DNA of 64,000 bases from an uncultured Acidimicrobiales bacterium (GTDB lineage: Bacteria > Actinomycetota > Acidimicrobiia > Acidimicrobiales > SZUA-35). The stretch lies in NCBI GenBank assembly GCA_938021675.1, contig CALIFY010000012.1, positions 19,697 through 83,696 of the forward strand, written 5' to 3'. Position numbers and translations under genes: made by a program. Numbering within the stretch: the first letter of the stretch is position 1; each line of letters opens with the position of its first letter. This document shows, in pieces, positions 1-64,000 of this stretch. The notes under the pieces were generated by a model. The model was not told where the DNA came from. It saw only the letters and a program-made list of their open reading frames with translations, and did not search any database.

Positions 1-186
1 TGCCCGATGGCTGGTCAGGTCATCGGGCCGCCGAACTGTTTGCCGCCCGGCGGTCGGCATGGCAGCCGGTTGCAGCAACTTGGTGGAGCGAGACCGAAGC
101 CGGTTACAGCTCGTAGGTCTGAAGCGACTACCGAAACACGGCTCGTCGGCTGGCTCACCGGTCGCCGCCGTCCAGACGGTGGAGTC

Positions 187-696
187 TCACGACTCTGACC
201 GGTCGGCGTCGCTGGTCAACAATGCACGGAGGTTCCCGTCGATTCGATCGAGCGCCTCGGTAAAGCGTTGCAGATCGTCGTCGGCCAACCCAGCGAACAC
301 ACGACGTCGCTCCTGGGTGGCGCGCTGGTGTAGTTCGTCGGCGAGGGACGCGCCGGCGACGGAAAGGGAAAGGATGCGGCACCGGCGATCCGTGGGATCG
401 TCGTTTCGCTCTACCAACCCAGCGGTTGTCAGGCCGTCGACGAGTCGGCTGACATTCGGCGCGTCGCCGAGGGCGGGCTCGGTGAGCTCGACCTGGCGAA
501 GGGGTCCGTCTTCCCGTAGCCGGGCCAGCAGGAACCATTTCTCGGGCGTCAAACCCCGCTGGTGGGTGTCCAGGAAACGGGCGAGGTGCGTAAGTAGTAG
601 ACGGTTTGTCTGATTGATTCGGTATGCCACCGCGTCTCCCAGCTTCGGGGAGTCGTGGACGTTCTCGGAATCGATGGCCGGCGACGGTTGGCTCAC
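187..696 (-). CDS. MarR family transcriptional regulator
   Basis: Winged-helix MarR pattern (LTPEKWFLLARL...NVSRLVDGL...GLVERNDDPTDRR). Start re-set to GTG 696, which overlaps the stop of the upstream ABM gene (GTGA). Confidence 0.85.
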   Translation of the reverse strand: MSQPSPAIDSENVHDSPKLGDAVAYRINQTNRLLLTHLARFLDTHQRGLTPEKWFLLARLREDGPLRQVELTEPALGDAPNVSRLVDGLTTAGLVERNDDPTDRRCRILSLSVAGASLADELHQRATQERRRVFAGLADDDLQRFTEALDRIDGNLRALLTSDADRSES

Positions 697-992
697 GGCC
701 CGACCCGTTCGCCGAGGTAGTAGGCGGAGTTCGGGGGCGCAGCCAGACACGGAGCGGCGACCTTCATCGTCTCGGCGAAGTGATCCGATCCCACATACAG
801 GTCGAACTGTTCCTTCGTGGACCACTCTTCGGTGATCATGATCGTATTGCGGTCGGCGGCGTCCACCGACACGACAAAAAGCTCGAATCCTTTGAACATG
901 GACGGCACTTGGTCGACTTCGGCGGCGAGCGTTGCCAGGAGGGTCTCACGGCCTTCGTCTGTTGCGGTAATTCGAACCCGTGCGCTGAGCAT
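693..992 (-). CDS. Antibiotic biosynthesis monooxygenase (ABM) family protein / putative quinol monooxygenase
   Basis: ~99 aa with ABM pattern (ITEEWSTKEQFDLYVGSDHF); ATG 992 preceded by a GGGGAGG RBS. Confidence 0.75.
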   Translation of the reverse strand: MLSARVRITATDEGRETLLATLAAEVDQVPSMFKGFELFVVSVDAADRNTIMITEEWSTKEQFDLYVGSDHFAETMKVAAPCLAAPPNSAYYLGERVGP

Positions 993-1009
993 CAACGCCT
1001 CCCCAAAGT

Positions 1010-1042
1010 TAGTGGCGTACGCAACCATTGCGTACGCCACTA
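1010..1042. promoter_or_regulatory. Perfect inverted repeat, candidate MarR operator
   Basis: TAGTGGCGTACGCAA-CCA-TTGCGTACGCCACTA (15-bp arms) ~18 bp upstream of the ABM-MarR operon start. Confidence 0.6.
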
Positions 1043-1140
1043 CAGTACGGCATGGGGGAGGAGACGGCTACTCGAACCGGTGAAGCCCCGTACCCAAGTG
1101 GAACGCCGGGCTGTGGTCTCCGGCAGGCCATACTGAAGAG

Positions 1141-2421
1141 GTGACGTCGAGCGACCGCCTAACAGCTGAGGATGGCGGATTCGGTCGTCGACGGTTTCTC
1201 GCTCAGGCTGGTCTCGGGGTTGGAACAGCGGCGGTGGCCGGGCTCGGATCGGCTTGCACCACCGGATCTACCGACGACGGTTCCAACGGCCACGGGCCCG
1301 GCGCCGCCGAGCCGGTGCCGTTTCGAGCCGATCGACAACTCGGTGTGCTTCGGCCTCCGATGGCGGCCGGAGCGGTCGCCGCGTTCGATGCGTCGGTCGG
1401 CACCTCTGCCGAGTTGATCGACACGCTGCAAACGCTGACCTCGGAGATCGAACGGTTGATGTCGGCTCAGCCGGCGACCGAGGTCGGAGAGATTCGCCCG
1501 CCGCTCGACTCTGGAGCGGTCGGTGTTGGTGCGCCGCCGGTGGGCACATCGGTCGTGCTCGGTGTCGGGTCGTCACTGTTTGACGATCGGTTCGGTATCG
1601 CCGACCGGCAGCCAACCGAATTGATTTCCATGCCCACGTTCCGCAACGATTTTCTGGTCCGCCCTGAGCGGTCGAACGGTGATCTCGTGCTGCTCATCGC
1701 CGCATCGAGCACTCAGGCCGTCGCCCACGCCCTCCATCAGATCGTTCGAGTTACGCAACCAAGCCTGAAGCTTCGGTGGGTTCAGGAGGGCTACAACGAT
1801 CTCTCCTCACCGTCGGAAGGGGGCGCCCCCACCCGCAACCTGATGGGATTCAAAGACGGCACCTCCAATCTCGACACCACCGATGACGTGGTGATGGACG
1901 AGCACGTTTGGGTTCAACCCGGCGACGCCGAGCCGGCGTGGGCGTCTGGTGGTACGTACCTGGCGGTTCGGGTCATCCGGATGTTGATCGAGTTCTGGTC
2001 GACGGCCGCCCTGGTCCGACAAGAACAGATCATCGGTCGCCACCGCGATACCGGCGCCCCGCTCGGCCAGTCCGAAGAGGGAGAGGAGCCGGCGTTCGCC
2101 TCAGACACGGAGAACCAGGCCATCGCCCCGACCTCTCACCTCCGGCGAGCCAACCCACGCCAGGCCAATACCGGTCGGTTGCTTCGACGCGGCTTCAGCT
2201 ACCTCGACGGCGCCGATGATTCCGGCACCCTCGATCAGGGTTTGTTGTTTTTGGCGTACCAGCGATCGTTGAACGCCGGGTTCTTGTCGGCCCAATCCCG
2301 CCTCGATGGGGAACCGCTTGAGGACTACGTACAGCCGGTCGGTGGTGGCTTGTTCTACGTCGTCCCTGGTCCTGGTTCCGGCGATGGCGGATGGCTTGGC
2401 CAAGGACTGTTCGAGGGGTGA
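1141..2421 (+). CDS. Tat-exported Dyp-type haem peroxidase (EfeB-like)
   Basis: Twin-arginine signal GRRRFL, GFKDGT (GXXDG), proximal His region SHLRRANPR, LLRRGFSY. Confidence 0.9.
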   Translation: MTSSDRLTAEDGGFGRRRFLAQAGLGVGTAAVAGLGSACTTGSTDDGSNGHGPGAAEPVPFRADRQLGVLRPPMAAGAVAAFDASVGTSAELIDTLQTLTSEIERLMSAQPATEVGEIRPPLDSGAVGVGAPPVGTSVVLGVGSSLFDDRFGIADRQPTELISMPTFRNDFLVRPERSNGDLVLLIAASSTQAVAHALHQIVRVTQPSLKLRWVQEGYNDLSSPSEGGAPTRNLMGFKDGTSNLDTTDDVVMDEHVWVQPGDAEPAWASGGTYLAVRVIRMLIEFWSTAALVRQEQIIGRHRDTGAPLGQSEEGEEPAFASDTENQAIAPTSHLRRANPRQANTGRLLRRGFSYLDGADDSGTLDQGLLFLAYQRSLNAGFLSAQSRLDGEPLEDYVQPVGGGLFYVVPGPGSGDGGWLGQGLFEG

Positions 2422-3449
2422 TGTCGCAACGATCCGAGGTCGCTGACGTCCATCTGCCGACCCCATCTCGGGCGCCGGTCGCCGCCGTGTTGCGGCGGGT
2501 CGGTTTCGCCGTTTCGTTGGTCGTGTTCGTCGCGCTCGTCGTCCGTCTCGGACAGGGTGGGTACATCGATGTGACCGGCGACGACATCACGATGCTCGAT
2601 GCTCTCTACTACGCATCGGTCACGGTGACGACCACCGGCTACGGGGATATCACGGCCGTGAGCGACGGGGCAAGGTTGGCCACGATCGTGCTGATCACGC
2701 CGGCCAGAATTCTCTTCCTCATCTTGGTGGTCGGGACGACCGTCGAGGTGCTTACCGAGCAGTCTCGACGGCTGTTCCTAGCCAGACGTTGGAGGCAACG
2801 GGTGAACGACCACTTCGTGATCTGTGGGTTCGGAGCGACCGGCCGGAGCGCCGCGCTCGACCTGGTCAACCGAGGCATCGAGCCGGGGCACATCGTCGTC
2901 GTCGACCGGACGGCCGATTCGGTGCTCGAAGCCGGCCGCCTCGGGTACGTCGCCGTTCATGGGGACGCGACCCAGAGCGACGTGTTGGGTCAAGCCGGGG
3001 TCGATCGGGCCCGGGCGGTGATCGTCGCTCCCAACCGCGATGACACCGCGGTCTTGGTCACCCTCACGGCCCGAGAACTCAACGACGATGCCCACATCGT
3101 GGCCGCCGGACGAGAGCAGGAAAACCTCCACCTGCTTCGCCAGGGAGGCGCCGATGAGGTTGTCGATGCCACATCGGCCGTTGGGCGGATGTTGGGTTTG
3201 GGGACCTACGCTCCCGGTGCGGTTCAAGTGATCGGCGATCTCCTGGACGCCGGCACCGGCCTCGAATTGGTGGAGATCAGCCCGGAGGTAGTCGATGCTG
3301 GTGAGGGCGACGCCTATGGGGTTGCCCCCGCCGGGGCCACCGTGGTTGCGGTGATACGGGACGGCGTTCGCCTGGAGCCCGAGGAGGTCGATGCTCCCGG
3401 TCGATTCGCCCGCAGCGATCGCCTGGTGGTGCTCCGAGGGTCTCAATGA
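2421..3449 (+). CDS. Potassium channel with TrkA-N/RCK domain
   Basis: Selectivity filter TTTGYGD between two TM helices, Rossmann GFGATG and GDAT motifs; ATG overlaps the Dyp stop (TGATG). Confidence 0.9.
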   Translation: MSQRSEVADVHLPTPSRAPVAAVLRRVGFAVSLVVFVALVVRLGQGGYIDVTGDDITMLDALYYASVTVTTTGYGDITAVSDGARLATIVLITPARILFLILVVGTTVEVLTEQSRRLFLARRWRQRVNDHFVICGFGATGRSAALDLVNRGIEPGHIVVVDRTADSVLEAGRLGYVAVHGDATQSDVLGQAGVDRARAVIVAPNRDDTAVLVTLTARELNDDAHIVAAGREQENLHLLRQGGADEVVDATSAVGRMLGLGTYAPGAVQVIGDLLDAGTGLELVEISPEVVDAGEGDAYGVAPAGATVVAVIRDGVRLEPEEVDAPGRFARSDRLVVLRGSQ

Positions 3450-3508
3450 TCTCGCTCATTTCCGACATGCCCAGTCATGTAGGGCGCCGCGCAGCTGCGT
3501 GAGAATAC

Positions 3509-4393
3509 CTAGGTGTTTGCTTGGAGGCTTGCGAGAACCGAAAGGTTCACGATGTCGTCGACCGAGCAACCGCGAGACAAGTCGTGAAGCACGCCGTTCA
3601 TGCCTTGGAGAACCGGGCCGATGGCCGTGGCGCCGGCCAGTCGCTCGGTGATTTTGTATGCGATGTTGCCGCTGTCGAGGTCGGGGAACACGAACACGTT
3701 GGCGTTGCCGGCCACCGACGACCCCGGTGCTTTGGATTCGCCGATCGCCGCGACCCAGGCCGCGTCGAACTGCAGTTCACCGTCGATAGCAAGATCGGGT
3801 TCGATGTCTCGTACCCGTTCGGTTGCCGATCGAACCTTGTCGACCCGGGGATGTTGGGCGCTGCCCTTGGTGGCGAACGACAACATGGCCACGCGGGGTG
3901 GTTCGCCGATCAGCAATCGATAGGACTTGGCACAGGCGATGGCGATCGATGCAAGCTGTTCGGCGTCGGGATCGGGAACGACGGCGCAATCGCCGAATAC
4001 CAGTGGTGTCCCATCCGATAAGACCATCACGAAACAGCTGGACACGACTGACATGCCGGGAGTCGTTCCGAGGATTCGCAGACCGGCCCGAAGTACGTCG
4101 GCGGTTGGTCGCGTAGCACCGGCGATACAGCCGTCGGCGTCGCCGGCAGCCACCAACAGCACCGCAACCGCCAGAGGATCATCGAGGTCGGGTGGTGTGT
4201 CGAGTTTCGTGGCGTATCGGGCCGCGGCGTCGGTGAGTTGATTGGCCGGGTCATCGATGACGGTGGCGTGAGCAAGGCCGTCATCGTTCAGGATGCGGGC
4301 CGCTTCGATCACCCGGTCGTCGCCGGCATCGGCCAACACGATTCGGCGTCGACAAGAGGCGGCCTGCTGCCGCCAGCGAGAAAGAAGTTCCAT
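3509..4393 (-). CDS. pta: Phosphate acetyltransferase (short form)
   Basis: RVAMLSFATKGSA, DGELQFDAA, FPDLDSGNIAYK, DLSRGCS motifs; start set at MELLSRW. Confidence 0.9.
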   Translation of the reverse strand: MELLSRWRQQAASCRRRIVLADAGDDRVIEAARILNDDGLAHATVIDDPANQLTDAAARYATKLDTPPDLDDPLAVAVLLVAAGDADGCIAGATRPTADVLRAGLRILGTTPGMSVVSSCFVMVLSDGTPLVFGDCAVVPDPDAEQLASIAIACAKSYRLLIGEPPRVAMLSFATKGSAQHPRVDKVRSATERVRDIEPDLAIDGELQFDAAWVAAIGESKAPGSSVAGNANVFVFPDLDSGNIAYKITERLAGATAIGPVLQGMNGVLHDLSRGCSVDDIVNLSVLASLQANT

Positions 4394-4419
4394 ATCGAGT
4401 GGGTATCGCCGTCGGTTGG

Positions 4420-5478
4420 TCAGCCGCCCTTGCCCCGCCACGGAATGAGAACCGATTCCACCACCCGAATGATCAGATCGAGGAACACGCCGATGAGGGC
4501 GATGATGATGATTCCCACCAACACGATGTCGGCTCGGAAGAAGCTCCGAGCCTGAAAGATCATGCTGCCGAGCCCGGTGTCGGTCCCCACCAATTCCGCC
4601 GCCACCAGCGTTCCCCAGCTCACGCCGAGGGCAACCCGACAGCCGGTGAACAACTCTGGCAACGCATTCGGCAATATCAACCGAAACAGGATTTGCGGCT
4701 TTGATGCACCAAGCGAGTATGCGGCTCGAATTTTGGACAGACTGACGGTTCGAACCCCGGCTCTGGCGGCGATGATCATGATCCAAATCGAGGCGAAGAT
4801 AAGCAAGGCGTATGCGCTTGGGTTGCCGATCCCGAACCACAAGATGAACAACGGGATCAACGCCAACGGGGGGATCGGTCGAAACAGCTCGACAGGAGTG
4901 TCGAAGAACCCTCGTAGTCGGCTCGATAGGCCCATCATGAACCCGATCGGGACGCCGACCACCGTGCCGGCGAGCATCCCGACCCCAACCCGGAACAGGC
5001 TGGTGCTGAGGTGCTCCCACAACGTGATGTTCTTGAAGCCCTCGGTCCGAAGGGTGTTGAATCCTCGCCACGTGTCGGCCGGGGACGGGAAGAACGTCGG
5101 CGCCACGACCTGTGAGTACCCGTTCTCATCGCAGTCGGGGGACTGTCGGCAGGCGGTAACTAGGTTGTTGTCGGTCAACTCCCGAGGCGGATCGGCCTCG
5201 GCGAACGCCACCGCTGTCTGCTGGCGAAAATCATCGGGAAAACCCCAGGCCTTGGTGACCGTCCACCAGGCGAGCAACAAGATCACCAGGGACAACAGGC
5301 TCCAGAACGGCATGCTCCTGACCGCACCGGCATCGCCGAACCGCACCGTCTTGCGAGCATCGGCCGAGCCGGACCGATTGAAGATGCCCCAACCGGAAAA
5401 GGGTCCGGACTTGTCGACCATCTGTAGCGTCCGCTCATCGCTGGCGCCGCTCAGTCCGCCGGGTCCGTGCTCAGACAT
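4420..5478 (-). CDS. tauC: Taurine/sulfonate ABC transporter permease
   Basis: RPIPPLALIPLFILWFGIG, AAYSLGAS (EAA loop), WGTLVAAEL; sits in an ABC operon. Confidence 0.8.
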   Translation of the reverse strand: MSEHGPGGLSGASDERTLQMVDKSGPFSGWGIFNRSGSADARKTVRFGDAGAVRSMPFWSLLSLVILLLAWWTVTKAWGFPDDFRQQTAVAFAEADPPRELTDNNLVTACRQSPDCDENGYSQVVAPTFFPSPADTWRGFNTLRTEGFKNITLWEHLSTSLFRVGVGMLAGTVVGVPIGFMMGLSSRLRGFFDTPVELFRPIPPLALIPLFILWFGIGNPSAYALLIFASIWIMIIAARAGVRTVSLSKIRAAYSLGASKPQILFRLILPNALPELFTGCRVALGVSWGTLVAAELVGTDTGLGSMIFQARSFFRADIVLVGIIIIALIGVFLDLIIRVVESVLIPWRGKGG

Positions 5479-5482
5479 CGGT

Positions 5483-6283
5483 TCAGCTCCCCTCGTGGCC
5501 CATGATCTGCTCTTCCATCTCCCAGATGAGCGACAGGACTTCTTCCCGCTTCTCGATGAACTCCGGCGATGCCTTCAGCTCACGGGGCTCAACGTCGAGC
5601 CCGGTATTGGCAAACGGGAGATCGTAGACATGCTCCACCCGGCCCGGTCGGGGGGCCATGACGAACAACCGGTCACCGAGGTAGAGCGCCTCCTCAACGC
5701 TGTGGGTGACCAACACGATCGTCTTTCCCGTGTCTTTCCACAGACGGAGTATCAGGCCCTGCATTTTCTCTCGGGTAAGCGCGTCTAACGCCCCGAGCGG
5801 TTCGTCCATCAAGATCACGGCCGGGTCGTTGGCCAGACAGCGGGCGAGCGCCACCCGCTGTTGCATGCCGCCCGATAGTTCGTAGGTTCGTTTCTCGCCG
5901 AAATCTTTCAGCCCGACCGTGGCCAGCAGTTCGTCGACTTTGGCATTGGTCTCACCGGTCGGTTTGCGACGCATCCTCGGCCCGAACGATATGTTTTTTC
6001 GCACGTTCAACCACTCGAACAGCGCCCCTTGCTGGAACACCATCCCCCGGTCCGGACCGGGACCGGTAATCGGTTCGTCGCCGAGTTTGACCGTGCCGGC
6101 GGTGGGGGCCAGGAACCCGGCCAAGATGTTCAACAATGTCGTCTTGCCGCATCCGCTCGGCCCGAGAAGCGTAAGCAGTCGGCCACCGGTCAGATCGAAC
6201 GAGACGTCCTTCAGGGCCTGAACCGATCCGCCCTTTGGTAGCTCGTACACCATGTCGACCGAGTCAACCTTCAGATTCCTCAT
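5483..6283 (-). CDS. tauB: Taurine/sulfonate ABC transporter ATP-binding protein
   Basis: Walker A GPSGCGKT, LSGGMQQR, MDEPLGALD, THSVEEA; ATG 6283 with GAGGG RBS. Confidence 0.85.
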   Translation of the reverse strand: MRNLKVDSVDMVYELPKGGSVQALKDVSFDLTGGRLLTLLGPSGCGKTTLLNILAGFLAPTAGTVKLGDEPITGPGPDRGMVFQQGALFEWLNVRKNISFGPRMRRKPTGETNAKVDELLATVGLKDFGEKRTYELSGGMQQRVALARCLANDPAVILMDEPLGALDALTREKMQGLILRLWKDTGKTIVLVTHSVEEALYLGDRLFVMAPRPGRVEHVYDLPFANTGLDVEPRELKASPEFIEKREEVLSLIWEMEEQIMGHEGS

Positions 6284-6409
6284 CGTCTCAACCCTCGCAG
6301 ATATTTCGCGTCCACCCAAAACGTGCGTCGGCCCGAAATGGGCGAGGTGCCGAGACCAACCGGCCCCGGCACCCCGCAACGCAGTATTTCGTCGACGTGC
6401 AGAACCGGA

Positions 6410-7567
6410 TCAGCCGGTTGCCGCCTCCAGGTAGCTGGTATCGACGAAGCCGGAGAAGTCACCGATCGATGAATCGATTTCTCCCAGTTCGACGAACGTG
6501 TCGAGCTGATCCGTCATGTTCTGCTGGACCTGTCCGCCGAGCCAGGCGTCCGATAGCTGGTCGTCGAGAGCGGGGAACGAGAACCAGAGATCCTCGCCGA
6601 GGAAGTTGCCGACGTCGTCCATGCCTGCGGCCTGGGCGATGATTGGATTGTTGGTCTCCGGGTCGGCGGCCCAGGTGTCGTTGAACTCCTGGGTTGCGCT
6701 CAGGAAGTTGCTGACGACCTCGGGATGGCCTTCACCGAAGGCGGTTGGAATCGACACGATGTCGTACGTTGCAATCCCAATCTCGCTCTCCTGTTCGGCG
6801 CCGGTCATGATCAGTTCGCCGCCGGCGTCCAACATTTCGACAACCGATCCGCCAAAGGCGCATCCGACGTCGATCTGGCCGGATACGAACGCCGCCGCGG
6901 TAGCGGCGCCGCTCTCGGCCGGAGTCACCTCAAGATCGTCGAGATTGACCCCGAGGAAGTCCATCATCGAAAGCATCTTGAAGTGGGTCACGTTGCCGAT
7001 CGGCGTGGTGATCGTTGCGCCGGTGAGGGTTTCGGCGGCGTTTTCGCGGGTTATGCCGAGGCTGCCCTGAGCGACACAGTTGTCGGCTTCGGCATAGGAC
7101 ACGGCGATGCCGACCAGTTTGAGGTCGGCGCCGTTGTTCACACCATTGGCAAACGGGGTGAGGCCCTGTGAGTATGCAATGTCGATGTCGCCGGCCACCA
7201 TGGCTTCGGTCATCTCGCTGCCGTTGGCAAACGGCACCCAGTTGATCGGCACGCCGACCGCATCGCCGAAGCTGCCGTCTTCTTGGCCGATCTGGTTTGG
7301 TGTCGGCCACTCGGCGAAGTAGGCGACGTTGAGCTCATCGAGTTCGGCCATGGCCTCGCCCTCTTCGCCCTCCCCGTCCCCTTCAGCGGCGTCATCTTCG
7401 GAGGACTCGTCGTCTTCTGCGTCACCGTCTTCTGCGTCACCGTCTTCTGCGTCACCGTCGGCCGCTTCGGTGGAATCGGTGGTGTCGGTGCCTTCGTCGT
7501 CACCATCGCCACAGGCCGCGGCGAATAGGCCGATGACGGCGAGAAGTAGTAGTAGTCGTCGTTTCAT
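6410..7567 (-). CDS. tauA: Taurine ABC transporter substrate-binding lipoprotein
   Basis: Signal peptide with lipobox FAAAC, acidic linker, then VAYFAEWPTP...INWVPF...SQGLTPF, resembling TauA-type binding proteins. Confidence 0.75.
   Translation of the reverse strand: MKRRLLLLLAVIGLFAAACGDGDDEGTDTTDSTEAADGDAEDGDAEDGDAEDDESSEDDAAEGDGEGEEGEAMAELDELNVAYFAEWPTPNQIGQEDGSFGDAVGVPINWVPFANGSEMTEAMVAGDIDIAYSQGLTPFANGVNNGADLKLVGIAVSYAEADNCVAQGSLGITRENAAETLTGATITTPIGNVTHFKMLSMMDFLGVNLDDLEVTPAESGAATAAAFVSGQIDVGCAFGGSVVEMLDAGGELIMTGAEQESEIGIATYDIVSIPTAFGEGHPEVVSNFLSATQEFNDTWAADPETNNPIIAQAAGMDDVGNFLGEDLWFSFPALDDQLSDAWLGGQVQQNMTDQLDTFVELGEIDSSIGDFSGFVDTSYLEAATG
7411..7459. repeat. 15-bp tandem repeat x3 encoding the (DGDAE)n linker of TauA
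   Basis: CGTCTTCTGCGTCAC repeated three times. Confidence 0.9.
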
Positions 7568-7606
7568 TGCTCTCCCCATTGTTGCGTTGACCCTGTTGGG
7601 TCGTGG

Positions 7607-8977
7607 TTAGCTGATGGTAGCCCCGCTAACCAACCACATATCGGTCATGGTTAACACCCGGTTGAGACGTTCGACTAGGTCATCGAGCACAAAACTGTCG
7701 GCCACTAGCGGTGGTGAGACCACGAGCATGGTGGCGCCTCGGTTGTCGGCCCGTATGAGTAATCCGGCCTGGCGGACCATGTCGGCTAGCACTCCACCTT
7801 CGAGTGCTGCCCGCTGGTGGTCATCGAGTTCGGTGGCGGTGTCTCGATCGGCCATGAGTTCGATGGCGTAGAAGTAACCGGCGCCCCGGATCTCCTTGAT
7901 GCAGCGGTGATGGTCGAATTGAGCGTCCAGTCTGGCTCGGAATCCGGCCTCGTTAGCCAGAACGTGATCGAGAATGCCCTCATGTTCCATGGCTCGGATA
8001 GTGGCTACCGCAACGGCTGTTGCCACCGGGTGGCCTCCAAAGGTCGAGCCGTGGAGGAACGTCCCCATCGGAGAGTCCCAGACGGTTTCCACCAGTGGGC
8101 GGCGAACGACCATACCGCCGAGGGGTTGGTAGGCGCTGGTGACCCCCTTAGCGAATGTCACGATGTCAGGTTCTGCCCCGAACCGTTCGCTGGCGAACCA
8201 ATGACCGAATCGACCGAACGCGCAAATCACTTCATCGGCGATGAGTAGAACGCCATGGCGATCGCAGATCCGGCGCAGCTCCTTCCAGTACCCGTCGGGT
8301 GGGACGAGACCGCCCCGGCCGTTTTGGACGGGCTCGGCCACCACCGCGGCGACCGTTTCCGGCCCTTCGGCCTCGATCATGTCCTCCACCGCTCGGGCTG
8401 ATGCCAGTTCGGCCGACGTGTCACGATAGGTGTTGCGAACGTGGCGCGTCCCCTGCCAGAGCATCGGCTGGAATATCTCGCGGAGCGTGGGGACGCCGGT
8501 CACCGAGAGGGCGCCGAGTGTTGACCCGTGATAGGACCACTCCCGGGAGATTACCTTGTATCGACTGTCGTCGCCGCGGGCGACGTGGTAGTTCCTGGCG
8601 AATTTGAGCGCCGATTCCATCGCCTCGGAACCAGAGTTCACGAAGAAGACCTCGCTCAGATCTCCCGGTGCTCGATCGGCGATCATCTGCGCCGCCTCGG
8701 CGGCCGGAGGATTGGCCCAACCCCAGGTTGGATAGAAGGCCAGCCTGTTCATTTGCTCGGATGCCGCGGCCGTGAGATCCGTTCGACCATGACCCAAGTT
8801 GGTGCAGAACAAGCCTGCGAGCCCGTCGAGGTACTCGTTGTCTTCGGCGTCGTACACGTAGCAGCCGTCGCCTCGCTCGATTACCCCCAGAGACTGGTTG
8901 TTCCACGCGTTGCCCGTCGTGAAGTGGGGAACCAGGTGTTGCTCAGCGTTCCGCTGTGTTGTGGCTCGCGTGCTCAT
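7607..8977 (-). CDS. Class III PLP aminotransferase, probable taurine:pyruvate aminotransferase
   Basis: YLDGLAGL, YHGSTLGALS, DEVICAFGRFG, TFAKG (PLP Lys), HGSTFGGHP; first gene of the tauABC-pta operon. Alternative start at 9025. Confidence 0.8.
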   Translation of the reverse strand: MSTRATTQRNAEQHLVPHFTTGNAWNNQSLGVIERGDGCYVYDAEDNEYLDGLAGLFCTNLGHGRTDLTAAASEQMNRLAFYPTWGWANPPAAEAAQMIADRAPGDLSEVFFVNSGSEAMESALKFARNYHVARGDDSRYKVISREWSYHGSTLGALSVTGVPTLREIFQPMLWQGTRHVRNTYRDTSAELASARAVEDMIEAEGPETVAAVVAEPVQNGRGGLVPPDGYWKELRRICDRHGVLLIADEVICAFGRFGHWFASERFGAEPDIVTFAKGVTSAYQPLGGMVVRRPLVETVWDSPMGTFLHGSTFGGHPVATAVAVATIRAMEHEGILDHVLANEAGFRARLDAQFDHHRCIKEIRGAGYFYAIELMADRDTATELDDHQRAALEGGVLADMVRQAGLLIRADNRGATMLVVSPPLVADSFVLDDLVERLNRVLTMTDMWLVSGATIS

Positions 8978-9036
8978 TGCGTGCCGGGTCGTAGCTTGCT
9001 GACTCCGCGGCTCTACTAACGACATCCTTTCAACCC

Positions 9037-9060
9037 CCTGCTCGTCGGCCGACGAGCAGG
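9037..9060. promoter_or_regulatory. Perfect 24-bp palindrome in the leader of the taurine operon
   Basis: CCTGCTCGTCGGCCGACGAGCAGG is its own reverse complement; function not determined. Confidence 0.4.
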
Positions 9061-9238
9061 CTTTAACAGCCTCACCCTCGACCGAGTTAGAAGATATAGC
9101 AATTATTTATGTATCTCTAACACGCCAACGTGGCCTGATCGTACATCGCAACCGCTCACCGGTAAAGGGGGGAGGCATGTCAACCATCCACCGGTTCACG
9201 AAGTCACTCCTGAATGGCGGCCGGTAGCCTCGGAGATC

Positions 9239-10024
9239 ATGGTGACGAAGCTGCAGATAATCGGCGGCGGACGAATGGGTCACGCACTCGTCGGCGGCTT
9301 GATCAAGGCTGGTTGGGCTACCGCTCAAGAATTGGCCGTGATCGAGGTCGATAGCACACAACGGCAGCACCTCGTCGCGGCATTTCCTGGTGTTGCGGTA
9401 TCGGACGCCCCGGTGGGCGGCATCGATTCGTTGGTAGCGGTCAAACCACACCTGGTGCTCGATGTTTGTGCCGGCCTCGTCGAACCCCGGCGGGTGGTGT
9501 CTATCGCGGCTGGGGTGACCATCGCCGCTATGGCCGACGTCTTGCCGGCCGGTACCTCAATACTTCGAGTGATGCCGAACACCCCGGCCCTGGTCGGCGA
9601 GGGTGCGGCCGGCCTGGCCGGCGGAGACAACGCCACCGATGACGATGTGGCCTGGGCCACCGACATTCTCAGCGCCGTCGGGTCGGTGGTGGTGGTAGCC
9701 GAGGCGAAACTCGACGCCGTTACCGGCTTGTCCGGATCGGGTCCGGCCTACGTGTTTTTGTTGGCCGAGGCCCTGATCGATGCTGGTGTGGCGGTTGGTC
9801 TCAACCGGTCCGATGCCGCCACCTTGGCCAGCAAGACCATTTACGGCGCGGGCAAGATGCTGGTCGAAACAGGGTTGGAACCGATGGAACTTCGAACTCA
9901 GGTCACCACGCCGGCCGGCACCACGGCGGCCGGTCTTGGACGGCTTGAAGAGCACGGCATCCGAGCGGCCGTCGCCGCCGCGGTACGAGCGGCAACCGAT
10001 CGTTCAGCCGAGCTCGGTCAATGA
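9239..10024 (+). CDS. proC: Pyrroline-5-carboxylate reductase
   Basis: IGGGRMG, AVKP, RVMPNTP, TGLSGSGPAY, VTTPAGTT. Confidence 0.95.
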   Translation: MVTKLQIIGGGRMGHALVGGLIKAGWATAQELAVIEVDSTQRQHLVAAFPGVAVSDAPVGGIDSLVAVKPHLVLDVCAGLVEPRRVVSIAAGVTIAAMADVLPAGTSILRVMPNTPALVGEGAAGLAGGDNATDDDVAWATDILSAVGSVVVVAEAKLDAVTGLSGSGPAYVFLLAEALIDAGVAVGLNRSDAATLASKTIYGAGKMLVETGLEPMELRTQVTTPAGTTAAGLGRLEEHGIRAAVAAAVRAATDRSAELGQ

Positions 10025-10039
10025 CGGCAATCGACCACG

Positions 10040-10951
10040 ATGGAGTCCACGATGCAACCCGGTGACCCCCTGCGGTTCGATACCGTTTCCTTTCTGTCCG
10101 ACTACGGACACCGCGATGAGTTTGTGGGCATCGTCCACTCGGTTATTCGTTCGATCGCTCCCGCGGTTCGAGTTATCGATATCTCGCACGAGATAGCGCC
10201 TCACGATGTCAGAGCCGGAGGGTTGGCTCTCGCCCGGTCGGCTCATTACATGGCTCCTGGCGTGGCCCTCGCAGTCGTCGACCCCGGCGTCGGTACCGAC
10301 CGCCGACCGGTTGCGGTCGAAGTGGCCGATGGGGCGGCCTTCCTGATCGGCCCAGACAACGGCCTGCTCGCTCCTGCGGTAGCCATGGTCGGTGGCGCCA
10401 CCGCCGCTGTCGTGCTTGATAACTCCGAGTATCACTTGGCTGATGCCGCGGTCACGTTCGACGGTCGGGACGTCTTTGCCCCCGTCGCCGCCCATCTTTG
10501 CCTTGGCGTACCCTTCGCTGACCTGGGAACGGCCATCGACCCGATCCAGCTGCTCCCCGGCCTCCTGCCGATCAGCGGCGTCGACGACGATGGAGCGATT
10601 CGAGCAGAGGTGCTGTGGATCGATCGTTTCGGTAACGCCCAGCTCAACCTAGACCCCGACGATCTGACCGATTGGCCAGACATGATCACCGTGCGCGGCG
10701 GTCGCATCAACCGGAACGCGGCTCGGGTCGACACGTTTGCTGACATCCCAGGCGGTGGTTTCGGTCTGTTGGTCGATTCCTATGGTCTGCTGTCGTTGGC
10801 CGTCGATCGCGGTTCTGCCGCCGAGGAGCTCGGGCTAGGCGAGGGCGACGAGGTTTCGCTCGCCCCCTGCGAGCAACAGGAGGGCATCGTTTCGTCGGTG
10901 TCGTTGACCTTGAAACCATCGACTACCCGAGAGGAAGGACACCCGGTATGA
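10040..10951 (+). CDS. DUF62 / SAM hydrolase-SAM-dependent halogenase family protein
   Basis: FLSDYG, VVDPGVGTDRR, GPDNGLL, TFDGRDVFAP, IDRFGN. Start may be 10052. Confidence 0.9.
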   Translation: MESTMQPGDPLRFDTVSFLSDYGHRDEFVGIVHSVIRSIAPAVRVIDISHEIAPHDVRAGGLALARSAHYMAPGVALAVVDPGVGTDRRPVAVEVADGAAFLIGPDNGLLAPAVAMVGGATAAVVLDNSEYHLADAAVTFDGRDVFAPVAAHLCLGVPFADLGTAIDPIQLLPGLLPISGVDDDGAIRAEVLWIDRFGNAQLNLDPDDLTDWPDMITVRGGRINRNAARVDTFADIPGGGFGLLVDSYGLLSLAVDRGSAAEELGLGEGDEVSLAPCEQQEGIVSSVSLTLKPSTTREEGHPV

Positions 10952-11037
10952 GACCGTCGATTGTCATCACCCTTGGTCTACTTATGTTGGCCATCCTGGG
11001 CGCAGGCGTGGCCCAGTTCGTCATCCAGATTCGCTAA
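10948..11037 (+). CDS. Small 29-aa single-pass membrane protein (below the ORF track cut-off)
   Basis: MRPSIVITLGLLMLAILGAGVAQFVIQIR; strong RBS GAGGAAGGA; ATGA overlap with the DUF62 stop. Confidence 0.65.
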   Translation: MRPSIVITLGLLMLAILGAGVAQFVIQIR

Positions 11038-11797
11038 CACTTGCCAGGTCGTGCAGCACGGTGGCGATCAGTCGGGGATCGAGGTTTTCCCCCGAGAGGG
11101 TGGGATCGGTTTGCCGGGGGTCTGTTCCATCCGGGCCGGTCTCTTGGGGTGCTGTCGGTGGCGTAAGCGGCTGCGTGACGGCGGTCGTCTCGTCCGAAGC
11201 TGAGGTCGGTGGCACGGTCGTGGTCGGAGGTTCGGCGACCGTTTGAGGTGGTGACGGCGATGCGGGGGTCGCTGTTGGTGTTGCAGTCGAAGTCGGCGTC
11301 GGTGTTGGATCGCCTGTCGTTTGAGCTGGCGTCGATGGGGTCGCCGTGGTGGGTGGGGTGTCGTCAACTGCCATGAATCGGTGTGTGGTCCACAACTGGC
11401 CGGTGCTGTCGTACACGACGCCGACCCCGACATTGGTGAAGCGGGGATCGACGAGGTTCGCGTCGTGAAGCGGGCTGGCCTTGAAGGCCTCGAATAGCAT
11501 CGGCACGTCTTGCACCGGGTTGACGCCAACGTTTTCACCGATAGCAACCCACGGCGAGGTAACCCCGACCGAGATATCGGGGGCGTGAGCCAGTTCGTTG
11601 TCGGCCGCCATTTGGCGCGACCACTCACGAGATGCGGCTTGAAGTTCTCTGTCCAGCTCCAGGGCCGGGAGCCCTTCGGTCGCCCGGTACTCGTTGATCA
11701 GGGTGACGAACCGCCGCTCGTCCTCAACGGTCCCCGCCGAGGCCGGCCCTCCGGCCACAAACAACAACCCGAGAAGGAGAACGGCTATCGTCGCCAT
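11021..11797 (-). CDS. Secreted CAP (SCP) domain protein with Pro/Thr-rich tail
   Basis: Signal peptide, LINEYRA..GLPAL, GENVG, SPLHDANL, VGVGV; P/T low-complexity linker. Start may be GTG 11833. Confidence 0.85.
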   Translation of the reverse strand: MATIAVLLLGLLFVAGGPASAGTVEDERRFVTLINEYRATEGLPALELDRELQAASREWSRQMAADNELAHAPDISVGVTSPWVAIGENVGVNPVQDVPMLFEAFKASPLHDANLVDPRFTNVGVGVVYDSTGQLWTTHRFMAVDDTPPTTATPSTPAQTTGDPTPTPTSTATPTATPASPSPPQTVAEPPTTTVPPTSASDETTAVTQPLTPPTAPQETGPDGTDPRQTDPTLSGENLDPRLIATVLHDLASVSESG

Positions 11798-12093
11798 CGA
11801 GCAAAACCGTCGCGTAACCGTCGATAGTGCCACCGCGTGTTCACCGCCTCTGGCCGCGAGGTTCGCTATGTTTCGCACCTCGTTCGATGTGTCGCTTCGA
11901 TATCGGTGATTGGCCTCAAAAACTTGATCCGACCTCACGAAGAATGGGCCGTCGGTCGCAGTGGTGAACGGGCCGCGGGTCGGACGTGTAGCTGGATCGT
12001 CTTTGTGATTGTGTAGTCCTCTACCGGCCTGGGCGTGGTGCGGGCTTGATGGATGCTGGTCTCGCAGGGGGGCCGGTGGAGGATTGCGGTTTG

Positions 12094-13155
12094 TCAGCCT
12101 TTGAGCGTCCGGGCGTTGTGGATGGTTCCTTGGAAACGGTCGTCGTCGGTGAGCGTGCCAGTTCCGCAAAGCGGTTTGTTACCAATGGAGATGGTCCGGG
12201 CTATCCGTTGCCAGCAGCTTGTTCCAGAGTGGTAGGGAGCGACAGTTCCGAACCCGGCGGGTGCGGGGGCGGCAGAATCGGTTCGCCCGTTAACGATAAC
12301 TCGGATGGTATTGGCGTCATCGTCGATGACACAGGTGATGGTCATCTTGGTATTGGCGGCCAGTTCATAGGTGGAGTTGGCGGTTTTTGCGTTGCCGTCC
12401 CCGTCGCGCATGGCGCACTGGGCCCGGGGCATGCCGGTGTTGTCGGTTACCAGCGACATCTTCCATTGGCCGCCCTGGGAGTCGGCATAGCCCCGTTGCA
12501 TCACATTCCACGACGGGCCCGTTGCCGTGGTGAGGGCCTGCAGGTTGGCGGTCGTCAGCGTGACCTTGGCTTGGAACGAGAACTGGCCACCATGAGGGTT
12601 CAGCGCGTCGGATTCCTCTGCCGATACTTCGGTGGTGACCACGTCGTCGTCGGCGCCGGTGAAGTACCGGGTGCTCGACCCGACCGATCCCTCTCCAAGG
12701 CCATGAATCACCGAAGCGGTTCGCCGCCAGTCTTTGAGGCGTCCAGGAGCGATTGACGACTCCGAGCGCAATGCAACGCAGTCGGTCCTCTGGCTTACCT
12801 GGATGTTGTTATGGCCGACGCTGTAGACCTCATAGCGGTAGTCGGCGCCGGCCGCGCCGTAGTCGTGAAGGTTCTTTGCCGCGGTGCGGGGCACGTCCCA
12901 ACTCTGGCCGTCTGAGCGTGCGATTCGGTAGAACACCGCATTGTCGGCGCCGTCGCCCTGGGTGATGTTGAGCTTGCTCGGAAAGAACGTGATCTCAACA
13001 TCGCTACTGCCGGGGTTGACCACATAACAGAAGTCTGGCTTGATCGGCCAGCCGGCGGCGTCGGCGGGCAGCGTTGCCACCGCGGTGCCAAAAAGCGAGA
13101 CGATGAGCATCGAAACGATAGGAAGGCGACGCGAACGTCGCTTCTCAGAAAACAT
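12094..13155 (-). CDS. Secreted protein with C-terminal LamG/concanavalin A-like jelly-roll domain
   Basis: Signal peptide ending ADA-A; WNVMQRG...GQWKMSL...ISIGNK...DDDRFQGTI pattern. Confidence 0.6.
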   Translation of the reverse strand: MFSEKRRSRRLPIVSMLIVSLFGTAVATLPADAAGWPIKPDFCYVVNPGSSDVEITFFPSKLNITQGDGADNAVFYRIARSDGQSWDVPRTAAKNLHDYGAAGADYRYEVYSVGHNNIQVSQRTDCVALRSESSIAPGRLKDWRRTASVIHGLGEGSVGSSTRYFTGADDDVVTTEVSAEESDALNPHGGQFSFQAKVTLTTANLQALTTATGPSWNVMQRGYADSQGGQWKMSLVTDNTGMPRAQCAMRDGDGNAKTANSTYELAANTKMTITCVIDDDANTIRVIVNGRTDSAAPAPAGFGTVAPYHSGTSCWQRIARTISIGNKPLCGTGTLTDDDRFQGTIHNARTLKG

Positions 13156-13179
13156 GCGGCGGATCTCCGATACAAACAG

Positions 13180-13225
13180 AAAATGGAAAAGAGGGCCGCG
13201 GCGGCACCAGCCGACACAAACCCTC
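13180..13225 (-). terminator. Candidate intrinsic terminator or attenuator hairpin
   Basis: Minus strand GAGGGTTTGTGTCGGC-TGGT-GCCGCCGCGGCCCTC followed by TTTTCCATTTT. Confidence 0.45.
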
Positions 13226-13281
13226 CTCGCACCAGAGAGTAGCCTCTGGCGATCCACCGGTGGGGTGACCTGCCCGGGTTG

Positions 13282-14148
13282 CTACTCCGGAGGCCGGCTC
13301 AGTGGCCGTCCGAGCCAGTTCCGGGGCAACACACCTCGGAACGCGCTCATGACCTCACCGTGGCCCTGTGGAGTGAAGGTTGTCTGCGCATCGCCGTTGC
13401 CGGTCGTCGCGATCATCCACTGTCCGTTGTCGCCGCCGTCAAGCCCCTGCATTTCGGCCATTCGTGGACCGTCATCGGTCGACCACGTAGAGGTGATTCG
13501 CCAACGCCGGACATCGGCGTTGTGAAACTCGATGACCAGGACCGCTTGGTCGGCTTCAAGCCCACCGTCCATCAACGTCTTGATGGCCACGTCATAGTTG
13601 TCGACCTGTTCGATGGCCGACGCTAGAATGTCCGAAGCCACCGAGATGGGGGCATCGCCGACGAACCGAGGTGAGCGGAGCACGATGAGTTCGCTCAACA
13701 CCTGAGGTAGCGCCGCTACTTGGACTGGCCGGAACTCGACGAAGCTGGGATCGAGCGAGCTGGAAACGACGGCGCCACGAGGCGTAGCGAGGACCGTCGG
13801 CGCGCTGCTGTCCGCTCCAAAACTCAGATCGACGGCGACCATAAGGCTCGCGTGGTTCACCACATCGAGCAGCTCAGCGGCCACCGGGTCGACACGTCCG
13901 TCGACCATCATGCCCCCTCGTTGGAGGCGCTCAACGATGTGTGCTTCGGGCAGCAAACGTTGTGGGTCGGTGCCCGGATTCGGAACGGATTGAATGTGGG
14001 CCAGCCGAAGGCTATCTGAGACGAGATCGGCCGGGATCCGAAGATGGGCCCGACTGCGATCGAGAACGGGCATTGAGTCCACCGTGCCCCGTTGGCCCAC
14101 AGTGCCTCTCTCGCCCACGTTGACCTGTTGGTCGCTGTCTACCGCCAC
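13282..14148 (-). CDS. Hypothetical protein (weak resemblance to EspG-like family)
   Basis: Long ORF with typical codon usage; GTG 14148 preceded by a GGAGGAG RBS; family resemblance by eye only. Confidence 0.6.
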   Translation of the reverse strand: MAVDSDQQVNVGERGTVGQRGTVDSMPVLDRSRAHLRIPADLVSDSLRLAHIQSVPNPGTDPQRLLPEAHIVERLQRGGMMVDGRVDPVAAELLDVVNHASLMVAVDLSFGADSSAPTVLATPRGAVVSSSLDPSFVEFRPVQVAALPQVLSELIVLRSPRFVGDAPISVASDILASAIEQVDNYDVAIKTLMDGGLEADQAVLVIEFHNADVRRWRITSTWSTDDGPRMAEMQGLDGGDNGQWMIATTGNGDAQTTFTPQGHGEVMSAFRGVLPRNWLGRPLSRPPE

Positions 14149-14492
14149 GGATCTCCTCCCTCTCTGAAATTCCTCGCACGGACCGGACATGGCGACTGGA
14201 TGGCGAACCAGAAGTCACGAGAACTGGCTCCCACACAGTTGGCCCTAGCAGCACACGTCTCACCCCGTTGCGCCACCAGCCGAACCGGAATTGCGATGAA
14301 CTATTTCTACACCACTTCGCTCCGTTTGTCCCACCCGCGTCGGGCGGTGCGCCCCGTGTCCGGTCTCGGCGGGAGCACGGCAAGACGGCATCTTCAATCA
14401 ATCGTTAACAATCTTGAATCCAATCTAAACCCTATATGTCGGATGGGTGCGATCACTGGCCCGGTGCCTCGATCTCTGCGACGATGGGCCCC

Positions 14493-16007
14493 ATGTCAAC
14501 AGACGATATGAATGGGGGAACCGCCACTCGTACATTCGACTGCAACTTGGCCGCTCGTTTCGAGCGTCATGGCGACGAGACGGCCATCATCGCCGGCGCC
14601 GGACCGTCGGAGCGAACCATCGGCTATCCGGAGTTGGTGGCCAGGATCGGCCGGTGGCGGGGCGGATTGGTGGCTGCCGGGGTCACACCGGGCGACCGGG
14701 TAGCCATCGTTGCCGGGAACACCATCGAGTTCGTACTCGTTCACGCTGCGGCGATGGGTATCGGGGCCATCAGCGTGCCGTTGAATCCTCAATCGCCGCC
14801 AGCCGAGTTACAACGAGAGCTTGAGGCCGTCGCTCCGGCGGCCATCTTTGTCGGCCCGGAAGGGGAGCCGGCCTTCGCCGCCACCGATCGAGACTTCGTC
14901 GCTCGCCGGCTATCGCAGGACGGGCTGGAGTCGGCCGAACCGGCCGAGATCGTGGCTGTGTCGGCCGACACTCCAGCCGTGTTGGTGTTCACCAGTGGCA
15001 CCGCCGGACCACCAAAGCCAGCCATTCTGACCCACGGGAGCCTGACCGCCAGCCTTCAGGCAGTGTTGTCATTGCCGGTCGATCTGGTCGGCGGAGCGCA
15101 CCGATTCCTGGCCGTTCTCCCCCTGTTCCACGTGTTCGGTCTCAACACTATTCTCCACTTAGCGTTGCTGATCGGCGCTGCCGTCGTGCTCGACGATTAC
15201 CGCAGCCCGACCGACACCGTCGATCGGATCAGGTGGTCGGGGGCCACCGTTGTCGCCGGGCCGCCGACACTCTGGGCGGCCATCCACCGGCTGCCGACCA
15301 TCGAGGCCGCCGACCTGTCATCGGTTCGGCTCGCCGTGTCGGGCGCCGCCAAACTGCCACCACAACTCCGGATCGATATCCAGAACCGGTTCGGACTCGA
15401 ACTTCACGAAGGATATGGGTTGACCGAATCGAGCGCGGTCCTCGCCTCCTCGATCTCAACCGACGCTCCACTGGGGTCGGTCGGTCGTCTCCTGCCGGGG
15501 GTAGAGGCCCGTATCGTCGACCACGCCGAAGAGGACTGTTTCGTCGGCGACCCCGGGGATCTCTGGGTTCGGGGCCCCATGATCTTTGGTGGCTATTGGA
15601 ACGGCGACGGGCCGATGGCGGGCGACCAGGCCGTCACCGCCGACGGATGGCTGAAGACCGGAGACGTCGCCGTCGTCGACGAGCACGGATTCCTGACGAT
15701 CGTCGATCGTCGCAAGGATCTTGTCATCGTCTCAGGCTTCAATGTGTTTCCGGCCGAAGTGGAAGGCGTGTTGTCCTCCCACCCCGACGTTGCTCAGGTC
15801 GCTATCGTCGGCGAGCCATCGGAGACCACCGGCGAGGCGGTCGTGGCCTTCGTCGTGCCGGAGCATGGTACGACGATCACCGAAGATGGCCTGCAAGAAC
15901 TCTGTGAGCGAGAACTGGCCAGATACAAAGTCCCGAGCCGGTTTGTGATCGCCTCGGGACTCCCGGTTGGCCCGACCGGCAAGCTGCAACGGAACAGACT
16001 TCGCTGA
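14493..16007 (+). CDS. AMP-binding long-chain fatty acid--CoA ligase
   Basis: FTSGTAGPPK, EGYGLTE, GWLKTGD, RRKDLVIVSGFNVFPAEVE, PTGKL. Confidence 0.92.
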   Translation: MSTDDMNGGTATRTFDCNLAARFERHGDETAIIAGAGPSERTIGYPELVARIGRWRGGLVAAGVTPGDRVAIVAGNTIEFVLVHAAAMGIGAISVPLNPQSPPAELQRELEAVAPAAIFVGPEGEPAFAATDRDFVARRLSQDGLESAEPAEIVAVSADTPAVLVFTSGTAGPPKPAILTHGSLTASLQAVLSLPVDLVGGAHRFLAVLPLFHVFGLNTILHLALLIGAAVVLDDYRSPTDTVDRIRWSGATVVAGPPTLWAAIHRLPTIEAADLSSVRLAVSGAAKLPPQLRIDIQNRFGLELHEGYGLTESSAVLASSISTDAPLGSVGRLLPGVEARIVDHAEEDCFVGDPGDLWVRGPMIFGGYWNGDGPMAGDQAVTADGWLKTGDVAVVDEHGFLTIVDRRKDLVIVSGFNVFPAEVEGVLSSHPDVAQVAIVGEPSETTGEAVVAFVVPEHGTTITEDGLQELCERELARYKVPSRFVIASGLPVGPTGKLQRNRLR

Positions 16008-16034
16008 TTCAGCCGCTGTCGAACAGTGCTGTGA

Positions 16035-16091
16035 GCGAGGCGGTGCAGTCGGCGAGGCGGTGCAGTGGGCGAGGTGGTGCAGTGGGTGAGG
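16035..16091. repeat. 17-bp intergenic tandem repeat x3.3
   Basis: GCGAGGCGGTGCAGTCG / GCGAGGCGGTGCAGTGG / GCGAGGTGGTGCAGTGG / GTGAGG between convergent genes. Confidence 0.8.
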
Positions 16092-16107
16092 CTCTACGGC
16101 GATGCGG

Positions 16108-17292
16108 CTAGGCGTTCGATGATCGGTCCCGCAACTCCGACAACTCATCGTTGCTGGGGAACGACATGACCCGCCAGAGTTCGGGATAGTGATCCGTTGG
16201 TTCCATCATGGTGCCGACCAGCCGCTGGACGGTATTCCAATCGGCCCGCACCAACTCGTTGCCCGCGCTGATCAGCTCGATGGCGTCGGTCTTTGGCAGG
16301 AGGCTCGGAACCCCCGCTTTCCAGGTGCAACACGATAAGTATGAGCCGTCGGACGCCTCCCCAACCCGATAGGGAACGACCGTGAGGTCGTCGCTTACCA
16401 GTTGCTGGAGCGGCTCCCTGAGGCTGCTGTAATTCATTTCGTGATTTATGGCGGTAAGTCGTTGCCACTCCGGGTGCGCCGGATGCGATGGTGGCAACAC
16501 CAAGGGCCGCCAATCGGAGCCGCGCCCGACCAACGGTTGGAAGCTGACCGGAGAGGGAGCGGCCAAGTCTTCAAGGGCAAGGCCACAAGCGGTATGGATG
16601 CCCCGGGTGTCGTCTACCGCGGTGACGATCAGCAGATTTCGGTTGGGATGGATGACGACGAGCTCACCGTCCAGCCCGGTTTGTTCGAGGTAGTCTCCGC
16701 CCAGCATGCGGGCTCCGTCGTAGTCGTCCTCGTTCATCGAGGTGTAGACCCGCGTGTCTTGGGTGGTCCATCCGAGGTCCGGTTCGGCCGCCAGATTTTT
16801 GACGGCGATCTCTAGGAGATCGTCGAAGGTGGCGTCCCACTCGTCGAGTTGCAGTTGGTTGACAACCGACATCGTGGTTGGAGCATCCCACAGCAGAACG
16901 CTGACGAGGTCGCCACCAAAGGGTTGGAATGGGATCAGTGGCCGGTTTCGGCCCTCGCTCGACCGAACCTCGTTTTGCAAGTTAGCCAGGCGGGCCGACT
17001 CCAGCATGGACCGGGGTCGGATGCCCGGCCGCAATGGCGTGGTTGTCTCAAGCTGGGACGGAAGGGCTGGCGGAGACACGAGGGCTTGCACGGTTTCGGA
17101 GAGCCAGGGTCGACGCTCTTCGACGTCGAGCCGGTTCCACTTTGCTCGGAGGTTACTCAACCCGACGATGACACTCCCGATTTGTACGGTGTCGTTATCG
17201 ATCTCCTTGATGACCGTGCCGGGCTTGGCCGCTGCGGCGATTTGACGCCGGACCTCAGCATCGAAGCTTCGCTTATTACGGAACAGTCCCAC
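16108..17292 (-). CDS. Hypothetical protein (DUF1444-like segment)
   Basis: Long ORF; QLDEWDATFDDLLEIAVKNL...DDYDGARML...VIHPNRNLLIV pattern; start set at GTG (MGLFRNK). Confidence 0.65.
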   Translation of the reverse strand: MGLFRNKRSFDAEVRRQIAAAAKPGTVIKEIDNDTVQIGSVIVGLSNLRAKWNRLDVEERRPWLSETVQALVSPPALPSQLETTTPLRPGIRPRSMLESARLANLQNEVRSSEGRNRPLIPFQPFGGDLVSVLLWDAPTTMSVVNQLQLDEWDATFDDLLEIAVKNLAAEPDLGWTTQDTRVYTSMNEDDYDGARMLGGDYLEQTGLDGELVVIHPNRNLLIVTAVDDTRGIHTACGLALEDLAAPSPVSFQPLVGRGSDWRPLVLPPSHPAHPEWQRLTAINHEMNYSSLREPLQQLVSDDLTVVPYRVGEASDGSYLSCCTWKAGVPSLLPKTDAIELISAGNELVRADWNTVQRLVGTMMEPTDHYPELWRVMSFPSNDELSELRDRSSNA

Positions 17293-17347
17293 ATGACGAA
17301 CGGTAGCGGACGAGATGGCGGGTGACAGGGCGCTCGACGGTCGTTTT

Positions 17348-18484
17348 TTATTGGGGGGTTGGAGCGGAATCGGTGTTTGGTGCACGTTGTCGCTGCACAG
17401 CCACCAGTACATCACGCTCGATGGTGGCGTCGACGGTGTGAGCCATCGAGAATCCCGGGGGTGGTTCCACCAGGTCGAATCCGGCATCGGCTACCGTCGC
17501 CGCCACTTCGGTCCTGTCCGCTCGTCGGGTGTTCCAGGCGAAGCACAAACCGCCACCCGGTCGTAGCCAGCGATGCCAGGTCGGCAAGGCCCGTCGAAGG
17601 AGCGCGATCGTGTCATCGTCGGGCCGTGGAGGACTACCGGCACCCCCTCGGCCGCCCCGGTGGTGAATGCCGTACGGGAGATCGGTGACGATGGCGTCGA
17701 TCGATCGTCGACCGATCGAGGCAACCCGAGCCGTGCCGTCCGCGGTGAACGTCTCGACCCGTTGGCTGTGGCCGGCCTTGAACGCGGTTCGGCTGGTGGC
17801 GACCCGAAGCGTGGTGTGCCGGTCCTCGGCGTTTCCCCGGCGGTGAGTCGAGGCTTTGTGGGGAAGGCGAGCCCGTTTTGCCCAGGTCTGAATGAACCGT
17901 GCGTGTTCATCGAGGGCGCCGCCATCGATCTCGATCCCCAAGGCGTCGAGCCCATAGGCCAGCGCCCAGTTGAGGGTGGTACCCCGGCCGCACATCGGAT
18001 CCAGAACGACCGGTCGGCTGGTGGCCTCGGCGTCGAAGCTCAACGGAAACCCGGCGGTTGCCAGCGCCAGGTTGAGCATGGCCCTGGTCAGCCGCTCGTT
18101 CGTCTTCCCCCGGTATCGCTGGGTCGTGACGAGGTCGGTTTCGTAGTGGAGTTGTTGTTCGAGCTCTACCGGGCGGATCAGGCCGTCTCCGGCCGCGGCG
18201 AATAGGGCAGAGGAGGCAGCGAGCTGGCCTAGCACGCCTGTGAGCTGGTCGGTGACTTGGCTGTTGAGGTCGCTGTTAAGGTCGCTGTTGAGTTCGCTGG
18301 CCGATTGGCCGCTGACCGGGAAGCGGAGCATGGTGGCTCGGCTCTGGGTGGTGACCTCGATTGGACCAATGCGATTTGGGATGAGCGTGTCGGCCACCAG
18401 CCGAAGCTCGGTCGCCGCCAGTGGCCCAAGCGAGCCGGTGAACACCCGGTTCAGATCGGTCTCTAGGTACAGCCGGTACTCCAC
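17348..18484 (-). CDS. TRM11/UPF0020-like SAM-dependent methyltransferase
   Basis: VLDPMCGRGTT (motif I), VTDLPYG (motif IV), LRPGG. Confidence 0.8.
   Translation of the reverse strand: MEYRLYLETDLNRVFTGSLGPLAATELRLVADTLIPNRIGPIEVTTQSRATMLRFPVSGQSASELNSDLNSDLNSQVTDQLTGVLGQLAASSALFAAAGDGLIRPVELEQQLHYETDLVTTQRYRGKTNERLTRAMLNLALATAGFPLSFDAEATSRPVVLDPMCGRGTTLNWALAYGLDALGIEIDGGALDEHARFIQTWAKRARLPHKASTHRRGNAEDRHTTLRVATSRTAFKAGHSQRVETFTADGTARVASIGRRSIDAIVTDLPYGIHHRGGRGGAGSPPRPDDDTIALLRRALPTWHRWLRPGGGLCFAWNTRRADRTEVAATVADAGFDLVEPPPGFSMAHTVDATIERDVLVAVQRQRAPNTDSAPTPQ
18260..18299. repeat. 12-bp tandem repeat x3 in the methyltransferase (LNSD repeats)
   Basis: GCTGTTGAGGTC GCTGTTAAGGTC GCTGTTGAGTTC. 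Confidence 0.75.
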
Positions 18485-18688
18485 CTCATCGGTGGTGGGA
18501 GCGGCATCTGTGGTGTCGGAGTCGGAGTCGTTCTCGATGCATGCAGCATACGAATGGGGGCAGCGATCGGTGTTGCCGACGAGCGGGGTCTTTGTTGCCT
18601 CGGCCCGTCGCCGCTGCTGTTGCTCGTGTAGTAGTTGTTAACAGATTGTGCATTTGTGAGTGCGGCGACCGATCCGTAGGGTGGGAGG

Positions 18689-19354
18689 ATGGCCGATCAG
18701 CCGATTTCGGAAGCTACCGTCGGCCGGCTCCCCGACTACCTGCGCACCCTGGTTGAACTGGCCGGAGATGATGTCGCCGGTGTTTCGTCAAAGCATCTCG
18801 CCACCCAAGTCGGAGTGAACTCCGCCACCTTACGTCGAGATTTAAGCGCCCTCGGCATCACCGGAACCCGCGGAGTGGGCTACGACGTCAAGTACCTGTT
18901 GTTCGAGATCAGCCGTGTCCTCGGTGTGCACCAGGAGTGGCGGGTGGCCGTGGTCGGAGCGGGCAATCTCGGCCAAGCCTTGGTCAACTACGACGGTCTT
19001 ACCCAACGGGGATTCCCAATCGTGGTGCTCTTCGATAACGATGAGTCAAAGGTGGGATCCATCATGGGTGGCATCGTCGTCCACCACGTCGACCATATGG
19101 CTGAGCTCGTTTCCGAACTCGGTGTGAACGTGGGGATCATCGCCACCGCCGCCGAGGCGGCGCAGTCGATAGCCGACGCGTTCGTCGAGGCCAAAATTGT
19201 CTCGCTTCTCGATTTCACCGCCGGTCCACTGGCCGTACCCGACCACGTCGTCGTCCGGCGAGTGGACCTGGCGACCGAGCTTCAGATCCTTAGCTTCTAC
19301 CAGCAGCGCGACACCGCGGTGTCGGGCGGCACCGGCGTGCCTCTCGGGGCATAA
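18689..19354 (+). CDS. rex: Redox-sensing transcriptional repressor Rex
   Basis: ISEATVGRLPDYLR, TLRRDLS..G..GTRGVGYDV, GAGNLG, VDLATELQILSFY. Confidence 0.95.
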   Translation: MADQPISEATVGRLPDYLRTLVELAGDDVAGVSSKHLATQVGVNSATLRRDLSALGITGTRGVGYDVKYLLFEISRVLGVHQEWRVAVVGAGNLGQALVNYDGLTQRGFPIVVLFDNDESKVGSIMGGIVVHHVDHMAELVSELGVNVGIIATAAEAAQSIADAFVEAKIVSLLDFTAGPLAVPDHVVVRRVDLATELQILSFYQQRDTAVSGGTGVPLGA

Positions 19355-19395
19355 ATTGGCTGGTGGGGCCTGAACTGGTGGGGAGAAACGAATTG

Positions 19396-19869
19396 TTAGG
19401 CGAACACCAATCGAGCGATCCAGTCGGCGACGAGGGCCGGCTTGTCTTGACCTTCGATCTCGATCGTCATGGTGCGGACCTGGTCGACGGCGTTGTCCTT
19501 GAGGGTCACCTCTATGGTCTTCGCCGTGGCCCGGATCCGAGAACCGACGGGAACGGGAGAGATGAATCGCACCTTGTTGAACCCGTAGTTGACGCCCATC
19601 AAGAGCCCATCGAACGCTGGCAGGTCGTCGGGGATCGTCGTCTGCAGGTGAACGAGCAACGACAGGGTCAAAAACCCATGGGCGATTGGACCACCGAAGG
19701 GGGTTTGGGCCGCCCGTTCCGGGTCGACGTGAATGAATTGGTGGTCCAGGGTGGCGTCGGCGAAGTCGTTGACTCGGTCTTGAGTCACCTCGAACCACTC
19801 ACCGACCGCCGCCTCTTTGCCGATCTGGACCGTCATCGCCTCGTGGGCACTCGTTGCGTTATCGCTCAT
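19396..19869 (-). CDS. MaoC family dehydratase
   Basis: FADATLDHQFIHVD, IAHGFLTLSL, NYGFNKVRF. Confidence 0.9.
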   Translation of the reverse strand: MSDNATSAHEAMTVQIGKEAAVGEWFEVTQDRVNDFADATLDHQFIHVDPERAAQTPFGGPIAHGFLTLSLLVHLQTTIPDDLPAFDGLLMGVNYGFNKVRFISPVPVGSRIRATAKTIEVTLKDNAVDQVRTMTIEIEGQDKPALVADWIARLVFA

Positions 19870-19958
19870 ACGGGCAATTGTGACAGGTTGACCCCAATGG
19901 ACAAACCCGAGTCAGCCGGCCTCTCATCGAGACGGTTATCCTCCAAGGGAACGCTCCT

Positions 19959-20873
19959 ATGAAACTCAGGATTGCTACCCGCTCCAGCCCCCTCGCTCGT
20001 TGGCAGGCTGAACACGTTGCTCGGCTGCTCCGGGTCGTCGAACCGACGCTCGACATCGAGTACGTGACGGCGGCGACGCTGGGCGATCGACGGCTTGACC
20101 TTTCGATCGTCGAACTCGGCGGCAAGGGTGCGTTCTCGAAAGAAATTCAGCAGCTGGTACTGGCCGGGCACGCCGATGTGGCTGTCCACTCGGCAAAGGA
20201 CCTTCAAGCTCTCACCCCGGTAGGCCTCGTCATCTCCGCCTTTGTCGAGCGTGGAGACCCCAGAGACGCCCTCGTCGGGGCTCGGCTTGTCGACCTCCCG
20301 GCCGGAGCGTCTGTGGCGACCGGCTCGAACCGTCGCGGCGTGCTCCTCCTCGATCAACGACCCGATTTGGAACTGCGCGACCTGCGAGGAAATATACAAA
20401 CCCGCTTGGCTCAGAGCGGCCGAAACGGTGTCGACGCGGTGGTCGTTGCCGCCGTCGCCCTCGAACGCCTGTCCCTCCAGCCCGAGGTGGTCGACATTCT
20501 GGACCCGACGACGTTTGTGCCCCAGGTCGGACAGGGAGCGTTGGCGGTAGAGGCCAGAGAGGACGACGACTCGGTACGCCACCTTCTGGCCACGATCAAC
20601 CACCACCTGACCGCTACCGCCGTCGGCGCCGAGCGGTCATTCCTGGCCGAGCTCGGTGGCGATTGCAACCTCCCGGCCGGCGCACACGCCACCGTGAACG
20701 GCGATGCAGTGGAGATTCGCGGCGTGTTGGCCCCCGATGCGGGAACCGTCGGACGACGTGGAGCGGCGCCGACCGGGCTTCATCGTGCGATTGAGTCTGG
20801 CTCGGCTTCCGCCGACCCTGGCCGGGTCTTGGCTCGCCGCCTCCGCAAGGCGGTCGAAACCGCCGCCGCTTGA
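19959..20873 (+). CDS. hemC: Hydroxymethylbilane synthase
   Basis: IATRSSPLARWQ, GGKGAFSKE, AVHSAKD, LRGNI, VGQGAL, cofactor Cys in GGDCNLP. Confidence 0.95.
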   Translation: MKLRIATRSSPLARWQAEHVARLLRVVEPTLDIEYVTAATLGDRRLDLSIVELGGKGAFSKEIQQLVLAGHADVAVHSAKDLQALTPVGLVISAFVERGDPRDALVGARLVDLPAGASVATGSNRRGVLLLDQRPDLELRDLRGNIQTRLAQSGRNGVDAVVVAAVALERLSLQPEVVDILDPTTFVPQVGQGALAVEAREDDDSVRHLLATINHHLTATAVGAERSFLAELGGDCNLPAGAHATVNGDAVEIRGVLAPDAGTVGRRGAAPTGLHRAIESGSASADPGRVLARRLRKAVETAAA

Positions 20874-21655
20874 CTGGAACCGTGAGCTGGCCGCTTTCGG
20901 GGCGAACCATTCTTCTCACTCGCGTGCCAGCCGAGAATGCCCCGTTGGCTGCAGAACTGGCGACGTTGGGTGCCCAGGTCGTTGAACTGCCGCTTCTCAA
21001 GGTCGTTCCACCGGCCGATGACGGAGCGGCGCTGAGCGCCGCTGTGGCCAAGTTATCCGACTACGCCTTCGTGGTCTTTACCTCGGCCAACGGAGTACGT
21101 GCATTCGTCGACGCCCGGGAAATCCCCGGCGAGAGTTGGCCAACCGATCTTTCGGTTGTCGCCGTCGGACCGGCCACCGCGGCCGCCGCCACCGCGGCGG
21201 GCCTGGCGGTCGATGTGATGGCGTCGACCGCCACCGCTGCGGCGTTGACCGACGCCCTGCCAGCCGCCGGCGACGACGCCTCCCGAGTGTTGGCCCCCCT
21301 CGCCGAGCAGGCTTCTCCGACGGTCGTCGATGGTTTGACAGCGAAGGGGTATGCCGTCGATCGGGTCACGGCATACCAGACCGTGTCGCCACCTCTGCCG
21401 GACAAGCTCCCGGCGGTTGATGCCATCGCTCTGTTCGCCCCATCGGCCGTCGACCGTTTCGTCGATCGCTACGGGGTTGGCGCATTGCCTCCGGTGGTCG
21501 TGGCCATCGGTCCGTCGACGATGACCCGGCTGGCCGATCTTGGCGTTGGCGGAGCGGCCGAAGCTACTCCTCACACCTCGGCCGGCGTGTTGGACATGTT
21601 GGTGTTCACACTTCAGCGGTCACCAGAACAGGGCCGCTCTACCATGGGCGGGTGA
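20870..21655 (+). CDS. hemD: Uroporphyrinogen-III synthase
   Basis: ILLTR, VFTSANGV, AVGPATA, AYQT, AIGPST; between hemC and hemB with overlapping start/stop codons. Confidence 0.9.
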   Translation: MTGTVSWPLSGRTILLTRVPAENAPLAAELATLGAQVVELPLLKVVPPADDGAALSAAVAKLSDYAFVVFTSANGVRAFVDAREIPGESWPTDLSVVAVGPATAAAATAAGLAVDVMASTATAAALTDALPAAGDDASRVLAPLAEQASPTVVDGLTAKGYAVDRVTAYQTVSPPLPDKLPAVDAIALFAPSAVDRFVDRYGVGALPPVVVAIGPSTMTRLADLGVGGAAEATPHTSAGVLDMLVFTLQRSPEQGRSTMGG

Positions 21656-22638
21656 ACTTCCCTCAGCGCAGGCTCCGCCGTCTCCGAACAACGCCGACCA
21701 TGCGACGGCTTGTCGCCGAGACCAATCTGACCGTTGACGATTTGATCGCACCGCTGTTCGTGAGGGAAGGAATCGACCAGCCCCAGCCGATCCTGTCCTT
21801 GCCCGGAGTATCCCAGCACAGCATCGACTCCCTACGTCGCGAGGTGGAACGGCTCGCCGCGCTCGGCGTGCCAGCGATCATGCTGTTCGGCGTGCCCGTC
21901 GAGAAAGACGGTGAAGGGTCGCAAGCCTGGAACCCCGAGGGCATCGTCCAAGTGGCCCTTCGCCAACTTCGAGAGGACTTGGGCGACGATGTTGTCTTGA
22001 TGGCCGATCTTTGCCTCGATGAATACACCGATCACGGCCACTGCGGTCTCGTCGACGATCGGGGGAGGGTCGACAACGACGCCACCCTCAATCTGTATGC
22101 CGAGGTGGCGTGCGCCCAAGCCGAGGCGGGGGTCGACGTCGTGGCACCGTCGGGGATGATGGACGGTCAGGTGATGGCCATTCGCGATGCTCTCGACGAG
22201 GGCGACTGGACAGAGGTTGGAATCCTTGCGTACTCGGCGAAATACGCCAGTGCTTTTTACGGCCCGTTTCGGGATGCGGTCGACGTCACCATCGTCGGCG
22301 GCGGCGATCGTGCCGGCTACCAACAGGACTGGCGGAACGGGCGAGAGGCGCTTGATGAAATCCGGCTCGATGTGGCGGAGGGGGCCGACATGGTGATGGT
22401 CAAGCCGGCTGTTGCGTACCTCGACATCGTGGCGAGGGCCAGGATGGAAGTCGACATCCCCATCGCCGCGTATCACGTGAGCGGTGAGTACGCGATGCTG
22501 AAAGCGGCCGCTCAGAACGGTTGGATCGACGGTGACGCGGCGGCGCTTGAAGTGTTGACCTCGATCAAACGAGCGGGTGCCGACATGATCTTGACCTACC
22601 TCGCCTCGGAGGTCGCCGAGGTTCTTGCCGCCCGTTGA
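21652..22638 (+). CDS. hemB: Porphobilinogen synthase
   Basis: DLCLDEYTDHGHCG, APSGMMDGQV, YSAKYASAFYGPFRDA, MVKPA, AYHVSGEY. Confidence 0.97.
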   Translation: MNFPQRRLRRLRTTPTMRRLVAETNLTVDDLIAPLFVREGIDQPQPILSLPGVSQHSIDSLRREVERLAALGVPAIMLFGVPVEKDGEGSQAWNPEGIVQVALRQLREDLGDDVVLMADLCLDEYTDHGHCGLVDDRGRVDNDATLNLYAEVACAQAEAGVDVVAPSGMMDGQVMAIRDALDEGDWTEVGILAYSAKYASAFYGPFRDAVDVTIVGGGDRAGYQQDWRNGREALDEIRLDVAEGADMVMVKPAVAYLDIVARARMEVDIPIAAYHVSGEYAMLKAAAQNGWIDGDAAALEVLTSIKRAGADMILTYLASEVAEVLAAR

Positions 22639-23645
22639 CGCCCAGGCCGGGTATCGGCCGTATTGCCGGTGGGATTGCCGGTGGGATTGCCTGCCCCCGA
22701 CCCCCGAGATCCCCGGTCGTCTTCGAGGACCGTCACGAGTGTCGTTCGTCCGATCTGGTGCATCGTCGGGTTGTCCGATGAATTGGCCAGTATCGCCAGC
22801 GAAAGCGTCACAGCCCATGCTCGTGCCCTCGCCCAGGTGTCGTCGTCGATCGGGTTGTGGTCGTTGGCCGCAGCTCTGCGGAACAGGTGGCGTTCGTGGT
22901 GATCGAACAGCGCCCACGCCACACCGAGATCGCATGCTGGGTCGCCGGTCGTGATGTCTCCGAAATCGATCACCGCCGCCAAGTGACCGCGGTGACCGAG
23001 CAGGTTGAGTGGGTGGGTATCGCCATGAAGCCAAAGCGGCGGACCAGACCAGGCCGGTAGGGCCGCCGCCTGTCGCCAGATGTGCCGCAGCCGTGCCGAG
23101 TCGGACGCCGTGGGGTCGTCGGGAAGGAAGTCGACTAGCCGGTGTAGCCGGGCCTCGGTCAACTCCGACTTTTCGGCGAGCGGCACGCCGCGGTGGGGGT
23201 TTCGGGGCGCCTCTGGAGGTCCCGGCCGGTGAAGGGCGGCGAAGAAGGCCCCGAGTTCGGTGGCCAACATGGGATACTGTGCTGCCGGTTCGCCCGACGA
23301 CCGGCCCGTCAGGGGGCGCCCGGCGACGTAGGGAACCACGGTCCACGACCACGGGTAGCCACAGCCCGGTGTGCCGACCCGGACCGGTGTGGGGACGGGA
23401 ACCGGGAGGGTCGGCGCCAACGCCGGCAACCATCGTTGCTCGTTGACGATCAAGGCGGCCGCCGCCGTCCGCCGGGGCAGTCGGACGGCCAGGTCATCGC
23501 CTAGTCGAAACGTCGCGTTATCCCAACCGTTGACCGGTTCGGCGATGGGCAGCTCGGCCAGATCGGGGTGCTGGGCCGCGAGGAGCCGGCGGACGACGTC
23601 GGCTGTGGCATCGATCTCCGCCGCCGGCATTCGAGATGCTGACAT
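22596..23645 (-). CDS. Aminoglycoside phosphotransferase (APH) family kinase
   Basis: GWDNATFRLG, HGDTHPLN (Brenner motif), IDFGD; 3' end overlaps hemB by 43 bp. Confidence 0.88.
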   Translation of the reverse strand: MSASRMPAAEIDATADVVRRLLAAQHPDLAELPIAEPVNGWDNATFRLGDDLAVRLPRRTAAAALIVNEQRWLPALAPTLPVPVPTPVRVGTPGCGYPWSWTVVPYVAGRPLTGRSSGEPAAQYPMLATELGAFFAALHRPGPPEAPRNPHRGVPLAEKSELTEARLHRLVDFLPDDPTASDSARLRHIWRQAAALPAWSGPPLWLHGDTHPLNLLGHRGHLAAVIDFGDITTGDPACDLGVAWALFDHHERHLFRRAAANDHNPIDDDTWARARAWAVTLSLAILANSSDNPTMHQIGRTTLVTVLEDDRGSRGSGAGNPTGNPTGNTADTRPGRQRAARTSATSEAR

Positions 23646-23751
23646 GCCACGAGGCTAGCTGCTGGCCTTTGGCCAAGGCGTGAGATCGAGCGACCGGCAT
23701 GGTGGAGGGGCGACCCACGCTCAGATCACAATCGGATACGATCGAGGATTC

Positions 23752-24732
23752 ATGCAAAACCCGATGGGTCGGCGCTCCCGCTCGCTCTTGTACGTTGTCG
23801 CCGTTGTCATCGGGTTCGGTCTGTTGGTTGGTATCGCATTGGCGATCGGCAGCGTGACCGGGCGCTCTCAGCAGGCTGACGACGGATCGGTGACGATCGG
23901 TACCGACGCTGGGCCGACGGTCGGTGGTGGGGTGGTCAGCGACGGTTCGGGAGAGGTGGGTCAGGCTCCAACCAGATTTGGTGGCGGCGCCGAGAGCGGA
24001 TCGAACGACACGGTCACGACCCAGGGGACCGCCACCGGTGAACTCGATGGGGTCCCGCCGGCGGATGCGAACTGTGGCACTACGGCTGGGGTCGGGCAAT
24101 CGATCCGTTTCACCACCGGCGAGGTCTCGTCTACGGTCGAAGACGTACTCGGCGATGGTGAACGGAAACCGTACACCTTGGAGGTCGCGGAAGGTCAGGT
24201 CCTTACCGTTCGAGCATCGGCCGGCGCAGGCGACGTAACGGTGTCGGTCGTCGACCCCGATGGCCTGGTCGTTGCCGATGGGGTGACCGAGGTCGTCGAG
24301 ACGACCGTACCGGGGGTGTATCAAATCTGCGTTGGTGCCGGCCGACGGGCCACCGATTACTCGCTCGTCGTTTCGGTCGTCGACGAACAGTCGGATCCGA
24401 TCGAGGCAGCGTGGTGCGGGGCGACGGTACACGATCGGGGAGAGATCCGGTTCGCCGCTGGTGCTGTCTCCGACATCTTTTCAGGCAACGCGGTGCGAGG
24501 TGAACACGAGCTCTATCGAATCGGGGCGCTCGTTGGTCAAACGATGACCGTCGTTGTGAACTCGGCAGAAGACGACGTGGTGTTCGCTCTCCAGAGTCCA
24601 ACCGGCGAGATACTCGTCGATGACATGAACTTTTTCGAGAGTCCGTTGTTGAACGACGGCGACTACGCCATCTGCGTTGAGGCCAGCGGTGGCGATACTC
24701 GCTACACCGCCGAGGTCATCATCGTCGATTGA
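23752..24732 (+). CDS. Membrane-anchored extracellular protein with two PPC-like beta-sandwich repeats
   Basis: N-terminal TM, then two repeats of C...IRF..G.....Y......GQ.(L/M)TV.......P.G......G.Y.ICV. Confidence 0.65.
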   Translation: MQNPMGRRSRSLLYVVAVVIGFGLLVGIALAIGSVTGRSQQADDGSVTIGTDAGPTVGGGVVSDGSGEVGQAPTRFGGGAESGSNDTVTTQGTATGELDGVPPADANCGTTAGVGQSIRFTTGEVSSTVEDVLGDGERKPYTLEVAEGQVLTVRASAGAGDVTVSVVDPDGLVVADGVTEVVETTVPGVYQICVGAGRRATDYSLVVSVVDEQSDPIEAAWCGATVHDRGEIRFAAGAVSDIFSGNAVRGEHELYRIGALVGQTMTVVVNSAEDDVVFALQSPTGEILVDDMNFFESPLLNDGDYAICVEASGGDTRYTAEVIIVD

Positions 24733-24817
24733 TCAAGGCGACCGACGACGTTCGTCGCCGGTCGGACGCCACGGTTTCCACCAACTGTGGTTCTGGGTCG
24801 GGAACGGACTGCTGAGA

Positions 24818-25690
24818 TCAGCTAGACGCCGCTTCTTCAGCGACGTCCTCTTCGGCCCGAGGACCGGGGCACGGCTCTTCTTCTGGATCCTCAGAACCTT
24901 CTCCGGTGGCGCCCGGTGTCATGGTGGGATCTGCGCAGGCCAGCAAAAAGTCAAGATCGATTGGCTCGTCGACGCCGAGCTCGATCTCTTCTCTCATGTG
25001 TTCGACCCACTCTTCATACCCGGGGGACGTGGTGTCTTCTTCGGCCAAAATGGCTCGCTCATGGTAGACCACAAGTTCGAGCTCAAGTTGGTTCAGACTG
25101 CTTAGCTGCGCCGGCATGGCGCCGCGGCCGCGGGCCCCCGAGACGCGTTGACCGCCCTCTCGATCGGGACTGCCGTACGGTTGGCTATCGATGTCGGCCG
25201 AGCCTCGGGCCACATGGACCATCTGGTCGACGGCCGAGGGGAAGGTTGCGAGAAGTTCGCCGTCGGTAAGGGCATAGCCGACGCCACCGCCGCCGTTGGC
25301 TCCGTGACAGCCCGAGCAGGAGCCGTACAGCTCTGCCGCCTCGATCAACAGTTCGTCTTCTACCTCTGGCTGCTGCATTGTCCCGGCGAAACTCCAGGCC
25401 CAAAGAGGCAGTGCAGCGAGCACCGGGAGGACCCACACCGGGACGCGCTTGCGGGCCATCGCCGCGGTGACGTAGGCCGGCACCGGCTTCGGTGGTTTTG
25501 GAGGGGGATCAAGGTTTGGAAGGTTGGCTGTCGGCTCCGCCACTACCGGTGCAGATTTTTCTGCCGCCACCGGAGCCGAAGTCGGCCCGGTGCTCGCGGT
25601 GGGGGTATCGCCGCCGCCGGCGTCGCCGCCAGACTGCCCGGCTTTTGCCGCCTTGCTTCGCTTCAGTAGATGTTCCGGGATTTCGGTCAT
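24818..25690 (-). CDS. Membrane-anchored mono-haem cytochrome c
   Basis: One TM (VWVLPVLAALPLWAWSF), CSGCH haem motif, distal GAMPAQ Met; N-terminal MTEIPEHLLKRS motif. Confidence 0.85.
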   Translation of the reverse strand: MTEIPEHLLKRSKAAKAGQSGGDAGGGDTPTASTGPTSAPVAAEKSAPVVAEPTANLPNLDPPPKPPKPVPAYVTAAMARKRVPVWVLPVLAALPLWAWSFAGTMQQPEVEDELLIEAAELYGSCSGCHGANGGGGVGYALTDGELLATFPSAVDQMVHVARGSADIDSQPYGSPDREGGQRVSGARGRGAMPAQLSSLNQLELELVVYHERAILAEEDTTSPGYEEWVEHMREEIELGVDEPIDLDFLLACADPTMTPGATGEGSEDPEEEPCPGPRAEEDVAEEAASS

Positions 25691-26045
25691 CGTGTTGTCT
25701 CTCTACCAATCCTCACAGCCGCTACCTGCGATTTCTCGCCGGGTGCGAACGTCTTCCTGGAGAAGCGGCTCCGACACTTCGATGTCAACGGTCCTCCGGG
25801 AGCGGTCTCGACTCGATCGAACGAACGGTATCGCAGCGTAACCGCGCGCTACGGCACCGAGAAACAGTATGCGGCGCAAAGACTATCCAGCCACTCGTGC
25901 GGTCACGACGGGTTGTGACCAAACCTTGATACTGTTCCCACCGGGCCACCGCAGCTCGGTACCATCCGCAGCCTCACGTGTGTCCAACGACCAGTGCATA
26001 GATGTTAGGTTACGGTTGCGTCCTAGGTGGGCGCGGCGAGTACAT

Positions 26046-26063
26046 TTGTGCACAGGTTCACAA
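26046..26063. promoter_or_regulatory. Rex operator (ROP)
   Basis: TTGTGCACAGGTTCACAA matches the Rex consensus TTGTG(A/C)A-N4-TTCACAA; ~77 bp upstream of the respiratory operon; rex is in the window. Confidence 0.8.
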
Positions 26064-26139
26064 ACTCATCAACATCTGTCTGACACTAGAATTCGGGAGG
26101 CCAAGCTCCCTGTCGGATGCTCGAAAGGAGCGCACTGCG

Positions 26140-26595
26140 GTGGTTGCCCTCGTCACATCGATCCTCGTAGCTGTCGTGATGGCGGTCGGCATTTTTTGGT
26201 ACGCCGGCCGACGGCCGGTCGGAACACCGGTGACCTGGGGCGAAGCGCTCGTCGGTTCGGTGTACGTGTTCTTCTTAGCGTTCCTGGCATACGGGGTGAT
26301 CCCGCACCAGTGGCTCACCATGGCCGAGAACGAGTTCAATTTCCGGGCTGATCGGCTACTCGTCGGCCCCGGGGAAATCCTCAAGCCCATCCACCAGGGT
26401 GGTTGGGTGCCGTTCGACATCCCATACCGGGCACTGTCCGACACGGTCGCAGTTATCTTCTATGTCGTGTTTCTTGGGCTTCAGATCTGGATGTGGGCCC
26501 GATGGCAAAACCGGGATAAGCGGGCCGAAAGCAAGGCGCTGCTCGCCAGCAACCAGACAAGTTCGTTTGGTCGACCTCTGCTCAAACAGGGCTGA
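26140..26595 (+). CDS. Hypothetical 3-TM membrane protein, first gene of the Rieske/cyt b-nuo operon
   Basis: AAGGAG RBS before GTG 26140; hydrophobic segments; RRPVGTPVTWGEA and YGVIPHQWL. Confidence 0.75.
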   Translation: MVALVTSILVAVVMAVGIFWYAGRRPVGTPVTWGEALVGSVYVFFLAFLAYGVIPHQWLTMAENEFNFRADRLLVGPGEILKPIHQGGWVPFDIPYRALSDTVAVIFYVVFLGLQIWMWARWQNRDKRAESKALLASNQTSSFGRPLLKQG

Positions 26596-26613
26596 GGGGG
26601 TGCACCGATCACG

Positions 26614-27030
26614 ATGACCACCACCGATGCCAACCCGCCGCTTCCAGAATTTCGGACCGACTACCTCCTCATGGAGGTCGACGCCGACTACTTAGGGCGG
26701 GCGGTGAAGCCCAAACAGTTCATTCATATCGACCAGTCGGAATGCATCGCCTGTGAGGGCTGCGTCGACATCTGCCCGTGGAAGTGCATCCACATGCAGA
26801 CGGTCGACTGCGTCGACGAGGCCTATGGCGCGGTCAAGCCGGGCGACGACCCAAACGATGCGTTTATCTTCACCATCGACGACGACGTGTGTACCCGGTG
26901 TGCACTGTGCGTCGACCGATGCCCAACCGGGGTGATTATCCTCGGCAAGGTCAGCGAACCAAACCCATCCGGTGATCTCCACCAGCGGATGACTTCATAC
27001 GGCTACGGCTACGGCATGCGCCTCGCTTGA
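26614..27030 (+). CDS. 2x[4Fe-4S] dicluster ferredoxin
   Basis: CIACEGCVDICP and CTRCALCVDRCP; no signal peptide. Confidence 0.92.
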   Translation: MTTTDANPPLPEFRTDYLLMEVDADYLGRAVKPKQFIHIDQSECIACEGCVDICPWKCIHMQTVDCVDEAYGAVKPGDDPNDAFIFTIDDDVCTRCALCVDRCPTGVIILGKVSEPNPSGDLHQRMTSYGYGYGMRLA

Positions 27031-27079
27031 GCTGAGCTCAGCACACACAGGGACTACGGAGCAAACGGGAACTCAGCAG

Positions 27080-27871
27080 ATGGCAAAGTCGATTCAAGAC
27101 AAACCGACACTGGCAGAACGGGCGCAAGCCCAAGTGGCTCAGCTCGGCACCAACATGCAGGGCTCACAGGCCTGGAACTCGATCTTTCGACCGGGGTCGG
27201 TGTTTCGTAAGGGCTACACCGACAGCCCTCGAAATCGGTCATACGTCATCATGAACAGCGTGTTGTACCACCTTCACCCGGTGAAGGTAAAACGCCACGC
27301 GGTCAAGGTCAGTTATACGCTGTGCCTCGGTGGCCTGAGCTTCTTCTTGTTCATCCTGCTCACGGTGACCGGCATTTTCTTGATGTTCTTCTATACGCCG
27401 GAGGCCGCTCGGGCCTGGGACGACATCCAGTCGTTGCAAACCCAGATCGCTTTCGGCCTCCTGGTGAGGAACATGCACCGGTGGGGGGCGCACCTCATGG
27501 TGATCTCGGTCTTCCTTCACATGGCCCGAGTCTTTTACCATGGGGCGTACAAGGCCCCGAGGGAATTCAACTGGGTCATCGGCGTGATTCTGCTTACACT
27601 TACCTTGCTGCTGTCGTTCACCGGTTATCTGTTGCCGTGGGATCAGCTGGCGCTGTGGGCCGTGACCGTCGGTACCAACATGATGGGGTTCACCCCGGTC
27701 TTCGGTACCCAGGTCAAGTTCGTCCTCCTCGGTGGAAGCGTGATCGGTACCGACACTCTGCTTCGTTGGTACGTGTTGCATGTTCTGTTCGTTCCGTTCG
27801 TCACCGTAATCTTTATGGCTATCCACTTTTGGAGAGTCCGTAAGGACGGCGGCATCTCCGGGCCCCTCTAG
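27080..27871 (+). CDS. petB: Cytochrome b6-type (split, 4-TM) cytochrome b
   Basis: YTLCLGG (haem ci Cys), HRWGAHLMVISVFLH, FTGYLLPWDQ, LH-x14-H, C-terminal GISGPL. Confidence 0.9.
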   Translation: MAKSIQDKPTLAERAQAQVAQLGTNMQGSQAWNSIFRPGSVFRKGYTDSPRNRSYVIMNSVLYHLHPVKVKRHAVKVSYTLCLGGLSFFLFILLTVTGIFLMFFYTPEAARAWDDIQSLQTQIAFGLLVRNMHRWGAHLMVISVFLHMARVFYHGAYKAPREFNWVIGVILLTLTLLLSFTGYLLPWDQLALWAVTVGTNMMGFTPVFGTQVKFVLLGGSVIGTDTLLRWYVLHVLFVPFVTVIFMAIHFWRVRKDGGISGPL

Positions 27872-27880
27872 GGAGCACAC

Positions 27881-28669
27881 ATGACAGAGATCCCTGAGCA
27901 TCTAAGAAAACGAGCATCCGAGGCGAGGAAGAAGGCCGAGGGTTCCGCATCTGAGGCAACGCCGCCGGCATCGACCGACGCCGGTACATCCTCGGGCGGC
28001 GGGGGATCCGCGTCAAAGATCCCCGAGCATTTACTTCAGCGGTCCAAGTCGGCCAAACAACGCGATGCCGACGGAGGTGGGTCCACCGCCACCGCAGTGG
28101 CCCCGGCCGCGGCAGCGGTAGCCACCGCAACCGCCACCGCGGCGGCGCCGTTACCGACGATGACCGGTCCGGCCGGTCATACACAGCGGCTATTGACCGT
28201 CGTCAAGTCGGGTTCGATCCAAGACATCAAAGCGCAGCCACTCGACAAGGTACACACCTGGCCCCACCTGATCGTCGTCGAGTTTGGCGCCACCTTGGCG
28301 GTCACCGCCTTCCTTACCTTCTTCTCCATCTTCGTCAACGCTCCCTTGCTCCGTCTGGCCGATGTCAACGCCACACCGAACCCGTCGAAGGCACCGTGGT
28401 ACTTCCTCGGTCTTCAGGAACTGCTGACGATGTTCCACCCGATGGTCGCCGGCGTCACGATCCCTGGCATCGGCCTGTTCGCTCTCATGTTGGCGCCCTA
28501 TATCGATCGCAATCCGAGCAATAAGCCAGAGGATCGAAAGTTCGCCGTGTCGGTGTTCACCATATTCATGATGTTCTGGGCGGTATTGGTCATCATCGGC
28601 TCGTTCTTCCGAGGCCCCGGGTTCAACTTCGTGTTCCCGTGGGTCGAGGGCATCTTCTTCGACCTGTAG
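27881..28669 (+). CDS. petD: Cytochrome b6f-type subunit IV with N-terminal extension
   Basis: WPHL, NATPNPSKAPWYFLG (PEWY-equivalent), PYIDRNP..KPEDRK; three TMs. Confidence 0.85.
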   Translation: MTEIPEHLRKRASEARKKAEGSASEATPPASTDAGTSSGGGGSASKIPEHLLQRSKSAKQRDADGGGSTATAVAPAAAAVATATATAAAPLPTMTGPAGHTQRLLTVVKSGSIQDIKAQPLDKVHTWPHLIVVEFGATLAVTAFLTFFSIFVNAPLLRLADVNATPNPSKAPWYFLGLQELLTMFHPMVAGVTIPGIGLFALMLAPYIDRNPSNKPEDRKFAVSVFTIFMMFWAVLVIIGSFFRGPGFNFVFPWVEGIFFDL

Positions 28670-28754
28670 GGCAGGAGCACACCATGTCGTATGCCATCGT
28701 CCAGAGCAGCGGTACCACAATCCTCACTAGCCATTTGCCGGACAGGAGTCTGTA

Positions 28755-29642
28755 ATGTCCTTCGTCTTCATAGGAATCGCAATCCTCGCGATTCTGGCGC
28801 TGGCCATGGTGGCGGTCTCGTTCCGCCGACGCGATACCTACAACGCCATCGGTCAGCTTTCGAGCGAGACCATCAAGCGCGACCGTTCGGTGGCGGTTGT
28901 TGGGGCCGCCGACGTCGGGGCCGAAGAGTCGTCGACGAGTGAGGTCTCCGGCTCGGCCATCGAGGCTCAAGCCCGGGCCGAATGGTCGGGTAGCCTCGTC
29001 CCGCTCGATGACTCGCCGCCTGCGGTGTACGTTCCCCCCGACCCAGAGACGTTGGGGGTCACGCGTCGACAATTCCTCAACCGGGGAATCGTCGCAATGT
29101 TCGGGCTCGGTCTGGCCGCCTTCGGCGGAGCGGTGCTCGCTCAGCTATGGCCAAAGCCAACCGAAGGCTTCGGGGCAAAGCTGAACGTCGGCCGAATCGG
29201 TGACCTCAAGAACGAGATACGATCCAACGGCGGATTCTTCTACTTTCCTCAGGGCCGAATGTGGCTCACCGAGTATCCGACGAGCGCGCTGGCCAAGGCC
29301 GAGACAACGTACGGTTTCTACCCGCAAGTGCAACAGGGCCTAGAAGCAGGAGTGGTTGCACTGTTCCAAACCTGCCCGCATCTTGGTTGCCGGGTTCCGG
29401 AATGTCTCACTTCGCAGTGGTTCGAATGCCCATGCCATGGTTCGCAGTACAACCGGGTGGGCGAAAAGAAGGGCGGTCCGGCGCCTCGGGGCATGGACCG
29501 GTTCCCGATGGAAGTAAACGCCGCAAACGAGCTTCTGGTCGACACTGGAAACGTCATCCAGGGGCCGCCGATCGGCGTCAACACAACAGGTCAGGAAGCT
29601 GAGGGTCCCAACTGCCTCAGCGAGGGTGGTGGACACGGCTGA
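28755..29642 (+). CDS. petC: Rieske [2Fe-2S] protein of the Rieske/cytochrome b complex
   Basis: CPHLGC and CPCHGSQY, GPAPRGM; internal Tat motif TRRQFL plus an extra N-terminal TM. Confidence 0.92.
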   Translation: MSFVFIGIAILAILALAMVAVSFRRRDTYNAIGQLSSETIKRDRSVAVVGAADVGAEESSTSEVSGSAIEAQARAEWSGSLVPLDDSPPAVYVPPDPETLGVTRRQFLNRGIVAMFGLGLAAFGGAVLAQLWPKPTEGFGAKLNVGRIGDLKNEIRSNGGFFYFPQGRMWLTEYPTSALAKAETTYGFYPQVQQGLEAGVVALFQTCPHLGCRVPECLTSQWFECPCHGSQYNRVGEKKGGPAPRGMDRFPMEVNAANELLVDTGNVIQGPPIGVNTTGQEAEGPNCLSEGGGHG

Positions 29643-31288
29643 TGCTGGCTACATATGTTTTTGCCGCCGATTTCAGGGCAATCGGCCTAACGGTCGCGCT
29701 GATCGTCTTTATTGGCTTTGCCGCCGTCTTTGTCTGGAACATGGTTCGGGCCCGGCCCGAATTGGGTTCGGAGATCGAGCTGGCGGCCAACCGGAAGGAA
29801 TATCTTTCCGACGAAGAGCTCGAAGGTGAAAAGCTTGATCGTTCCCTGAGCTTCGCTCTCGTGCTGCTCACCTTACTGGCGGTCACGCTGCCGTTTTATT
29901 GGATCGCAGAACCGGGTCGTCAAGAGGGTGCTGCCGATGCCTACAACCTCTCGTTCGAGAGCCGTGGCGAAGGTAGCTATCTCGAAGGCGCGCAGTGCGT
30001 CAACTGTCATGCCGGTGGTGGCGTCGGCGGTACGGCCCCATATGTACTGCAAGACGTCGACGGTCAGTTTATTGCGAACGCATCCTGGCAAGCGCCAGCA
30101 CTCAATAACGTGTTGCTGCGCTATTCCGAGGACGAAGTCCGTTACATCCTTAACTTCGGTCGCCCCGGTTCCCCCATGGCAGCATGGGGCACCCCCGGTG
30201 GTGGACCTCTCACCACCCAGCAGGTCGACAACATCGTGGTGTACCTGCGAACCCTGCAGCAGCAGAGTTTGGATGTCACCGAGATCGCCCTGGCCGGCGA
30301 TGTCGATCCACAAGACCCCGAGAGTGTCGAAGCTCAGGAGGCGGCCGACGAGGTACAGGAAGCCGTCGTCGCCGAGGTTGAGCGTTCATTGGCCGATGGT
30401 GAGTACGAAACCATCGGTGAGGCCGTGTTCAACCTGGGGCTCCAATCCGGTTTTGCCGGTGGCGCTTTTTCTTGTGGACGATGCCATACCGCAGGCTGGT
30501 CGCTTGGTCTCGATGCCGTTCCCGAGATCCTCGATGAGGGGCACGCCGGTTGTGGTGGCGGCAACCCGTCGGGAATCGGATTCAACCTTTGCGGAGGTTC
30601 GGTCAAAGATCGATTCCCCGATGATTCATGGCTCCGACCGGATGGCACATGGTATGCCCTAGAGCAGTCGGTCGAAGATGGTTTCACCCGACCGAGCGAA
30701 GGTAACCCCGTCGGTTACGACGGCACGTATATCGAGGCGATGGACGGAACCCGAGTCGATCTCGACGACAGCGGAAACCCGATCACCGACGACGGCGAGC
30801 CGTACATCATCCTTCCCGGGGCCGAAACGGCGCCGAGTGCTGCCGCCGATGGCGACGACGACGAGACCGACGAAGAGGCGGATGCGACGCCGACGAGCAC
30901 CGAAGATCGCGATGGCGACTTGGCCGAATGCGGCTTCGTCTCCGGCTTGTGGGAGCCCGAAGGTGGCTCGGTCTACGCCTTCGATCCCTCGGTCGAGATC
31001 GCCGAGGATGAGAACGGTGCCTTCATCGATCCCGATCCACTGGAGTTGGCCGATGCCGGAGCGGACGCCATCGTCCTTCCGGACGGGCAGATCATCGCCG
31101 ACTGCAACATCATCGAGATGCCCCCTCGTACCAGCCAGACCCACTACGCGTTCGTCTATGACGGAGCCGATGCCGGTGAAGGGTATGGCCGAGGCGGATT
31201 GAGTGCTGCCGGGATGATGCCTGGCTTCGGTAGGATTCTGCCGCCTGAGTACATTCAGGCCGTTGTCGACTACGAGCGAGGGCTGTGA
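29642..31288 (+). CDS. Membrane-anchored dihaem cytochrome c with large acidic insertions
   Basis: Two N-terminal TMs, CVNCH and CGRCH, candidate axial Met in SPMAAWG and GMMPGFG. Confidence 0.85.
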   Translation: MLATYVFAADFRAIGLTVALIVFIGFAAVFVWNMVRARPELGSEIELAANRKEYLSDEELEGEKLDRSLSFALVLLTLLAVTLPFYWIAEPGRQEGAADAYNLSFESRGEGSYLEGAQCVNCHAGGGVGGTAPYVLQDVDGQFIANASWQAPALNNVLLRYSEDEVRYILNFGRPGSPMAAWGTPGGGPLTTQQVDNIVVYLRTLQQQSLDVTEIALAGDVDPQDPESVEAQEAADEVQEAVVAEVERSLADGEYETIGEAVFNLGLQSGFAGGAFSCGRCHTAGWSLGLDAVPEILDEGHAGCGGGNPSGIGFNLCGGSVKDRFPDDSWLRPDGTWYALEQSVEDGFTRPSEGNPVGYDGTYIEAMDGTRVDLDDSGNPITDDGEPYIILPGAETAPSAAADGDDDETDEEADATPTSTEDRDGDLAECGFVSGLWEPEGGSVYAFDPSVEIAEDENGAFIDPDPLELADAGADAIVLPDGQIIADCNIIEMPPRTSQTHYAFVYDGADAGEGYGRGGLSAAGMMPGFGRILPPEYIQAVVDYERGL

Positions 31289-32211
31289 TGCAAATACTGG
31301 CGACGGCCGTGCTCGGTCTTATCGACGGAATCGGATTCGATCCGTTTTTCCGTGGCTTCCTCAGCGTCATGGTCGGCGTGGTGGTGTTGATCGGAGGAAC
31401 GTACCTCCTGATCGCCACCAACACCGGCGCTCGCTCCGGCATGATGATCGCCTGCGGCGGGCTCTTCGGGTGGATGTTCCTGATGGGCGTCTTTTGGACG
31501 GTCTACGGCATCGGTTGGGTCGGTGCCGGCCCAACATGGGAACTGGTTGAGATAAACGTCGACGACGTCGAAGACACCGACGATGGTCTGCTGTTCTCCG
31601 AGATCGACGTGGCCCAAGAGCTTCACGCCGTCGATGTGTCGGTTGAAGCCGATGACCCGGACGAGGCGCAGATCCTCGCCCTCGAACGGTCGAACGAAGT
31701 TGACCTTGGGGAGTGGCGGTATCTTCCGACCTCGGACCCGATCCGAGGCGAAGCACAAGCATCGGCCGATGCGTTCCTCATCGAGGAAGGCGTGTTCGAG
31801 AGCGGCGGGTTTCTTCCGTTGCAGTTCGGTGGGTTCACCTCGGGTGGGAAACCGGTATTGACCGACGACCCGAGCATGTTGGATCGAGTCGTTCATTTCT
31901 TCGAAGAGACGTTCCTCAACCCGTCCCATCCCGAGGAACGGATCGTGATCCAAGCCCGGGAAATCATTAACAAACCAGTGCTTCCCGGCGAGCCACCACC
32001 GGTGGCAGAAGTCGACCCTGAACAGCCGTTGGTATCGGTGATCATGGTGCGCGACCGGGGCGGCCCGCTTCCAGCTCTCATTAGTGGCCTGCGATTTACC
32101 CCTCTGGTGTTCACCGTGGCCAACGGCGCGTTGTTCGCTGCCTTCGCCCTGTCCCTGCATTATCGGGATCGACGTGAAGACGAGATCCGGGCTGCCGTAG
32201 CGGCGGGATAG
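31288..32211 (+). CDS. Hypothetical membrane protein (2 N-terminal TMs, acidic exterior domain, C-terminal TM)
   Basis: Coupled to the cyt c stop (TGATG); GGTYLLIATNTGARSG and YGIGW segments. Confidence 0.8.
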   Translation: MQILATAVLGLIDGIGFDPFFRGFLSVMVGVVVLIGGTYLLIATNTGARSGMMIACGGLFGWMFLMGVFWTVYGIGWVGAGPTWELVEINVDDVEDTDDGLLFSEIDVAQELHAVDVSVEADDPDEAQILALERSNEVDLGEWRYLPTSDPIRGEAQASADAFLIEEGVFESGGFLPLQFGGFTSGGKPVLTDDPSMLDRVVHFFEETFLNPSHPEERIVIQAREIINKPVLPGEPPPVAEVDPEQPLVSVIMVRDRGGPLPALISGLRFTPLVFTVANGALFAAFALSLHYRDRREDEIRAAVAAG

Positions 32212-32266
32212 GGTTTTGGCGGTAGTAGACCCGATTTTGATTCAAGATCAGCAGAGGAGGACATAA

Positions 32267-32848
32267 ATGGCTCAGTACCTACCTGTTCTGGTCCTATTGG
32301 TCCTGGCTGCGCTCTTCGCGGCCTTGAGCTTTATGGCCTCCAAGCTGCTGGCTCCCCGGAACCCGACGGTTGAGAAGTACGCGCCGTACGAGTGCGGGAT
32401 TATCCCAGGTCGAGAACCACCGGAACGTTTTCCGGTTCGCTTTTACCTCATCGCCATGCTGTTCGTGATCTTCGACATAGAGATCGTGTTCCTCTATCCG
32501 TGGGCAGTGGCAAGCGATCGGCTCGGTCTCGCCGGACTCTTGGCCATTCTGCTCTTCTCGGCGCTGGTGTTCGAGTCGTTCGTCTACCTCATTTCTAAAG
32601 GGGCGCTCGATTGGGGTCCGCTCCAAATTTCGCAACGCCAGGATGTGATGCGAACCGCCGAACGAACGACGGCAACCACCATTCGTCGGGTCGGGCTTGA
32701 CGGACGACTTGAAGAGATTCGTAGCAATCGGTTTGACGACGGGCCAGAGCGGGAATTGGTCAGCAGTGAGTTAGTTGACAGCGAGTCGGCTGGCAGCGAG
32801 TTGGTTGGGACCGAATCGGTTGGTACCGGCCACAAGGGAGCAGCCTGA
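32267..32848 (+). CDS. nuoA: NADH-quinone oxidoreductase subunit A (C-terminal extension)
   Basis: [25 protein letters not shown]. Confidence 0.95.
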
Positions 32849-32850
32849 GA

Positions 32851-33441
32851 ATGGGCGTCATTCACAACGTGCAGGCCTCGGGTGTCGAGGGTCTCGATCA
32901 CAACTTCATCACCGCACCGCTTGAGAAACTGGTGAATTGGTCTCGAGCCCGTTCGTCATGGCCGGCAACGTTCGGTCTTGCCTGTTGCGCCATTGAGATG
33001 ATGGCCACCGGCGGCTCGCACTACGATCTCGCACGCCTCGGCATGGAAGTGTTTCGGGCGTCACCCCGACAGGCCGACGTGATGATCGTCGCCGGTCGAG
33101 TCAGTCAGAAGATGGCCCCCGTTCTCCGTCAGATCTATGACCAAATGATGGAACCGAAGTGGGTTATCTCCATGGGGGTTTGCGCCTCTAGCGGCGGAAT
33201 GTTCAACAACTATGCCATCGTCCAGGGTGTCGATCAGATCGTTCCGGTCGATGTATACGCCCCCGGTTGCCCACCCGGCCCTGAAACGCTGCTCCACGCC
33301 ATCACCACTCTCCATACCCAGATCGAGACCGGCGAGTTGCTTCGCCGCAGAAGCGAGACCGGTGCTGGAGCCAACCTGATGATCGAGCAGTTGGACGGGC
33401 AAGGAAAATCCACCATGGTCACGCTTGGTTCGAAGACGTGA
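32851..33441 (+). CDS. nuoB: NADH-quinone oxidoreductase subunit B
   Basis: [33 protein letters not shown]. Confidence 0.97.
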
Positions 33442-34034
33442 GCAAGGACGTCACACCGGTGGAGAAAACAGAAGATGAGTTGGACGGAGCGCCGGAATCA
33501 CCTGACGATGAGTCGCCCGACGCTTCCAGCACGTCGGCCTACGGTTGTTCGGTCTCCTACTCGCGGGGCCAGCGCGTCATCCATCCCGACCGGGGCACCT
33601 GGGCTGAGGTAGCGGCTGCGTTGCTGGCCGACGGTTGGAACATGTGTGTCGACGTGACAGCGGTCGACTACAGCACATACGACGGGTCCCGAGACTTGCC
33701 AGATGGCGTGGCGCCCGAACGGTTCGAACTGATCGCCTCGTTCATTTCCCACACCACTCGCGATCGGTTGAGAGCCCGAGTCCAAATTCCGGCCGACGAT
33801 CCCGTCGTCTCCTCGCTTTACCATCTGTATCCCGGCACCGACTATCTCGAGCGTGAAGTGTTCGACCTCATGGGTATCGCCTTCGACGGGCATCCCGACC
33901 TCTCACGGATTCTCATGCCGGAGAACTGGGACGGTCATCCGCTGCGGAAGGATTACGCCGTAGGCGCCATCCCGGTGCAGTTCAAAGCGACCGCCGCCGC
34001 CTCGACCGGGACCGGGCCGGAGGCACAGCGATGA
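33438..34034 (+). CDS. nuoC: NADH-quinone oxidoreductase subunit C
   Basis: [29 protein letters not shown]. Confidence 0.95.
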
Positions 34035-35371
34035 CCGCCACCGAATCCGAAACGCCCACCCAATCTGAAACACGGCCTGACGCCGACACTCGCTCCGATG
34101 CATCACCCGGGCAGCTCGATCGGTTACCCCGGCGAGGTGCGGTACTGCGAATGTCGGAGGTCCGGGCCGCCGAGGAAGTAGCGAGCGAACCGCTCGGCGA
34201 CGAAAACGACCAAACCATGTTGATGAACATGGGCCCGTCGCATCCGTCAACCCACGGTGTGCTCCGGCTCATGCTCGAACTCGATGGTGAGACCATCGTC
34301 CGGTCAAAGCCGGTGATCGGGTATCTCCACACCGGCATGGAGAAGACCGGCGAGCAGCTGACCTACCTACAGGGTCCGACGAACGTCACCCGGATGGACT
34401 ATGCCGCCCCGCTATTCAATGAGCTTGTGTTCTCATTGGCCGTCGAGGAACTGGTCGGTATCGAAATCCCGGAGCGAGCTACCTGGATCCGAATGTTGAT
34501 GACCGAGCTCAACCGGATCTCGTCCCATCTGCTGTTCATGGCCACCAACGGGATGGACCTCGGCGCGGTGTCGATGATGATCTACGGCTGGCGAGAGCGC
34601 GAGCAGGTGCTTCGGTTCTTCCAGAAGGTCACCGGTCTTCGAATGAACCACAACTACATCCGGCCCGGCGGCGTTGCCGCCGACCTACCGGACGGTTGGC
34701 GTGACGACGTCCTGACGCTGATGGAGATGTTGCCGCCCCGGCTGGAAGAGTACGACACCTTGATGACCGGTCAGCCGATCTGGCGTGAGCGTCTCCAAGG
34801 CGTTGGTGTTCTCACCCCCGAAGAGGCGTTGGCCCTGTCGGCCACCGGACCGGTGCTCCGCTCGACCGGTGTCGCCTGGGATCTTCGTCGGGATATGCCG
34901 TATCTGGCGTTCGACGAGGTCGACTTCGACGTGGTCGTCGGCTCGTACGGTGATTCGTTCGACCGGTACGCCATCCGTCTGAACGAGATCCGAGAGTCGA
35001 TTCGGATCGTCAACCAAATTCTCGACAAGATGCCGCCCGGAGACTATCGGGCCCAAGATGCCAAGGTCACTCCGCCACCCCGAGCACGGATCGATGAGTC
35101 GATGGAGGCTCTGATCCATCACTTCAAGATCTTCACCGAGGGTTTCAAGGTGCCCGAGGGCGAGGTCTACGTGGCGGTCGAATCGCCCCGGGGCGAACTC
35201 GGCTGTTACCTGGTGTCCGATGGCGGGCCGAAGCCGTATCGCATGCACATTCGGGGCCCGAGTTTCGTCAACCTCCAGACCATGCCCCACATGATGGCCG
35301 ACAGCTTGATCGCCGATGCGGTCGCTGTTATCTCCTCGGTCGATCCGATTCTCGGAGAGGTCGACCGGTGA
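34031..35371 (+). CDS. nuoD: NADH-quinone oxidoreductase subunit D
   Basis: NMGPSHPSTHGVLRL, GYLHTGMEK, ESPRGELG, GEVDR. Confidence 0.97.
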   Translation: MTATESETPTQSETRPDADTRSDASPGQLDRLPRRGAVLRMSEVRAAEEVASEPLGDENDQTMLMNMGPSHPSTHGVLRLMLELDGETIVRSKPVIGYLHTGMEKTGEQLTYLQGPTNVTRMDYAAPLFNELVFSLAVEELVGIEIPERATWIRMLMTELNRISSHLLFMATNGMDLGAVSMMIYGWREREQVLRFFQKVTGLRMNHNYIRPGGVAADLPDGWRDDVLTLMEMLPPRLEEYDTLMTGQPIWRERLQGVGVLTPEEALALSATGPVLRSTGVAWDLRRDMPYLAFDEVDFDVVVGSYGDSFDRYAIRLNEIRESIRIVNQILDKMPPGDYRAQDAKVTPPPRARIDESMEALIHHFKIFTEGFKVPEGEVYVAVESPRGELGCYLVSDGGPKPYRMHIRGPSFVNLQTMPHMMADSLIADAVAVISSVDPILGEVDR

Positions 35372-35441
35372 TCGCGGTGTTCGTTGAGTTCGCTGTTGAT
35401 TCACCCGTCGGTGGGATGATTTCGGGAAGGGTAGATCGCTA

Positions 35442-36074
35442 GTGTCTCGCTTAACCGCAGAAAACGTCCTTCTCGCGCAGGAGATTATCGCTCGTTACCC
35501 TCGGCCAAAGTCGGCGTTGATCCCGTTGCTGCATCTGGCGCAAGAGCAGGATGGCTATGTCGCCGCCGACGCCATGGAGCATTTGGCCGAACTCATCGGC
35601 AGCACGCCAGCCGAGGTACTCGGTACGTGCTCGTTCTACGAGATGTTCAAGCGGGAACCGGTCGGTCGGTACGTCATCAACGTCTGCACCAATATCTCCT
35701 GTCAGCTGAACGGCGGCGAAGAGCTGCTGCACCACGCCGAGGAGGCGCTGGGGATACGAGCCGGCGGCACCACGGATGACGGACTGTTCACCCTGGAAGA
35801 CGTCGAGTGCATCGCCGCCTGCACCGAAGCGCCTTGCCTGCAGGTCAACTACCGCTATGAGTATCGGATCGATGGGGGAGGGTTCGATCGCCTCGTCGAC
35901 GACCTCCGCAACAACGCCCGCCCCGATATCCCTCGTCATGGCACGCTGGCCCGTGACCGCCAACATATCCCGGCCGATCGCCTGGCCGGAATCGCGTCAC
36001 CGGAGACGGCCGGCACTCCGGCCTGGTTCGAACGCCGCCAGAAAGCCGAAGCGCCGGCAGAGGAGCGCGCCTGA
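35442..36074 (+). CDS. nuoE: NADH-quinone oxidoreductase subunit E
   Basis: SALIPLLHLAQ, CTNISC, ECIAAC (N1a ligands). Confidence 0.95.
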   Translation: MSRLTAENVLLAQEIIARYPRPKSALIPLLHLAQEQDGYVAADAMEHLAELIGSTPAEVLGTCSFYEMFKREPVGRYVINVCTNISCQLNGGEELLHHAEEALGIRAGGTTDDGLFTLEDVECIAACTEAPCLQVNYRYEYRIDGGGFDRLVDDLRNNARPDIPRHGTLARDRQHIPADRLAGIASPETAGTPAWFERRQKAEAPAEERA

Positions 36075-36077
36075 TCA

Positions 36078-37502
36078 ATGGCTACTAACGACTACATCCC
36101 CCACGCCCCCGGTTTTGTCGACAACGAAGGTCCGAAGATCGTTTCTAGCCGGTTTGGTCACGCTGATAGCTTCACTCTCGAGCGCTATGAGCAAACCGGC
36201 GGGTACCAAGCGGTCCGCAGCGTGTTGGCCGGTTCGACTTCCGACGCAGCCCAATTGGTAAAGGACGCTGTGCTCCTCGGACGGGGCGGCGCCGGTTTTC
36301 CGGCAGGCGTCAAATGGGGATTCATGCCACCGGTCTGGCCGCGATACCTCGTGGTCAACGGCGATGAGTCCGAGCCGGGAACCTACAAAGATCGCCTGCT
36401 GATGGAGCGCGACCCTCACCAGCTGATCGAGGGTTGTCTGATCGCCTGCTACGCGCTCGGTCTCAACACCTGTTTCCTCTACGTCAGAGGCGAGATGGCC
36501 GAAGCGCAAGAGCGGATCGGTACCGCGCTAAACGATGCCTACGATGCCGGCTACGTCGGACGCGACATGTTCGGCACCGATGTGGCCATCGACATAGTTC
36601 TCCACTGGGGTGCCGGCGCCTACATCGTCGGCGAGGAAACGGCATTGATCGAAAGCCTCGAAGGAAATCGTGGCATGCCTCGGCTCAAGCCGCCGTTCTT
36701 CCCCGCGGCCAAAGGCCTCTATATGAAACCGACGATCGTCAACAACGTCGAGACCTTGGCCAACCTCCCCTGGCTGTTCACCAACGGGGTTGACGCCTAC
36801 AAAGAATACGGTTCAGAGCGTTCGCCCGGTACCCGCATGCTGGCGGTGAGCGGTCACGTGAACCGACCCGGTGTGTATGAAGTTGAGCAGGGCGTCGTTA
36901 CCTTCCGCGAGCTGTTCTACGGCGACAATTACTGCCAGGGCATTCGCGACGGCAACGACCTGAAGATGTTTATCCCCGGTGGCGGGTCGGCGCCCTGGTT
37001 CTTTGAAGAACAACTCGACCTACCGATGGAAGCAGCCGACGTCGGCAGCGCCGGTTCCATGCTCGGATCGGGCGCACTCGTGGTGATGGATGAAACCACC
37101 GATGCGGTCAAAGCATGCCTCCGGATCGTACGGTTCTTCGCCCGGGAGTCGTGTGGGAAATGCACGCCATGCCGCGAAGGCACGACCTGGGAGGAACAGA
37201 TCCTTCAACGCATCCTCGACGGCAACGGTCGACCCGAGGATCTCGATTTGTTGGCCGATATCGGTTCGCAGATCAGTCCCGGAGAGTACCCGGCTGCGGC
37301 CCATCCCGAAGCCGGGCTGACCGCGGTGCCGTTTCCGCCGAAACAGACGACGATCTGCCCACTCGGTCCATCATCGGTCGCACCCATTACGTCGGCGATT
37401 CGTCGGTTCCGACACGAGTTCGAGGCGGCGATCGCCGCGTCGCCGGCTGCTCCGGAGTCCGATCCCGAACAACGAGACGCGGTAGTCGAGGTGTCGGCAT
37501 GA
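36078..37502 (+). CDS. nuoF: NADH-quinone oxidoreductase subunit F
   Basis: GRGGAGFP, NGDESEPGTYKD, GAGAYIVGEETAL, ESCGKCTPCREG...TICPLG. Confidence 0.96.
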   Translation: MATNDYIPHAPGFVDNEGPKIVSSRFGHADSFTLERYEQTGGYQAVRSVLAGSTSDAAQLVKDAVLLGRGGAGFPAGVKWGFMPPVWPRYLVVNGDESEPGTYKDRLLMERDPHQLIEGCLIACYALGLNTCFLYVRGEMAEAQERIGTALNDAYDAGYVGRDMFGTDVAIDIVLHWGAGAYIVGEETALIESLEGNRGMPRLKPPFFPAAKGLYMKPTIVNNVETLANLPWLFTNGVDAYKEYGSERSPGTRMLAVSGHVNRPGVYEVEQGVVTFRELFYGDNYCQGIRDGNDLKMFIPGGGSAPWFFEEQLDLPMEAADVGSAGSMLGSGALVVMDETTDAVKACLRIVRFFARESCGKCTPCREGTTWEEQILQRILDGNGRPEDLDLLADIGSQISPGEYPAAAHPEAGLTAVPFPPKQTTICPLGPSSVAPITSAIRRFRHEFEAAIAASPAAPESDPEQRDAVVEVSA

Positions 37503-40057
37503 CGGCCACCGAAAATCAGGGAACCGAAGCGGTGACCGGTGTGCCATTCAATTTGAATGGCCGAGCCGTGCACGCCACCGACGGCGAGCTGCTCATCGAG
37601 GCATGCGAGCGCAACGGTGTCCATATCCCGAGGTTCTGCTACCACAACCGAATGAAGCCGGTCGGCATGTGTCGGATGTGTCTGGTCGAGGTCGATACCG
37701 GTCGCGGTCCGGCGCTCCAGCCGAGCTGCATGTTGCCGGTCACCCCCGACATGCAGGTCGAGACCGAATCCGAGGTCACCAAGCAGGCGCAAGACGGCGT
37801 GCTTGAGTTCTTGCTGACCAACCACCCGCTCGACTGTCCGGTGTGCGACAAGGGCGGTGAGTGCCCGCTGCAGGACAACGCCTATGCCTTCGGACCTGGC
37901 GAGAGCCGGTTCATAGAAGAGAAGCGGCACTACGAGAAGCCGATTCCGATCAGCGACCTGGTGCATCTCGATCGCGAACGCTGCATTCTCTGCGATCGCT
38001 GTACCCGCTTTGCCTCTGAAGTCGCCGGTGATCCGCTGATTCATTTCATCGACCGCGGATCGCAGACCCAGGTCAATACCTTCCCCGACCATCCGTTTTC
38101 CTCGTACTTCAGTGGGAACACGGTCCAGATCTGTCCAGTGGGAGCGCTGACCGCGGCCCCATACCGGTTCAAAGCTCGCCCCTGGGATCTCGAAGCCATC
38201 GAGTCGACGTCGACCGTCGACGCCACGGGCGCTCGGGTGGTACTCCAGTCCTCCCAAGATGAACTGGTCCGGATCCTCGGACTCGACTCCGATGCGGTCA
38301 ACTGGAGTTGGCTCTCGGACAAGGACCGCTTCATCCACGAAGCGAACAGGTCCGAGAATCGGGTCACCGAACCCTTGGCCCGTGTCGATGACGGGCTCCA
38401 GGCGACAAGATGGGGCGACGCAACGGCCAAGGTGGCTACCGCCTTACAAGCCGACGCCAGTCGCATCGCCGTGATCGGCGGCGCGCGGTTGTCACTAGAG
38501 AGCCAGTACGCCTGGGCCAAGTTGGCCAAGGGGGTCATCGGAACCGACAACGTCGACACCCAATTGGCCGATGGACTACCAGCGGCCCTCGCCCTTGGGC
38601 TTCCCCGTGCGACGATCGATGAGGTCTGCGCTCCGGGCGGTGTCATCGTCCTCCTCGGCCCCGATCCAAAAGAAGAGCTTCCATCGTTGTCGCTCCGAAT
38701 CCGTCACGCAGTGATCGAAGACGGCGCCACCTTGATCGAGATCACCCCCCGGGCTACCAGTCTGTCCGATCTGGCATCGGTGCGTTTGCGGGCCACCCCC
38801 GGCATCGTCGGTCAGGTGTTGGTGGCCATCGCCAACGATCAGCTGTCTGCCGACGTCGGTGGAGTGGCGGCATCAGATCTGCAGGCGGCGGCGACGTTGC
38901 TTCGCGGCGAGCGTCCGCTCTCGGTTGTGTTCGGTCGAGCCAATCTGGCCGAGTCGGCCCGGTATACCGCAGATGCGATCGGTGCGATCCGATCGATCGC
39001 ACCAGACGCCTCCTATTTACCGGCGCTGCGTCGAGGCAACGTGAACGGTGCCCTCGAGATGGGGCTGACCCCCGGCTTCTTACCCGGTGGCGTTCGTAAC
39101 AGCGCCGAGGTTGGGGTCGAGCACTGGCCGACGACTCCCGAATTTCAGGGTGCGGACACCGAGGGCATTCTCCGAGCTGCTGCTGACGGCAATATCGATA
39201 CCTTGATACTCCTCGGCGCCGATCCGCTTGGTGACGTCCCCGACGCGGTGTTGTCGGCATCGGCGATCGAGAACGTCTCAACGGTCATCGCCGTCGATTC
39301 GTTCTTGACCGATTCGTCTTCAAAGGCCGATGTCGTGCTTCCGGCCGCCATGTTCGGCGAGGCCGATGGAGCGTTCCTAAACGTTGAAGGGCGTCTCAGC
39401 CCGCTATCGGCAAAGGTGACCTCTCCCGGTCTGGCCCGACCCGACTGGATGATCGCGGCCGAAGTGTCGCTGGCTATGGGAGACGATCTCGGCTTCGGCA
39501 CGCTCGATGAGCTGCGTCAGGAGATGAGCGCAGCCGTCGCCAGCCTGGCAGACGTCGACTGGCCGGGATTGTCCTCGGCCGACGACGGCCCGGTGCTCCG
39601 CCCCCATCGGAACTGGGATTTGGAATTTGGCAAACCGGCCGATGCGCCACCGGAACCAAAGTCTGGTCTGCGGCTGCTGGTCGACCGCAAACTATGGGAT
39701 GCCGGCACGATGACCGCCGAGTCACCATCGCTGGTCGGCTTGGCCGAACCGGCCGTGTTGCGGCTCTCACCATCCGACGCCGTCGGCTTGAATCTTGTCG
39801 ACGCGTCGCACGTCACCGTCGAACAGGGAGATGAATCGTACGATCTGCCGTTCGTCGTCGACGAGTCGGTTGCGCCCCGCACCGCTTGGCTGCCCATTCG
39901 TCTCCCCGGCTTCGATGCGCGAAAACTTCTTTCTTCCGGAGGGTCGGTGAACAGTATTCAGGCTCGGATCGCTGATGGTCTTACCGACGATGACGCTGGA
40001 GACGGTGGCGAACCCACGGCTGAATCTGAAGACACGTCGGACGGAGGGCGGCAGTGA
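37499..40057 (+). CDS. nuoG: NADH-quinone oxidoreductase subunit G
   Basis: IPRFCYH, CRMCLVE, HPLDCPVCDKGGECPLQD, CILCDRC, ICPVGAL; ATGA overlap with nuoF. Confidence 0.95.
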   Translation: MTATENQGTEAVTGVPFNLNGRAVHATDGELLIEACERNGVHIPRFCYHNRMKPVGMCRMCLVEVDTGRGPALQPSCMLPVTPDMQVETESEVTKQAQDGVLEFLLTNHPLDCPVCDKGGECPLQDNAYAFGPGESRFIEEKRHYEKPIPISDLVHLDRERCILCDRCTRFASEVAGDPLIHFIDRGSQTQVNTFPDHPFSSYFSGNTVQICPVGALTAAPYRFKARPWDLEAIESTSTVDATGARVVLQSSQDELVRILGLDSDAVNWSWLSDKDRFIHEANRSENRVTEPLARVDDGLQATRWGDATAKVATALQADASRIAVIGGARLSLESQYAWAKLAKGVIGTDNVDTQLADGLPAALALGLPRATIDEVCAPGGVIVLLGPDPKEELPSLSLRIRHAVIEDGATLIEITPRATSLSDLASVRLRATPGIVGQVLVAIANDQLSADVGGVAASDLQAAATLLRGERPLSVVFGRANLAESARYTADAIGAIRSIAPDASYLPALRRGNVNGALEMGLTPGFLPGGVRNSAEVGVEHWPTTPEFQGADTEGILRAAADGNIDTLILLGADPLGDVPDAVLSASAIENVSTVIAVDSFLTDSSSKADVVLPAAMFGEADGAFLNVEGRLSPLSAKVTSPGLARPDWMIAAEVSLAMGDDLGFGTLDELRQEMSAAVASLADVDWPGLSSADDGPVLRPHRNWDLEFGKPADAPPEPKSGLRLLVDRKLWDAGTMTAESPSLVGLAEPAVLRLSPSDAVGLNLVDASHVTVEQGDESYDLPFVVDESVAPRTAWLPIRLPGFDARKLLSSGGSVNSIQARIADGLTDDDAGDGGEPTAESEDTSDGGRQ

Positions 40058-41373
40058 CGCTCGCCGTTGGAGACCCGTATCTGGCTGACGGCACCGTCGA
40101 TTTTGGTGACGTACTTCTCGCTGCCGGCAAGGCCGTCGTTGCCTTTGCTGTACTGCTCGTCGCCGTCATGCTCATGGTGTGGTTTGAGCGGAAGGTCGTC
40201 GGCCGCCTTCAGAATCGTCTTGGTCCGACTGTCGCTGGTCCCTTTGGATTGTTCCAAACACTGGCCGACGGCATCAAGTTGTTCTTCAAAGAGGACATCA
40301 TCCCGTCGCGGGCTGACCGATTCGTCTTCCAACTTGCACCGTACCTCTCGTTGGTGCCGGCCTTCCTCACCTTCACCATCATTCCCATCGCCGGAGACTT
40401 CAATGGCGAGAACGATGGTCGGGTCACGATGTTCGGTCGGGAGACGTTTCTTCAAGTAGCGGACCTGCCGGTCGGGATCTTGTTCTTCTTGGCGATGAGT
40501 TCGTTGGCGGTGTACGGGATCATGTTGGCCGGTTGGTCATCTGGATCGAAGTACCCGCTGCTCGGTTCGATTCGGGCGTCGGCCCAAGCCATCTCCTACG
40601 AGGCTGCCCTTGGCCTCTCGTTGGCGTCGGTCCTGCTGGTTTCCGGGTCGTTGAGCACGAACGAGATCGTCAACTCGCAAGCCGGCAGCGGGTTTGGTGG
40701 GTTCGTCCCCAATTGGAATCTCATCGTGACCGGATTCGTGCCCTTCGTCGTGTTTCTGATCGCAGGAACGGCCGAGTTGAACCGCCCCCCGTTTGATCTC
40801 GTGGAAGCTGAGCAGGAAATCGTCGGTGGCTACCACACCGAATACAGCTCCATTCGATTCGCCATGTTCTTTCTGGCCGAATTCATGAACACCGTGACGA
40901 TGGCGGCAATCATCGTCACCCTCTTCTTTGGTGGCCCGGCCGGACCGACGTTCGGCTCGATCATCCCTGGTTGGTTGTGGGGATTCATCTGGTTCTTCTC
41001 CAAACTGCTGGTCTTTCTCTTCACGTTCGTGTGGTTCCGAGCCACCCTGCCTCGGTTGCGTTATGACCAGCTCATGGATCTCGGTTGGAAGTTGCTTATA
41101 CCGCTTTCCCTGGGTTGGCTCCTCCTCCTTGCTGCCATCCGGCTGGTCCGGAACGGTCGCATAGATTTGCTCGACGACGGCGGCTTGGTGGCCGAAACGG
41201 CGCTGGTTATCTCGGTGTCCGTGGGGATTTTGCTACTCGGTGCCTTCTTGTTGTCCATGGCCGCTACTGCGGCCCGGACCGAACGGTTGGCTTCTCGTGG
41301 ACTTACCGCTGTTGCGGTAAGCGATCCTGTCGTGGCCTCTTCCAGTCGGGCTGACGGGAAGGAAGTGGAATAG
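40054..41373 (+). CDS. nuoH: NADH-quinone oxidoreductase subunit H
   Basis: ERKVVGRLQNRLGP, ADGIKLFFKE, AELNRPPFDLVEAEQE, PRLRYDQLM. Confidence 0.96.
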   Translation: MTLAVGDPYLADGTVDFGDVLLAAGKAVVAFAVLLVAVMLMVWFERKVVGRLQNRLGPTVAGPFGLFQTLADGIKLFFKEDIIPSRADRFVFQLAPYLSLVPAFLTFTIIPIAGDFNGENDGRVTMFGRETFLQVADLPVGILFFLAMSSLAVYGIMLAGWSSGSKYPLLGSIRASAQAISYEAALGLSLASVLLVSGSLSTNEIVNSQAGSGFGGFVPNWNLIVTGFVPFVVFLIAGTAELNRPPFDLVEAEQEIVGGYHTEYSSIRFAMFFLAEFMNTVTMAAIIVTLFFGGPAGPTFGSIIPGWLWGFIWFFSKLLVFLFTFVWFRATLPRLRYDQLMDLGWKLLIPLSLGWLLLLAAIRLVRNGRIDLLDDGGLVAETALVISVSVGILLLGAFLLSMAATAARTERLASRGLTAVAVSDPVVASSSRADGKEVE

Positions 41374-42023
41374 TGGGATACTTAGAGGGTTTCGCTGTCA
41401 CCCTACGCAAAGTGGCAGAAGGGGTCACCACTCGCAGTTATCGCGGCGGCAAAGGCGGCAAAAGCGATATCAAGGCGCCAAAGCCAGAACGGCTACACGG
41501 TCGTCACGTCCTGAATCGCTATGAGGACGGCATGGAGAAGTGCATCGGATGTGAGTTGTGTGCCGGTGTATGCCCAGCCAACTGCATCTACGTGCGAGGG
41601 GCCGAGAATCCGCCGGAGGATCCGCAATCGCCCGGTGAACGATTCGGCTATGTGTACGAGATTAACTACCTTCGATGCATTCATTGTGATCTTTGCGTCG
41701 AGGCTTGCCCAACCGAAGCCATCACCGAAACGAAGCTATTCGAATTCTCGTTCACCAACCGGGACGACGCTGTCTATACCAAAGATGAACTACTCGTTGA
41801 CGACGATGGTCTTCCCCAACAACTTCCTTGGGAAGATTGGCGACCCGGCGAGGATGAGCACACTTCGGGGTGGATGCGGGCCACATCGCCTTCCGGTAAG
41901 GCCGCATATGAAGGTGTTGTCGGCTGGTCCGGTGAACTCGGATACGGCGTCCGAAACCCAGAGGAAGGTCAGAGCGTAGAGCTCGGAACCGACCAGCCCG
42001 GGGAGGAATCGGCCGATGGTTGA
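41373..42023 (+). CDS. nuoI: NADH-quinone oxidoreductase subunit I
   Basis: CIGCELCAGVCP and CIHCDLCVEACP. Confidence 0.96.
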   Translation: MGYLEGFAVTLRKVAEGVTTRSYRGGKGGKSDIKAPKPERLHGRHVLNRYEDGMEKCIGCELCAGVCPANCIYVRGAENPPEDPQSPGERFGYVYEINYLRCIHCDLCVEACPTEAITETKLFEFSFTNRDDAVYTKDELLVDDDGLPQQLPWEDWRPGEDEHTSGWMRATSPSGKAAYEGVVGWSGELGYGVRNPEEGQSVELGTDQPGEESADG

Positions 42024-42615
42024 CGCTGTCGTATTCGCCGTCTCGGCTGCCATCATTCTCGGCGGGGCGTTCGGCGTGATCCTGAGTAGCCATCCGGTGC
42101 GGGCCGCTCTGTCACTGATCGCGTCGTTCTTCGGCGTGGCGGTGCTGTTCGTATTGCAAGAAGCCCATTTCTTGGCTCTGGTTCAAGTGGTCGTATACGG
42201 CGGGGCAGTGGTGGTTCTGTTCTTGTTCGTGATCATGCTTCTCGGCGTCGACCGATCCGAAGACTTACGTTTCGAACCTCTGGCCGGTCAACGGGTGGCG
42301 GCCGGGTTGGTTGGGTTGATGGTGTTGGCGTTGATTCTCGGGGGCTTGTTCCTCTCAGGACCCGGCGGCGACGAAGGTGCGGTGGCCCTCAGCGGCCAGC
42401 CGACCCAGAACGGTACGTTGGAACTTGAGCCGAACAACCCCGATGCCGACGACGACGTCGATCGGTTGGCTGACGATCTGTTCACCCGTAACCTGCTGGC
42501 CTTTGAGGCCACGGCGTTATTGTTGACGATCGCCACGGTCGGCGCGGTGGTGTTGGTCCGAAACCGAGGTGCCGAAGACCTGGTGGTTGACGAACCAGGT
42601 TCGGCGACGCACTAG
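42016..42615 (+). CDS. nuoJ: NADH-quinone oxidoreductase subunit J
   Basis: QVVVYGGAVVVLFLFVIML; operon position. Confidence 0.94.
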   Translation: MVDAVVFAVSAAIILGGAFGVILSSHPVRAALSLIASFFGVAVLFVLQEAHFLALVQVVVYGGAVVVLFLFVIMLLGVDRSEDLRFEPLAGQRVAAGLVGLMVLALILGGLFLSGPGGDEGAVALSGQPTQNGTLELEPNNPDADDDVDRLADDLFTRNLLAFEATALLLTIATVGAVVLVRNRGAEDLVVDEPGSATH

Positions 42616-42667
42616 GTAGACGCGGAAAGCGACAGGAGAGGGCAATGGAGAGAGGAGCGCGCAGACA

Positions 42668-42973
42668 ATGGAAGTAACCGAGACGTGGTACCTCGTGCTC
42701 AGTGCACTGCTCTTCAGTATGGGCCTAGTCGGCCTACTGGTGCGGCGGAACCCACTGATCATGTTCATGTGCGTCGAGCTGATGCTCAACGCGGTCAATA
42801 TCACCTTCGTCGCCTTCGCTGGCGCCCTCGACGACATCGCCGGCCGGACCGCGGTGTTCTTCGTCCTGGTGGTTGCCGCGGCCGAAGTGGTCGTCGGGCT
42901 GTCGCTCGTGGTGGCATTGCTCCGCCGCCGTCCGTCCGTATCGGTCGACGATCTCACTGCATTGAAGGGCTGA
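42668..42973 (+). CDS. nuoK: NADH-quinone oxidoreductase subunit K
   Basis: RRNPLIMFMCVELMLNA, AAAEVVVGL. Confidence 0.96.
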   Translation: MEVTETWYLVLSALLFSMGLVGLLVRRNPLIMFMCVELMLNAVNITFVAFAGALDDIAGRTAVFFVLVVAAAEVVVGLSLVVALLRRRPSVSVDDLTALKG

Positions 42974-42977
42974 GTCC

Positions 42978-45356
42978 ATGATCGATCTCGCCTGGCTCAT
43001 CCCGGCGTTTCCTCTTGCCGGGTTTGCGCTACTGGTGCTCTTTGGCCGCCGCCTCGGCGAACCGGGCGCAGGATGGGTGGCAACGGTGGCCAGCGCCGCG
43101 TCGTTTGCCACCACGGTGGCGGTCTTCGCCGATCTCGTCGGTATGGAAGGCGAGGAGCGTTTCCGAGTTCAAACACTGTTCACTTGGATCGCCGCCGGCT
43201 CGTTCGAGGTGGACGCCGGGCTTCTGATCGACCCGCTGTCGATCACGATGGCATTGTTCATCACCGGGGTCGGCACACTCATTCATCTGTACTCGATCGG
43301 GTACATGCACGGAGACCCGAAGTTCTCCAAGTTCTTCATCTACCTCAACCTCTTCGTTGCGTCGATGTTGTTACTGATCCTCGGCGACAACCTGGCGCTT
43401 ACCTTCCTTGGTTGGGAAGGGGTCGGGGCCTGTTCGTACTTCCTTATCTCGTTCTGGTTCTCCGATGAGGCAAACGCATCGGCCGGCAAGAAAGCGTTCG
43501 TCACCAACCGGATCGGTGACTTCGGTTTCATGGTGGCGACGTTCGTGCTGTTTACCAGCCTCGGTTCGATCAACTACGACGACATTTTGACCAGGGCCGA
43601 CGAGCTCAGCACCCAGACCGCCACCATCGTCGTCGTATTGTTCATGCTGGCGGCCGCCGGCAAATCGGCTCAGCTTCCGTTGTATGTGTGGTTGCCCGAC
43701 GCCATGGCCGGTCCAACTCCGGTGTCTGCTCTCATCCACGCCGCAACGATGGTCACCTCCGGCGTCTTTCTTCTCACCCGGTTGAACCCGGTCCTGGCCG
43801 AGGCCGAGTTGTGGTCGCGTGGCTTGATCGCATGGATCGGGGCCTTGACCGCGTTGTTCGCTGCCACTATCGCCGTGGCCCAGACCGACATCAAAAAGGT
43901 GTTGGCATACTCCACGGTCTCCCAGCTCGGTTATCTGTTTCTAGCGGTCGGCGTCGGTGGTTTCGTGCCTGCCATCTTTCACATGGTGACCCATGCATTC
44001 TTTAAGGCGCTGCTGTTCCTCGGTTCTGGTTCGGTCATCCATGGGCTACACGATGAGCAGGACATGCGCCGGATGGGTGGGCTTCGTAGCCTCATGCCAG
44101 TCACGGCCTTCACGTTCATTATCGGCTGGTTGGCCATTGCCGGCGTTCCACCGTTCAGCGGGTTCTGGTCGAAGGATGAGATTCTGTTGTTCGCCTGGAA
44201 TGCCGATGGGATTGGCGGCAAAGGACTCTGGGCCGTGGGGCTGGTTACCGCCATGCTCACCGCGTTCTACATGACCCGCCAGGTGATCCTTACGTTCTTT
44301 GGACGAACCAGGTTCTTTGACCCGACAGCGGCAGAGATCGACGCTGCAGCGTCTGGCCGCGTCGGCGAAGTGGAAGCCGAGATGCTGGCCGTGACCGAGG
44401 CTCGGATGGCGGCCGTTGCCGCGTTGGAGAAGGCGGCGACCGATGTGGTGAAACGATCGGACGCCGTCAGCAAGGCAAAGACCGTGCTGGTTGAAGCGAC
44501 CGCGGCGGTCGGCGCATCTACCGACGGCGCCGAGGGGCACGACAAGCTGGTCAAGGCATTCGACCGGGCGGTAAAGGCAGTGAATAAGAGCGAAGCGGCC
44601 GTAGTCAAGGCGGAGAATGCCGCTGCGGCCGCCGAGGTCGAAGTCGACCAGCTGACGGCTCAGGTCACGGCGACCGAGGCCCGACTGTCGGATGTGACCG
44701 ATGAGGTCGGGCGAGCACCGAGACCGGCGGCCCACGTCACCGCAGTCACCGAAGCGACCGACGCCGGCCCGCTGGTCGAGTATCTCCCCGAGAGCTATCA
44801 CCGGCGACAAGATCAGCACCCTCATGAGTCGCCGGCCACGATGACCTTGCCATTGGTCGTGCTGGCGGTACTCGCCGCCGTCGCCGGCGGGCTCAACTTG
44901 CCGTTCACGAAAGACCTCCATTTTCTTGAGCATTGGCTCGAACCGTCGCTGTTCGGTAACGAGGCCAAGGTGGCGGCCACCGCAGGAACGAAATGGATTC
45001 TGGGCGTAGTCGCAGTGGCCGTCGGAGCTGTCGCCATCGTCGCAGCGTTCGGTGTGTACCTCCGAGGTCGTGCGGACCCGGCACAAATCGAGCGGCGGGT
45101 GCTGGCCGACGGCTGGTATGTAGACGAAAGCTATGCCGGGTTCATGGGGGGACCGGGGCGCCGACTGTTCGAAGGTCTCTCGTGGTTTGACCGCACCATC
45201 GTCGACGGCATCGTCGGCGGGGTTGCCCGCTCGGTGACCGTCGCCGGCCAGTCTTTGCGGGTCTTGCAGCCCGGATTCGTACGAAGCTATGCCCTCGGTA
45301 TCGGACTGGGATCGGTCTTGGTCATGGCGTGGTTCGTCGGGAGGCTCTTCCAATGA
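42978..45356 (+). CDS. nuoL: NADH-quinone oxidoreductase subunit L (with ~165-aa helical insertion)
   Basis: GWEGVG, KSAQLPLYVWLPDAMAGPTPVSALIHAATMV, KKVLAYSTVSQLG, HAFFKALLF. Confidence 0.96.
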   Translation: MIDLAWLIPAFPLAGFALLVLFGRRLGEPGAGWVATVASAASFATTVAVFADLVGMEGEERFRVQTLFTWIAAGSFEVDAGLLIDPLSITMALFITGVGTLIHLYSIGYMHGDPKFSKFFIYLNLFVASMLLLILGDNLALTFLGWEGVGACSYFLISFWFSDEANASAGKKAFVTNRIGDFGFMVATFVLFTSLGSINYDDILTRADELSTQTATIVVVLFMLAAAGKSAQLPLYVWLPDAMAGPTPVSALIHAATMVTSGVFLLTRLNPVLAEAELWSRGLIAWIGALTALFAATIAVAQTDIKKVLAYSTVSQLGYLFLAVGVGGFVPAIFHMVTHAFFKALLFLGSGSVIHGLHDEQDMRRMGGLRSLMPVTAFTFIIGWLAIAGVPPFSGFWSKDEILLFAWNADGIGGKGLWAVGLVTAMLTAFYMTRQVILTFFGRTRFFDPTAAEIDAAASGRVGEVEAEMLAVTEARMAAVAALEKAATDVVKRSDAVSKAKTVLVEATAAVGASTDGAEGHDKLVKAFDRAVKAVNKSEAAVVKAENAAAAAEVEVDQLTAQVTATEARLSDVTDEVGRAPRPAAHVTAVTEATDAGPLVEYLPESYHRRQDQHPHESPATMTLPLVVLAVLAAVAGGLNLPFTKDLHFLEHWLEPSLFGNEAKVAATAGTKWILGVVAVAVGAVAIVAAFGVYLRGRADPAQIERRVLADGWYVDESYAGFMGGPGRRLFEGLSWFDRTIVDGIVGGVARSVTVAGQSLRVLQPGFVRSYALGIGLGSVLVMAWFVGRLFQ

Positions 45357-47074
45357 GTACCACAACGGTGTTGGCCGCCGAGGCCGCAACCTTTCCTGTC
45401 CTTCCCGCTCTGATCGTGATCCCGGTGGTAACCGCGGTCATCATCGGGCTGTTGCCCGCCTCCCGGGCTGACTATTCCAAATTGGCGGCTCTGATCGGGT
45501 CGTCGATCGCCGGAATTCTCACGGTGTACGTCTTGTGGAATTTCGACGCCGCAGATGGTGGCCTCCAGTTCGTCAGCCAACAGAGCTGGGTCGGCGACCT
45601 CGGCTTGAGTTGGTTTCTCGCCGTCGACGGGATCTCGCTGTTCCTCGTGGTTCTGACCGGTTTGTTATTTCCTGTCGCCATCGTTACCACCGAGCCCCAC
45701 CACGACCCCAAACCGTATTACCTGTGGTTGATGTTGCTCATGGCTGGTTCGTTTGGTGCGTTCCTGGCCCTCGACCTACTCCTCTTCTTCTTGTTCTTCG
45801 AGATCGTGCTGGTCCCGATGTATTTCTTGATCGGTGGATGGGGGCACGGCAACCGCGTGTATGCGGCCATGAAGTTCTTCCTTTACACGATGGCGGCCTC
45901 GGCATTGATGCTGGTAGGCATCGTGGCGCTCGTCTTCCTGGCCCGAGACGACACCGGCGGTCCGACGTTCAATGTCGTCACGCTGGCGAGCCAGCATCGC
46001 CTTTCCAGCACCGCGGCACTGCTGGTGTTTGCGTCGTTCGCCTTGGCCTTCGCGGTCAAAGTCCCGGTCTTTCCGGTCCACACCTGGCTGCCGGATGCTC
46101 ACACCGAGGCCCCGACTGCCGGTTCGGTCATCTTGGCTGGCGTCATGCTGAAGCTCGGGACCTACGGCTTGATCCGATTCGGGCTGTTCTTGTTCCCGGC
46201 CACCGTTCGGGATTTGGCCCCGGTCTTTCTCACCCTCGGCGTGATCGGCATCGTGTATGGGGCGGCGGTCGCCACGATGCAGCGCGACTTGAAAAGGTTG
46301 GTCGCGTACTCTTCGGTCGCCCATATGGGGTTTGTGGTACTGGGGATTTTCGCCATCAACAGCCAGGGCCTGACCGGCTCGGTGGTACAGATGATCAATC
46401 ACGGCATCTCTACCGGCGCGTTGTTCATCTTGGTCGGATGGGTGTATGAGCGACGTCACACCCGTCAGATAGAAGCGCTTGGCGGCTTGCAATCGGCTGC
46501 GCCGGTCATGGCCGGAGTCTTCACCTTGGTCATGTTGTCGAGCATCGGGCTTCCCGGACTCAACGGCTTTGTCGGTGAGTTCCTCATCCTGCTCGGAACG
46601 TTCTCCGCCGCGCCATGGTGGGCGGTGGTGGCCGCGACCGGGGTGATTCTGGCCGCCCTCTATCTCCTGTGGGCCTACCAGCGAAGTTTCCATGGACCGG
46701 CCGAGGGTGACAACGCAACGATGGAAGACCTTCGGCTTACCGAACTGTTTGGCATCGCACCACTGTTGATCTTGATCGTGTTCCTCGGGGTGTATCCCAA
46801 ACCGATGATCGATCGGATCGAGCCAACGGTTGACGTGCTGATCGAGCATGTCGAGGATCGCGTGCCGGATTTTGCAGAGGATGAGCCCGACCGGTTGCGT
46901 CGAGCCGGCACCGACGGGTTGATCGATGCTGCCAACGAAGCTCACAGCGAGACCGAAGAGCACGGCGGAACCGAAGATCACGGCGAAACCGAAACCGAAG
47001 CCGAAGATCATGGCGAGACCGATGCCAGCAGCGAGACCGAGGCCGGCGGGACTGAAGCCGGAGAGGGAGAGTGA
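45353..47074 (+). CDS. nuoM: NADH-quinone oxidoreductase subunit M
   Basis: KVPVFPVHTWLPDAHTEAPT, LKLGTYG, AYSSVAHMG, GLPGLNGFVGE; ATG 45353 overlaps the nuoL stop. Confidence 0.96.
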   Translation: MSTTTVLAAEAATFPVLPALIVIPVVTAVIIGLLPASRADYSKLAALIGSSIAGILTVYVLWNFDAADGGLQFVSQQSWVGDLGLSWFLAVDGISLFLVVLTGLLFPVAIVTTEPHHDPKPYYLWLMLLMAGSFGAFLALDLLLFFLFFEIVLVPMYFLIGGWGHGNRVYAAMKFFLYTMAASALMLVGIVALVFLARDDTGGPTFNVVTLASQHRLSSTAALLVFASFALAFAVKVPVFPVHTWLPDAHTEAPTAGSVILAGVMLKLGTYGLIRFGLFLFPATVRDLAPVFLTLGVIGIVYGAAVATMQRDLKRLVAYSSVAHMGFVVLGIFAINSQGLTGSVVQMINHGISTGALFILVGWVYERRHTRQIEALGGLQSAAPVMAGVFTLVMLSSIGLPGLNGFVGEFLILLGTFSAAPWWAVVAATGVILAALYLLWAYQRSFHGPAEGDNATMEDLRLTELFGIAPLLILIVFLGVYPKPMIDRIEPTVDVLIEHVEDRVPDFAEDEPDRLRRAGTDGLIDAANEAHSETEEHGGTEDHGETETEAEDHGETDASSETEAGGTEAGEGE

Positions 47075-48720
47075 TGGTGTTGGCCACCACCGATTCTGGC
47101 GACGTCGTCGTTGGCCAACCGGGCCTGGTAGAGCTCCCGCACATCGACTGGGTGCTGTTGGCGCCGTTTTTGGTGATGGCGTTAGGCGGCATCCTTTTGA
47201 TTACCGCCACGTCGGTCGTTCCGATTCTGCGGAGCCGTGGGTTCCCGGCCGCGTTTACGGTCTTGACCGCAGCCCTTTCCGCCGCGTTTCTCGTACCGGT
47301 CTGGGATCGGATCGATGGCGGGGCACAATCGGTGGCCGGTGGGGCGCTGGCGATAGACGGATTTTCGGTCTTCGTGTGGGGCGTGATCGCCACCTCGGTG
47401 TTTCTTGTTGCCGCATTGCTCGATGCGTATCTCCGCCGAGAAGGATTTGATGGTCCGGAGTGGTACGTCCTGATGCTGATGTCGGCCGCTGGCGGCATGT
47501 TGCTGGCCGCATCGCAGGAGCTCATTCTTTCGTTTCTCGGTCTCGAGATTCTGTCGATTGCGGTCTACGTGCTGGCCGCGCTACACCTCCGCCGGTCGGA
47601 TTCTCAAGAGGCGGCGTTCAAGTACTTCATCTTGGGGGCGTTGTCGTCGGCGCTGTTCCTCTACGGCATCGCGTTGGTTTACGGCGCAACCGGTTCGACG
47701 TCGTTGGCTGGAATCGCCGGCGCACGAGCCGACAACCCGGCGGGGCTCAACCCGCTTGAGAACTCCTCGCTGGTGCTGGTCGGGCTGGCGTTGATCGTCA
47801 TCGGGTTCGCCTTCAAGGTGTCGGCGGTGCCATTCCACATGTGGACCCCGGACGTCTACGAAGGCTCGCCGACGCCGGTTGTTGCATTCATGGCATCGGG
47901 GGTCAAGGTCGCCGGATTCGCCGGAATGGCTCGGGTGCTGTGGCAAGGCTTCGGGTTCTATTGGGAGGATTGGCGGCCGATCGTCATCGTGTTGGCGGGC
48001 CTGAGTTTCGTGGTGGGATCGTTCCTCGCCCTGGCTCAAACGAACGTCAAACGGATGCTGGCTTTTTCCTCGATCAACCACGCTGGCTTCATGCTGGCGG
48101 CCCTTCAGGCCATTCCGTCAGATGAGTTTGTGTCGACCGCTCTGGCCGGCCAAGCCTTGCTCTTCTACCTATTGGCGTACACGGTGATGGTGGTCGGCAC
48201 GTTTGGAGTGATGACCCTGGTCGGGCGTCGCGGCGATGACGCTCATTCGCTCGACGACTACCGCGGTTTGGCCAAACGGCGTCCGGTGCTCGCTGGGTTG
48301 ATGGCGGTGCTGTTGTTCGGACAAGCCGGTATCCCCTTTACCTCTGGGTTCTTTGCCAAGTTCCGGGTGATCGCCGCCACGGTCGAGAGCGGCGCCTACG
48401 TGTTGGCTGGCCTTGCGATGCTGGCGGCGGTTGTGGCCGCGGTGCTCTACTTGCGGATCGTGGTGTCGATGTACCTCACCGGTGAGCCCGTGGTGGCCCA
48501 CGCCGCCACCGATGAGGTCGCGGTCGATGATGACGTGACCGGCCACGGTGAAAGTGACGCCGCCAACCTCGACGATGGCGACGGGCCGATCGTCCTTCCA
48601 AAGGCGGCGATGGCGTCGATCATCATCGCCGCGTTCGTAACCGTCCTTCTCGGCCTGCTGCCCGGATTGCTCGGCGGAGTATTGACCGAGGCCGCTGACG
48701 CGCTGGCCGCTCTGAAGTAG
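47074..48720 (+). CDS. nuoN: NADH-quinone oxidoreductase subunit N
   Basis: EAAFKYFILG, FKVSAVPFHMWTPDVYEG, KRMLAFSSI, GIPFTSGFFAK. Confidence 0.96.
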   Translation: MVLATTDSGDVVVGQPGLVELPHIDWVLLAPFLVMALGGILLITATSVVPILRSRGFPAAFTVLTAALSAAFLVPVWDRIDGGAQSVAGGALAIDGFSVFVWGVIATSVFLVAALLDAYLRREGFDGPEWYVLMLMSAAGGMLLAASQELILSFLGLEILSIAVYVLAALHLRRSDSQEAAFKYFILGALSSALFLYGIALVYGATGSTSLAGIAGARADNPAGLNPLENSSLVLVGLALIVIGFAFKVSAVPFHMWTPDVYEGSPTPVVAFMASGVKVAGFAGMARVLWQGFGFYWEDWRPIVIVLAGLSFVVGSFLALAQTNVKRMLAFSSINHAGFMLAALQAIPSDEFVSTALAGQALLFYLLAYTVMVVGTFGVMTLVGRRGDDAHSLDDYRGLAKRRPVLAGLMAVLLFGQAGIPFTSGFFAKFRVIAATVESGAYVLAGLAMLAAVVAAVLYLRIVVSMYLTGEPVVAHAATDEVAVDDDVTGHGESDAANLDDGDGPIVLPKAAMASIIIAAFVTVLLGLLPGLLGGVLTEAADALAALK

Positions 48721-48723
48721 GTC

Positions 48724-49890
48724 TTAGCCGCCGGAGGCGGCGCTATCGCCGTCGGGGTCAGCGGTGGCGCTGTCGTATGGATCGTCGAGCCACCGGTCGG
48801 GAAGGGCCACCACCTGAGGGCCACGGGTGTGGCCACGGGCCACACGTCGGTTCTCGGAGGGAAGCTCGGCGACCGGCACGGTGGCCAAGAGGTGGTCGAG
48901 CTGCGCCAGATCGTTGATCTGGCCAAGCGCTCCTCTGAGCTCACCACCGACCGGGTAGCCCTTCAGGTACCAGGCGGTGTGTTTGCGGAACTCCCGTATC
49001 CCTTTGTGTTCCCCAAACCAGTCGACGAGCATGCGGGCGTGTTCGGCCATGATCGTCGTGACCTCGTCGGTTGCCGGAGCGTCGGGGACCGGTCGCCCCT
49101 CGAAGGCCGCCGCCAGCTGGCCGAAGAGCCACGGCCGCCCGAGGCAGCCCCGCCCGATCACCACGCCGTCGCAACCGGTCTGCGCCATCATGGCAACGGC
49201 ATCGTTTGCCTCCCAGATGTCGCCGTTGCCAAGCACGGGGATGGTGGCCACCGCCTCTTTAAGTTTGGCGATGGCCGACCAGTCGGCGACGCCGGCGTAG
49301 AGCTGCTCGACGGTTCTCCCGTGGAGGGCCACCGCGGCCACCCCGAGGTCCTCGGCGATTCGCCCCGCGTCCAAGTACGTCTGGTGGTCGTCGTCGATCC
49401 CAATCCGGAACTTGACGGTAACGGGCACAGGGTTGATGCCGGCGGTAGTTGCCGCGGCGACCGCGGCCTGCACGACATCGTGGTAGAGCCGTCGCTTGTA
49501 CGGAAGGGCACCGCCGCCTCCGGACCGGGTTACTTTGCGAACCGGGCAACCGAAGTTCAGGTCGATGTGGTCGACGCGGTCTTGTCCGACCAGTAGCTCG
49601 ACGGCTCGGCCCACATAGTGCGGTTCAACCCCGGCCAGTTGGAGGCTCCGTGGCGTTTCGTCCGGAGCGAAGCTGGCCAGTTTGTCGGTCTTTTCGTTTC
49701 CCTCGCACAGGGCTCGGGCGGAAATCATTTCGCTCACGTACAACCCCGCCCCGTACCGTCGACAAAGCCGGCGGAACGGGGCGTTCGTCACCCCAGCCAT
49801 CGGGGCCAGGACGACGGGCATGTCGACGTCGATCGGACCGATTCGAAGCGGTCGGAGGGCCGGGCTGGCCGTCGTTGCGAACGAGTTCAC
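48724..49890 (-). CDS. dusB: tRNA-dihydrouridine synthase
   Basis: LAPMAGVT, IDLNFGCP, VTVKFR, LHGRT, GNGDI, GRGCLGRPW. Confidence 0.92.
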   Translation of the reverse strand: MNSFATTASPALRPLRIGPIDVDMPVVLAPMAGVTNAPFRRLCRRYGAGLYVSEMISARALCEGNEKTDKLASFAPDETPRSLQLAGVEPHYVGRAVELLVGQDRVDHIDLNFGCPVRKVTRSGGGGALPYKRRLYHDVVQAAVAAATTAGINPVPVTVKFRIGIDDDHQTYLDAGRIAEDLGVAAVALHGRTVEQLYAGVADWSAIAKLKEAVATIPVLGNGDIWEANDAVAMMAQTGCDGVVIGRGCLGRPWLFGQLAAAFEGRPVPDAPATDEVTTIMAEHARMLVDWFGEHKGIREFRKHTAWYLKGYPVGGELRGALGQINDLAQLDHLLATVPVAELPSENRRVARGHTRGPQVVALPDRWLDDPYDSATADPDGDSAASGG

Positions 49891-50017
49891 CCATCCAGCA
49901 TGCCAACAAAGTCTGCTCGTGCCGCCACCGACGATGGTCGGCGTGACATGAGGGCGCCGGGGGTTGCGGCGACGCCTCGACGATGGGGCGTCGCTCCGCA
50001 ACGGTAGGTACGACCCG

Positions 50018-50815
50018 TCAGGGAGTCTCGCCGCTCCGGGTTATCGCCGCCGTACCGAACGGTCCGAAGTCGGCGATTGCTGTTGAGCCGACCGGCAAGG
50101 GGCTGACCTGTGTACAGGTTCCGGTCGTGATGATCTGGCCGGCGGTCAACCCGATACCGCGGGCCGACAGGTGCGTCAGAAGCCAAGCCACGGCATCCAG
50201 CGGGTGCCCGAGCACGTCAGATCCGGTTCCTGCGCCGGTCACCGTCCCATCGACGCTCATCGACACCGCAGCGGTGGTCAAATCGACGTTGCGCCAGTCT
50301 TCGGTGCCCGGACCAACTACGAGATGGGCGTTGGCTCCGGCGTCGGCGATCAACGCCAGGATTGGGATTGCCGGGAACCCGACGATTCGAGGATCGACGA
50401 CCTCGATAGCGGGGTGAAGAGTTGACAGAGCCGCCTCGATTTCCGGCCTGGTATATGGCTCGGACCGGGCTGGGAGATCGGCTCCGACGGTAAAGGCGAA
50501 CTCGCCTTCCAGCATCGGTTGGTGAACGTCGGCCGGGCCGAGGACGACTGGTTCAGCGGTGGTGCCGGATTGGATCGGACGGTAGATACGACCGCTAAAC
50601 GGCCCGTCGGTGCCGAGCAATTCTTGGGCCCGTGGAGAGGTGCAACCAATCTTCCATCCGTTGACCGTCCAACCGCTGAGGCTGGCTACTCGATCGGCGA
50701 GCTCGAGTGCCTCGGCGGTCGACGAGAGGGCGGGTTCGATGGCATCGATCCGAGTGTGTTGTTGACGGGCCGAGATCAGCGACTCGGCCATGGAGGCCAA
50801 CGGTGTAGAGTCCAT
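50018..50815 (-). CDS. 2-keto-4-pentenoate hydratase (FAH superfamily)
   Basis: GWKIGCTS, EGEFAF, PAIEVVD, GHPLDAVAWL, GQIITTG. Confidence 0.85.
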   Translation of the reverse strand: MDSTPLASMAESLISARQQHTRIDAIEPALSSTAEALELADRVASLSGWTVNGWKIGCTSPRAQELLGTDGPFSGRIYRPIQSGTTAEPVVLGPADVHQPMLEGEFAFTVGADLPARSEPYTRPEIEAALSTLHPAIEVVDPRIVGFPAIPILALIADAGANAHLVVGPGTEDWRNVDLTTAAVSMSVDGTVTGAGTGSDVLGHPLDAVAWLLTHLSARGIGLTAGQIITTGTCTQVSPLPVGSTAIADFGPFGTAAITRSGETP

Positions 50816-50994
50816 GTTCGGACCGTAGCGGTTTCCCACAGGAGACACATAGCCGGGTTGGCTAGGGTAGGGAGCTTGCCCATGGTGTATACAGAGTCAG
50901 GTCTTCGGCCGCTGACGCCAGCGAGGCGACGCAGCTGACAAGCTGGCGACACCGGCATTGCATCCATTGCTTGGCTGGATGGGGAAGGCGAGAG

Positions 50995-51984
50995 ATGACC
51001 GAATTTCTTTGCAACGGAGCACGGCGCGGTCGGCCAGTCGGTGGGTTGGCGTTTTGGGTCGTGATCGTCGCTGGTTTGTTGTCGGCGTCTTGTGTGGATC
51101 CCACCGAAGAGCAGGAGTTGAGCGATTCGTCGTCTTCAACCGAGGCCGATGTGTTCAGCGGCGACACGATTACGGTCCCTCCCGATGGCAGTACCGAGCT
51201 GCCCTCTGAGGATCAGGCCCCCACCGAGAACACGGCGGCGGAGGCTGGTAACGAGGCGGACATGCTGGCTGTTACCTTTCAGCGCCCAAACACCTCCGAA
51301 ATGTGGTTGGTCTCATCCACCGGAGAGCGATTGTTGGGGACCGTGGTCAACGAATTGGGTGAGAAGGTCATCCTGACCGACGTGGCCGTGACCCCAAACG
51401 GTGATATTTACGCCATCGATTTCTTGCGCTTCTACCGTATTGACGAAGTCGACGGCGGGTCGTTCGAGGCGGTCGAACTGGCGCGTCATGGGCTCCGGAC
51501 ACCGACTAGCCTGGGATCTACTGACGACGGGGAGCTTCTGGTCGCCGGTGTCGATGGTTTGTTTAGCTTGGATCCGACCTCGGACACGCCCGTTCTCCTT
51601 GTCTCGTTCGCCGATCCCAGCGCCGGACGTCAGGTGCTGCCGAGCGGTGACTTGGCCGTTGATGCTGATGGACGAGTGCTCGTCGCCTTGGTTGAAGAAT
51701 CACCGGAAGGCGAATATGAGACCGCCCCCAACCTGTTGGCTCAGTTGGACGATGTGAACGCCACGGTGACGATTCTGTTCGATGAACTCCCGACTACGCT
51801 CTACGGGTTGACGGTGGTCGCCGATGGTCTGTTTGCCTTTCGGAACGACTCAGAAAACACTGACTGCCCGGGCGAGCTGTTTACCATCGACCCAATCACC
51901 GGAACCGTCGAGCTGGTTCGTTGCCTCCCCTTTGCCCCGGGCGGTGCAGCGCCGGCACCCTCCGCGCTCGGCCGGGTCGGGTAA
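50995..51984 (+). CDS. Putative lipoprotein with beta-propeller-like repeats
   Basis: Lipobox LSASC, acidic linker, repeats TDVAVTPNGDIYAI / SGDLAVDADG / LFTIDPITG. Confidence 0.65.
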   Translation: MTEFLCNGARRGRPVGGLAFWVVIVAGLLSASCVDPTEEQELSDSSSSTEADVFSGDTITVPPDGSTELPSEDQAPTENTAAEAGNEADMLAVTFQRPNTSEMWLVSSTGERLLGTVVNELGEKVILTDVAVTPNGDIYAIDFLRFYRIDEVDGGSFEAVELARHGLRTPTSLGSTDDGELLVAGVDGLFSLDPTSDTPVLLVSFADPSAGRQVLPSGDLAVDADGRVLVALVEESPEGEYETAPNLLAQLDDVNATVTILFDELPTTLYGLTVVADGLFAFRNDSENTDCPGELFTIDPITGTVELVRCLPFAPGGAAPAPSALGRVG

Positions 51985-52085
51985 ACCCGTTTCGTCTCAC
52001 CTCCGGATGTGCCCGGAAGGCGATGAACCGTTCGACCTCGGGTGACGAAAGGACAACGCCGCCCGGTTCGACCTAGGGTTTCGCT

Positions 52086-52958
52086 ATGACCGTTGCCCTC
52101 ATAACCGGTGCGAATTCGGGAATTGGTCGCGGTGCAGCCGTGGATCTTGCAAGCCGCGGCTGGACTGTCTACGGATCGATGCGCAGTCTCGAAAAAGGAG
52201 ACGGATTGGCAGCGATGGCCGCAGCGGCCGGTGTCGACGTGTCACCAGTGGTGTGTGACGTCACCGATACCGACTCGGTCAACCGAGCTGTGGCCGAGGT
52301 GACCGACGCCGAAGGCGGAATCGATGTGCTGATCAACAACGCCGGCGTCGGCGGGAACGGGGTGGCCGAGGAGACACCGATCGAGGTGTACAACGAGGTT
52401 ATGGACGTCAACCTCAATGGTGTGATCCGTGGGGTTCGGGCCGTACTACCTCAGATGCGGGAGCGGGGCGGCGGGTGCATCATCAACGTCTCTTCGGTGG
52501 CCGGTGTTGTGGCCGCCATCGGTCAGTCACCGTACGTCGCGTCCAAGTGGGCGCTCGAAGGGCTGTCTGAAGGATTGGCCCAGGAGGTTGCGCCGTTCGG
52601 CATCCGGGTGGCGATCATCGAACCGGGCATCGTCAAGACAGCCATCATGGCTAAGAACACCGAGGCCCCTAACCACAGTGGCGCATACGATGCGGCGTAT
52701 CGGCGGATGTTCGCTTTCTACGGGGCCGGCCTTCAAACCCCGGGCGACCCAACCGAAGTCTCTGATGTCATCTATGAAGCGGTGACCACCGACGAACCGA
52801 GGTTGCGGTGGACCTGTGGTTGGGGTGGCGTGGAACTCACGACAAACCGTCCAAAGTTGTCGGACGAAGAGTGGGTGGCGATGGGGGCGATAGCTGATGA
52901 TGCGGCGTACCAGGCCCGGTTCTCGGAGGTCTTCGATCTCGATGTGACCGGACCGTGA
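52086..52958 (+). CDS. Short-chain dehydrogenase/reductase (SDR)
   Basis: TGANSGIG, NNAG, YVASK. Confidence 0.92.
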   Translation: MTVALITGANSGIGRGAAVDLASRGWTVYGSMRSLEKGDGLAAMAAAAGVDVSPVVCDVTDTDSVNRAVAEVTDAEGGIDVLINNAGVGGNGVAEETPIEVYNEVMDVNLNGVIRGVRAVLPQMRERGGGCIINVSSVAGVVAAIGQSPYVASKWALEGLSEGLAQEVAPFGIRVAIIEPGIVKTAIMAKNTEAPNHSGAYDAAYRRMFAFYGAGLQTPGDPTEVSDVIYEAVTTDEPRLRWTCGWGGVELTTNRPKLSDEEWVAMGAIADDAAYQARFSEVFDLDVTGP

Positions 52959-53006
52959 TCGGTGGCGCAGCTGCCGTCGATTACTCGGGCGTCGATACCC
53001 GTCGAC

Positions 53007-54374
53007 CTAGGGTCGCTCGGTTGATGACCGGGCTTGAAGTTCGGGTCGTTGGTCTGGTTCGATGATTAGCCGGCTCGCTCGATCGTACGTCGCGTAGTTC
53101 CAGGCCCAGTTGACCAGAACGTTTGCCCGGTTCCGAAACCCGATCAACATGATGAGGTGGAGCCCGAGCCAAGCGACCCAACCGGCGAAGCCAGTTACCT
53201 TCAACCCGCCAGGAACCTCGACGACCGCGGCGTTGCGTCCGATGGTGGCCATGGATCCTTTATCGCGATACCGGAATGGCTTGACGGTTGATTCGATTTC
53301 GCCGGAATCGGCCCAGTTCGCGATCGTCGCTGCCACATACCGGCCGGCCTGAATGGCCCCAGGGGCAACTTGGGGGACGACGGCATCTGGGTCGTTCGAA
53401 CGCCGGGCCGAGGCGAGGTCGCCGATGACGCTGACTTCGGGTCGACCGGGAACTCGAAGCCGGTCGTCGACGATGACCCGGCCAACGGAATCTGTCTCAA
53501 GTCCGATCGCGTCGGCCAAGGGGTGAGCGCGTACCCCAGCCGCCCAGACGACGGTGTTGGTGGCAATCTCGTCACCGTCGGACAGTCGCACCCAGTCGGC
53601 TGTTACCTCGGCTACCTGCGTTGATAGGCGGACCTCGACCCCCATTCGCTCCAGCTCTCGGAGGGCTCGGTCGGCCAGCCGAGGAGCGAATGTCGCCAGA
53701 AGACGATCTTGTCCCTCGACGAGCACCACGCGGGTCCGGTCGATTCCGATTCCGGGAAAGTCACGGCGCAGCGGCCGATTGAACAGTTCCAAGAAGCCGC
53801 CAGCCATCTCGACCCCGGTCGGCCCGCCCCCGACGATGACGATCGTCGTCGCCGCGTCGGACGATGTGCGATCGCTGTGACGGTTTGGTTCTCGCTGGGG
53901 GTCGGATTGCATGGCCCGTTCCGCTCGTTCGAACAATCGGAGCACGTGGCTTCGAATGGCCGTAGCCTCGGCCGCCGACTTGAGGCCGAAGGCGTGCTCG
54001 GCCACTCCGGGCACACCGAAGTCTGCGGTGATTGCGCCCAGGGCCAGTATCAGCCGGTCATAGGGGAGTGGAGGTCCATCGTCGGTGCGAACCAGCTGCC
54101 GGTCGAGGTCGACGTCGGTGACCCGGGCTTGGAGCGCCCTGGCGTTTTCCTGCCGGTGGAAGATGCCGCGCGTGGCGTAACAGATGTCGTCGGCATCGAG
54201 TCCGGCGGTCGCCACCTGGTAGAGCAGCGGTTGGAATGTGTGGTGGTTTCGTTGGTCAACCACCGTTACATCGACCGCAGCGTCAGCGAGTCCTCGGGCT
54301 GCGGCCAGACCACCAAAACCGGCGCCAACGACGAGCACTCGCGGCTTTTGATCCACAGTTTGACGGTACCCCAC
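53007..54374 (-). CDS. ndh: Type II NADH:quinone oxidoreductase (NDH-2)
   Basis: GAGFGG, HTFQPLLYQVATA, GGGPTGVE, WAAGV, YRDKGSMATIGR, IGFRNR. Confidence 0.92.
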   Translation of the reverse strand: MGYRQTVDQKPRVLVVGAGFGGLAAARGLADAAVDVTVVDQRNHHTFQPLLYQVATAGLDADDICYATRGIFHRQENARALQARVTDVDLDRQLVRTDDGPPLPYDRLILALGAITADFGVPGVAEHAFGLKSAAEATAIRSHVLRLFERAERAMQSDPQREPNRHSDRTSSDAATTIVIVGGGPTGVEMAGGFLELFNRPLRRDFPGIGIDRTRVVLVEGQDRLLATFAPRLADRALRELERMGVEVRLSTQVAEVTADWVRLSDGDEIATNTVVWAAGVRAHPLADAIGLETDSVGRVIVDDRLRVPGRPEVSVIGDLASARRSNDPDAVVPQVAPGAIQAGRYVAATIANWADSGEIESTVKPFRYRDKGSMATIGRNAAVVEVPGGLKVTGFAGWVAWLGLHLIMLIGFRNRANVLVNWAWNYATYDRASRLIIEPDQRPELQARSSTERP

Positions 54375-54680
54375 CAGGCCGATCGATCGGCCGATATTCG
54401 CGGTGACCGGTGTCGCTCAGCCAATCGTCGGATGGCGAGCCGCCGGGGGCGGTAGCGGTTCCCTCGCCCGGAGGCCGAGCCCGCCTGGAGGCACGGTCAA
54501 TCGTCACGTTGTGGCGCTCTTGGTCGAGAAGTGGTTGCCGGTAATCGTCAGATCGACGGTTCGAGAACCCGCCTGGGGCCGACCGAGCCGAAACCAGCTA
54601 GAAAAAGGCGAAAACTCAACGCAAACGTCACACGCTTGGATCTTGGTCGAAGCCGGCCCATCCGGGTAGAGTCGTCGGTC

Positions 54681-55046
54681 GTGTCGGACTTCCTTCGCGA
54701 GTATTTCTTAGTGCTGCTGTTCGGCTTGCTGGCGGTAGGTGTTGTCGGGTCGTTTATTGGGCTCGCTTCGCTCCTACGGCCAGATCGGCCTACCCCGGGC
54801 AAGACGTTGGCCTACGAGAGTGGTGTCGATCCTGTCGGGGAGGGTTGGTCGCAGAGCCAGATTCGCTACTACATCTACGCGTTGCTGTTTGTCATGTTCG
54901 ATGTCGAAGCCGTGTTCATTTTTCCTTGGGCGACGCGCCTGGAGGAATACGGCTATTTTGGCCTCGTCGAGATGGTCATCTTCATCTTCATTCTCGCTCT
55001 CGGGTTGGTCTACGCCTGGCGGAAGGGTGTGCTCCGATGGGCTTAG
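54681..55046 (+). CDS. nuoA: Second complex I, subunit A
   Basis: [26 protein letters not shown]; start set at GTG 54681. Confidence 0.93.
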
Positions 55047-55537
55047 TCGAATCGGGCAAGGTACCAAAGGGGCTGACAAAGCTCCTCAATATGAGCCGCA
55101 AGTATTCCCTCTGGATGTATCAGTGGGGTTTGGCGTGCTGCGCGATCGAGATGGGGGCCGCCATCGGCTCGCCTCGCTACGACGCTATGCGGCTGGGGGT
55201 TATCCCTCTGCCGGCAAGCCCTCGTCAGTCCGATCTGTTGATCGTTGCCGGCACGGTGTGCGATAAGACCGCACCGGTCGTTCGTCGGCTATACGAACAG
55301 ATGCCAGAACCGAAGTACGTCATCTCTATGGGTTCGTGCGCCAACTGCGGTGGCCCGTACTGGGATAGCTATTCGGTAACCAAAGGCGTCGATCAAATCA
55401 TCCCGGTCGATGTCTATGTTCCTGGGTGTCCGCCTCGTCCCGAGGCCTTGCTGGAAGGGATCGTCCTGCTGCAAGAGTTGATCCAGAACGAGGACATGGC
55501 CGAAAAGTGGAAGGGAGATCCCCTTGCCATCAGCTGA
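55037..55537 (+). CDS. nuoB: Second complex I, subunit B
   Basis: [32 protein letters not shown]. Confidence 0.95.
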
Positions 55538-56276
55538 CGCCGAAGCAACCGAGGAAACCCCGGTCGATCAGGCCCGAGATTCGCTACTCGACGCGTTGAG
55601 TGCCGAACTTGGCGATGCCCTGGTGGCCAGCCACCGGGTACCAGGCCGCGATCTCTGGATCCGGCTCGACACAGCGGCATGGGGCGACGCAGCCGACTAC
55701 CTGCGGAACCGACAGCGGTTTCGTTTCTTCGAGTGGCTTTCAGCCATCGATTGGCTTCCGTCTCCGTTTGGTCGAAGCCATGGCGCGGTGGTGGATGAGG
55801 TCGACACCGACGACACCGGCGACGGCGATGACGCCGAGGCGGCAGGTCCGGTTACCGGTGCGAATGGATTCACCGGCGGCGATACCCGGTTTCAGGTCTT
55901 CGCTCGGGTATACAGCCTCACGACCGGCATCGGTCTTACCGTAAAAGCCGATCTCGGCGACGATCTCACCGTGGGGACGTGGACCGGCTCATACCCTGGC
56001 GCCGATTGGCACGAGCGAGAGGCGAACGAGATGTTCGGCATTACTTTTGCCGGGCATCCGGGATTGCGGAACCTCTATTTGCCAACCGATTTCGAAGGCC
56101 ACCCGATGCGCAAGGATTACCCCTTGATGGCTCGCTTGGTGAAGCCGTGGCCAGGCATCGTCGACGTCGAGCCCATGCCCGAGGCCGAGGAGGGCGAACC
56201 GACAACCGGCTCGCCGGATCCGACGGCGCCCCCAGACGTCAAAGGCGTCGGAACCGAAGGGCCAGGTGGCTCGTGA
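55524..56276 (+). CDS. nuoC: Second complex I, subunit C
   Basis: [26 protein letters not shown]. Confidence 0.92.
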
Positions 56277-57457
56277 CCGATCTCGCTGATCGTCGTCAGA
56301 TGGCGTACATAGCGGCCCAGGCCGCCGACGCTCGGGTAAACGTTGAGCTTGAAGCTGAGGGCATGAACCTCAACATCGGGCCCCAGCACCCGGCGACCCA
56401 TGGCACCCTTCGGATCGTTGTCCAACTGGACGGCGAGCAGGTGATAGCGGCCGACCCGATGATGGGGTACATGCACCGCGGCTACGAAAAGCTGTCCGAG
56501 GTGCGGACCTACCCTCAGGTCACCACGCTGATCAACCGCATCGACTGGCTCGGAAGCTTCGCAAACGAGGTGCCGTTCATCCTCGGTGCCGAACAGCTGA
56601 TGGAGATCGAAGCGCCACCGCGTGCTCGTTGGATCCGCACCGTCCTGTTCGAATTGGCCCGTATCGCGAACCTCACGTTGTTTCTGGGAGACATGGGAGT
56701 GCAGCTCGGGGCGGTAACCCCGGTGTTCTACGCCTTCCGTGACCGCGAGTACATCGTCAACCAGATCGAGGCGGTGACCGGCGGTCGGTTCCACCCGAAC
56801 TTCGATCGAATCGGTGGTCTAAAAGACGACCTTCCGGCCGGGTGGATCGCCGACACCAAAGTGGCTCTCGGCGAGATACGCGACTTCTGCGACCAGATGG
56901 AAGATCTGCTGGTCGGCAACGAAATTTTCGAGGCCCGAACCCGGGGCATCGGGGTCATCCCCGCCGACGTCGGGCTGTCCTATGGACTGTCCGGGGCCAA
57001 CATTCGGGGTTCCGGTGTCGACTGGGACCTTCGCCGAGATTCCCCGGTCGGGCAAGGCCAGGGACTGGCCTACAACGAGGTCGACTGGAAGGTCTGGACC
57101 CACCCCGACGGCGATTCCTTCGCCCGGTACTGGGTGCGACTCCAGGAGGTCCGAGAGTCGTGCCGGATCGTTGAGCAACTGCTCGATGGTTTGCCGTCCG
57201 GACCGATCATGGCCAAGGTCCCTCGTATCATTAAGGTGCCCGCCGGTGAGGCCTATGTGGCCACCGAGAACCCGCTCGGGGTGATGGGCTACTACATCAT
57301 CTCCCAGGGAGGCCTTGAGCCGTTCCGGGTCAAGATCCGGTCGGCCAGCTTCTCGAATATGTCGATTACCCCTTGGTTGCTCAAGGGAGCATATGTGCCG
57401 GACGTGATCACGATCCTGGCTTCGTTGTATTTCATCCTGGGAGATATCGATCGGTGA
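56273..57457 (+). CDS. nuoD: Second complex I, subunit D
   Basis: [33 protein letters not shown]; GTGA overlap with nuoC. Confidence 0.95.
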
Positions 57458-57464
57458 GGATTCG

Positions 57465-58535
57465 ATGAGCACCATGGTGGGAACTCTGTTCGGCGCGGAA
57501 TTCGCCTACTGGCAAACATCCGGTTTCCGACTGCTGATGGCCTTTGTCGCCGTTCTACTTCCGGCCGGCGGCACCGTCTATCTGTATTTGTTCAAGATGG
57601 TCAGTTTCATGCAGAGCCGACTCGGCCCGATGGAAGCTGGCCCATACGGAACGCTGCAGCTGGTTGCCGAGTTAGGCAAAAACGTGCAAAAAGAAGACAT
57701 CATCCCGGCTCAGGCCGATGTCTTCGTGTTCAAGGCTGCACCCTATGTGGTGCTGATCAGCACCTTCTTGCTCGTCCTCGTCGTGCCGTTCGGCCCCGAT
57801 GCGGTGTTCGCCGATTTCGACACCGGCATCTTCTTTGCTCTGGCTGTCTCCTCGGTATCGGTCATCGGCATTTTGATGGCGGGGTGGGCGAGCGCATCGA
57901 AGTACTCGCTGCTCGGCGGGCTTCGGGCTGCCGGGCAACTTATCGCATACGAACTTCCCCTGGTGTTGGCGGTCGTCGGTGTCGTCATTCAGGCCGGAAC
58001 GTTGAGCGTGCAAGGCATCGTGACCTCCCAAGCCGAAGGAGAAATCTTCGGATGGGGAGGGGTGGGTAACCCGTTCTTCCTCACCCAGCTCGTGGGCTTC
58101 TTTATCTTCATGGTTGCCGTTCAAGCCGAATTGACCCAGAGCCCGTTCGATATGCCAATCGCCGAGTCCGAACTGGTTGCCGGGTACATGACCGAATACT
58201 CCGGTTTTCGGTTCCTGATGTTCTTTATCGGCGAGTTCGCTACCGCCAACATCTTCGCATTCTTGGCTGCTTCGCTGTTCCTCGGAGGGTGGTCACTTCC
58301 ACCATTCGTAGCCGACGCGCTGTTTGCCGACGGGAACTTTTCTCCGTGGATGAACCTGGTCGGACCGGCGGTGATGGGTGGCAAGATGTTGCTGCTGACG
58401 TTCGTCATCTACTGGGTTCGCTTCACATACCCACGGTTCCGCGAGGACCAACTCCAGAGTTTTGCCTGGAAATTCCTCATCCCACTGGCATTGGCCAACA
58501 TCGCAGTGACCGGATTGCTCAAGGTGGTGTTTTAG
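57465..58535 (+). CDS. nuoH: Second complex I, subunit H
   Basis: MQSRLGP, PFDMPIAESEL, PRFREDQL; follows nuoD directly with no nuoEFG. Confidence 0.95.
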   Translation: MSTMVGTLFGAEFAYWQTSGFRLLMAFVAVLLPAGGTVYLYLFKMVSFMQSRLGPMEAGPYGTLQLVAELGKNVQKEDIIPAQADVFVFKAAPYVVLISTFLLVLVVPFGPDAVFADFDTGIFFALAVSSVSVIGILMAGWASASKYSLLGGLRAAGQLIAYELPLVLAVVGVVIQAGTLSVQGIVTSQAEGEIFGWGGVGNPFFLTQLVGFFIFMVAVQAELTQSPFDMPIAESELVAGYMTEYSGFRFLMFFIGEFATANIFAFLAASLFLGGWSLPPFVADALFADGNFSPWMNLVGPAVMGGKMLLLTFVIYWVRFTYPRFREDQLQSFAWKFLIPLALANIAVTGLLKVVF

Positions 58536-59039
58536 ATGGCGCTCGTCCCCGGCCTCGTCAAAGGCCTCGGTGTCACATTCAAGGAGATCACTAAAACGGT
58601 GGTCAAGGGTTCTGACACGGTTCAGTACCCCCACGTCAAGGAGAGTCCGGCCCCACGGTCCAGGGGTGTGATCGCCCTCCACGAGGAGAATTGCACCGCC
58701 TGTATGTTGTGCTCCCGGGAATGCCCGGATTGGTGCATCTACATAGAGGGCCACAAGACACTGGCTCCACCCCGTCGAGCGGGTGGTAAACCGCGGTCGG
58801 TCAACAAGCTCGATCGGTTCGATATCGACTACGGGCTCTGTATGTACTGCGGCATCTGTGTCGAGGTGTGCCCATTCGAGGCGCTGTTCTGGAGCCCGGA
58901 CTACGAGTACTCCGAACCGCGTATCGCCGACCTGCTCCACGACAAGACCCGCCTTGGCCAATGGATGGAGACCGTTCCGGACTTTGAGAGCTACGAGGCG
59001 GGCTCGGAAGCGAAAACAAAGAAGGTGCCGCGGCCGTGA
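58536..59039 (+). CDS. nuoI: Second complex I, subunit I
   Basis: [12 protein letters not shown] and [12 protein letters not shown]. Confidence 0.95.
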
Positions 59040-59605
59040 TGTTCGCGACAGCGATGTTGTCGTCCCAAACGGCAGCGGTCACCGCCGACGTGGCGTTGAC
59101 CGGAACCGGGGAGTGGGTGGCGAACGGGTTCTTTTATGCGATGGCCGTGGTCGCCATTGTCGCTGCCTTGCGGATGGTGACGACCAAGAACGTCGTTCAC
59201 GCCGCGCTGTATCTGCTTGTCGTTCTGTCCGCTGTCGCCGGGACGTACATCATTCTGGGTGCCGAATTTGCCGCCGCTACCCAAATCCTTGTGTACCTCG
59301 GGGCGATCATGGTGCTGTTGTTGTTCGGCGTCATGTTGACCAGGGCAAAGATCGGTCACGAATCTGAACTCGATTACCAGCAGCGTTGGTTGGGGGCACT
59401 GGTGGCGGCCGGCATGTTGGCCGTCATGAGCTATTCGTTGTGGGAAGCCTTTGGAACGGACAAGCTTCCGGTTGATCAAACCCCGCAGCGCACCCAGGAA
59501 GTGTCCGACAGCATCTTCAGTACCTATATCGTGCCGTTCGAGGCGCTCTCAGTCCTGCTGTTGGCGGCCCTCATCGGTGCGGTTGTAGTGGCGAGACGGG
59601 ACTAG
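59039..59605 (+). CDS. nuoJ: Second complex I, subunit J
   Basis: [28 protein letters not shown]. Confidence 0.94.
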
Positions 59606-59618
59606 GAGGAGGTCACTC

Positions 59619-59918
59619 ATGTTTTTGAATCAGTTTCTCTTCCTGGCCGCGGCCTTATTTTGTATTGGTATCTATGGCGTGTTGGTTCGCAAGAACGGCG
59701 TGCTGGTACTCATGTCGATCGAGCTGATCCTCAACGCGGTCAACATCAACCTGGTGGCCTTTGGGGCTTACCGGGGAGACATCGGTGGTCAGGTATTCGC
59801 GTTGTTTGTGATTGCCGTCGCCGCTGCTGAGGTCGGTGTCGGTTTGGCCATCGTGCTTCTGATCTACCGCAACCGTCGGAGTATCGACGTCGCCGAAGCC
59901 AATCTGCTGAAAGGCTGA
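59619..59918 (+). CDS. nuoK: Second complex I, subunit K
   Basis: [20 protein letters not shown]. Confidence 0.96.
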
Positions 59919-60022
59919 TGCCCATGCGAACCGCGTTACCACTTCGAACTCGACGCGCCGGACACCGGCCGGCGCTCGCCGACCGGCTCAAGGGCTGACC
60001 CGAACGAAGGCTGGAGAACTCC

Positions 60023-62320
60023 GTGTTTGGCGCAGAGGAAACAATTCCCTGGATTTTCGAGAATGTATGGCTGGTCCCGGCGCTGCCGGCGGCGTCGTTT
60101 TTGGTGATCCTGTTTTTCGGGAAGCGGCTGCCCTACAAGGGAGCCGAGGTTGGCATCGCCGCGGTCGGTGCCGCCTTCGTGCTTGCTCTGATAGCGACGT
60201 TCACCTGGATCGGTGACATCGACAACGCCGAGGGAGGCGACGAGAGCCATAGCGAAGAGGCCGCGGTGCTACGGGTCGACGGATCCGACGGCGCCCTGCC
60301 GGTGGTTCTCACCGCGGAGGAAGAAGGCGACGGGCACGGCGGTGGGCCTCGGGGCGCTCCGATCGTTACCGACGTCGAGTGGTTCGGGATCGGCACCGAC
60401 GCAAACCAGGTCACGCTCGGAGCCGAAGATTCGGTCGCCACCGAATCGGACGGGGCGAGTTCCGGTTTCGGTATCTCGATAGGGACATTGGTCGACGGGC
60501 AGTCGGTCATGCTGCTGTTCGTCGTCACGTTGGTTTCGCTACTCGTTCACGTGTTCTCCACCGACTACGTGCACGGCGACCGGCGCTACACCCACTACTT
60601 CGCCTTCCTTTCGCTGTTCACCTCGGCGATGCTGTTCATGGTGCTGTCTTCGAGCACCCTGCAGCTGATCGTCGGCTGGGAGCTGGTCGGCGTCTGCTCC
60701 TTTGCCCTCATCGGACATTGGTGGGAAGAGAAACCGAACTCCGATGCCGCCCTCAAGGCCTTTCTCACCAACCGGGTCGGCGACGTCGGGTTGATGGTCG
60801 GGATGATCATCCTGTACTTCGCCGCCGACCGGTCGTTCGACATTGTGACCATCAACGAGATGGCGGTGTCCGGTGAGATCCCAACCGGGACGTTGACCAT
60901 CGCCGCCCTGTGCCTCATGGCCGCCGTCATGTCGAAATCCGGCCAGTTCATTCTGCATACCTGGCTCCCCGACGCCATGGCCGGGCCGACTCCGGTTTCG
61001 GCCCTTATCCATGCCGCCACGATGGTCGTCGCCGGCGTCTACATGATCGGCCGGTTGTACCCGGTGTTCTTCGAAGGGTTCGCCATCGCCGGGTCCAGTT
61101 TGAACGCCATGGCGTTCATCGGCGGTCTGACCACCGTCGGGGGCGGAGCCTTGGCCTTCGTCCAGCGAGATATCAAAAAGGTGTTGGCCTACTCGACGGT
61201 GTCACAGCTCGGCTACATGGTTCTGGCGCTCGGCGTCGGGGCGTACACCGCTGGGATGTTCCATCTTTTCACCCACGCATTCTTCAAGGCGTGCCTGTTC
61301 CTCGGGGCCGGTTCGGTCAGCCACGCCTGTCACCACAGCTTCGACATGAAAGCCGACATGGGCGGCCTGCGCAAGCACATGCCGATCACGTTCTGGACGT
61401 TCATCATCGGTACCGGCGCCCTGGCCGGTATTCCACCGCTGGCCGGATTCTGGTCGAAAGACGAGATCCTGGTTGGCGCCGGGGTGTTTCCGGGAACCGG
61501 GGGCAATGGGACGTACACCATCCCCTTCATCTTCGGGATGATGACCGCGGCGATGACCGCAGCCTACATGACACGGGTCATCTGGTTGACCTTCTTCGGA
61601 GACTACCGAGGTCACGAGAAGCCTCATGAGTCCGGTCCTCGGATCACGGTCCCGCTGATCATCCTGGCCTCGATGGCCGTCGTTGTCGGGTTCCTCAACA
61701 TGCCGAGCGGGTTCGTGAAAGCACTGCGACTACCGGAAGGCTGGGCCCACCGGTTCGAGGATTGGGTCGAGCCCGAAGGTGTTGCATCGTTTGTCGGGGA
61801 AGAAAACGACTTCACTCACGCCAAACCAAGTTTGGCATTGGCCATTATCGCCACCGGGCTGGGAATCACCGCCGGTCTTGCCGTTTGGCAGTACTACCAA
61901 CGCTTGTATCGAATCGACCCGAAGGCAACCGAGTATCCGAACGGTATCGCCTCACGCAACGCCGTCGTCGGTGCCGGGCATCGACTGCTGGTCGAGAAGT
62001 ACTACCTCGATCACCTCTATACCGGGATCATCGCCGGGGCGACCAAAGGCCCGGTGGCACGGCTGGCCAACTGGATTAACCAGAACGTTCTCGATGGCAT
62101 CGTGAACACCGCCGGTCGGTTGTCGGTCGGCGCCGGCCAGCTCGTCTATCGATTCTTCGACCAGGCTGTGGTCGACGGCGCGGTCAACGCGTCAGGTCGA
62201 ACGGCCGCATCGTCCGGTGGGATCCTGCGGCGGATCCAGTCCGGTCAGGTGCGGGAATACGCAACACTCATGTTTGGCGCCGCAGCAGTACTTGCTGCGA
62301 TCTTCATCTTCGCTGTCTAG
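60023..62320 (+). CDS. nuoL: Second complex I, subunit L
   Basis: GWELVG, KSGQFILHTWLPDAMAGPTPVSALIHAATMV, HAFFKA; GGAGA RBS before GTG. Confidence 0.95.
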   Translation: MFGAEETIPWIFENVWLVPALPAASFLVILFFGKRLPYKGAEVGIAAVGAAFVLALIATFTWIGDIDNAEGGDESHSEEAAVLRVDGSDGALPVVLTAEEEGDGHGGGPRGAPIVTDVEWFGIGTDANQVTLGAEDSVATESDGASSGFGISIGTLVDGQSVMLLFVVTLVSLLVHVFSTDYVHGDRRYTHYFAFLSLFTSAMLFMVLSSSTLQLIVGWELVGVCSFALIGHWWEEKPNSDAALKAFLTNRVGDVGLMVGMIILYFAADRSFDIVTINEMAVSGEIPTGTLTIAALCLMAAVMSKSGQFILHTWLPDAMAGPTPVSALIHAATMVVAGVYMIGRLYPVFFEGFAIAGSSLNAMAFIGGLTTVGGGALAFVQRDIKKVLAYSTVSQLGYMVLALGVGAYTAGMFHLFTHAFFKACLFLGAGSVSHACHHSFDMKADMGGLRKHMPITFWTFIIGTGALAGIPPLAGFWSKDEILVGAGVFPGTGGNGTYTIPFIFGMMTAAMTAAYMTRVIWLTFFGDYRGHEKPHESGPRITVPLIILASMAVVVGFLNMPSGFVKALRLPEGWAHRFEDWVEPEGVASFVGEENDFTHAKPSLALAIIATGLGITAGLAVWQYYQRLYRIDPKATEYPNGIASRNAVVGAGHRLLVEKYYLDHLYTGIIAGATKGPVARLANWINQNVLDGIVNTAGRLSVGAGQLVYRFFDQAVVDGAVNASGRTAASSGGILRRIQSGQVREYATLMFGAAAVLAAIFIFAV

Positions 62321-62343
62321 GGGTAAGGGTAAGGACCAGCTTC

Positions 62344-63885
62344 ATGCAGGAATTCTTGGATACGTGGGGTATTACCGCCATGGTGTTCCTCCCCCTCGTC
62401 GGGGTGGCGCTGATGATGGCTGTCCCTCAAAAGGAAGAGAGTCTGCAACGCTGGCTCGCACTGGCGGCATCGATCGGATCGGCCGTGGTCGGTGTGCTCA
62501 TGTTGTGGAACTTCGACTACGACGACTCTGGCACGATGCAGTTCGCGGTCGACCACCGATGGATTGAGGTCATCACCGCTCGCTACGCGGTCGGGATCGA
62601 CGGCATGTCGTTGCCGCTGTTGGCGCTCACCTTGCTCGTCGTTCCGCTCGTCCTCATCTACAGCTGGAACCACATCCCGGCCCCGGGCAACGCCAAGGCG
62701 TTCCTGATTCTGATACTGGTTCTGCACACAGGGATGCTCGGCACGTTCGTCGCTCGAGATCTCGTGTTGTTCTTCGTGTTCTTCGAAGTGGTATTGCTGC
62801 CGATGTACTTCATGATCGGTGTGTGGGGCGGCGAGCAGCGGCTGTACGCCGCCATCAAGTTCTTTCTTTACACGCTGTTCGGGTCGGCGCTCATGCTCGT
62901 CAGCTTTCTGGCGTTGTTTCGGGTCACCGGTTCGGAGACCTTCAACATCGTCGGCCTAGCGGAACGAGTGGCGGAAGGCGACATCTCGCTGACCACCCAG
63001 GTGCTGATCTTCGGGGGCATGTTCATGGGATTCGGGATCAAGGTCCCGATGTTCCCGTTCCACACCTGGCTGCCGGACGCCCACACCCAAGCGCCGACGC
63101 AGGGTTCGGTGCTTTTGGCCGCCGTGTTGCTCAAACTGGGAACCTACGGGTTCATCCGTATCGCCATCCCGATCTTGCCGGAGGCGGCGTTGGAGTGGGC
63201 CCCTTGGATCGGCTTGTTGGCCGTCATCGGGATCATTTACGGCGCCCTCGGTTGTTTGGCCCAGACCGACATGAAGCGGCTGATCGCCTTTTCTTCGGTA
63301 GCCCATATGGGCTACGTGATGCTCGGTATTGCCACGTTGACCGACTTCGGGATCAACGCAGCCATCTTCGGCATGGTGGCCCATGGTCTCATCACCGGGA
63401 TGTTGTTCTTTATCGCTGGCTCGGTAAAAGAGCGGTATCACACCCTCGAAATCAAGCGGCTTGGTGGGCTGCTGATCCAAGCTCCTCGGATGGGTTGGAT
63501 CCTTGGCATTACGACGATGGCCTCGCTCGGGCTGCCCGGCCTCGCCGGGTTCTGGGGTGAGTTCCCGGCCATCCTGGCCTCGTACGATCCTGCCCCCGGT
63601 CTGTCTGACACCCTGTTCCGGGTGTACATGGTGGTCGCCGCCATCGGTACGGTGCTGGCCGCTGCCTACCTGCTTTGGCTCCTGCAGCGCACCGCATTTG
63701 GGACACCCTCTGAGGAGTTCGTCGATGATCCGGAGGTTCACGACATGGTGTTCACGGAGTGGTTGGCGTGGGCACCGATGTTGGTGCTCATCGTCGTACT
63801 CGGGTTTCTCCCCAGCCTTATCTTCGATGTGACAAACACGCCGGCCTCGATGGTTGGCGATGCCGTCAACGCTTTGGGGCGCTGA
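62344..63885 (+). CDS. nuoM: Second complex I, subunit M
   Basis: KVPMFPFHTWLPDAHTQAPT, LKLGTYG, GLPGLAGFWGE. Confidence 0.96.
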   Translation: MQEFLDTWGITAMVFLPLVGVALMMAVPQKEESLQRWLALAASIGSAVVGVLMLWNFDYDDSGTMQFAVDHRWIEVITARYAVGIDGMSLPLLALTLLVVPLVLIYSWNHIPAPGNAKAFLILILVLHTGMLGTFVARDLVLFFVFFEVVLLPMYFMIGVWGGEQRLYAAIKFFLYTLFGSALMLVSFLALFRVTGSETFNIVGLAERVAEGDISLTTQVLIFGGMFMGFGIKVPMFPFHTWLPDAHTQAPTQGSVLLAAVLLKLGTYGFIRIAIPILPEAALEWAPWIGLLAVIGIIYGALGCLAQTDMKRLIAFSSVAHMGYVMLGIATLTDFGINAAIFGMVAHGLITGMLFFIAGSVKERYHTLEIKRLGGLLIQAPRMGWILGITTMASLGLPGLAGFWGEFPAILASYDPAPGLSDTLFRVYMVVAAIGTVLAAAYLLWLLQRTAFGTPSEEFVDDPEVHDMVFTEWLAWAPMLVLIVVLGFLPSLIFDVTNTPASMVGDAVNALGR

Positions 63886-63886
63886 C

Positions 63887-64000
63887 GTGGGTTCAATCGT
63901 CGCCGGGCTCCTCGCTACCACTACGGCCGACACGGCCGAATTCGTTCGCCCTGCGATCGACTGGCACGCGTTTGCCCCCGAGCTGATCGTTCTCGGGTGG
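63887..64000 (+). CDS. nuoN: Second complex I, subunit N (5' part, truncated by window edge)
   Basis: GTG 63887 reads MGSIVAGLLATTTADTAEFVRPAIDWHAFAPELIVLGW, like the first NuoN N-terminus (IDWVLLAPFLV); expected operon position. Confidence 0.75.
   Translation, partial: MGSIVAGLLATTTADTAEFVRPAIDWHAFAPELIVLGW

Follow-up and report, generated by a model that had tools for sequence, protein, structure and literature searches.

Three copies of a short peptide, IPEHL(L/R)xR(S/A), in two membrane proteins of an uncultured Acidimicrobiales bacterium mark a small helical module that, by pattern and profile searches, is class-wide in Acidimicrobiia and nearly specific to that class. Judged from sequence, docking is its most likely function, and we consider it somewhat more probable than otherwise that the module is a portable, tethered cytoplasmic device, peculiar to Acidimicrobiia, that docks electron-transfer proteins. 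Both host genes lie in the window, the whole 64,000-nucleotide stretch of DNA analysed here.

ORF translation placed the three copies where the initial annotation had reported them, one in a cytochrome c and two in subunit IV. The ORF at 24818..25690 (minus strand) encodes a membrane-anchored monohaem cytochrome c of 290 aa that starts MTEIPEHLLKRSKAAK and has a single N-terminal motif copy (aa 4-16, IPEHLLKRSKAAK; 25643..25681, minus strand). The ORF at 27881..28669 (plus strand) starts MTEIPEHLRKRASEARK and carries copy 1 at aa 4-17 (IPEHLRKRASEARK; 27890..27931, plus strand); the second copy, KIPEHLLQRSKSAK from base 28016, has its motif at aa 47-59 (IPEHLLQRSKSAK; 28019..28057, plus strand). 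By its PF00032 match (aa 160-242, 33.6 bits against a cut-off of 20.7) and three predicted transmembrane (TM) helices, with hydropathy peaks at aa 130-239, the product of this second gene is a PetD-type subunit IV of a split cytochrome b6-type Rieske/cytochrome b complex, bearing an N-terminal extension of 127 aa. The cytochrome c contains CSGCH at aa 125 and one predicted TM anchor (aa 83-101; 25388..25444, minus strand; Kyte-Doolittle scan). It scores 19.4 bits with Pfam Cytochrom_C (PF00034), under the cut-off of 21.3, and its relatives in other orders pass that model (47.1 bits in L005, 31.1 bits in L050). In the same operon as subunit IV, the cytochrome b6 gene (27080..27871, plus strand; PF00033 at 156 bits) encodes Cys82 in a CLGG context. 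Directly upstream of it lies a gene for a 2x[4Fe-4S] ferredoxin-like protein (26614..27030, plus strand; Fer4 families), a candidate partner of the module.

Each copy is followed by a flexible A/P/G/S/T-rich stretch and stands upstream of the first TM segment of its protein, as composition and hydropathy scripts confirmed. The linker from motif to anchor in cytochrome c (aa 17-82; 25445..25642, minus strand) consists of 20% Ala, 20% Pro and 11% Gly and ends in a basic ARKR; these basic residues before the anchor, together with the haem domain after it, suggest an N-in orientation. In subunit IV, aa 22-45 (27944..28015, plus strand; 29% Ser, 21% Ala, 21% Gly) separate the two copies, and an Ala/Thr/Gly/Pro-rich linker with a conserved GHTQRLLTVVK segment (28064..28267, plus strand) leads to the first TM. 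The predicted topology is consistent with the cytoplasmic side proposed for the motif, ahead of its flexible linkers. Twin-arginine and other N-terminal export or insertion signals, which are basic motifs directly before a hydrophobic segment and found only at N-termini, were rejected because the motif lies 66 residues before the TM in cytochrome c and 70-112 in subunit IV, and because internal copies and a C-terminal copy on a soluble enzyme contradict such a role.

The motif is retained in orthologues of both proteins. Cytochrome c relatives numbered 120 among the matches listed (52-100% identity), 118 of them with the motif and the other two with IPEYLLKKS. Subunit IV gave 8000 relatives, and among the best 120 of 8000 (71-100% identity) two IPxHL copies are present in 119 and one copy in the remaining one; copy 1 is kept as IPEHLRKRA in 119/120 and copy 2 as IP(E/A)HLL.RS in 120/120. 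The codons quoted for two of the window copies (ACC GAA ATC CCG GAA and ACA GAG ATC CCT GAG) are correct, and the view that the peptide rather than the DNA is conserved held over a wider sample: 30 distinct IPEHL instances use all synonymous codons of I, P, E and H and five Leu codons, which argues for selection on the peptide. The polar residues E6, R11 and S/A12 of the motif are near-invariant.

Besides these three, no further significant motif copy was found in the 4.45-Mb genome. A DNA pattern for IPEHL matched three times in the whole genome, always at this locus (reversed control, one match), and a nine-residue six-frame pattern returned the three copies plus one unrelated VPEHLVARS. With profile A1, the cytochrome c copy scored E 6.5e-14 and subunit IV copies 1 and 2 scored domain E-values of 2.7e-13 and 3.6e-12. 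Profile A5, which was built without the window's sequences, ranked the two host ORFs first and second over the genome (E 1.1e-4 and 1.8e-3, the latter for the cytochrome c copy); the next match had an E of 0.63.

Alignment with longer forms from other orders, which have two or three helices, indicates that the motif is the central helix of the module: the window copies pair with the long central helix and appear to be reduced, one-helix versions, the only part that the window's order retains. The fold is predicted to be helical. AlphaFold2 gave the two-helix form a pLDDT of 81.3, with helices at residues 6-20 and 24-33, and the three-helix form a pLDDT of 90.5 and a pTM of 0.68; for the one-helix form no independent folding was predicted, and the pLDDT of its partner was <50. 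Two subtypes can be distinguished, an IPEHLL-type on subunit IV and the oxidoreductase described below, and a three-helix type, with an extra helix at its start, on cytochromes c, a FixO-like protein and a polytopic protein. Low-complexity stretches rich in P/A/E/G always flank the module. The series from three-helix domain through two-helix form to single helix is a clear natural case of homology between a folded domain and a short linear motif.

No model in the Pfam-A 2025 copy or NCBIfam 20.0 covers the module, its profile matched no PDB sequence (E cut-off 10), and fold and literature string searches recovered no known family, so that no function can be transferred to it. The best VIA Z was 5.8, to a designed toroid, and a LuxR-type domain reached 3.0, both in the common-arrangement range; Foldseek gave weak rows to Arc, CopG and VapB (E 2.6-5.2), and none of 33 modules matched a Pfam ribbon-helix-helix family. 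N-terminal module copies have only three residues before the Pro. Two further identities were discarded: the peripheral-subunit-binding domain (E3_binding) does not occur among the families matched by the 33 modules (E cut-off 10), and a peptide of the FtsZ C-terminal type does not fit copies that are N-terminal or internal and have H, S, E, K, D, N or Y two places after the Pro. That the module is a degenerate helix-turn-helix (HTH) binding nucleic acid seems to us extremely unlikely. The three-helix form does run from a helix through G-(V/M/A)-P to a basic helix, the many-copy protein P0364 sums weak Pfam HTH matches (Xre-like-HTH, E 7e-10, with no single stretch passing) and VIA rows point to ANTAR domains at Z 4.4-4.8. 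However, no HTH family was matched by any single module (0/33, E cut-off 10), and all fold scores fall within the range that the tool calls a common arrangement. Nucleic-acid binding also gives no rationale for up to seven copies on respiratory membrane proteins and on a metabolic enzyme.

Profile A1 found matches in 139 of 151 sampled Acidimicrobiia genomes. A strict DNA pattern occurred in 15/22 Acidimicrobiia versus 6/279 other Actinomycetota, and one of these six matches, IPAHLLSRS, lies in a startless Arg/Ser/Pro-rich frame. Profile A5 matched in 6/6 Acidimicrobiia of other orders versus 1/186 other Actinomycetota, the lone match being partial (E 2.8e-4). Genomes in which subunit IV is a separate gene almost always have the module too: when 10 of the 12 profile-negative Acidimicrobiia genomes were probed for subunit IV, seven gave no match, one had a divergent copy and one had a fused cytochrome b-subunit IV, which leaves no free N-terminus.

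The initial annotation had assigned the motif to two unrelated membrane subunits, and these do carry it, but it is private neither to them nor to their complex. Subunit IV bears one to seven module copies in tandem, and across the family modules stand at N-termini, internally or at C-termini on Pro/Ala/Glu-rich tethers. They are N-terminal on membrane-anchored cytochromes c, on the FixO-like cytochrome (PF02433, 27.6 bits against a cut-off of 29.6; PF00034, 24.9 bits) and on the polytopic membrane protein, which has no Pfam match. In one lineage, with 1-Mb marine genomes, the alpha subunit of a soluble 2-oxoacid:ferredoxin oxidoreductase has modules at both its N- and its C-terminus; such 2-oxoacid:acceptor oxidoreductase alpha subunits make up 15/120 among the matches listed and were read in four genomes (L017, L030, L031 and L032), and one of them, P0248, scores 649 bits with TIGR03710. 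The 2-oxoacid oxidoreductase of the window's own genome (contig C41, 60% identical to P0248) has no motif. As this genome holds only two motif carriers, the wider carrier set was drawn from other lineages. Chimeric contigs may account for some isolated carriers in metagenomes, such as the TIR protein P0447 and the aminotransferase fragment P0391.

This architecture, portable, in one to seven copies and at N-terminal, internal or C-terminal positions, fits the docking helix that had been proposed for the two subunits, although the carrier set is broader than those two. Under a docking role, the module would be tethered by disordered stretches to proteins of the electron-transfer chain, and its basic central helix would bind either a second module copy or a shared partner in the cytoplasm or at the membrane periphery. 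Such binding could hold the carriers, including an anchored cytochrome c that would otherwise diffuse freely, near the b6-type complex.

The charge and the hydrophobic stripe of the helix might also point to the membrane itself. A hand count gives every copy in the window a net charge of ~+3, and the sequence shows a narrow Leu/Ala stripe beside that charge, as expected if the helix bound anionic lipids at the membrane surface and so determined where the N-terminal tails lie or which topology they adopt. The predicted cytoplasmic, pre-TM placement in all membrane carriers would agree with this, and modules at both ends of a soluble enzyme could keep it at the membrane in this way. Yet the longer forms are predicted to be compact helical bundles that bury the hydrophobic stripe, and near-invariance at E6, R11 and S/A12 exceeds the usual demand of lipid binding. 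Integral membrane proteins, moreover, need no second anchor, and the copies lie 65-110 residues from the TM. We regard lipid binding as very improbable.

A second alternative is that modules of the same or different subtypes bind each other, with the effect that subunit IV, the anchored cytochrome c and the FixO-like subunit would be joined through their tails and draw the chain together into a cluster. Two subtypes on different carriers would suit such pairing, as would tandem copies with spacers between them, the usual layout of multivalent self-associating systems; the weak Foldseek rows include obligate-dimer ribbon-helix-helix proteins (best E 2.6). These rows are not significant, however, and the net positive charge of the helix disfavours self-binding, which we consider improbable.

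Docking could take a more specific form, in which the module binds the ferredoxin-like protein encoded upstream of cytochrome b6 and would thereby capture or retain ferredoxin on the 2-oxoacid:ferredoxin oxidoreductase and on the side of the complex that faces the cytoplasm. Ferredoxin was the partner named first in the initial annotation, ahead of complex I and of mutual binding. The ferredoxin gene stands upstream of cytochrome b6 in 14/14 fetched subunit IV loci, the module helix is basic, and just one soluble carrier is confirmed from several genomes, a 2-oxoacid:acceptor/ferredoxin oxidoreductase by its NCBIfam family name. In addition, the form of the ferredoxin C-tail co-varies with that of the module: an insertion of 12-16 residues is present in 10/10 loci whose subunit IV has two-helix modules and in 0/14 one-helix loci. 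One deep split within the class may nonetheless account for this co-variation: 5 families contribute the 10 loci with the insertion and 13 families the 14 without it, so independent events may number only one. The FixO-like cytochrome, the anchored cytochromes c and the polytopic protein are also carriers and have no obvious need of ferredoxin. Overall, ferredoxin as the partner appears possible but unlikely.

A still bolder and decidedly doubtful extension is an Acidimicrobiia "wiring harness", in which the helices of subunit IV, cytochrome c, the FixO-like subunit and the oxidoreductase would all dock to the operon ferredoxin. In lineages where this ferredoxin-like protein has a long tail, that tail (for example, GSLADAAVQNG in L004) would complement the fold by supplying the helix that N-terminal two-helix modules lack by comparison with the three-helix form. 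The assembly would be a ferredoxin-linked b6-type megacomplex passing low-potential electrons to menaquinone beside the n-side haem. Ferredoxin:quinone reductase activity of b6f has long been debated, and such a harness, if real, would be its bacterial respiratory counterpart.

For docking in general, the module marks the b6-type complex, anchored cytochromes c, a FixO-like cytochrome and 2-oxoacid:ferredoxin oxidoreductase within one widespread class, with abundant lineages in the sea and in soil. Its carriers probably share a partner or a location, which would provide a direct handle on respiratory organisation in these organisms. The module also bears on ferredoxin electron exchange by the b6-type complex, which is always accompanied by its own ferredoxin-like gene.

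Enzymes are known to be organised by docking peptides on tethers, and we know of no earlier description of one in a b6-type Rieske/cytochrome b complex from bacteria. The peripheral-subunit-binding domain of E2, a helical mini-domain of ~35 residues on Ala/Pro-rich flexible linkers that docks partner enzymes of 2-oxoacid dehydrogenase complexes, resembles the module in build and tethering; the module differs in lacking a Pfam match of that kind, in its helix lengths and in carriers that are not E2 chains. The hub-binding C-terminal peptide of FtsZ, which ends ...DEFDVPSFLK in the window's genome, likewise combines an acidic residue, I/V-P and a short Leu/basic helix on a long disordered tether. 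In FtsZ, however, an aromatic residue two places after the Pro is central and the peptide sits at the extreme C-terminus, whereas the module is a 15-residue helix and mostly N-terminal or internal. The Rubisco-binding repeats of EPYC1 and CsoS2 are similar in their repeated short basic helices and disordered spacers, a sticker-and-spacer design, but belong to dedicated scaffold proteins, whereas in the present case enzymes and cytochromes bear the repeats as extensions of their own chains. The N-terminal stromal tail of PetD in chloroplast b6f is short; it corresponds to the tail of the window's subunit IV in subunit and in n-side end, and differs from its 127-aa extension with two copies of a motif that also occurs on unrelated proteins. 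According to one paper, b6f function and feedback control of the STT7 kinase both require the amino terminus of PetD, which points to a site of regulation or contact on that face of b6f (PMC13287000).

The initial annotation had reported a short peptide, IPEHL(L/R)xR(S/A), in three copies on two membrane subunits, and all three were present where it had placed them. The cytochrome c reading frame (24818-25690, reverse strand) carries the motif at its N-terminus, MTEIPEHLLKRSKAAK, and encodes a 290-aa protein with a single predicted transmembrane segment (aa 83-101), CSGCH at aa 125 and a Pfam cytochrome c score slightly under the cut-off. The frame at 27881-28669 (forward strand), whose product is a subunit IV/PetD homologue (PF00032 match), starts with MTEIPEHLRKRASEARK and carries a second copy, KIPEHLLQRSKSAK, from base 28016. 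On the same strand, Pfam scans placed subunit IV in an operon order that opens with a gene for a 138-aa 2x[4Fe-4S] ferredoxin-like protein (26614-27030) and cytochrome b6 (27080-27871) and continues after subunit IV with a Rieske protein (28755-29642) and a 548-aa cytochrome c with a long acidic middle region (29642-31288, also read as an ORF). All three motif copies precede the first transmembrane segment, and each is followed by an A/P/G/S/T-rich stretch of the flexible type that had been proposed, judging by composition and hydropathy. In both hosts the copies would be cytoplasmic, because the N-terminus of PetD lies on the n-side and, in the cytochrome, basic residues stand ahead of the anchor and the haem domain behind it.

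Several features of the surrounding genes were also recorded. Cys82 of cytochrome b6 (27323-27325, forward strand; context YTLCLGG) stands immediately ahead of the first transmembrane segment, at a position that we take to be the covalent attachment site of the extra n-side haem in b6f and Firmicute complexes. A small membrane protein gene 5' of the ferredoxin gene (26002-26595, forward strand; a weak Yip1 row, under cut-off) is conserved at the same place in the fetched loci L008, L009, L012, L013, L019, L020 and L022 and was not found in fetched loci of 1-Mb genomes. Next after the 548-aa cytochrome c comes a 308-aa membrane protein (31285-32211, forward strand) that has no Pfam match and is kept in most loci from the window's own order. 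By eye, the frames before the locus (19959-22638, forward strand) are presumably those of porphobilinogen deaminase, uroporphyrinogen-III synthase and porphobilinogen synthase, for haem synthesis, and those from 32267 (forward strand) presumably nuoA, nuoB and nuoC.

The motif is rare in its own genome and retained among relatives. Within the 4.45-Mb genome, the IPEHL DNA pattern matched three times, always at this locus (reversed control, one match), and a nine-residue six-frame pattern added only one unrelated VPEHLVARS in the whole genome. Two IPxHL copies are present in 119 of the 120 subunit IV relatives listed (71-100% identity), and a lone copy in the other; among the cytochrome relatives listed, 118 of 120 carry the motif, five of them annotated with longer N-termini, and the remaining two read IPEYLLKKS. 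The synonymous codon differences quoted in the initial annotation were found in the DNA, and every I, P, E and H codon, together with five L codons, is in use across 30 distinct instances of IPEHL (window and fetched loci). This full codon spread and the retention of the motif in relatives indicate that, as had been proposed, the peptide is conserved rather than the DNA.

In other lineages of the class Acidimicrobiia, a longer conserved unit surrounds the motif, as at the subunit IV start of the fetched locus L004 (MVDIPEHLLLRSAEARAKALGISVEQALAEMKG). AlphaFold2 predicted the 36-residue unit to be a helical hairpin (pLDDT 81.3; helices 6-20 and 24-33), and a second subtype with an additional leading helix, also found in L004 (SELLAKVAEILGAPESLVQRSAEARAEASGNTVDEVLQSWAGG), to be a three-helix bundle (pLDDT 90.5, pTM 0.68). 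In alignments, the window motif falls on the long central helix of this module. A profile built from 15 longer-unit N-termini matched 139 of the 151 sampled class genomes (115/125 in the high-quality subset) and, against 1.84 billion representative proteins, 693 clusters at E up to 0.001. A profile built solely from three-helix modules of other genomes, scanned against all six frames of the window's genome, ranked the two window frames first and second (E 1.1e-4 and 1.8e-3; next match 0.63). Across a sample of the phylum, the three-helix profile matched 6/6 Acidimicrobiia of other orders, none of eight from the order to which the window belongs (threshold E 0.001; window genome itself, 8.2e-4) and 1/186 other Actinomycetota, the last a partial match (E 2.8e-4). 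A strict DNA pattern was present in 15/22 Acidimicrobiia versus 6/279 others. One IPAHLLSRS outside the class (genome G166, locus L014), in a frame that has no start codon and is rich in Arg, Ser and Pro, was put down to chance. The distribution of profile and pattern indicates that the window's order carries a single helix, either left over from a class-wide domain or ancestral to it.

Twelve class genomes gave no match to the N-terminal profile; the subunit IV core served as the query against ten of these, the other two being incomplete. Seven of the ten had no match with this query. Genome G096 has a subunit IV with a divergent motif copy, DIPENLLERAHERVAAMG. In G068 (L060, G068:C243), cytochrome b6 and subunit IV are fused in one 483-aa frame without a free N-terminus; the fusion shares 47% identity with the subunit IV core of the window and lacks the module. 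The order ferredoxin, cytochrome b6, subunit IV, Rieske protein, cytochrome c was kept in 14/14 fetched subunit IV loci.

Carriers of the module extend beyond these two proteins. Subunit IV bears one to seven copies in tandem, and anchored cytochromes c related to the 290-aa protein bear one to four. Further carriers are a FixO-like monohaem cytochrome (PF02433, 27.6 bits against a cut-off of 29.6; PF00034, 24.9 bits; weak NCBIfam matches to cbb3 subunit II), a family of polytopic membrane proteins (370-400 aa) that lacks a Pfam match and has a three-helix module at the N-terminus (L041:1465-2679, L048:532-1635), and a soluble family of ~325 aa with three copies and no fold assignment (P0366, P0444). 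In genus g26, with genomes of ~1 Mb, the alpha subunit of a 2-oxoacid:acceptor oxidoreductase (TIGR03710, 649 bits) has one module N-terminally and one near its C-terminus, each between acidic Val/Glu/Pro repeats; module matches fell in frames of 477-920 aa in 11/35 genomes of this genus, four of which were inspected, and among the 120 matches listed 15 were classed as this subunit. The enzyme is enlarged to ~770-920 aa in these genomes (L017:4980-7292, L030:5460-7955, L031:2678-5437, L032:645-3335), with a module at both ends and a C-terminal ERV(V/T)ERV repeat, which is striking for genomes this small. Three single metagenomic proteins, a TIR protein (P0447), an aminotransferase fragment (P0391) and an HlyD/SHOCT fragment (P0413), were not counted because each opens with a tail like that of subunit IV and could derive from a chimeric contig. 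In the window's genome the motif is restricted to the two proteins; the homologue of this oxidoreductase encoded by contig C41 lacks it.

It is on balance probable that the module is a tethered docking element. Four traits in combination favour docking: the unit is a basic helix or a small domain of helices, it hangs on flexible tethers, it may stand N-terminally, internally or C-terminally, and its number of copies varies across carriers that share a functional theme but have no other relation. Together they would suit such a role better than that of a signal, of a lipid anchor or of a structural element within a single protein. An export or insertion signal was ruled out because copies also occur internally and at a C-terminus. 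Lipid binding by the module we regard as very unlikely; association of modules with each other is also unlikely, if less so. The initial proposal is partly supported: docking is the favoured reading, but the motif does not belong to these two subunits alone.

A possible partner is the operon's ferredoxin-like protein, whose gene immediately precedes that of cytochrome b6, both in the window and in 14/14 fetched subunit IV loci across the class. The best NCBIfam rows of this 138-aa protein are of NuoI and RnfB types, all under cut-off, and to our knowledge an iron-sulfur protein of its own is unusual for a b6-type complex. Its C-tail has an insertion of 12-16 residues (for example GSLADAAVQNGVYSAPW) in 10/10 loci (5 families) with the two-helix module form on subunit IV, including L004:5838-6248, L023:5925-6371, L024 and L026-L029, versus 0/14 loci (13 families) with the one-helix form, drawn from the window and L006-L022. 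At its start, the insertion is similar to the leading helix of the three-helix subtype. That the insertion tracks the form of the module is a lead towards specific binding of ferredoxin, a sub-case of docking; however, the two groups of loci could correspond to two clades, and the difference between them to one event. We consider this sub-case doubtful. Complex prediction of ferredoxin with subunit IV residues 1-66 scored 0.00 in both runs, which had no controls and speak neither for nor against binding. The module offers a way into respiratory-chain organisation in a widespread class and into whether a bacterial b6-type complex is linked to ferredoxin.

Comparison with known families returned no counterpart. 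Pfam and NCBIfam have no model over the module; Pfam gave no consistent family for 33 single modules (commonest MIF, 6/33, best E 0.072), and a profile search of PDB sequences gave no match. Foldseek remained at background level for the two-helix (best E 2.6, against the PDB) and three-helix models (best E 2.7), and the wide VIA fold search reached Z 4.5 for the former and Z 5.8, with a designed toroid, for the latter, both in the tool's 'common arrangement' range. In the ESM Atlas the 36-aa module retrieved unnamed clusters alone (0.80-0.86). Among the papers listed, literature searches found nothing relevant for the motif strings and no work on b6-type/Rieske/ferredoxin/subunit IV complexes in Acidimicrobiia, a class absent from the passages of PMC5600118. 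Nucleic-acid binding is highly improbable. Helix-turn-helix models gave summed weak matches for the many-copy protein P0364 alone and none for the 33 single modules. Ribbon-helix-helix folds scored E 2.6 or poorer in Foldseek. The module has no profile match to the peripheral-subunit-binding domain. The FtsZ of the window's genome ends in DEFDVPSFLK, and mimicry of the FtsZ C-terminal peptide was ruled out because the aromatic position varies in the module. As far as can be told within the libraries and searches used, the module is an undescribed family, and the action presumed for it, that of a tethered docking element, is of an already known kind.

Follow-up and report, generated by a model that had tools for sequence, protein, structure and literature searches.

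The genes at positions 26140–32211 of the window, the 64,000-nucleotide stretch of Acidimicrobiales DNA analysed here, probably encode the sole quinol:cytochrome c oxidoreductase of their host. The complex would be of the b6c type (APWY clade, subfamily G), with a small ferredoxin as a fixed n-side subunit wiring haems bN/ci. We assign this reading a probability of about 0.6. It describes a little-studied variant of complex III, which could shed light on electron exchange between such complexes and the cytoplasm.

Layout and components of the gene run

The cluster opens a run of 21 genes (26140–48720) which, according to the ORF list and the translations, all lie on the + strand. They are arranged in the order membrane protein, 2x[4Fe-4S] ferredoxin, cytochrome b6, subunit IV, Rieske protein, dihaem cytochrome c, membrane protein and nuoA-N. 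The features are as follows:

25691..26139, + strand: upstream region, about 450 bp, in which reading of the sequence gave no convincing gene
26140..26595, + strand: memA, about 151 aa, a small membrane protein with three hydrophobic stretches
26614..27030, + strand: 2x[4Fe-4S] ferredoxin, 138 aa, Fer4 families, two CxxCxxCxxxCP boxes
27080..27871, + strand: cytochrome b6, 263 aa, four-helix split type, PF00033 (156 bits)
27881..28669, + strand: subunit IV, 262 aa, three TM helices, PF00032
28755..29642, + strand: Rieske [2Fe-2S] protein, PF00355, boxes CPHLGC...CPCHGSQY
29642..31288, + strand: dihaem cytochrome c with a membrane anchor and an acidic insert, 548 aa, PF13442 and PF00034
31285..32211, + strand: memB, a 308-aa membrane protein
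32212..32266, + strand: memB–nuoA spacer, 55 bp, with a GAGGAGG ribosome-binding site
32267..48720, + strand: nuoA-N, 14/14 subunits with a Pfam family, including nuoE, F and G of the NADH module

The gene coordinates bear out the tight packing described in the sequence-only reading (21 co-oriented genes, gaps below 90 bp and many overlaps). The intergenic distances from memA to nuoA are +18, +49, +9, +85, –1, –4, and +55 bp, and those within nuoA-N are +2, –4, –4, +70, +3, –4, –4, –1, –8, +52, +4, –28, and –4 bp. Overlaps thus occur at 10 of the 20 junctions, one of the –4 bp junctions in the nuo part being the ATGA at 37499, and no gap exceeds 85 bp. The likely start of memA is GTG 26140, preceded by an AAGGAG box. 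The promoter of the run probably lies in 25691..26139, for which no sigma-70-like match was listed. At the 3′ end, the run meets a convergent Dus gene (48724–50001, minus strand). The gene order was identical in 80/80 related loci, as far as the contigs reach, and it is therefore not a product of chance.

The split of the cytochrome b, proposed from the sequence, was confirmed by the PF00033 and PF00032 matches on separate proteins, and the haem-ci cysteine is present. The best solved relatives of b6 were the cyanobacterial and plant b6 proteins (E 1.4e-46), and its score against the NCBIfam b6 model was 215 (cut-off 325). The CxGG motif, LCLGG, aligned to the yCLGG (Cys35) of solved b6, yielding a predicted haem ci/cn cysteine. 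The haem bP/bN ligands H133, H147, H234, and H249 were invariant in alignments A2 and A4 and lay within the region that aligns with solved b6. LCLGG was found in 75/75 b6 ORFs, as was the YHLHP sequence carried by the N-terminal extension. Planctomycetota homologues of b6 reached up to 63% identity; the tree, which had no PetB, Bacillus, or QcrB references, did not resolve the deep nodes. Subunit IV has the Qo motif APWY (KAPWYF here, APWY in 68/68 ORFs). IPEHL occurs twice in its long cytoplasmic N-terminal extension, which also contains an Ala-rich linker and the invariant GHTQRLLTVVKSGSIQD (alignment A3).

The Rieske protein has an additional N-terminal helix and an RRQFL twin-arginine-like anchor. 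CxHxGC and CxCHGSxY-type boxes were present in all 65 Rieske ORFs examined, one of them with CPCHGT. The haem motifs of the cytochrome c are CVNCH and CGRCH, and two CxxCH motifs occur in 61/62 ORFs. No family could be assigned to memA, for which Pfam gave a sub-threshold Yip1 match, and memB had zero Pfam or NCBIfam matches. For both proteins, the Atlas returned solely hypothetical proteins of Actinomycetota. Their positions are constant: memA lies upstream of the ferredoxin in 79/80 loci (the eightieth begins too late), and in each of the 62 loci reaching that far, memB comes after the cytochrome c gene.

A single cytochrome b found in the genome

The genome, which is 95% complete, gave one PF00033 match, the b6 at 27080–27871. 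The cluster is therefore the house complex III. An aa3-type oxidase and a cytochrome bd are encoded elsewhere in the genome. Identity with QcrCAB was ruled out, in agreement with the sequence-only reading: the scores were 120 for QcrB_actin (NF050120, cut-off 500) and 21 for the Rieske protein against QcrA_actin (NF050121, cut-off 275), and no NCBIfam match to the QcrC family was obtained. That reading had also called it a different complex, but with one cytochrome b found in the genome it is no addition to a usual one. A Rieske/cytochrome b complex serving as an auxiliary or alternative to a canonical QcrCAB might have been expected from PMC4122944, which describes many organisms with APWY-clade complexes as having several cytochrome b genes, and from the two to three cytochrome b matches in some genomes of the same genus. 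With one match in this genome, however, and with none of its six Rieske matches beside another cytochrome b, the idea is close to refuted.

The ferredoxin and its partners

The ferredoxin has neither a signal peptide nor a TM helix, and its N- and C-terminal extensions are conserved. At the order level, it ranks second in conservation within the module, its identity within Acidimicrobiales being 72–93% as compared with 42–78% for the Rieske protein. Across 32 Acidimicrobiales loci, identity ranged from 74 to 93% and 77 of the 138 alignment columns were invariant, both non-cluster termini included; conservation of the C-terminal tail GYGYGMRL is limited to the class. The predicted structure was moderately confident (mean pLDDT 67). 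The top sequence and fold matches were bound Fe–S subunits, namely FwdF, NdhI/NuoI, PscB, and PsaC.

The proximity of the ferredoxin gene to petB, which the sequence-only reading had made a test of its proposal, holds far outside the genus. The ferredoxin–b6 pair was present in 35/41 genomes of the genus and order. Four of the remaining six are fragmentary at contig ends, and the other two have neither gene, carrying instead a long QcrB-like cytochrome b. Among the matches listed with both genes shown, adjacency was counted by eye in about 108/108 genomes of Actinomycetota outside Acidimicrobiia, or 96/96 once 12 genomes flagged as unpublished were removed. The ferredoxin lay directly upstream of b6 in 16/17 fetched loci. 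Subunit IV and the Rieske gene came next in 15/15 of these with a continuing contig (L112 stops inside b6), and a cytochrome c match followed in 13 ferredoxin-bearing loci. The exception is L117 of genome G203, which has the memA-like gene, b6, subunit IV, Rieske, and cytochrome c genes and lacks the ferredoxin. In the family of G203, no ferredoxin match was found in 4/8 sampled genomes that have b6. The ferredoxin is thus dispensable in some lineages.

When 1.84 billion representatives were searched exhaustively with phmmer, the ferredoxin gave just 604 matches at E ≤ 1e-3. Among them were GltD-like flavoproteins of 595–615 aa, whose C-terminal domain aligned to ferredoxin residues 3–112; pairwise comparison of P0336 with the ferredoxin gave 38% identity over 118 aa (E 8e-19). 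In anammox-type Rieske/cytochrome b complexes, the GltD-like NAD(P) oxidoreductase subunits carry C-terminal Fe–S domains, and these are the closest non-orthologous relatives of the ferredoxin. The identity to these large subunits is modest (28–38%) and stems partly from cluster-binding motifs common to all such ferredoxins. The large subunit gene lies directly upstream of b6 both in L103, a Planctomycetota locus with the published Kuste4569–4574 gene order, and in L124, a second cluster in genomes of the same genus. Because its relatives are anammox-type Fe–S domains encoded at the same position upstream of b6, the ferredoxin is best read as a cytoplasmic-side subunit, presumably bound to the complex.

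In the AlphaFold3 models presented in PMC12954380, [4Fe-4S] clusters run from bN/cN via a haem to FAD, and the cytochrome b residues His43 and Arg247 hold this haem. The L103 b6 has both residues in alignment A4, its numbering being assumed equal to that of the published protein. Their columns correspond to H64 and R254 here and were invariant in 13/13 sequences.

The complex would comprise b6 with its haem-ci cysteine, the three-helix subunit IV, the Rieske protein, the membrane-bound dihaem cytochrome c, the two lineage-specific membrane proteins, and the cytoplasmic 2x[4Fe-4S] ferredoxin. Menaquinol would be oxidized at the APWY site. One of its electrons would pass from the Rieske protein through the dihaem cytochrome c to the aa3 oxidase, and the other, carried across the membrane by haems bP and bN, would reach haem ci. 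As a stand-alone counterpart of the C-terminal Fe–S domain of the anammox-type NAD(P) oxidoreductase subunit, the ferredoxin would form an iron–sulfur wire from haems bN/ci to a cytoplasmic partner. By analogy with the published AlphaFold3 models, an extra haem may be present, and the wire may pass through this bis-His haem, which the conserved HLHP histidine of the two b6 N-termini would hold. Electrons could then re-reduce menaquinone in the usual Q cycle; alternatively, they could exit or enter via the ferredoxin. As the sole complex III of an aerobe, the complex must also manage the ordinary Q cycle, for which the ferredoxin is not required.

We judge it unlikely that the ferredoxin is no subunit and acts as a merely co-expressed soluble carrier or maturation factor, for instance in haem ci/Fe–S insertion. 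This would suit its lack of a membrane anchor, the otherwise intact module of G203, and its public annotation as a generic ferredoxin. However, its conservation, invariant non-cluster termini included, far exceeds the need of a free ferredoxin, and its position directly upstream of b6 is constant across classes. Its nearest relatives are, moreover, domains of subunits of the anammox complexes, all subunits of which co-migrate according to an earlier study cited in PMC12954380.

The sequence-only reading further proposed a complex I–III supercomplex; a physical one in which the ferredoxin links both enzymes appears considerably less probable still. In its favour, the gene run is unbroken, the 55-bp spacer 32212..32266 gave no terminator-like site, and memB is followed by nuoA in all 60 Acidimicrobiales loci extending there. 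Within Acidimicrobiales, the complex III module and nuoA-N are probably co-transcribed. The linkage loosens in other orders of the class, where nuoA-D lie about 8 kb off (L118, L119) or upstream on the opposite strand (L120). No nuo genes were found in the fetched stretches of 13 loci of other classes that extend beyond the module, and these loci, L117 excepted, retain the ferredoxin, which therefore travels with b6 and not with nuo. Since the nuo linkage is confined to the order, it says nothing for a supercomplex, and complex I already has its full NuoE/F/G/I set.

Comparison with known systems

The actinobacterial QcrCAB shares with the present complex the phylum and the chain role, from menaquinol through a dihaem cytochrome c to an aa3 oxidase. 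In contrast to the unsplit QcrB (about 540 aa), the cytochrome b is split here; the haem-ci cysteine and the ferredoxin are present, and the scores fell far below the cut-offs of the QcrCAB family models. With the Geobacter ExtO/ExtP/ExtQ proteins, the resemblance lies in b6, which passed the NCBIfam ExtP equivalog cut-off (304 bits vs 290); the match of subunit IV to ExtQ was weak (49.5 bits, cut-off 150). The Geobacter ext cluster encodes multihaem cytochromes, among them the 12-haem ExtM, and a porin, and has no ferredoxin (PMC5877670).

Cyanobacterial and chloroplast b6f have the Cys35 column, the haem histidines, and the C-terminal RK-GISGPL in common with the complex described here. Cytochrome f is absent here, the p-side subunit being the 548-aa dihaem class-I-type cytochrome c. 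At the N-terminus, b6 is longer by about 47 residues and subunit IV by about 110, APWY stands in place of PEWY, and a ferredoxin gene belongs to the operon.

The split cytochrome b, CxGG, and the Qo motif APWY are those of the APWY clade (Kao & Hunte 2014, PMC4122944), or subfamily G (Dibrova et al. 2017, PMC5600118). PMC4122944 names Ilumatobacter coccineum (Acidimicrobidae) among five actinobacterial split forms and notes that none of the APWY complexes had been characterised. LCLGG here differs from WCMGG, described there as the usual form in this clade. The main-text passages of both papers on the clade or subfamily make no mention of a small ferredoxin gene or of a nuo linkage. The earlier view of the system as the best candidate for an undescribed one needs correcting: the cytochrome b clade is in print with an Acidimicrobiia member (PMC4122944), and a cytoplasmic n-side Fe–S partner has already been proposed for the anammox relatives (PMC12954380).

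The anammox complexes (Kuste4569–4574 and Kustd1480–1485; Kartal et al. 2013 and de Almeida et al. 2016, as cited in PMC12954380 and PMC5600118) differ in their cytoplasmic partner, which here is a 138-aa ferredoxin without an FAD/NAD(P) module. The GltD-like FAD/NAD(P) subunit is absent from the present cluster, the large form of the Fe–S protein being found in L103 and L124. By sequence reading, subunit IV has three hydrophobic stretches here as compared with the five helices given for anammox in PMC12954380, and the haems of the p-side cytochrome number two here as against six to eight. An HAO-like protein is missing from the present complex. Its host is aerobic, possesses an aa3 oxidase, and has this as its only complex III. 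Common to both are a b6-like four-helix cytochrome b with CxGG and a separate subunit IV-like protein, the Rieske CPCHGSxY box, the HLHP histidine and the WRVRK arginine of the published model, and an Fe–S protein gene directly upstream of b6.

Gene run and class of the complex

The sequence-only reading had described 21 genes at 26140-48720 as one run. This was borne out: all lie on the + strand, and the parts were named by family scans.

26140 onward, + strand: memA, small membrane protein without a family; likely start GTG 26140, with AAGGAG in front
After memA, + strand: ferredoxin, 138 aa, two CxxCxxCxxxCP boxes (2x[4Fe-4S])
After the ferredoxin, + strand: cytochrome b6, 263 aa
After cytochrome b6, + strand: subunit IV, 262 aa
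After subunit IV, + strand: Rieske protein, CPHLGC...CPCHGSQY
After the Rieske protein, + strand: cytochrome c, 548 aa, two CxxCH motifs
After cytochrome c, + strand: memB, 308-aa membrane protein without a family
After memB (32267-48720), + strand: nuoA to nuoN, all 14 complex I subunits

Every intergenic gap in the run is 85 bp or shorter, genes overlap at 10 of the 20 junctions, and a convergent Dus gene closes the run. A promoter and terminator scan, weak as evidence, placed its single promoter-like site and all of its terminator-like sites within genes. Atlas searches with memA and memB matched unnamed Actinomycetota clusters only. For the two long ORFs 5' of the run, at 23680-24732 (+) and 24818-25690 (-), no Pfam family was found. 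The N-terminus of subunit IV (27881-28260) contains about 110 additional cytoplasmic residues, comprising two conserved IPEHL(L/R)xR motifs, a linker rich in Ala and variable in length, and an invariant GHTQRLLTVVKSGSIQD right before the first helix (alignment A3). This extension is a candidate docking element. NuoA has 193 aa, including a tail of about 75 residues past its Pfam domain (32615-32848), with short repeats at its end.

We read the module from memA to memB as a complex III of the b6c type that probably belongs to the APWY clade. The closest solved relatives of its b6 are the cyanobacterial and plant b6 proteins (E 1.4e-46), with 162 bits to b6 as compared with about 94 bits to mycobacterial QcrB. 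The LCLGG motif places the haem-ci cysteine in the Cys35 column of solved b6, and the Qo position of subunit IV reads APWY. Ser and Tyr in the CPCHGSQY box are the mark of higher-potential Rieske proteins. Among the NCBIfam models, b6 passed the ExtP equivalog (304 bits, cut-off 290); it scored 215 bits with the b6 model (cut-off 325) and 120 bits with the actinobacterial QcrB model (cut-off 500). The QcrA model yielded 21 bits (cut-off 275), and the NCBIfam scan of the module proteins gave no match to QcrC. The Geobacter Ext cluster was discarded as a precedent for the ferredoxin, because ExtM is a 12-haem cytochrome, not a ferredoxin.

The motifs were followed in the ORFs recovered from 80 related loci, the best 80 of at least 579 loci confirmed in a ferredoxin scan, picked by ferredoxin similarity. 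LCLGG (75/75), YHLHP (75/75) and APWY (68/68) were invariant, and 61 of the 62 cytochrome c ORFs had two CxxCH motifs. The deep nodes stayed unresolved in a b6 tree of 40 rows without PetB or QcrB references; its rows were hand-picked from the fetched loci (9 of the 80 Acidimicrobiales loci and all the other-class and Planctomycetota loci).

This complex had been proposed to be separate from the usual complex III, a view that had to be given up. The assembly (99 contigs, 95% complete) contains one PF00033 match, the window b6, and none of its six Rieske-domain matches adjoins another cytochrome b. The module is therefore the sole complex III found in the genome, not an extra one, and an ordinary Q cycle must accordingly be among its functions. 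Elsewhere, the same genome encodes an aa3-type haem-copper oxidase and a cytochrome bd. The contig titles of the nearest relatives read Acidimicrobiales.

Conservation of the module and its link to nuo

All but four of the 80 loci were labelled as Acidimicrobiia-lineage or broader Actinomycetota/Actinomycetes. The four others were labelled 'bacterium' (two), 'Candidatus Hopanoidivoransaceae' and 'Phycisphaeraceae'. The last is a 3.4-kb contig (locus L069, genome G439) with an Acidimicrobiales-type ferredoxin (73% identity) and b6 (85%), and it is probably mis-binned in that MAG. To the reach of each contig, the order memA, ferredoxin, b6, subunit IV, Rieske, cytochrome c, memB, nuoA, B, C, D was kept in 80/80 loci; nuoA followed memB in all 60 that extend that far, and the remaining 20 end sooner. 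Since these loci had been picked by ferredoxin similarity, a search of 41 genomes from the genus and 16 other families of the order provided an independent test. The ferredoxin was directly 5' of b6 in 35 genomes. Four incomplete ones (70–89%) showed fragments at contig ends only, and two (92% and 95% complete) had neither gene, with a long QcrB-like cytochrome b instead.

Among 401 Actinomycetota genomes drawn evenly, 157 gave a match to the ferredoxin and 265 a match to cytochrome b (both E<=1e-15). All 108 genomes of other classes with both genes listed carry the ferredoxin on the same strand, no more than about 210 nt 5' of b6, and the adjacency was 96/96 after dropping 12 genomes flagged unpublished. 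This count was made by eye from two tables side by side, with nine more genomes excluded for want of a listed b6. Identity to the window proteins in the other classes was 35–52% for the ferredoxin (residues ~10–115) and 67–78% for b6. The ferredoxin–b6 neighbourhood is thus kept in relatives, as the sequence-only reading had required, both within the order and in the comparable genomes outside the class.

Among the 17 fetched loci, 16 have the ferredoxin directly 5' of b6. Subunit IV and Rieske come next in all 15 ferredoxin-bearing loci whose contig continues (L112 stops inside b6), and 13 loci have a cytochrome c match after these genes. At the other-class actinomycetotal locus L117 (genome G203, 2716000-2735999 of C1), no ferredoxin lies between the memA-like gene and b6. 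This locus keeps b6, subunit IV, Rieske and cytochrome c, and its Rieske box is CPCHASAY in place of CPCHGSxY. The ferredoxin match was absent in four of eight sampled b6-bearing genomes of the G203 family.

The idea of one gene run with complex I held within the order and failed beyond it. Of three loci from other orders of the class, two had nuoA-D some 8 kb downstream and one had these genes upstream on the opposite strand; no nuo genes were detected in the fetched stretch of 13 other-class loci running past the module. Only in this order, therefore, is the module joined directly to nuo. The ferredoxin goes with b6, not with nuo. The 55-bp memB–nuoA spacer contains a ribosome-binding site and nothing that resembles a terminator, which makes co-transcription across it likely, as judged from its sequence. 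One sequencing run, kind unspecified, contains 0.32 of the words.

Another nuo-like operon, consisting of nuoA, B, C, D, H, I, J, K, L and M, occupies 54531-64000 (+) and continues past the window edge. Its nuoD ends at 57457 and nuoH starts at 57465, with no nuoE, F or G between; the complex I-like enzyme that it encodes lacks the NADH module. Enzymes of this kind in other organisms receive electrons from ferredoxin-type donors. An NDH-2 gene (53007-54374, -) is located just 5' of this operon on the opposite strand. In the same-genus genomes, the NuoI-like gene stays distant from the bc module.

Relatives and possible role of the ferredoxin

The ferredoxin was searched exhaustively with phmmer against 1.84 billion representative proteins, and only 604 matches came out at E<=1e-3, 33 of them at E<=1e-30. 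Among the best 150 of the 604 were three proteins of 595–615 aa, in which GltD-like Fer4_20 and Pyr_redox_2 domains are joined to a C-terminal two-cluster domain. In one of the database proteins, P0336, this C-terminal domain aligns with ferredoxin residues 3–112 (38% identity, 118 aa). Such flavoproteins are encoded directly 5' of b6 in two places, the loci L103 and L124. L103, from Planctomycetota, has the order Rieske, flavoprotein, b6, subunit IV-like, multihaem c and HAO-like, which equals the gene order that PMC12954380 gives for anammox Kuste4569-4574.

L124 (G018:C4:3730000-3746000) and L123 (G007) come from same-genus genomes, in which they form a second cluster of the Rieske/cytochrome b type; no such cluster was found in the genome of the window. 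The second cluster encodes cytochrome c, a 671-aa GltD-like protein, b6, a 189-aa subunit IV, Rieske and cytochrome c. The 671-aa protein is of the NAD(P)–FAD type with a C-terminal 2x[4Fe-4S] domain. This cluster adjoins a COX1 gene and a gene for a 759-aa cytochrome b–Fer4–cytochrome c fusion protein, and in the tree a very long branch leads to its b6.

According to PMC12954380, all subunits of the anammox complex co-migrate, with an earlier complexome study as the source, and AlphaFold3 models place four [4/3Fe-4S] clusters from haems bN/cN to FAD. Along the modelled path lies an unexpected haem, which is held by His43 from each of the two cytochrome b copies and has Arg247 and a basic flavoprotein residue, 511, close by (PMC12954380). 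The L103 b6 carries His43 within an LHLHP motif and Arg247 within WRVRKDGG. Neither column varies in a 13-sequence alignment (A4), and the two correspond to H64 and R254 of the window b6. Position 511 of the L103 flavoprotein is Lys and pairs with K32 of the ferredoxin in a gap-free alignment. The solved b6f proteins differ, having no counterpart of the N-terminal stretch of the window b6; their alignment starts from residue 77.

A fold search with the ferredoxin model returned the generic two-cluster ferredoxin fold only, with a non-discriminating TM of about 0.4. Complex prediction for b6, subunit IV and ferredoxin, each supplied as an alignment, reached 0.06 against a mark of 0.32 and gave no answer either way. 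Six joint ferredoxin–b6 gene calls were inspected. P0122, P0138, P0149 and P0163 have the appearance of frameshift artefacts; in P0155 and P0128, the two appear to be joined in a clean reading frame. Such calls are weak evidence, because all are singletons.

The ferredoxin is most likely a stand-alone form of the anammox-type Fe-S domain that joins the n-side haems to the flavoprotein. A bolder claim is that the bound ferredoxin acts as a low-potential port, the first in a natural b6-type complex, working in either direction, ancestral and phylum-wide in the Actinomycetota classes other than Actinomycetes. We consider this unlikely, at roughly one chance in five. If it were true, menaquinol oxidation could be bifurcated between the high-potential branch of Rieske, cytochrome c and aa3 on the one side and the ferredoxin on the other. 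An aerobe would then make reduced ferredoxin out of quinol, for which the nuoEFG-less complex I-like enzyme, 6 kb downstream, would be one possible user. In the opposite direction, reduced ferredoxin would pass electrons to haem ci for quinone reduction. Such ferredoxin:quinone reductase activity has long been sought, and debated, for b6f in cyclic electron flow. Photosynthesis and respiration research has long asked what role haem ci plays and whether ferredoxin can pass electrons directly to a b6-type complex.

Comparison with known systems

Kao & Hunte define the APWY clade, of which by their account no member had been characterised, and count a single Acidimicrobidae strain among the five split forms from actinobacteria (PMC4122944); Dibrova et al. 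2017 associate subfamily G with large NAD(P)/Fe-S oxidoreductases (PMC5600118). The literature searches turned up no account of an actinobacterial b6-type complex accompanied by a small ferredoxin gene; this ferredoxin may appear in the PMC5600118 operon figures and the PMC4122944 tables. The public names of the gene are generic ('ferredoxin', 'NuoI-like', 'PreA subunit' or 'DUF362'), and the module reading lends it a proposed function.

The textbook equation of actinobacterial complex III with QcrCAB is corrected by this module. In anammox bacteria, which are hard to grow, NAD(P)H production has been proposed for a cytoplasmic Fe-S flavoprotein attached to such a complex. A minimal version, with the Fe-S module alone, is found here in the sole complex III of a widespread aerobic group of Actinomycetota. 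Given a confirmed carrier in culture, its subunit composition, its cluster potentials and the direction of electron flow would be directly measurable.
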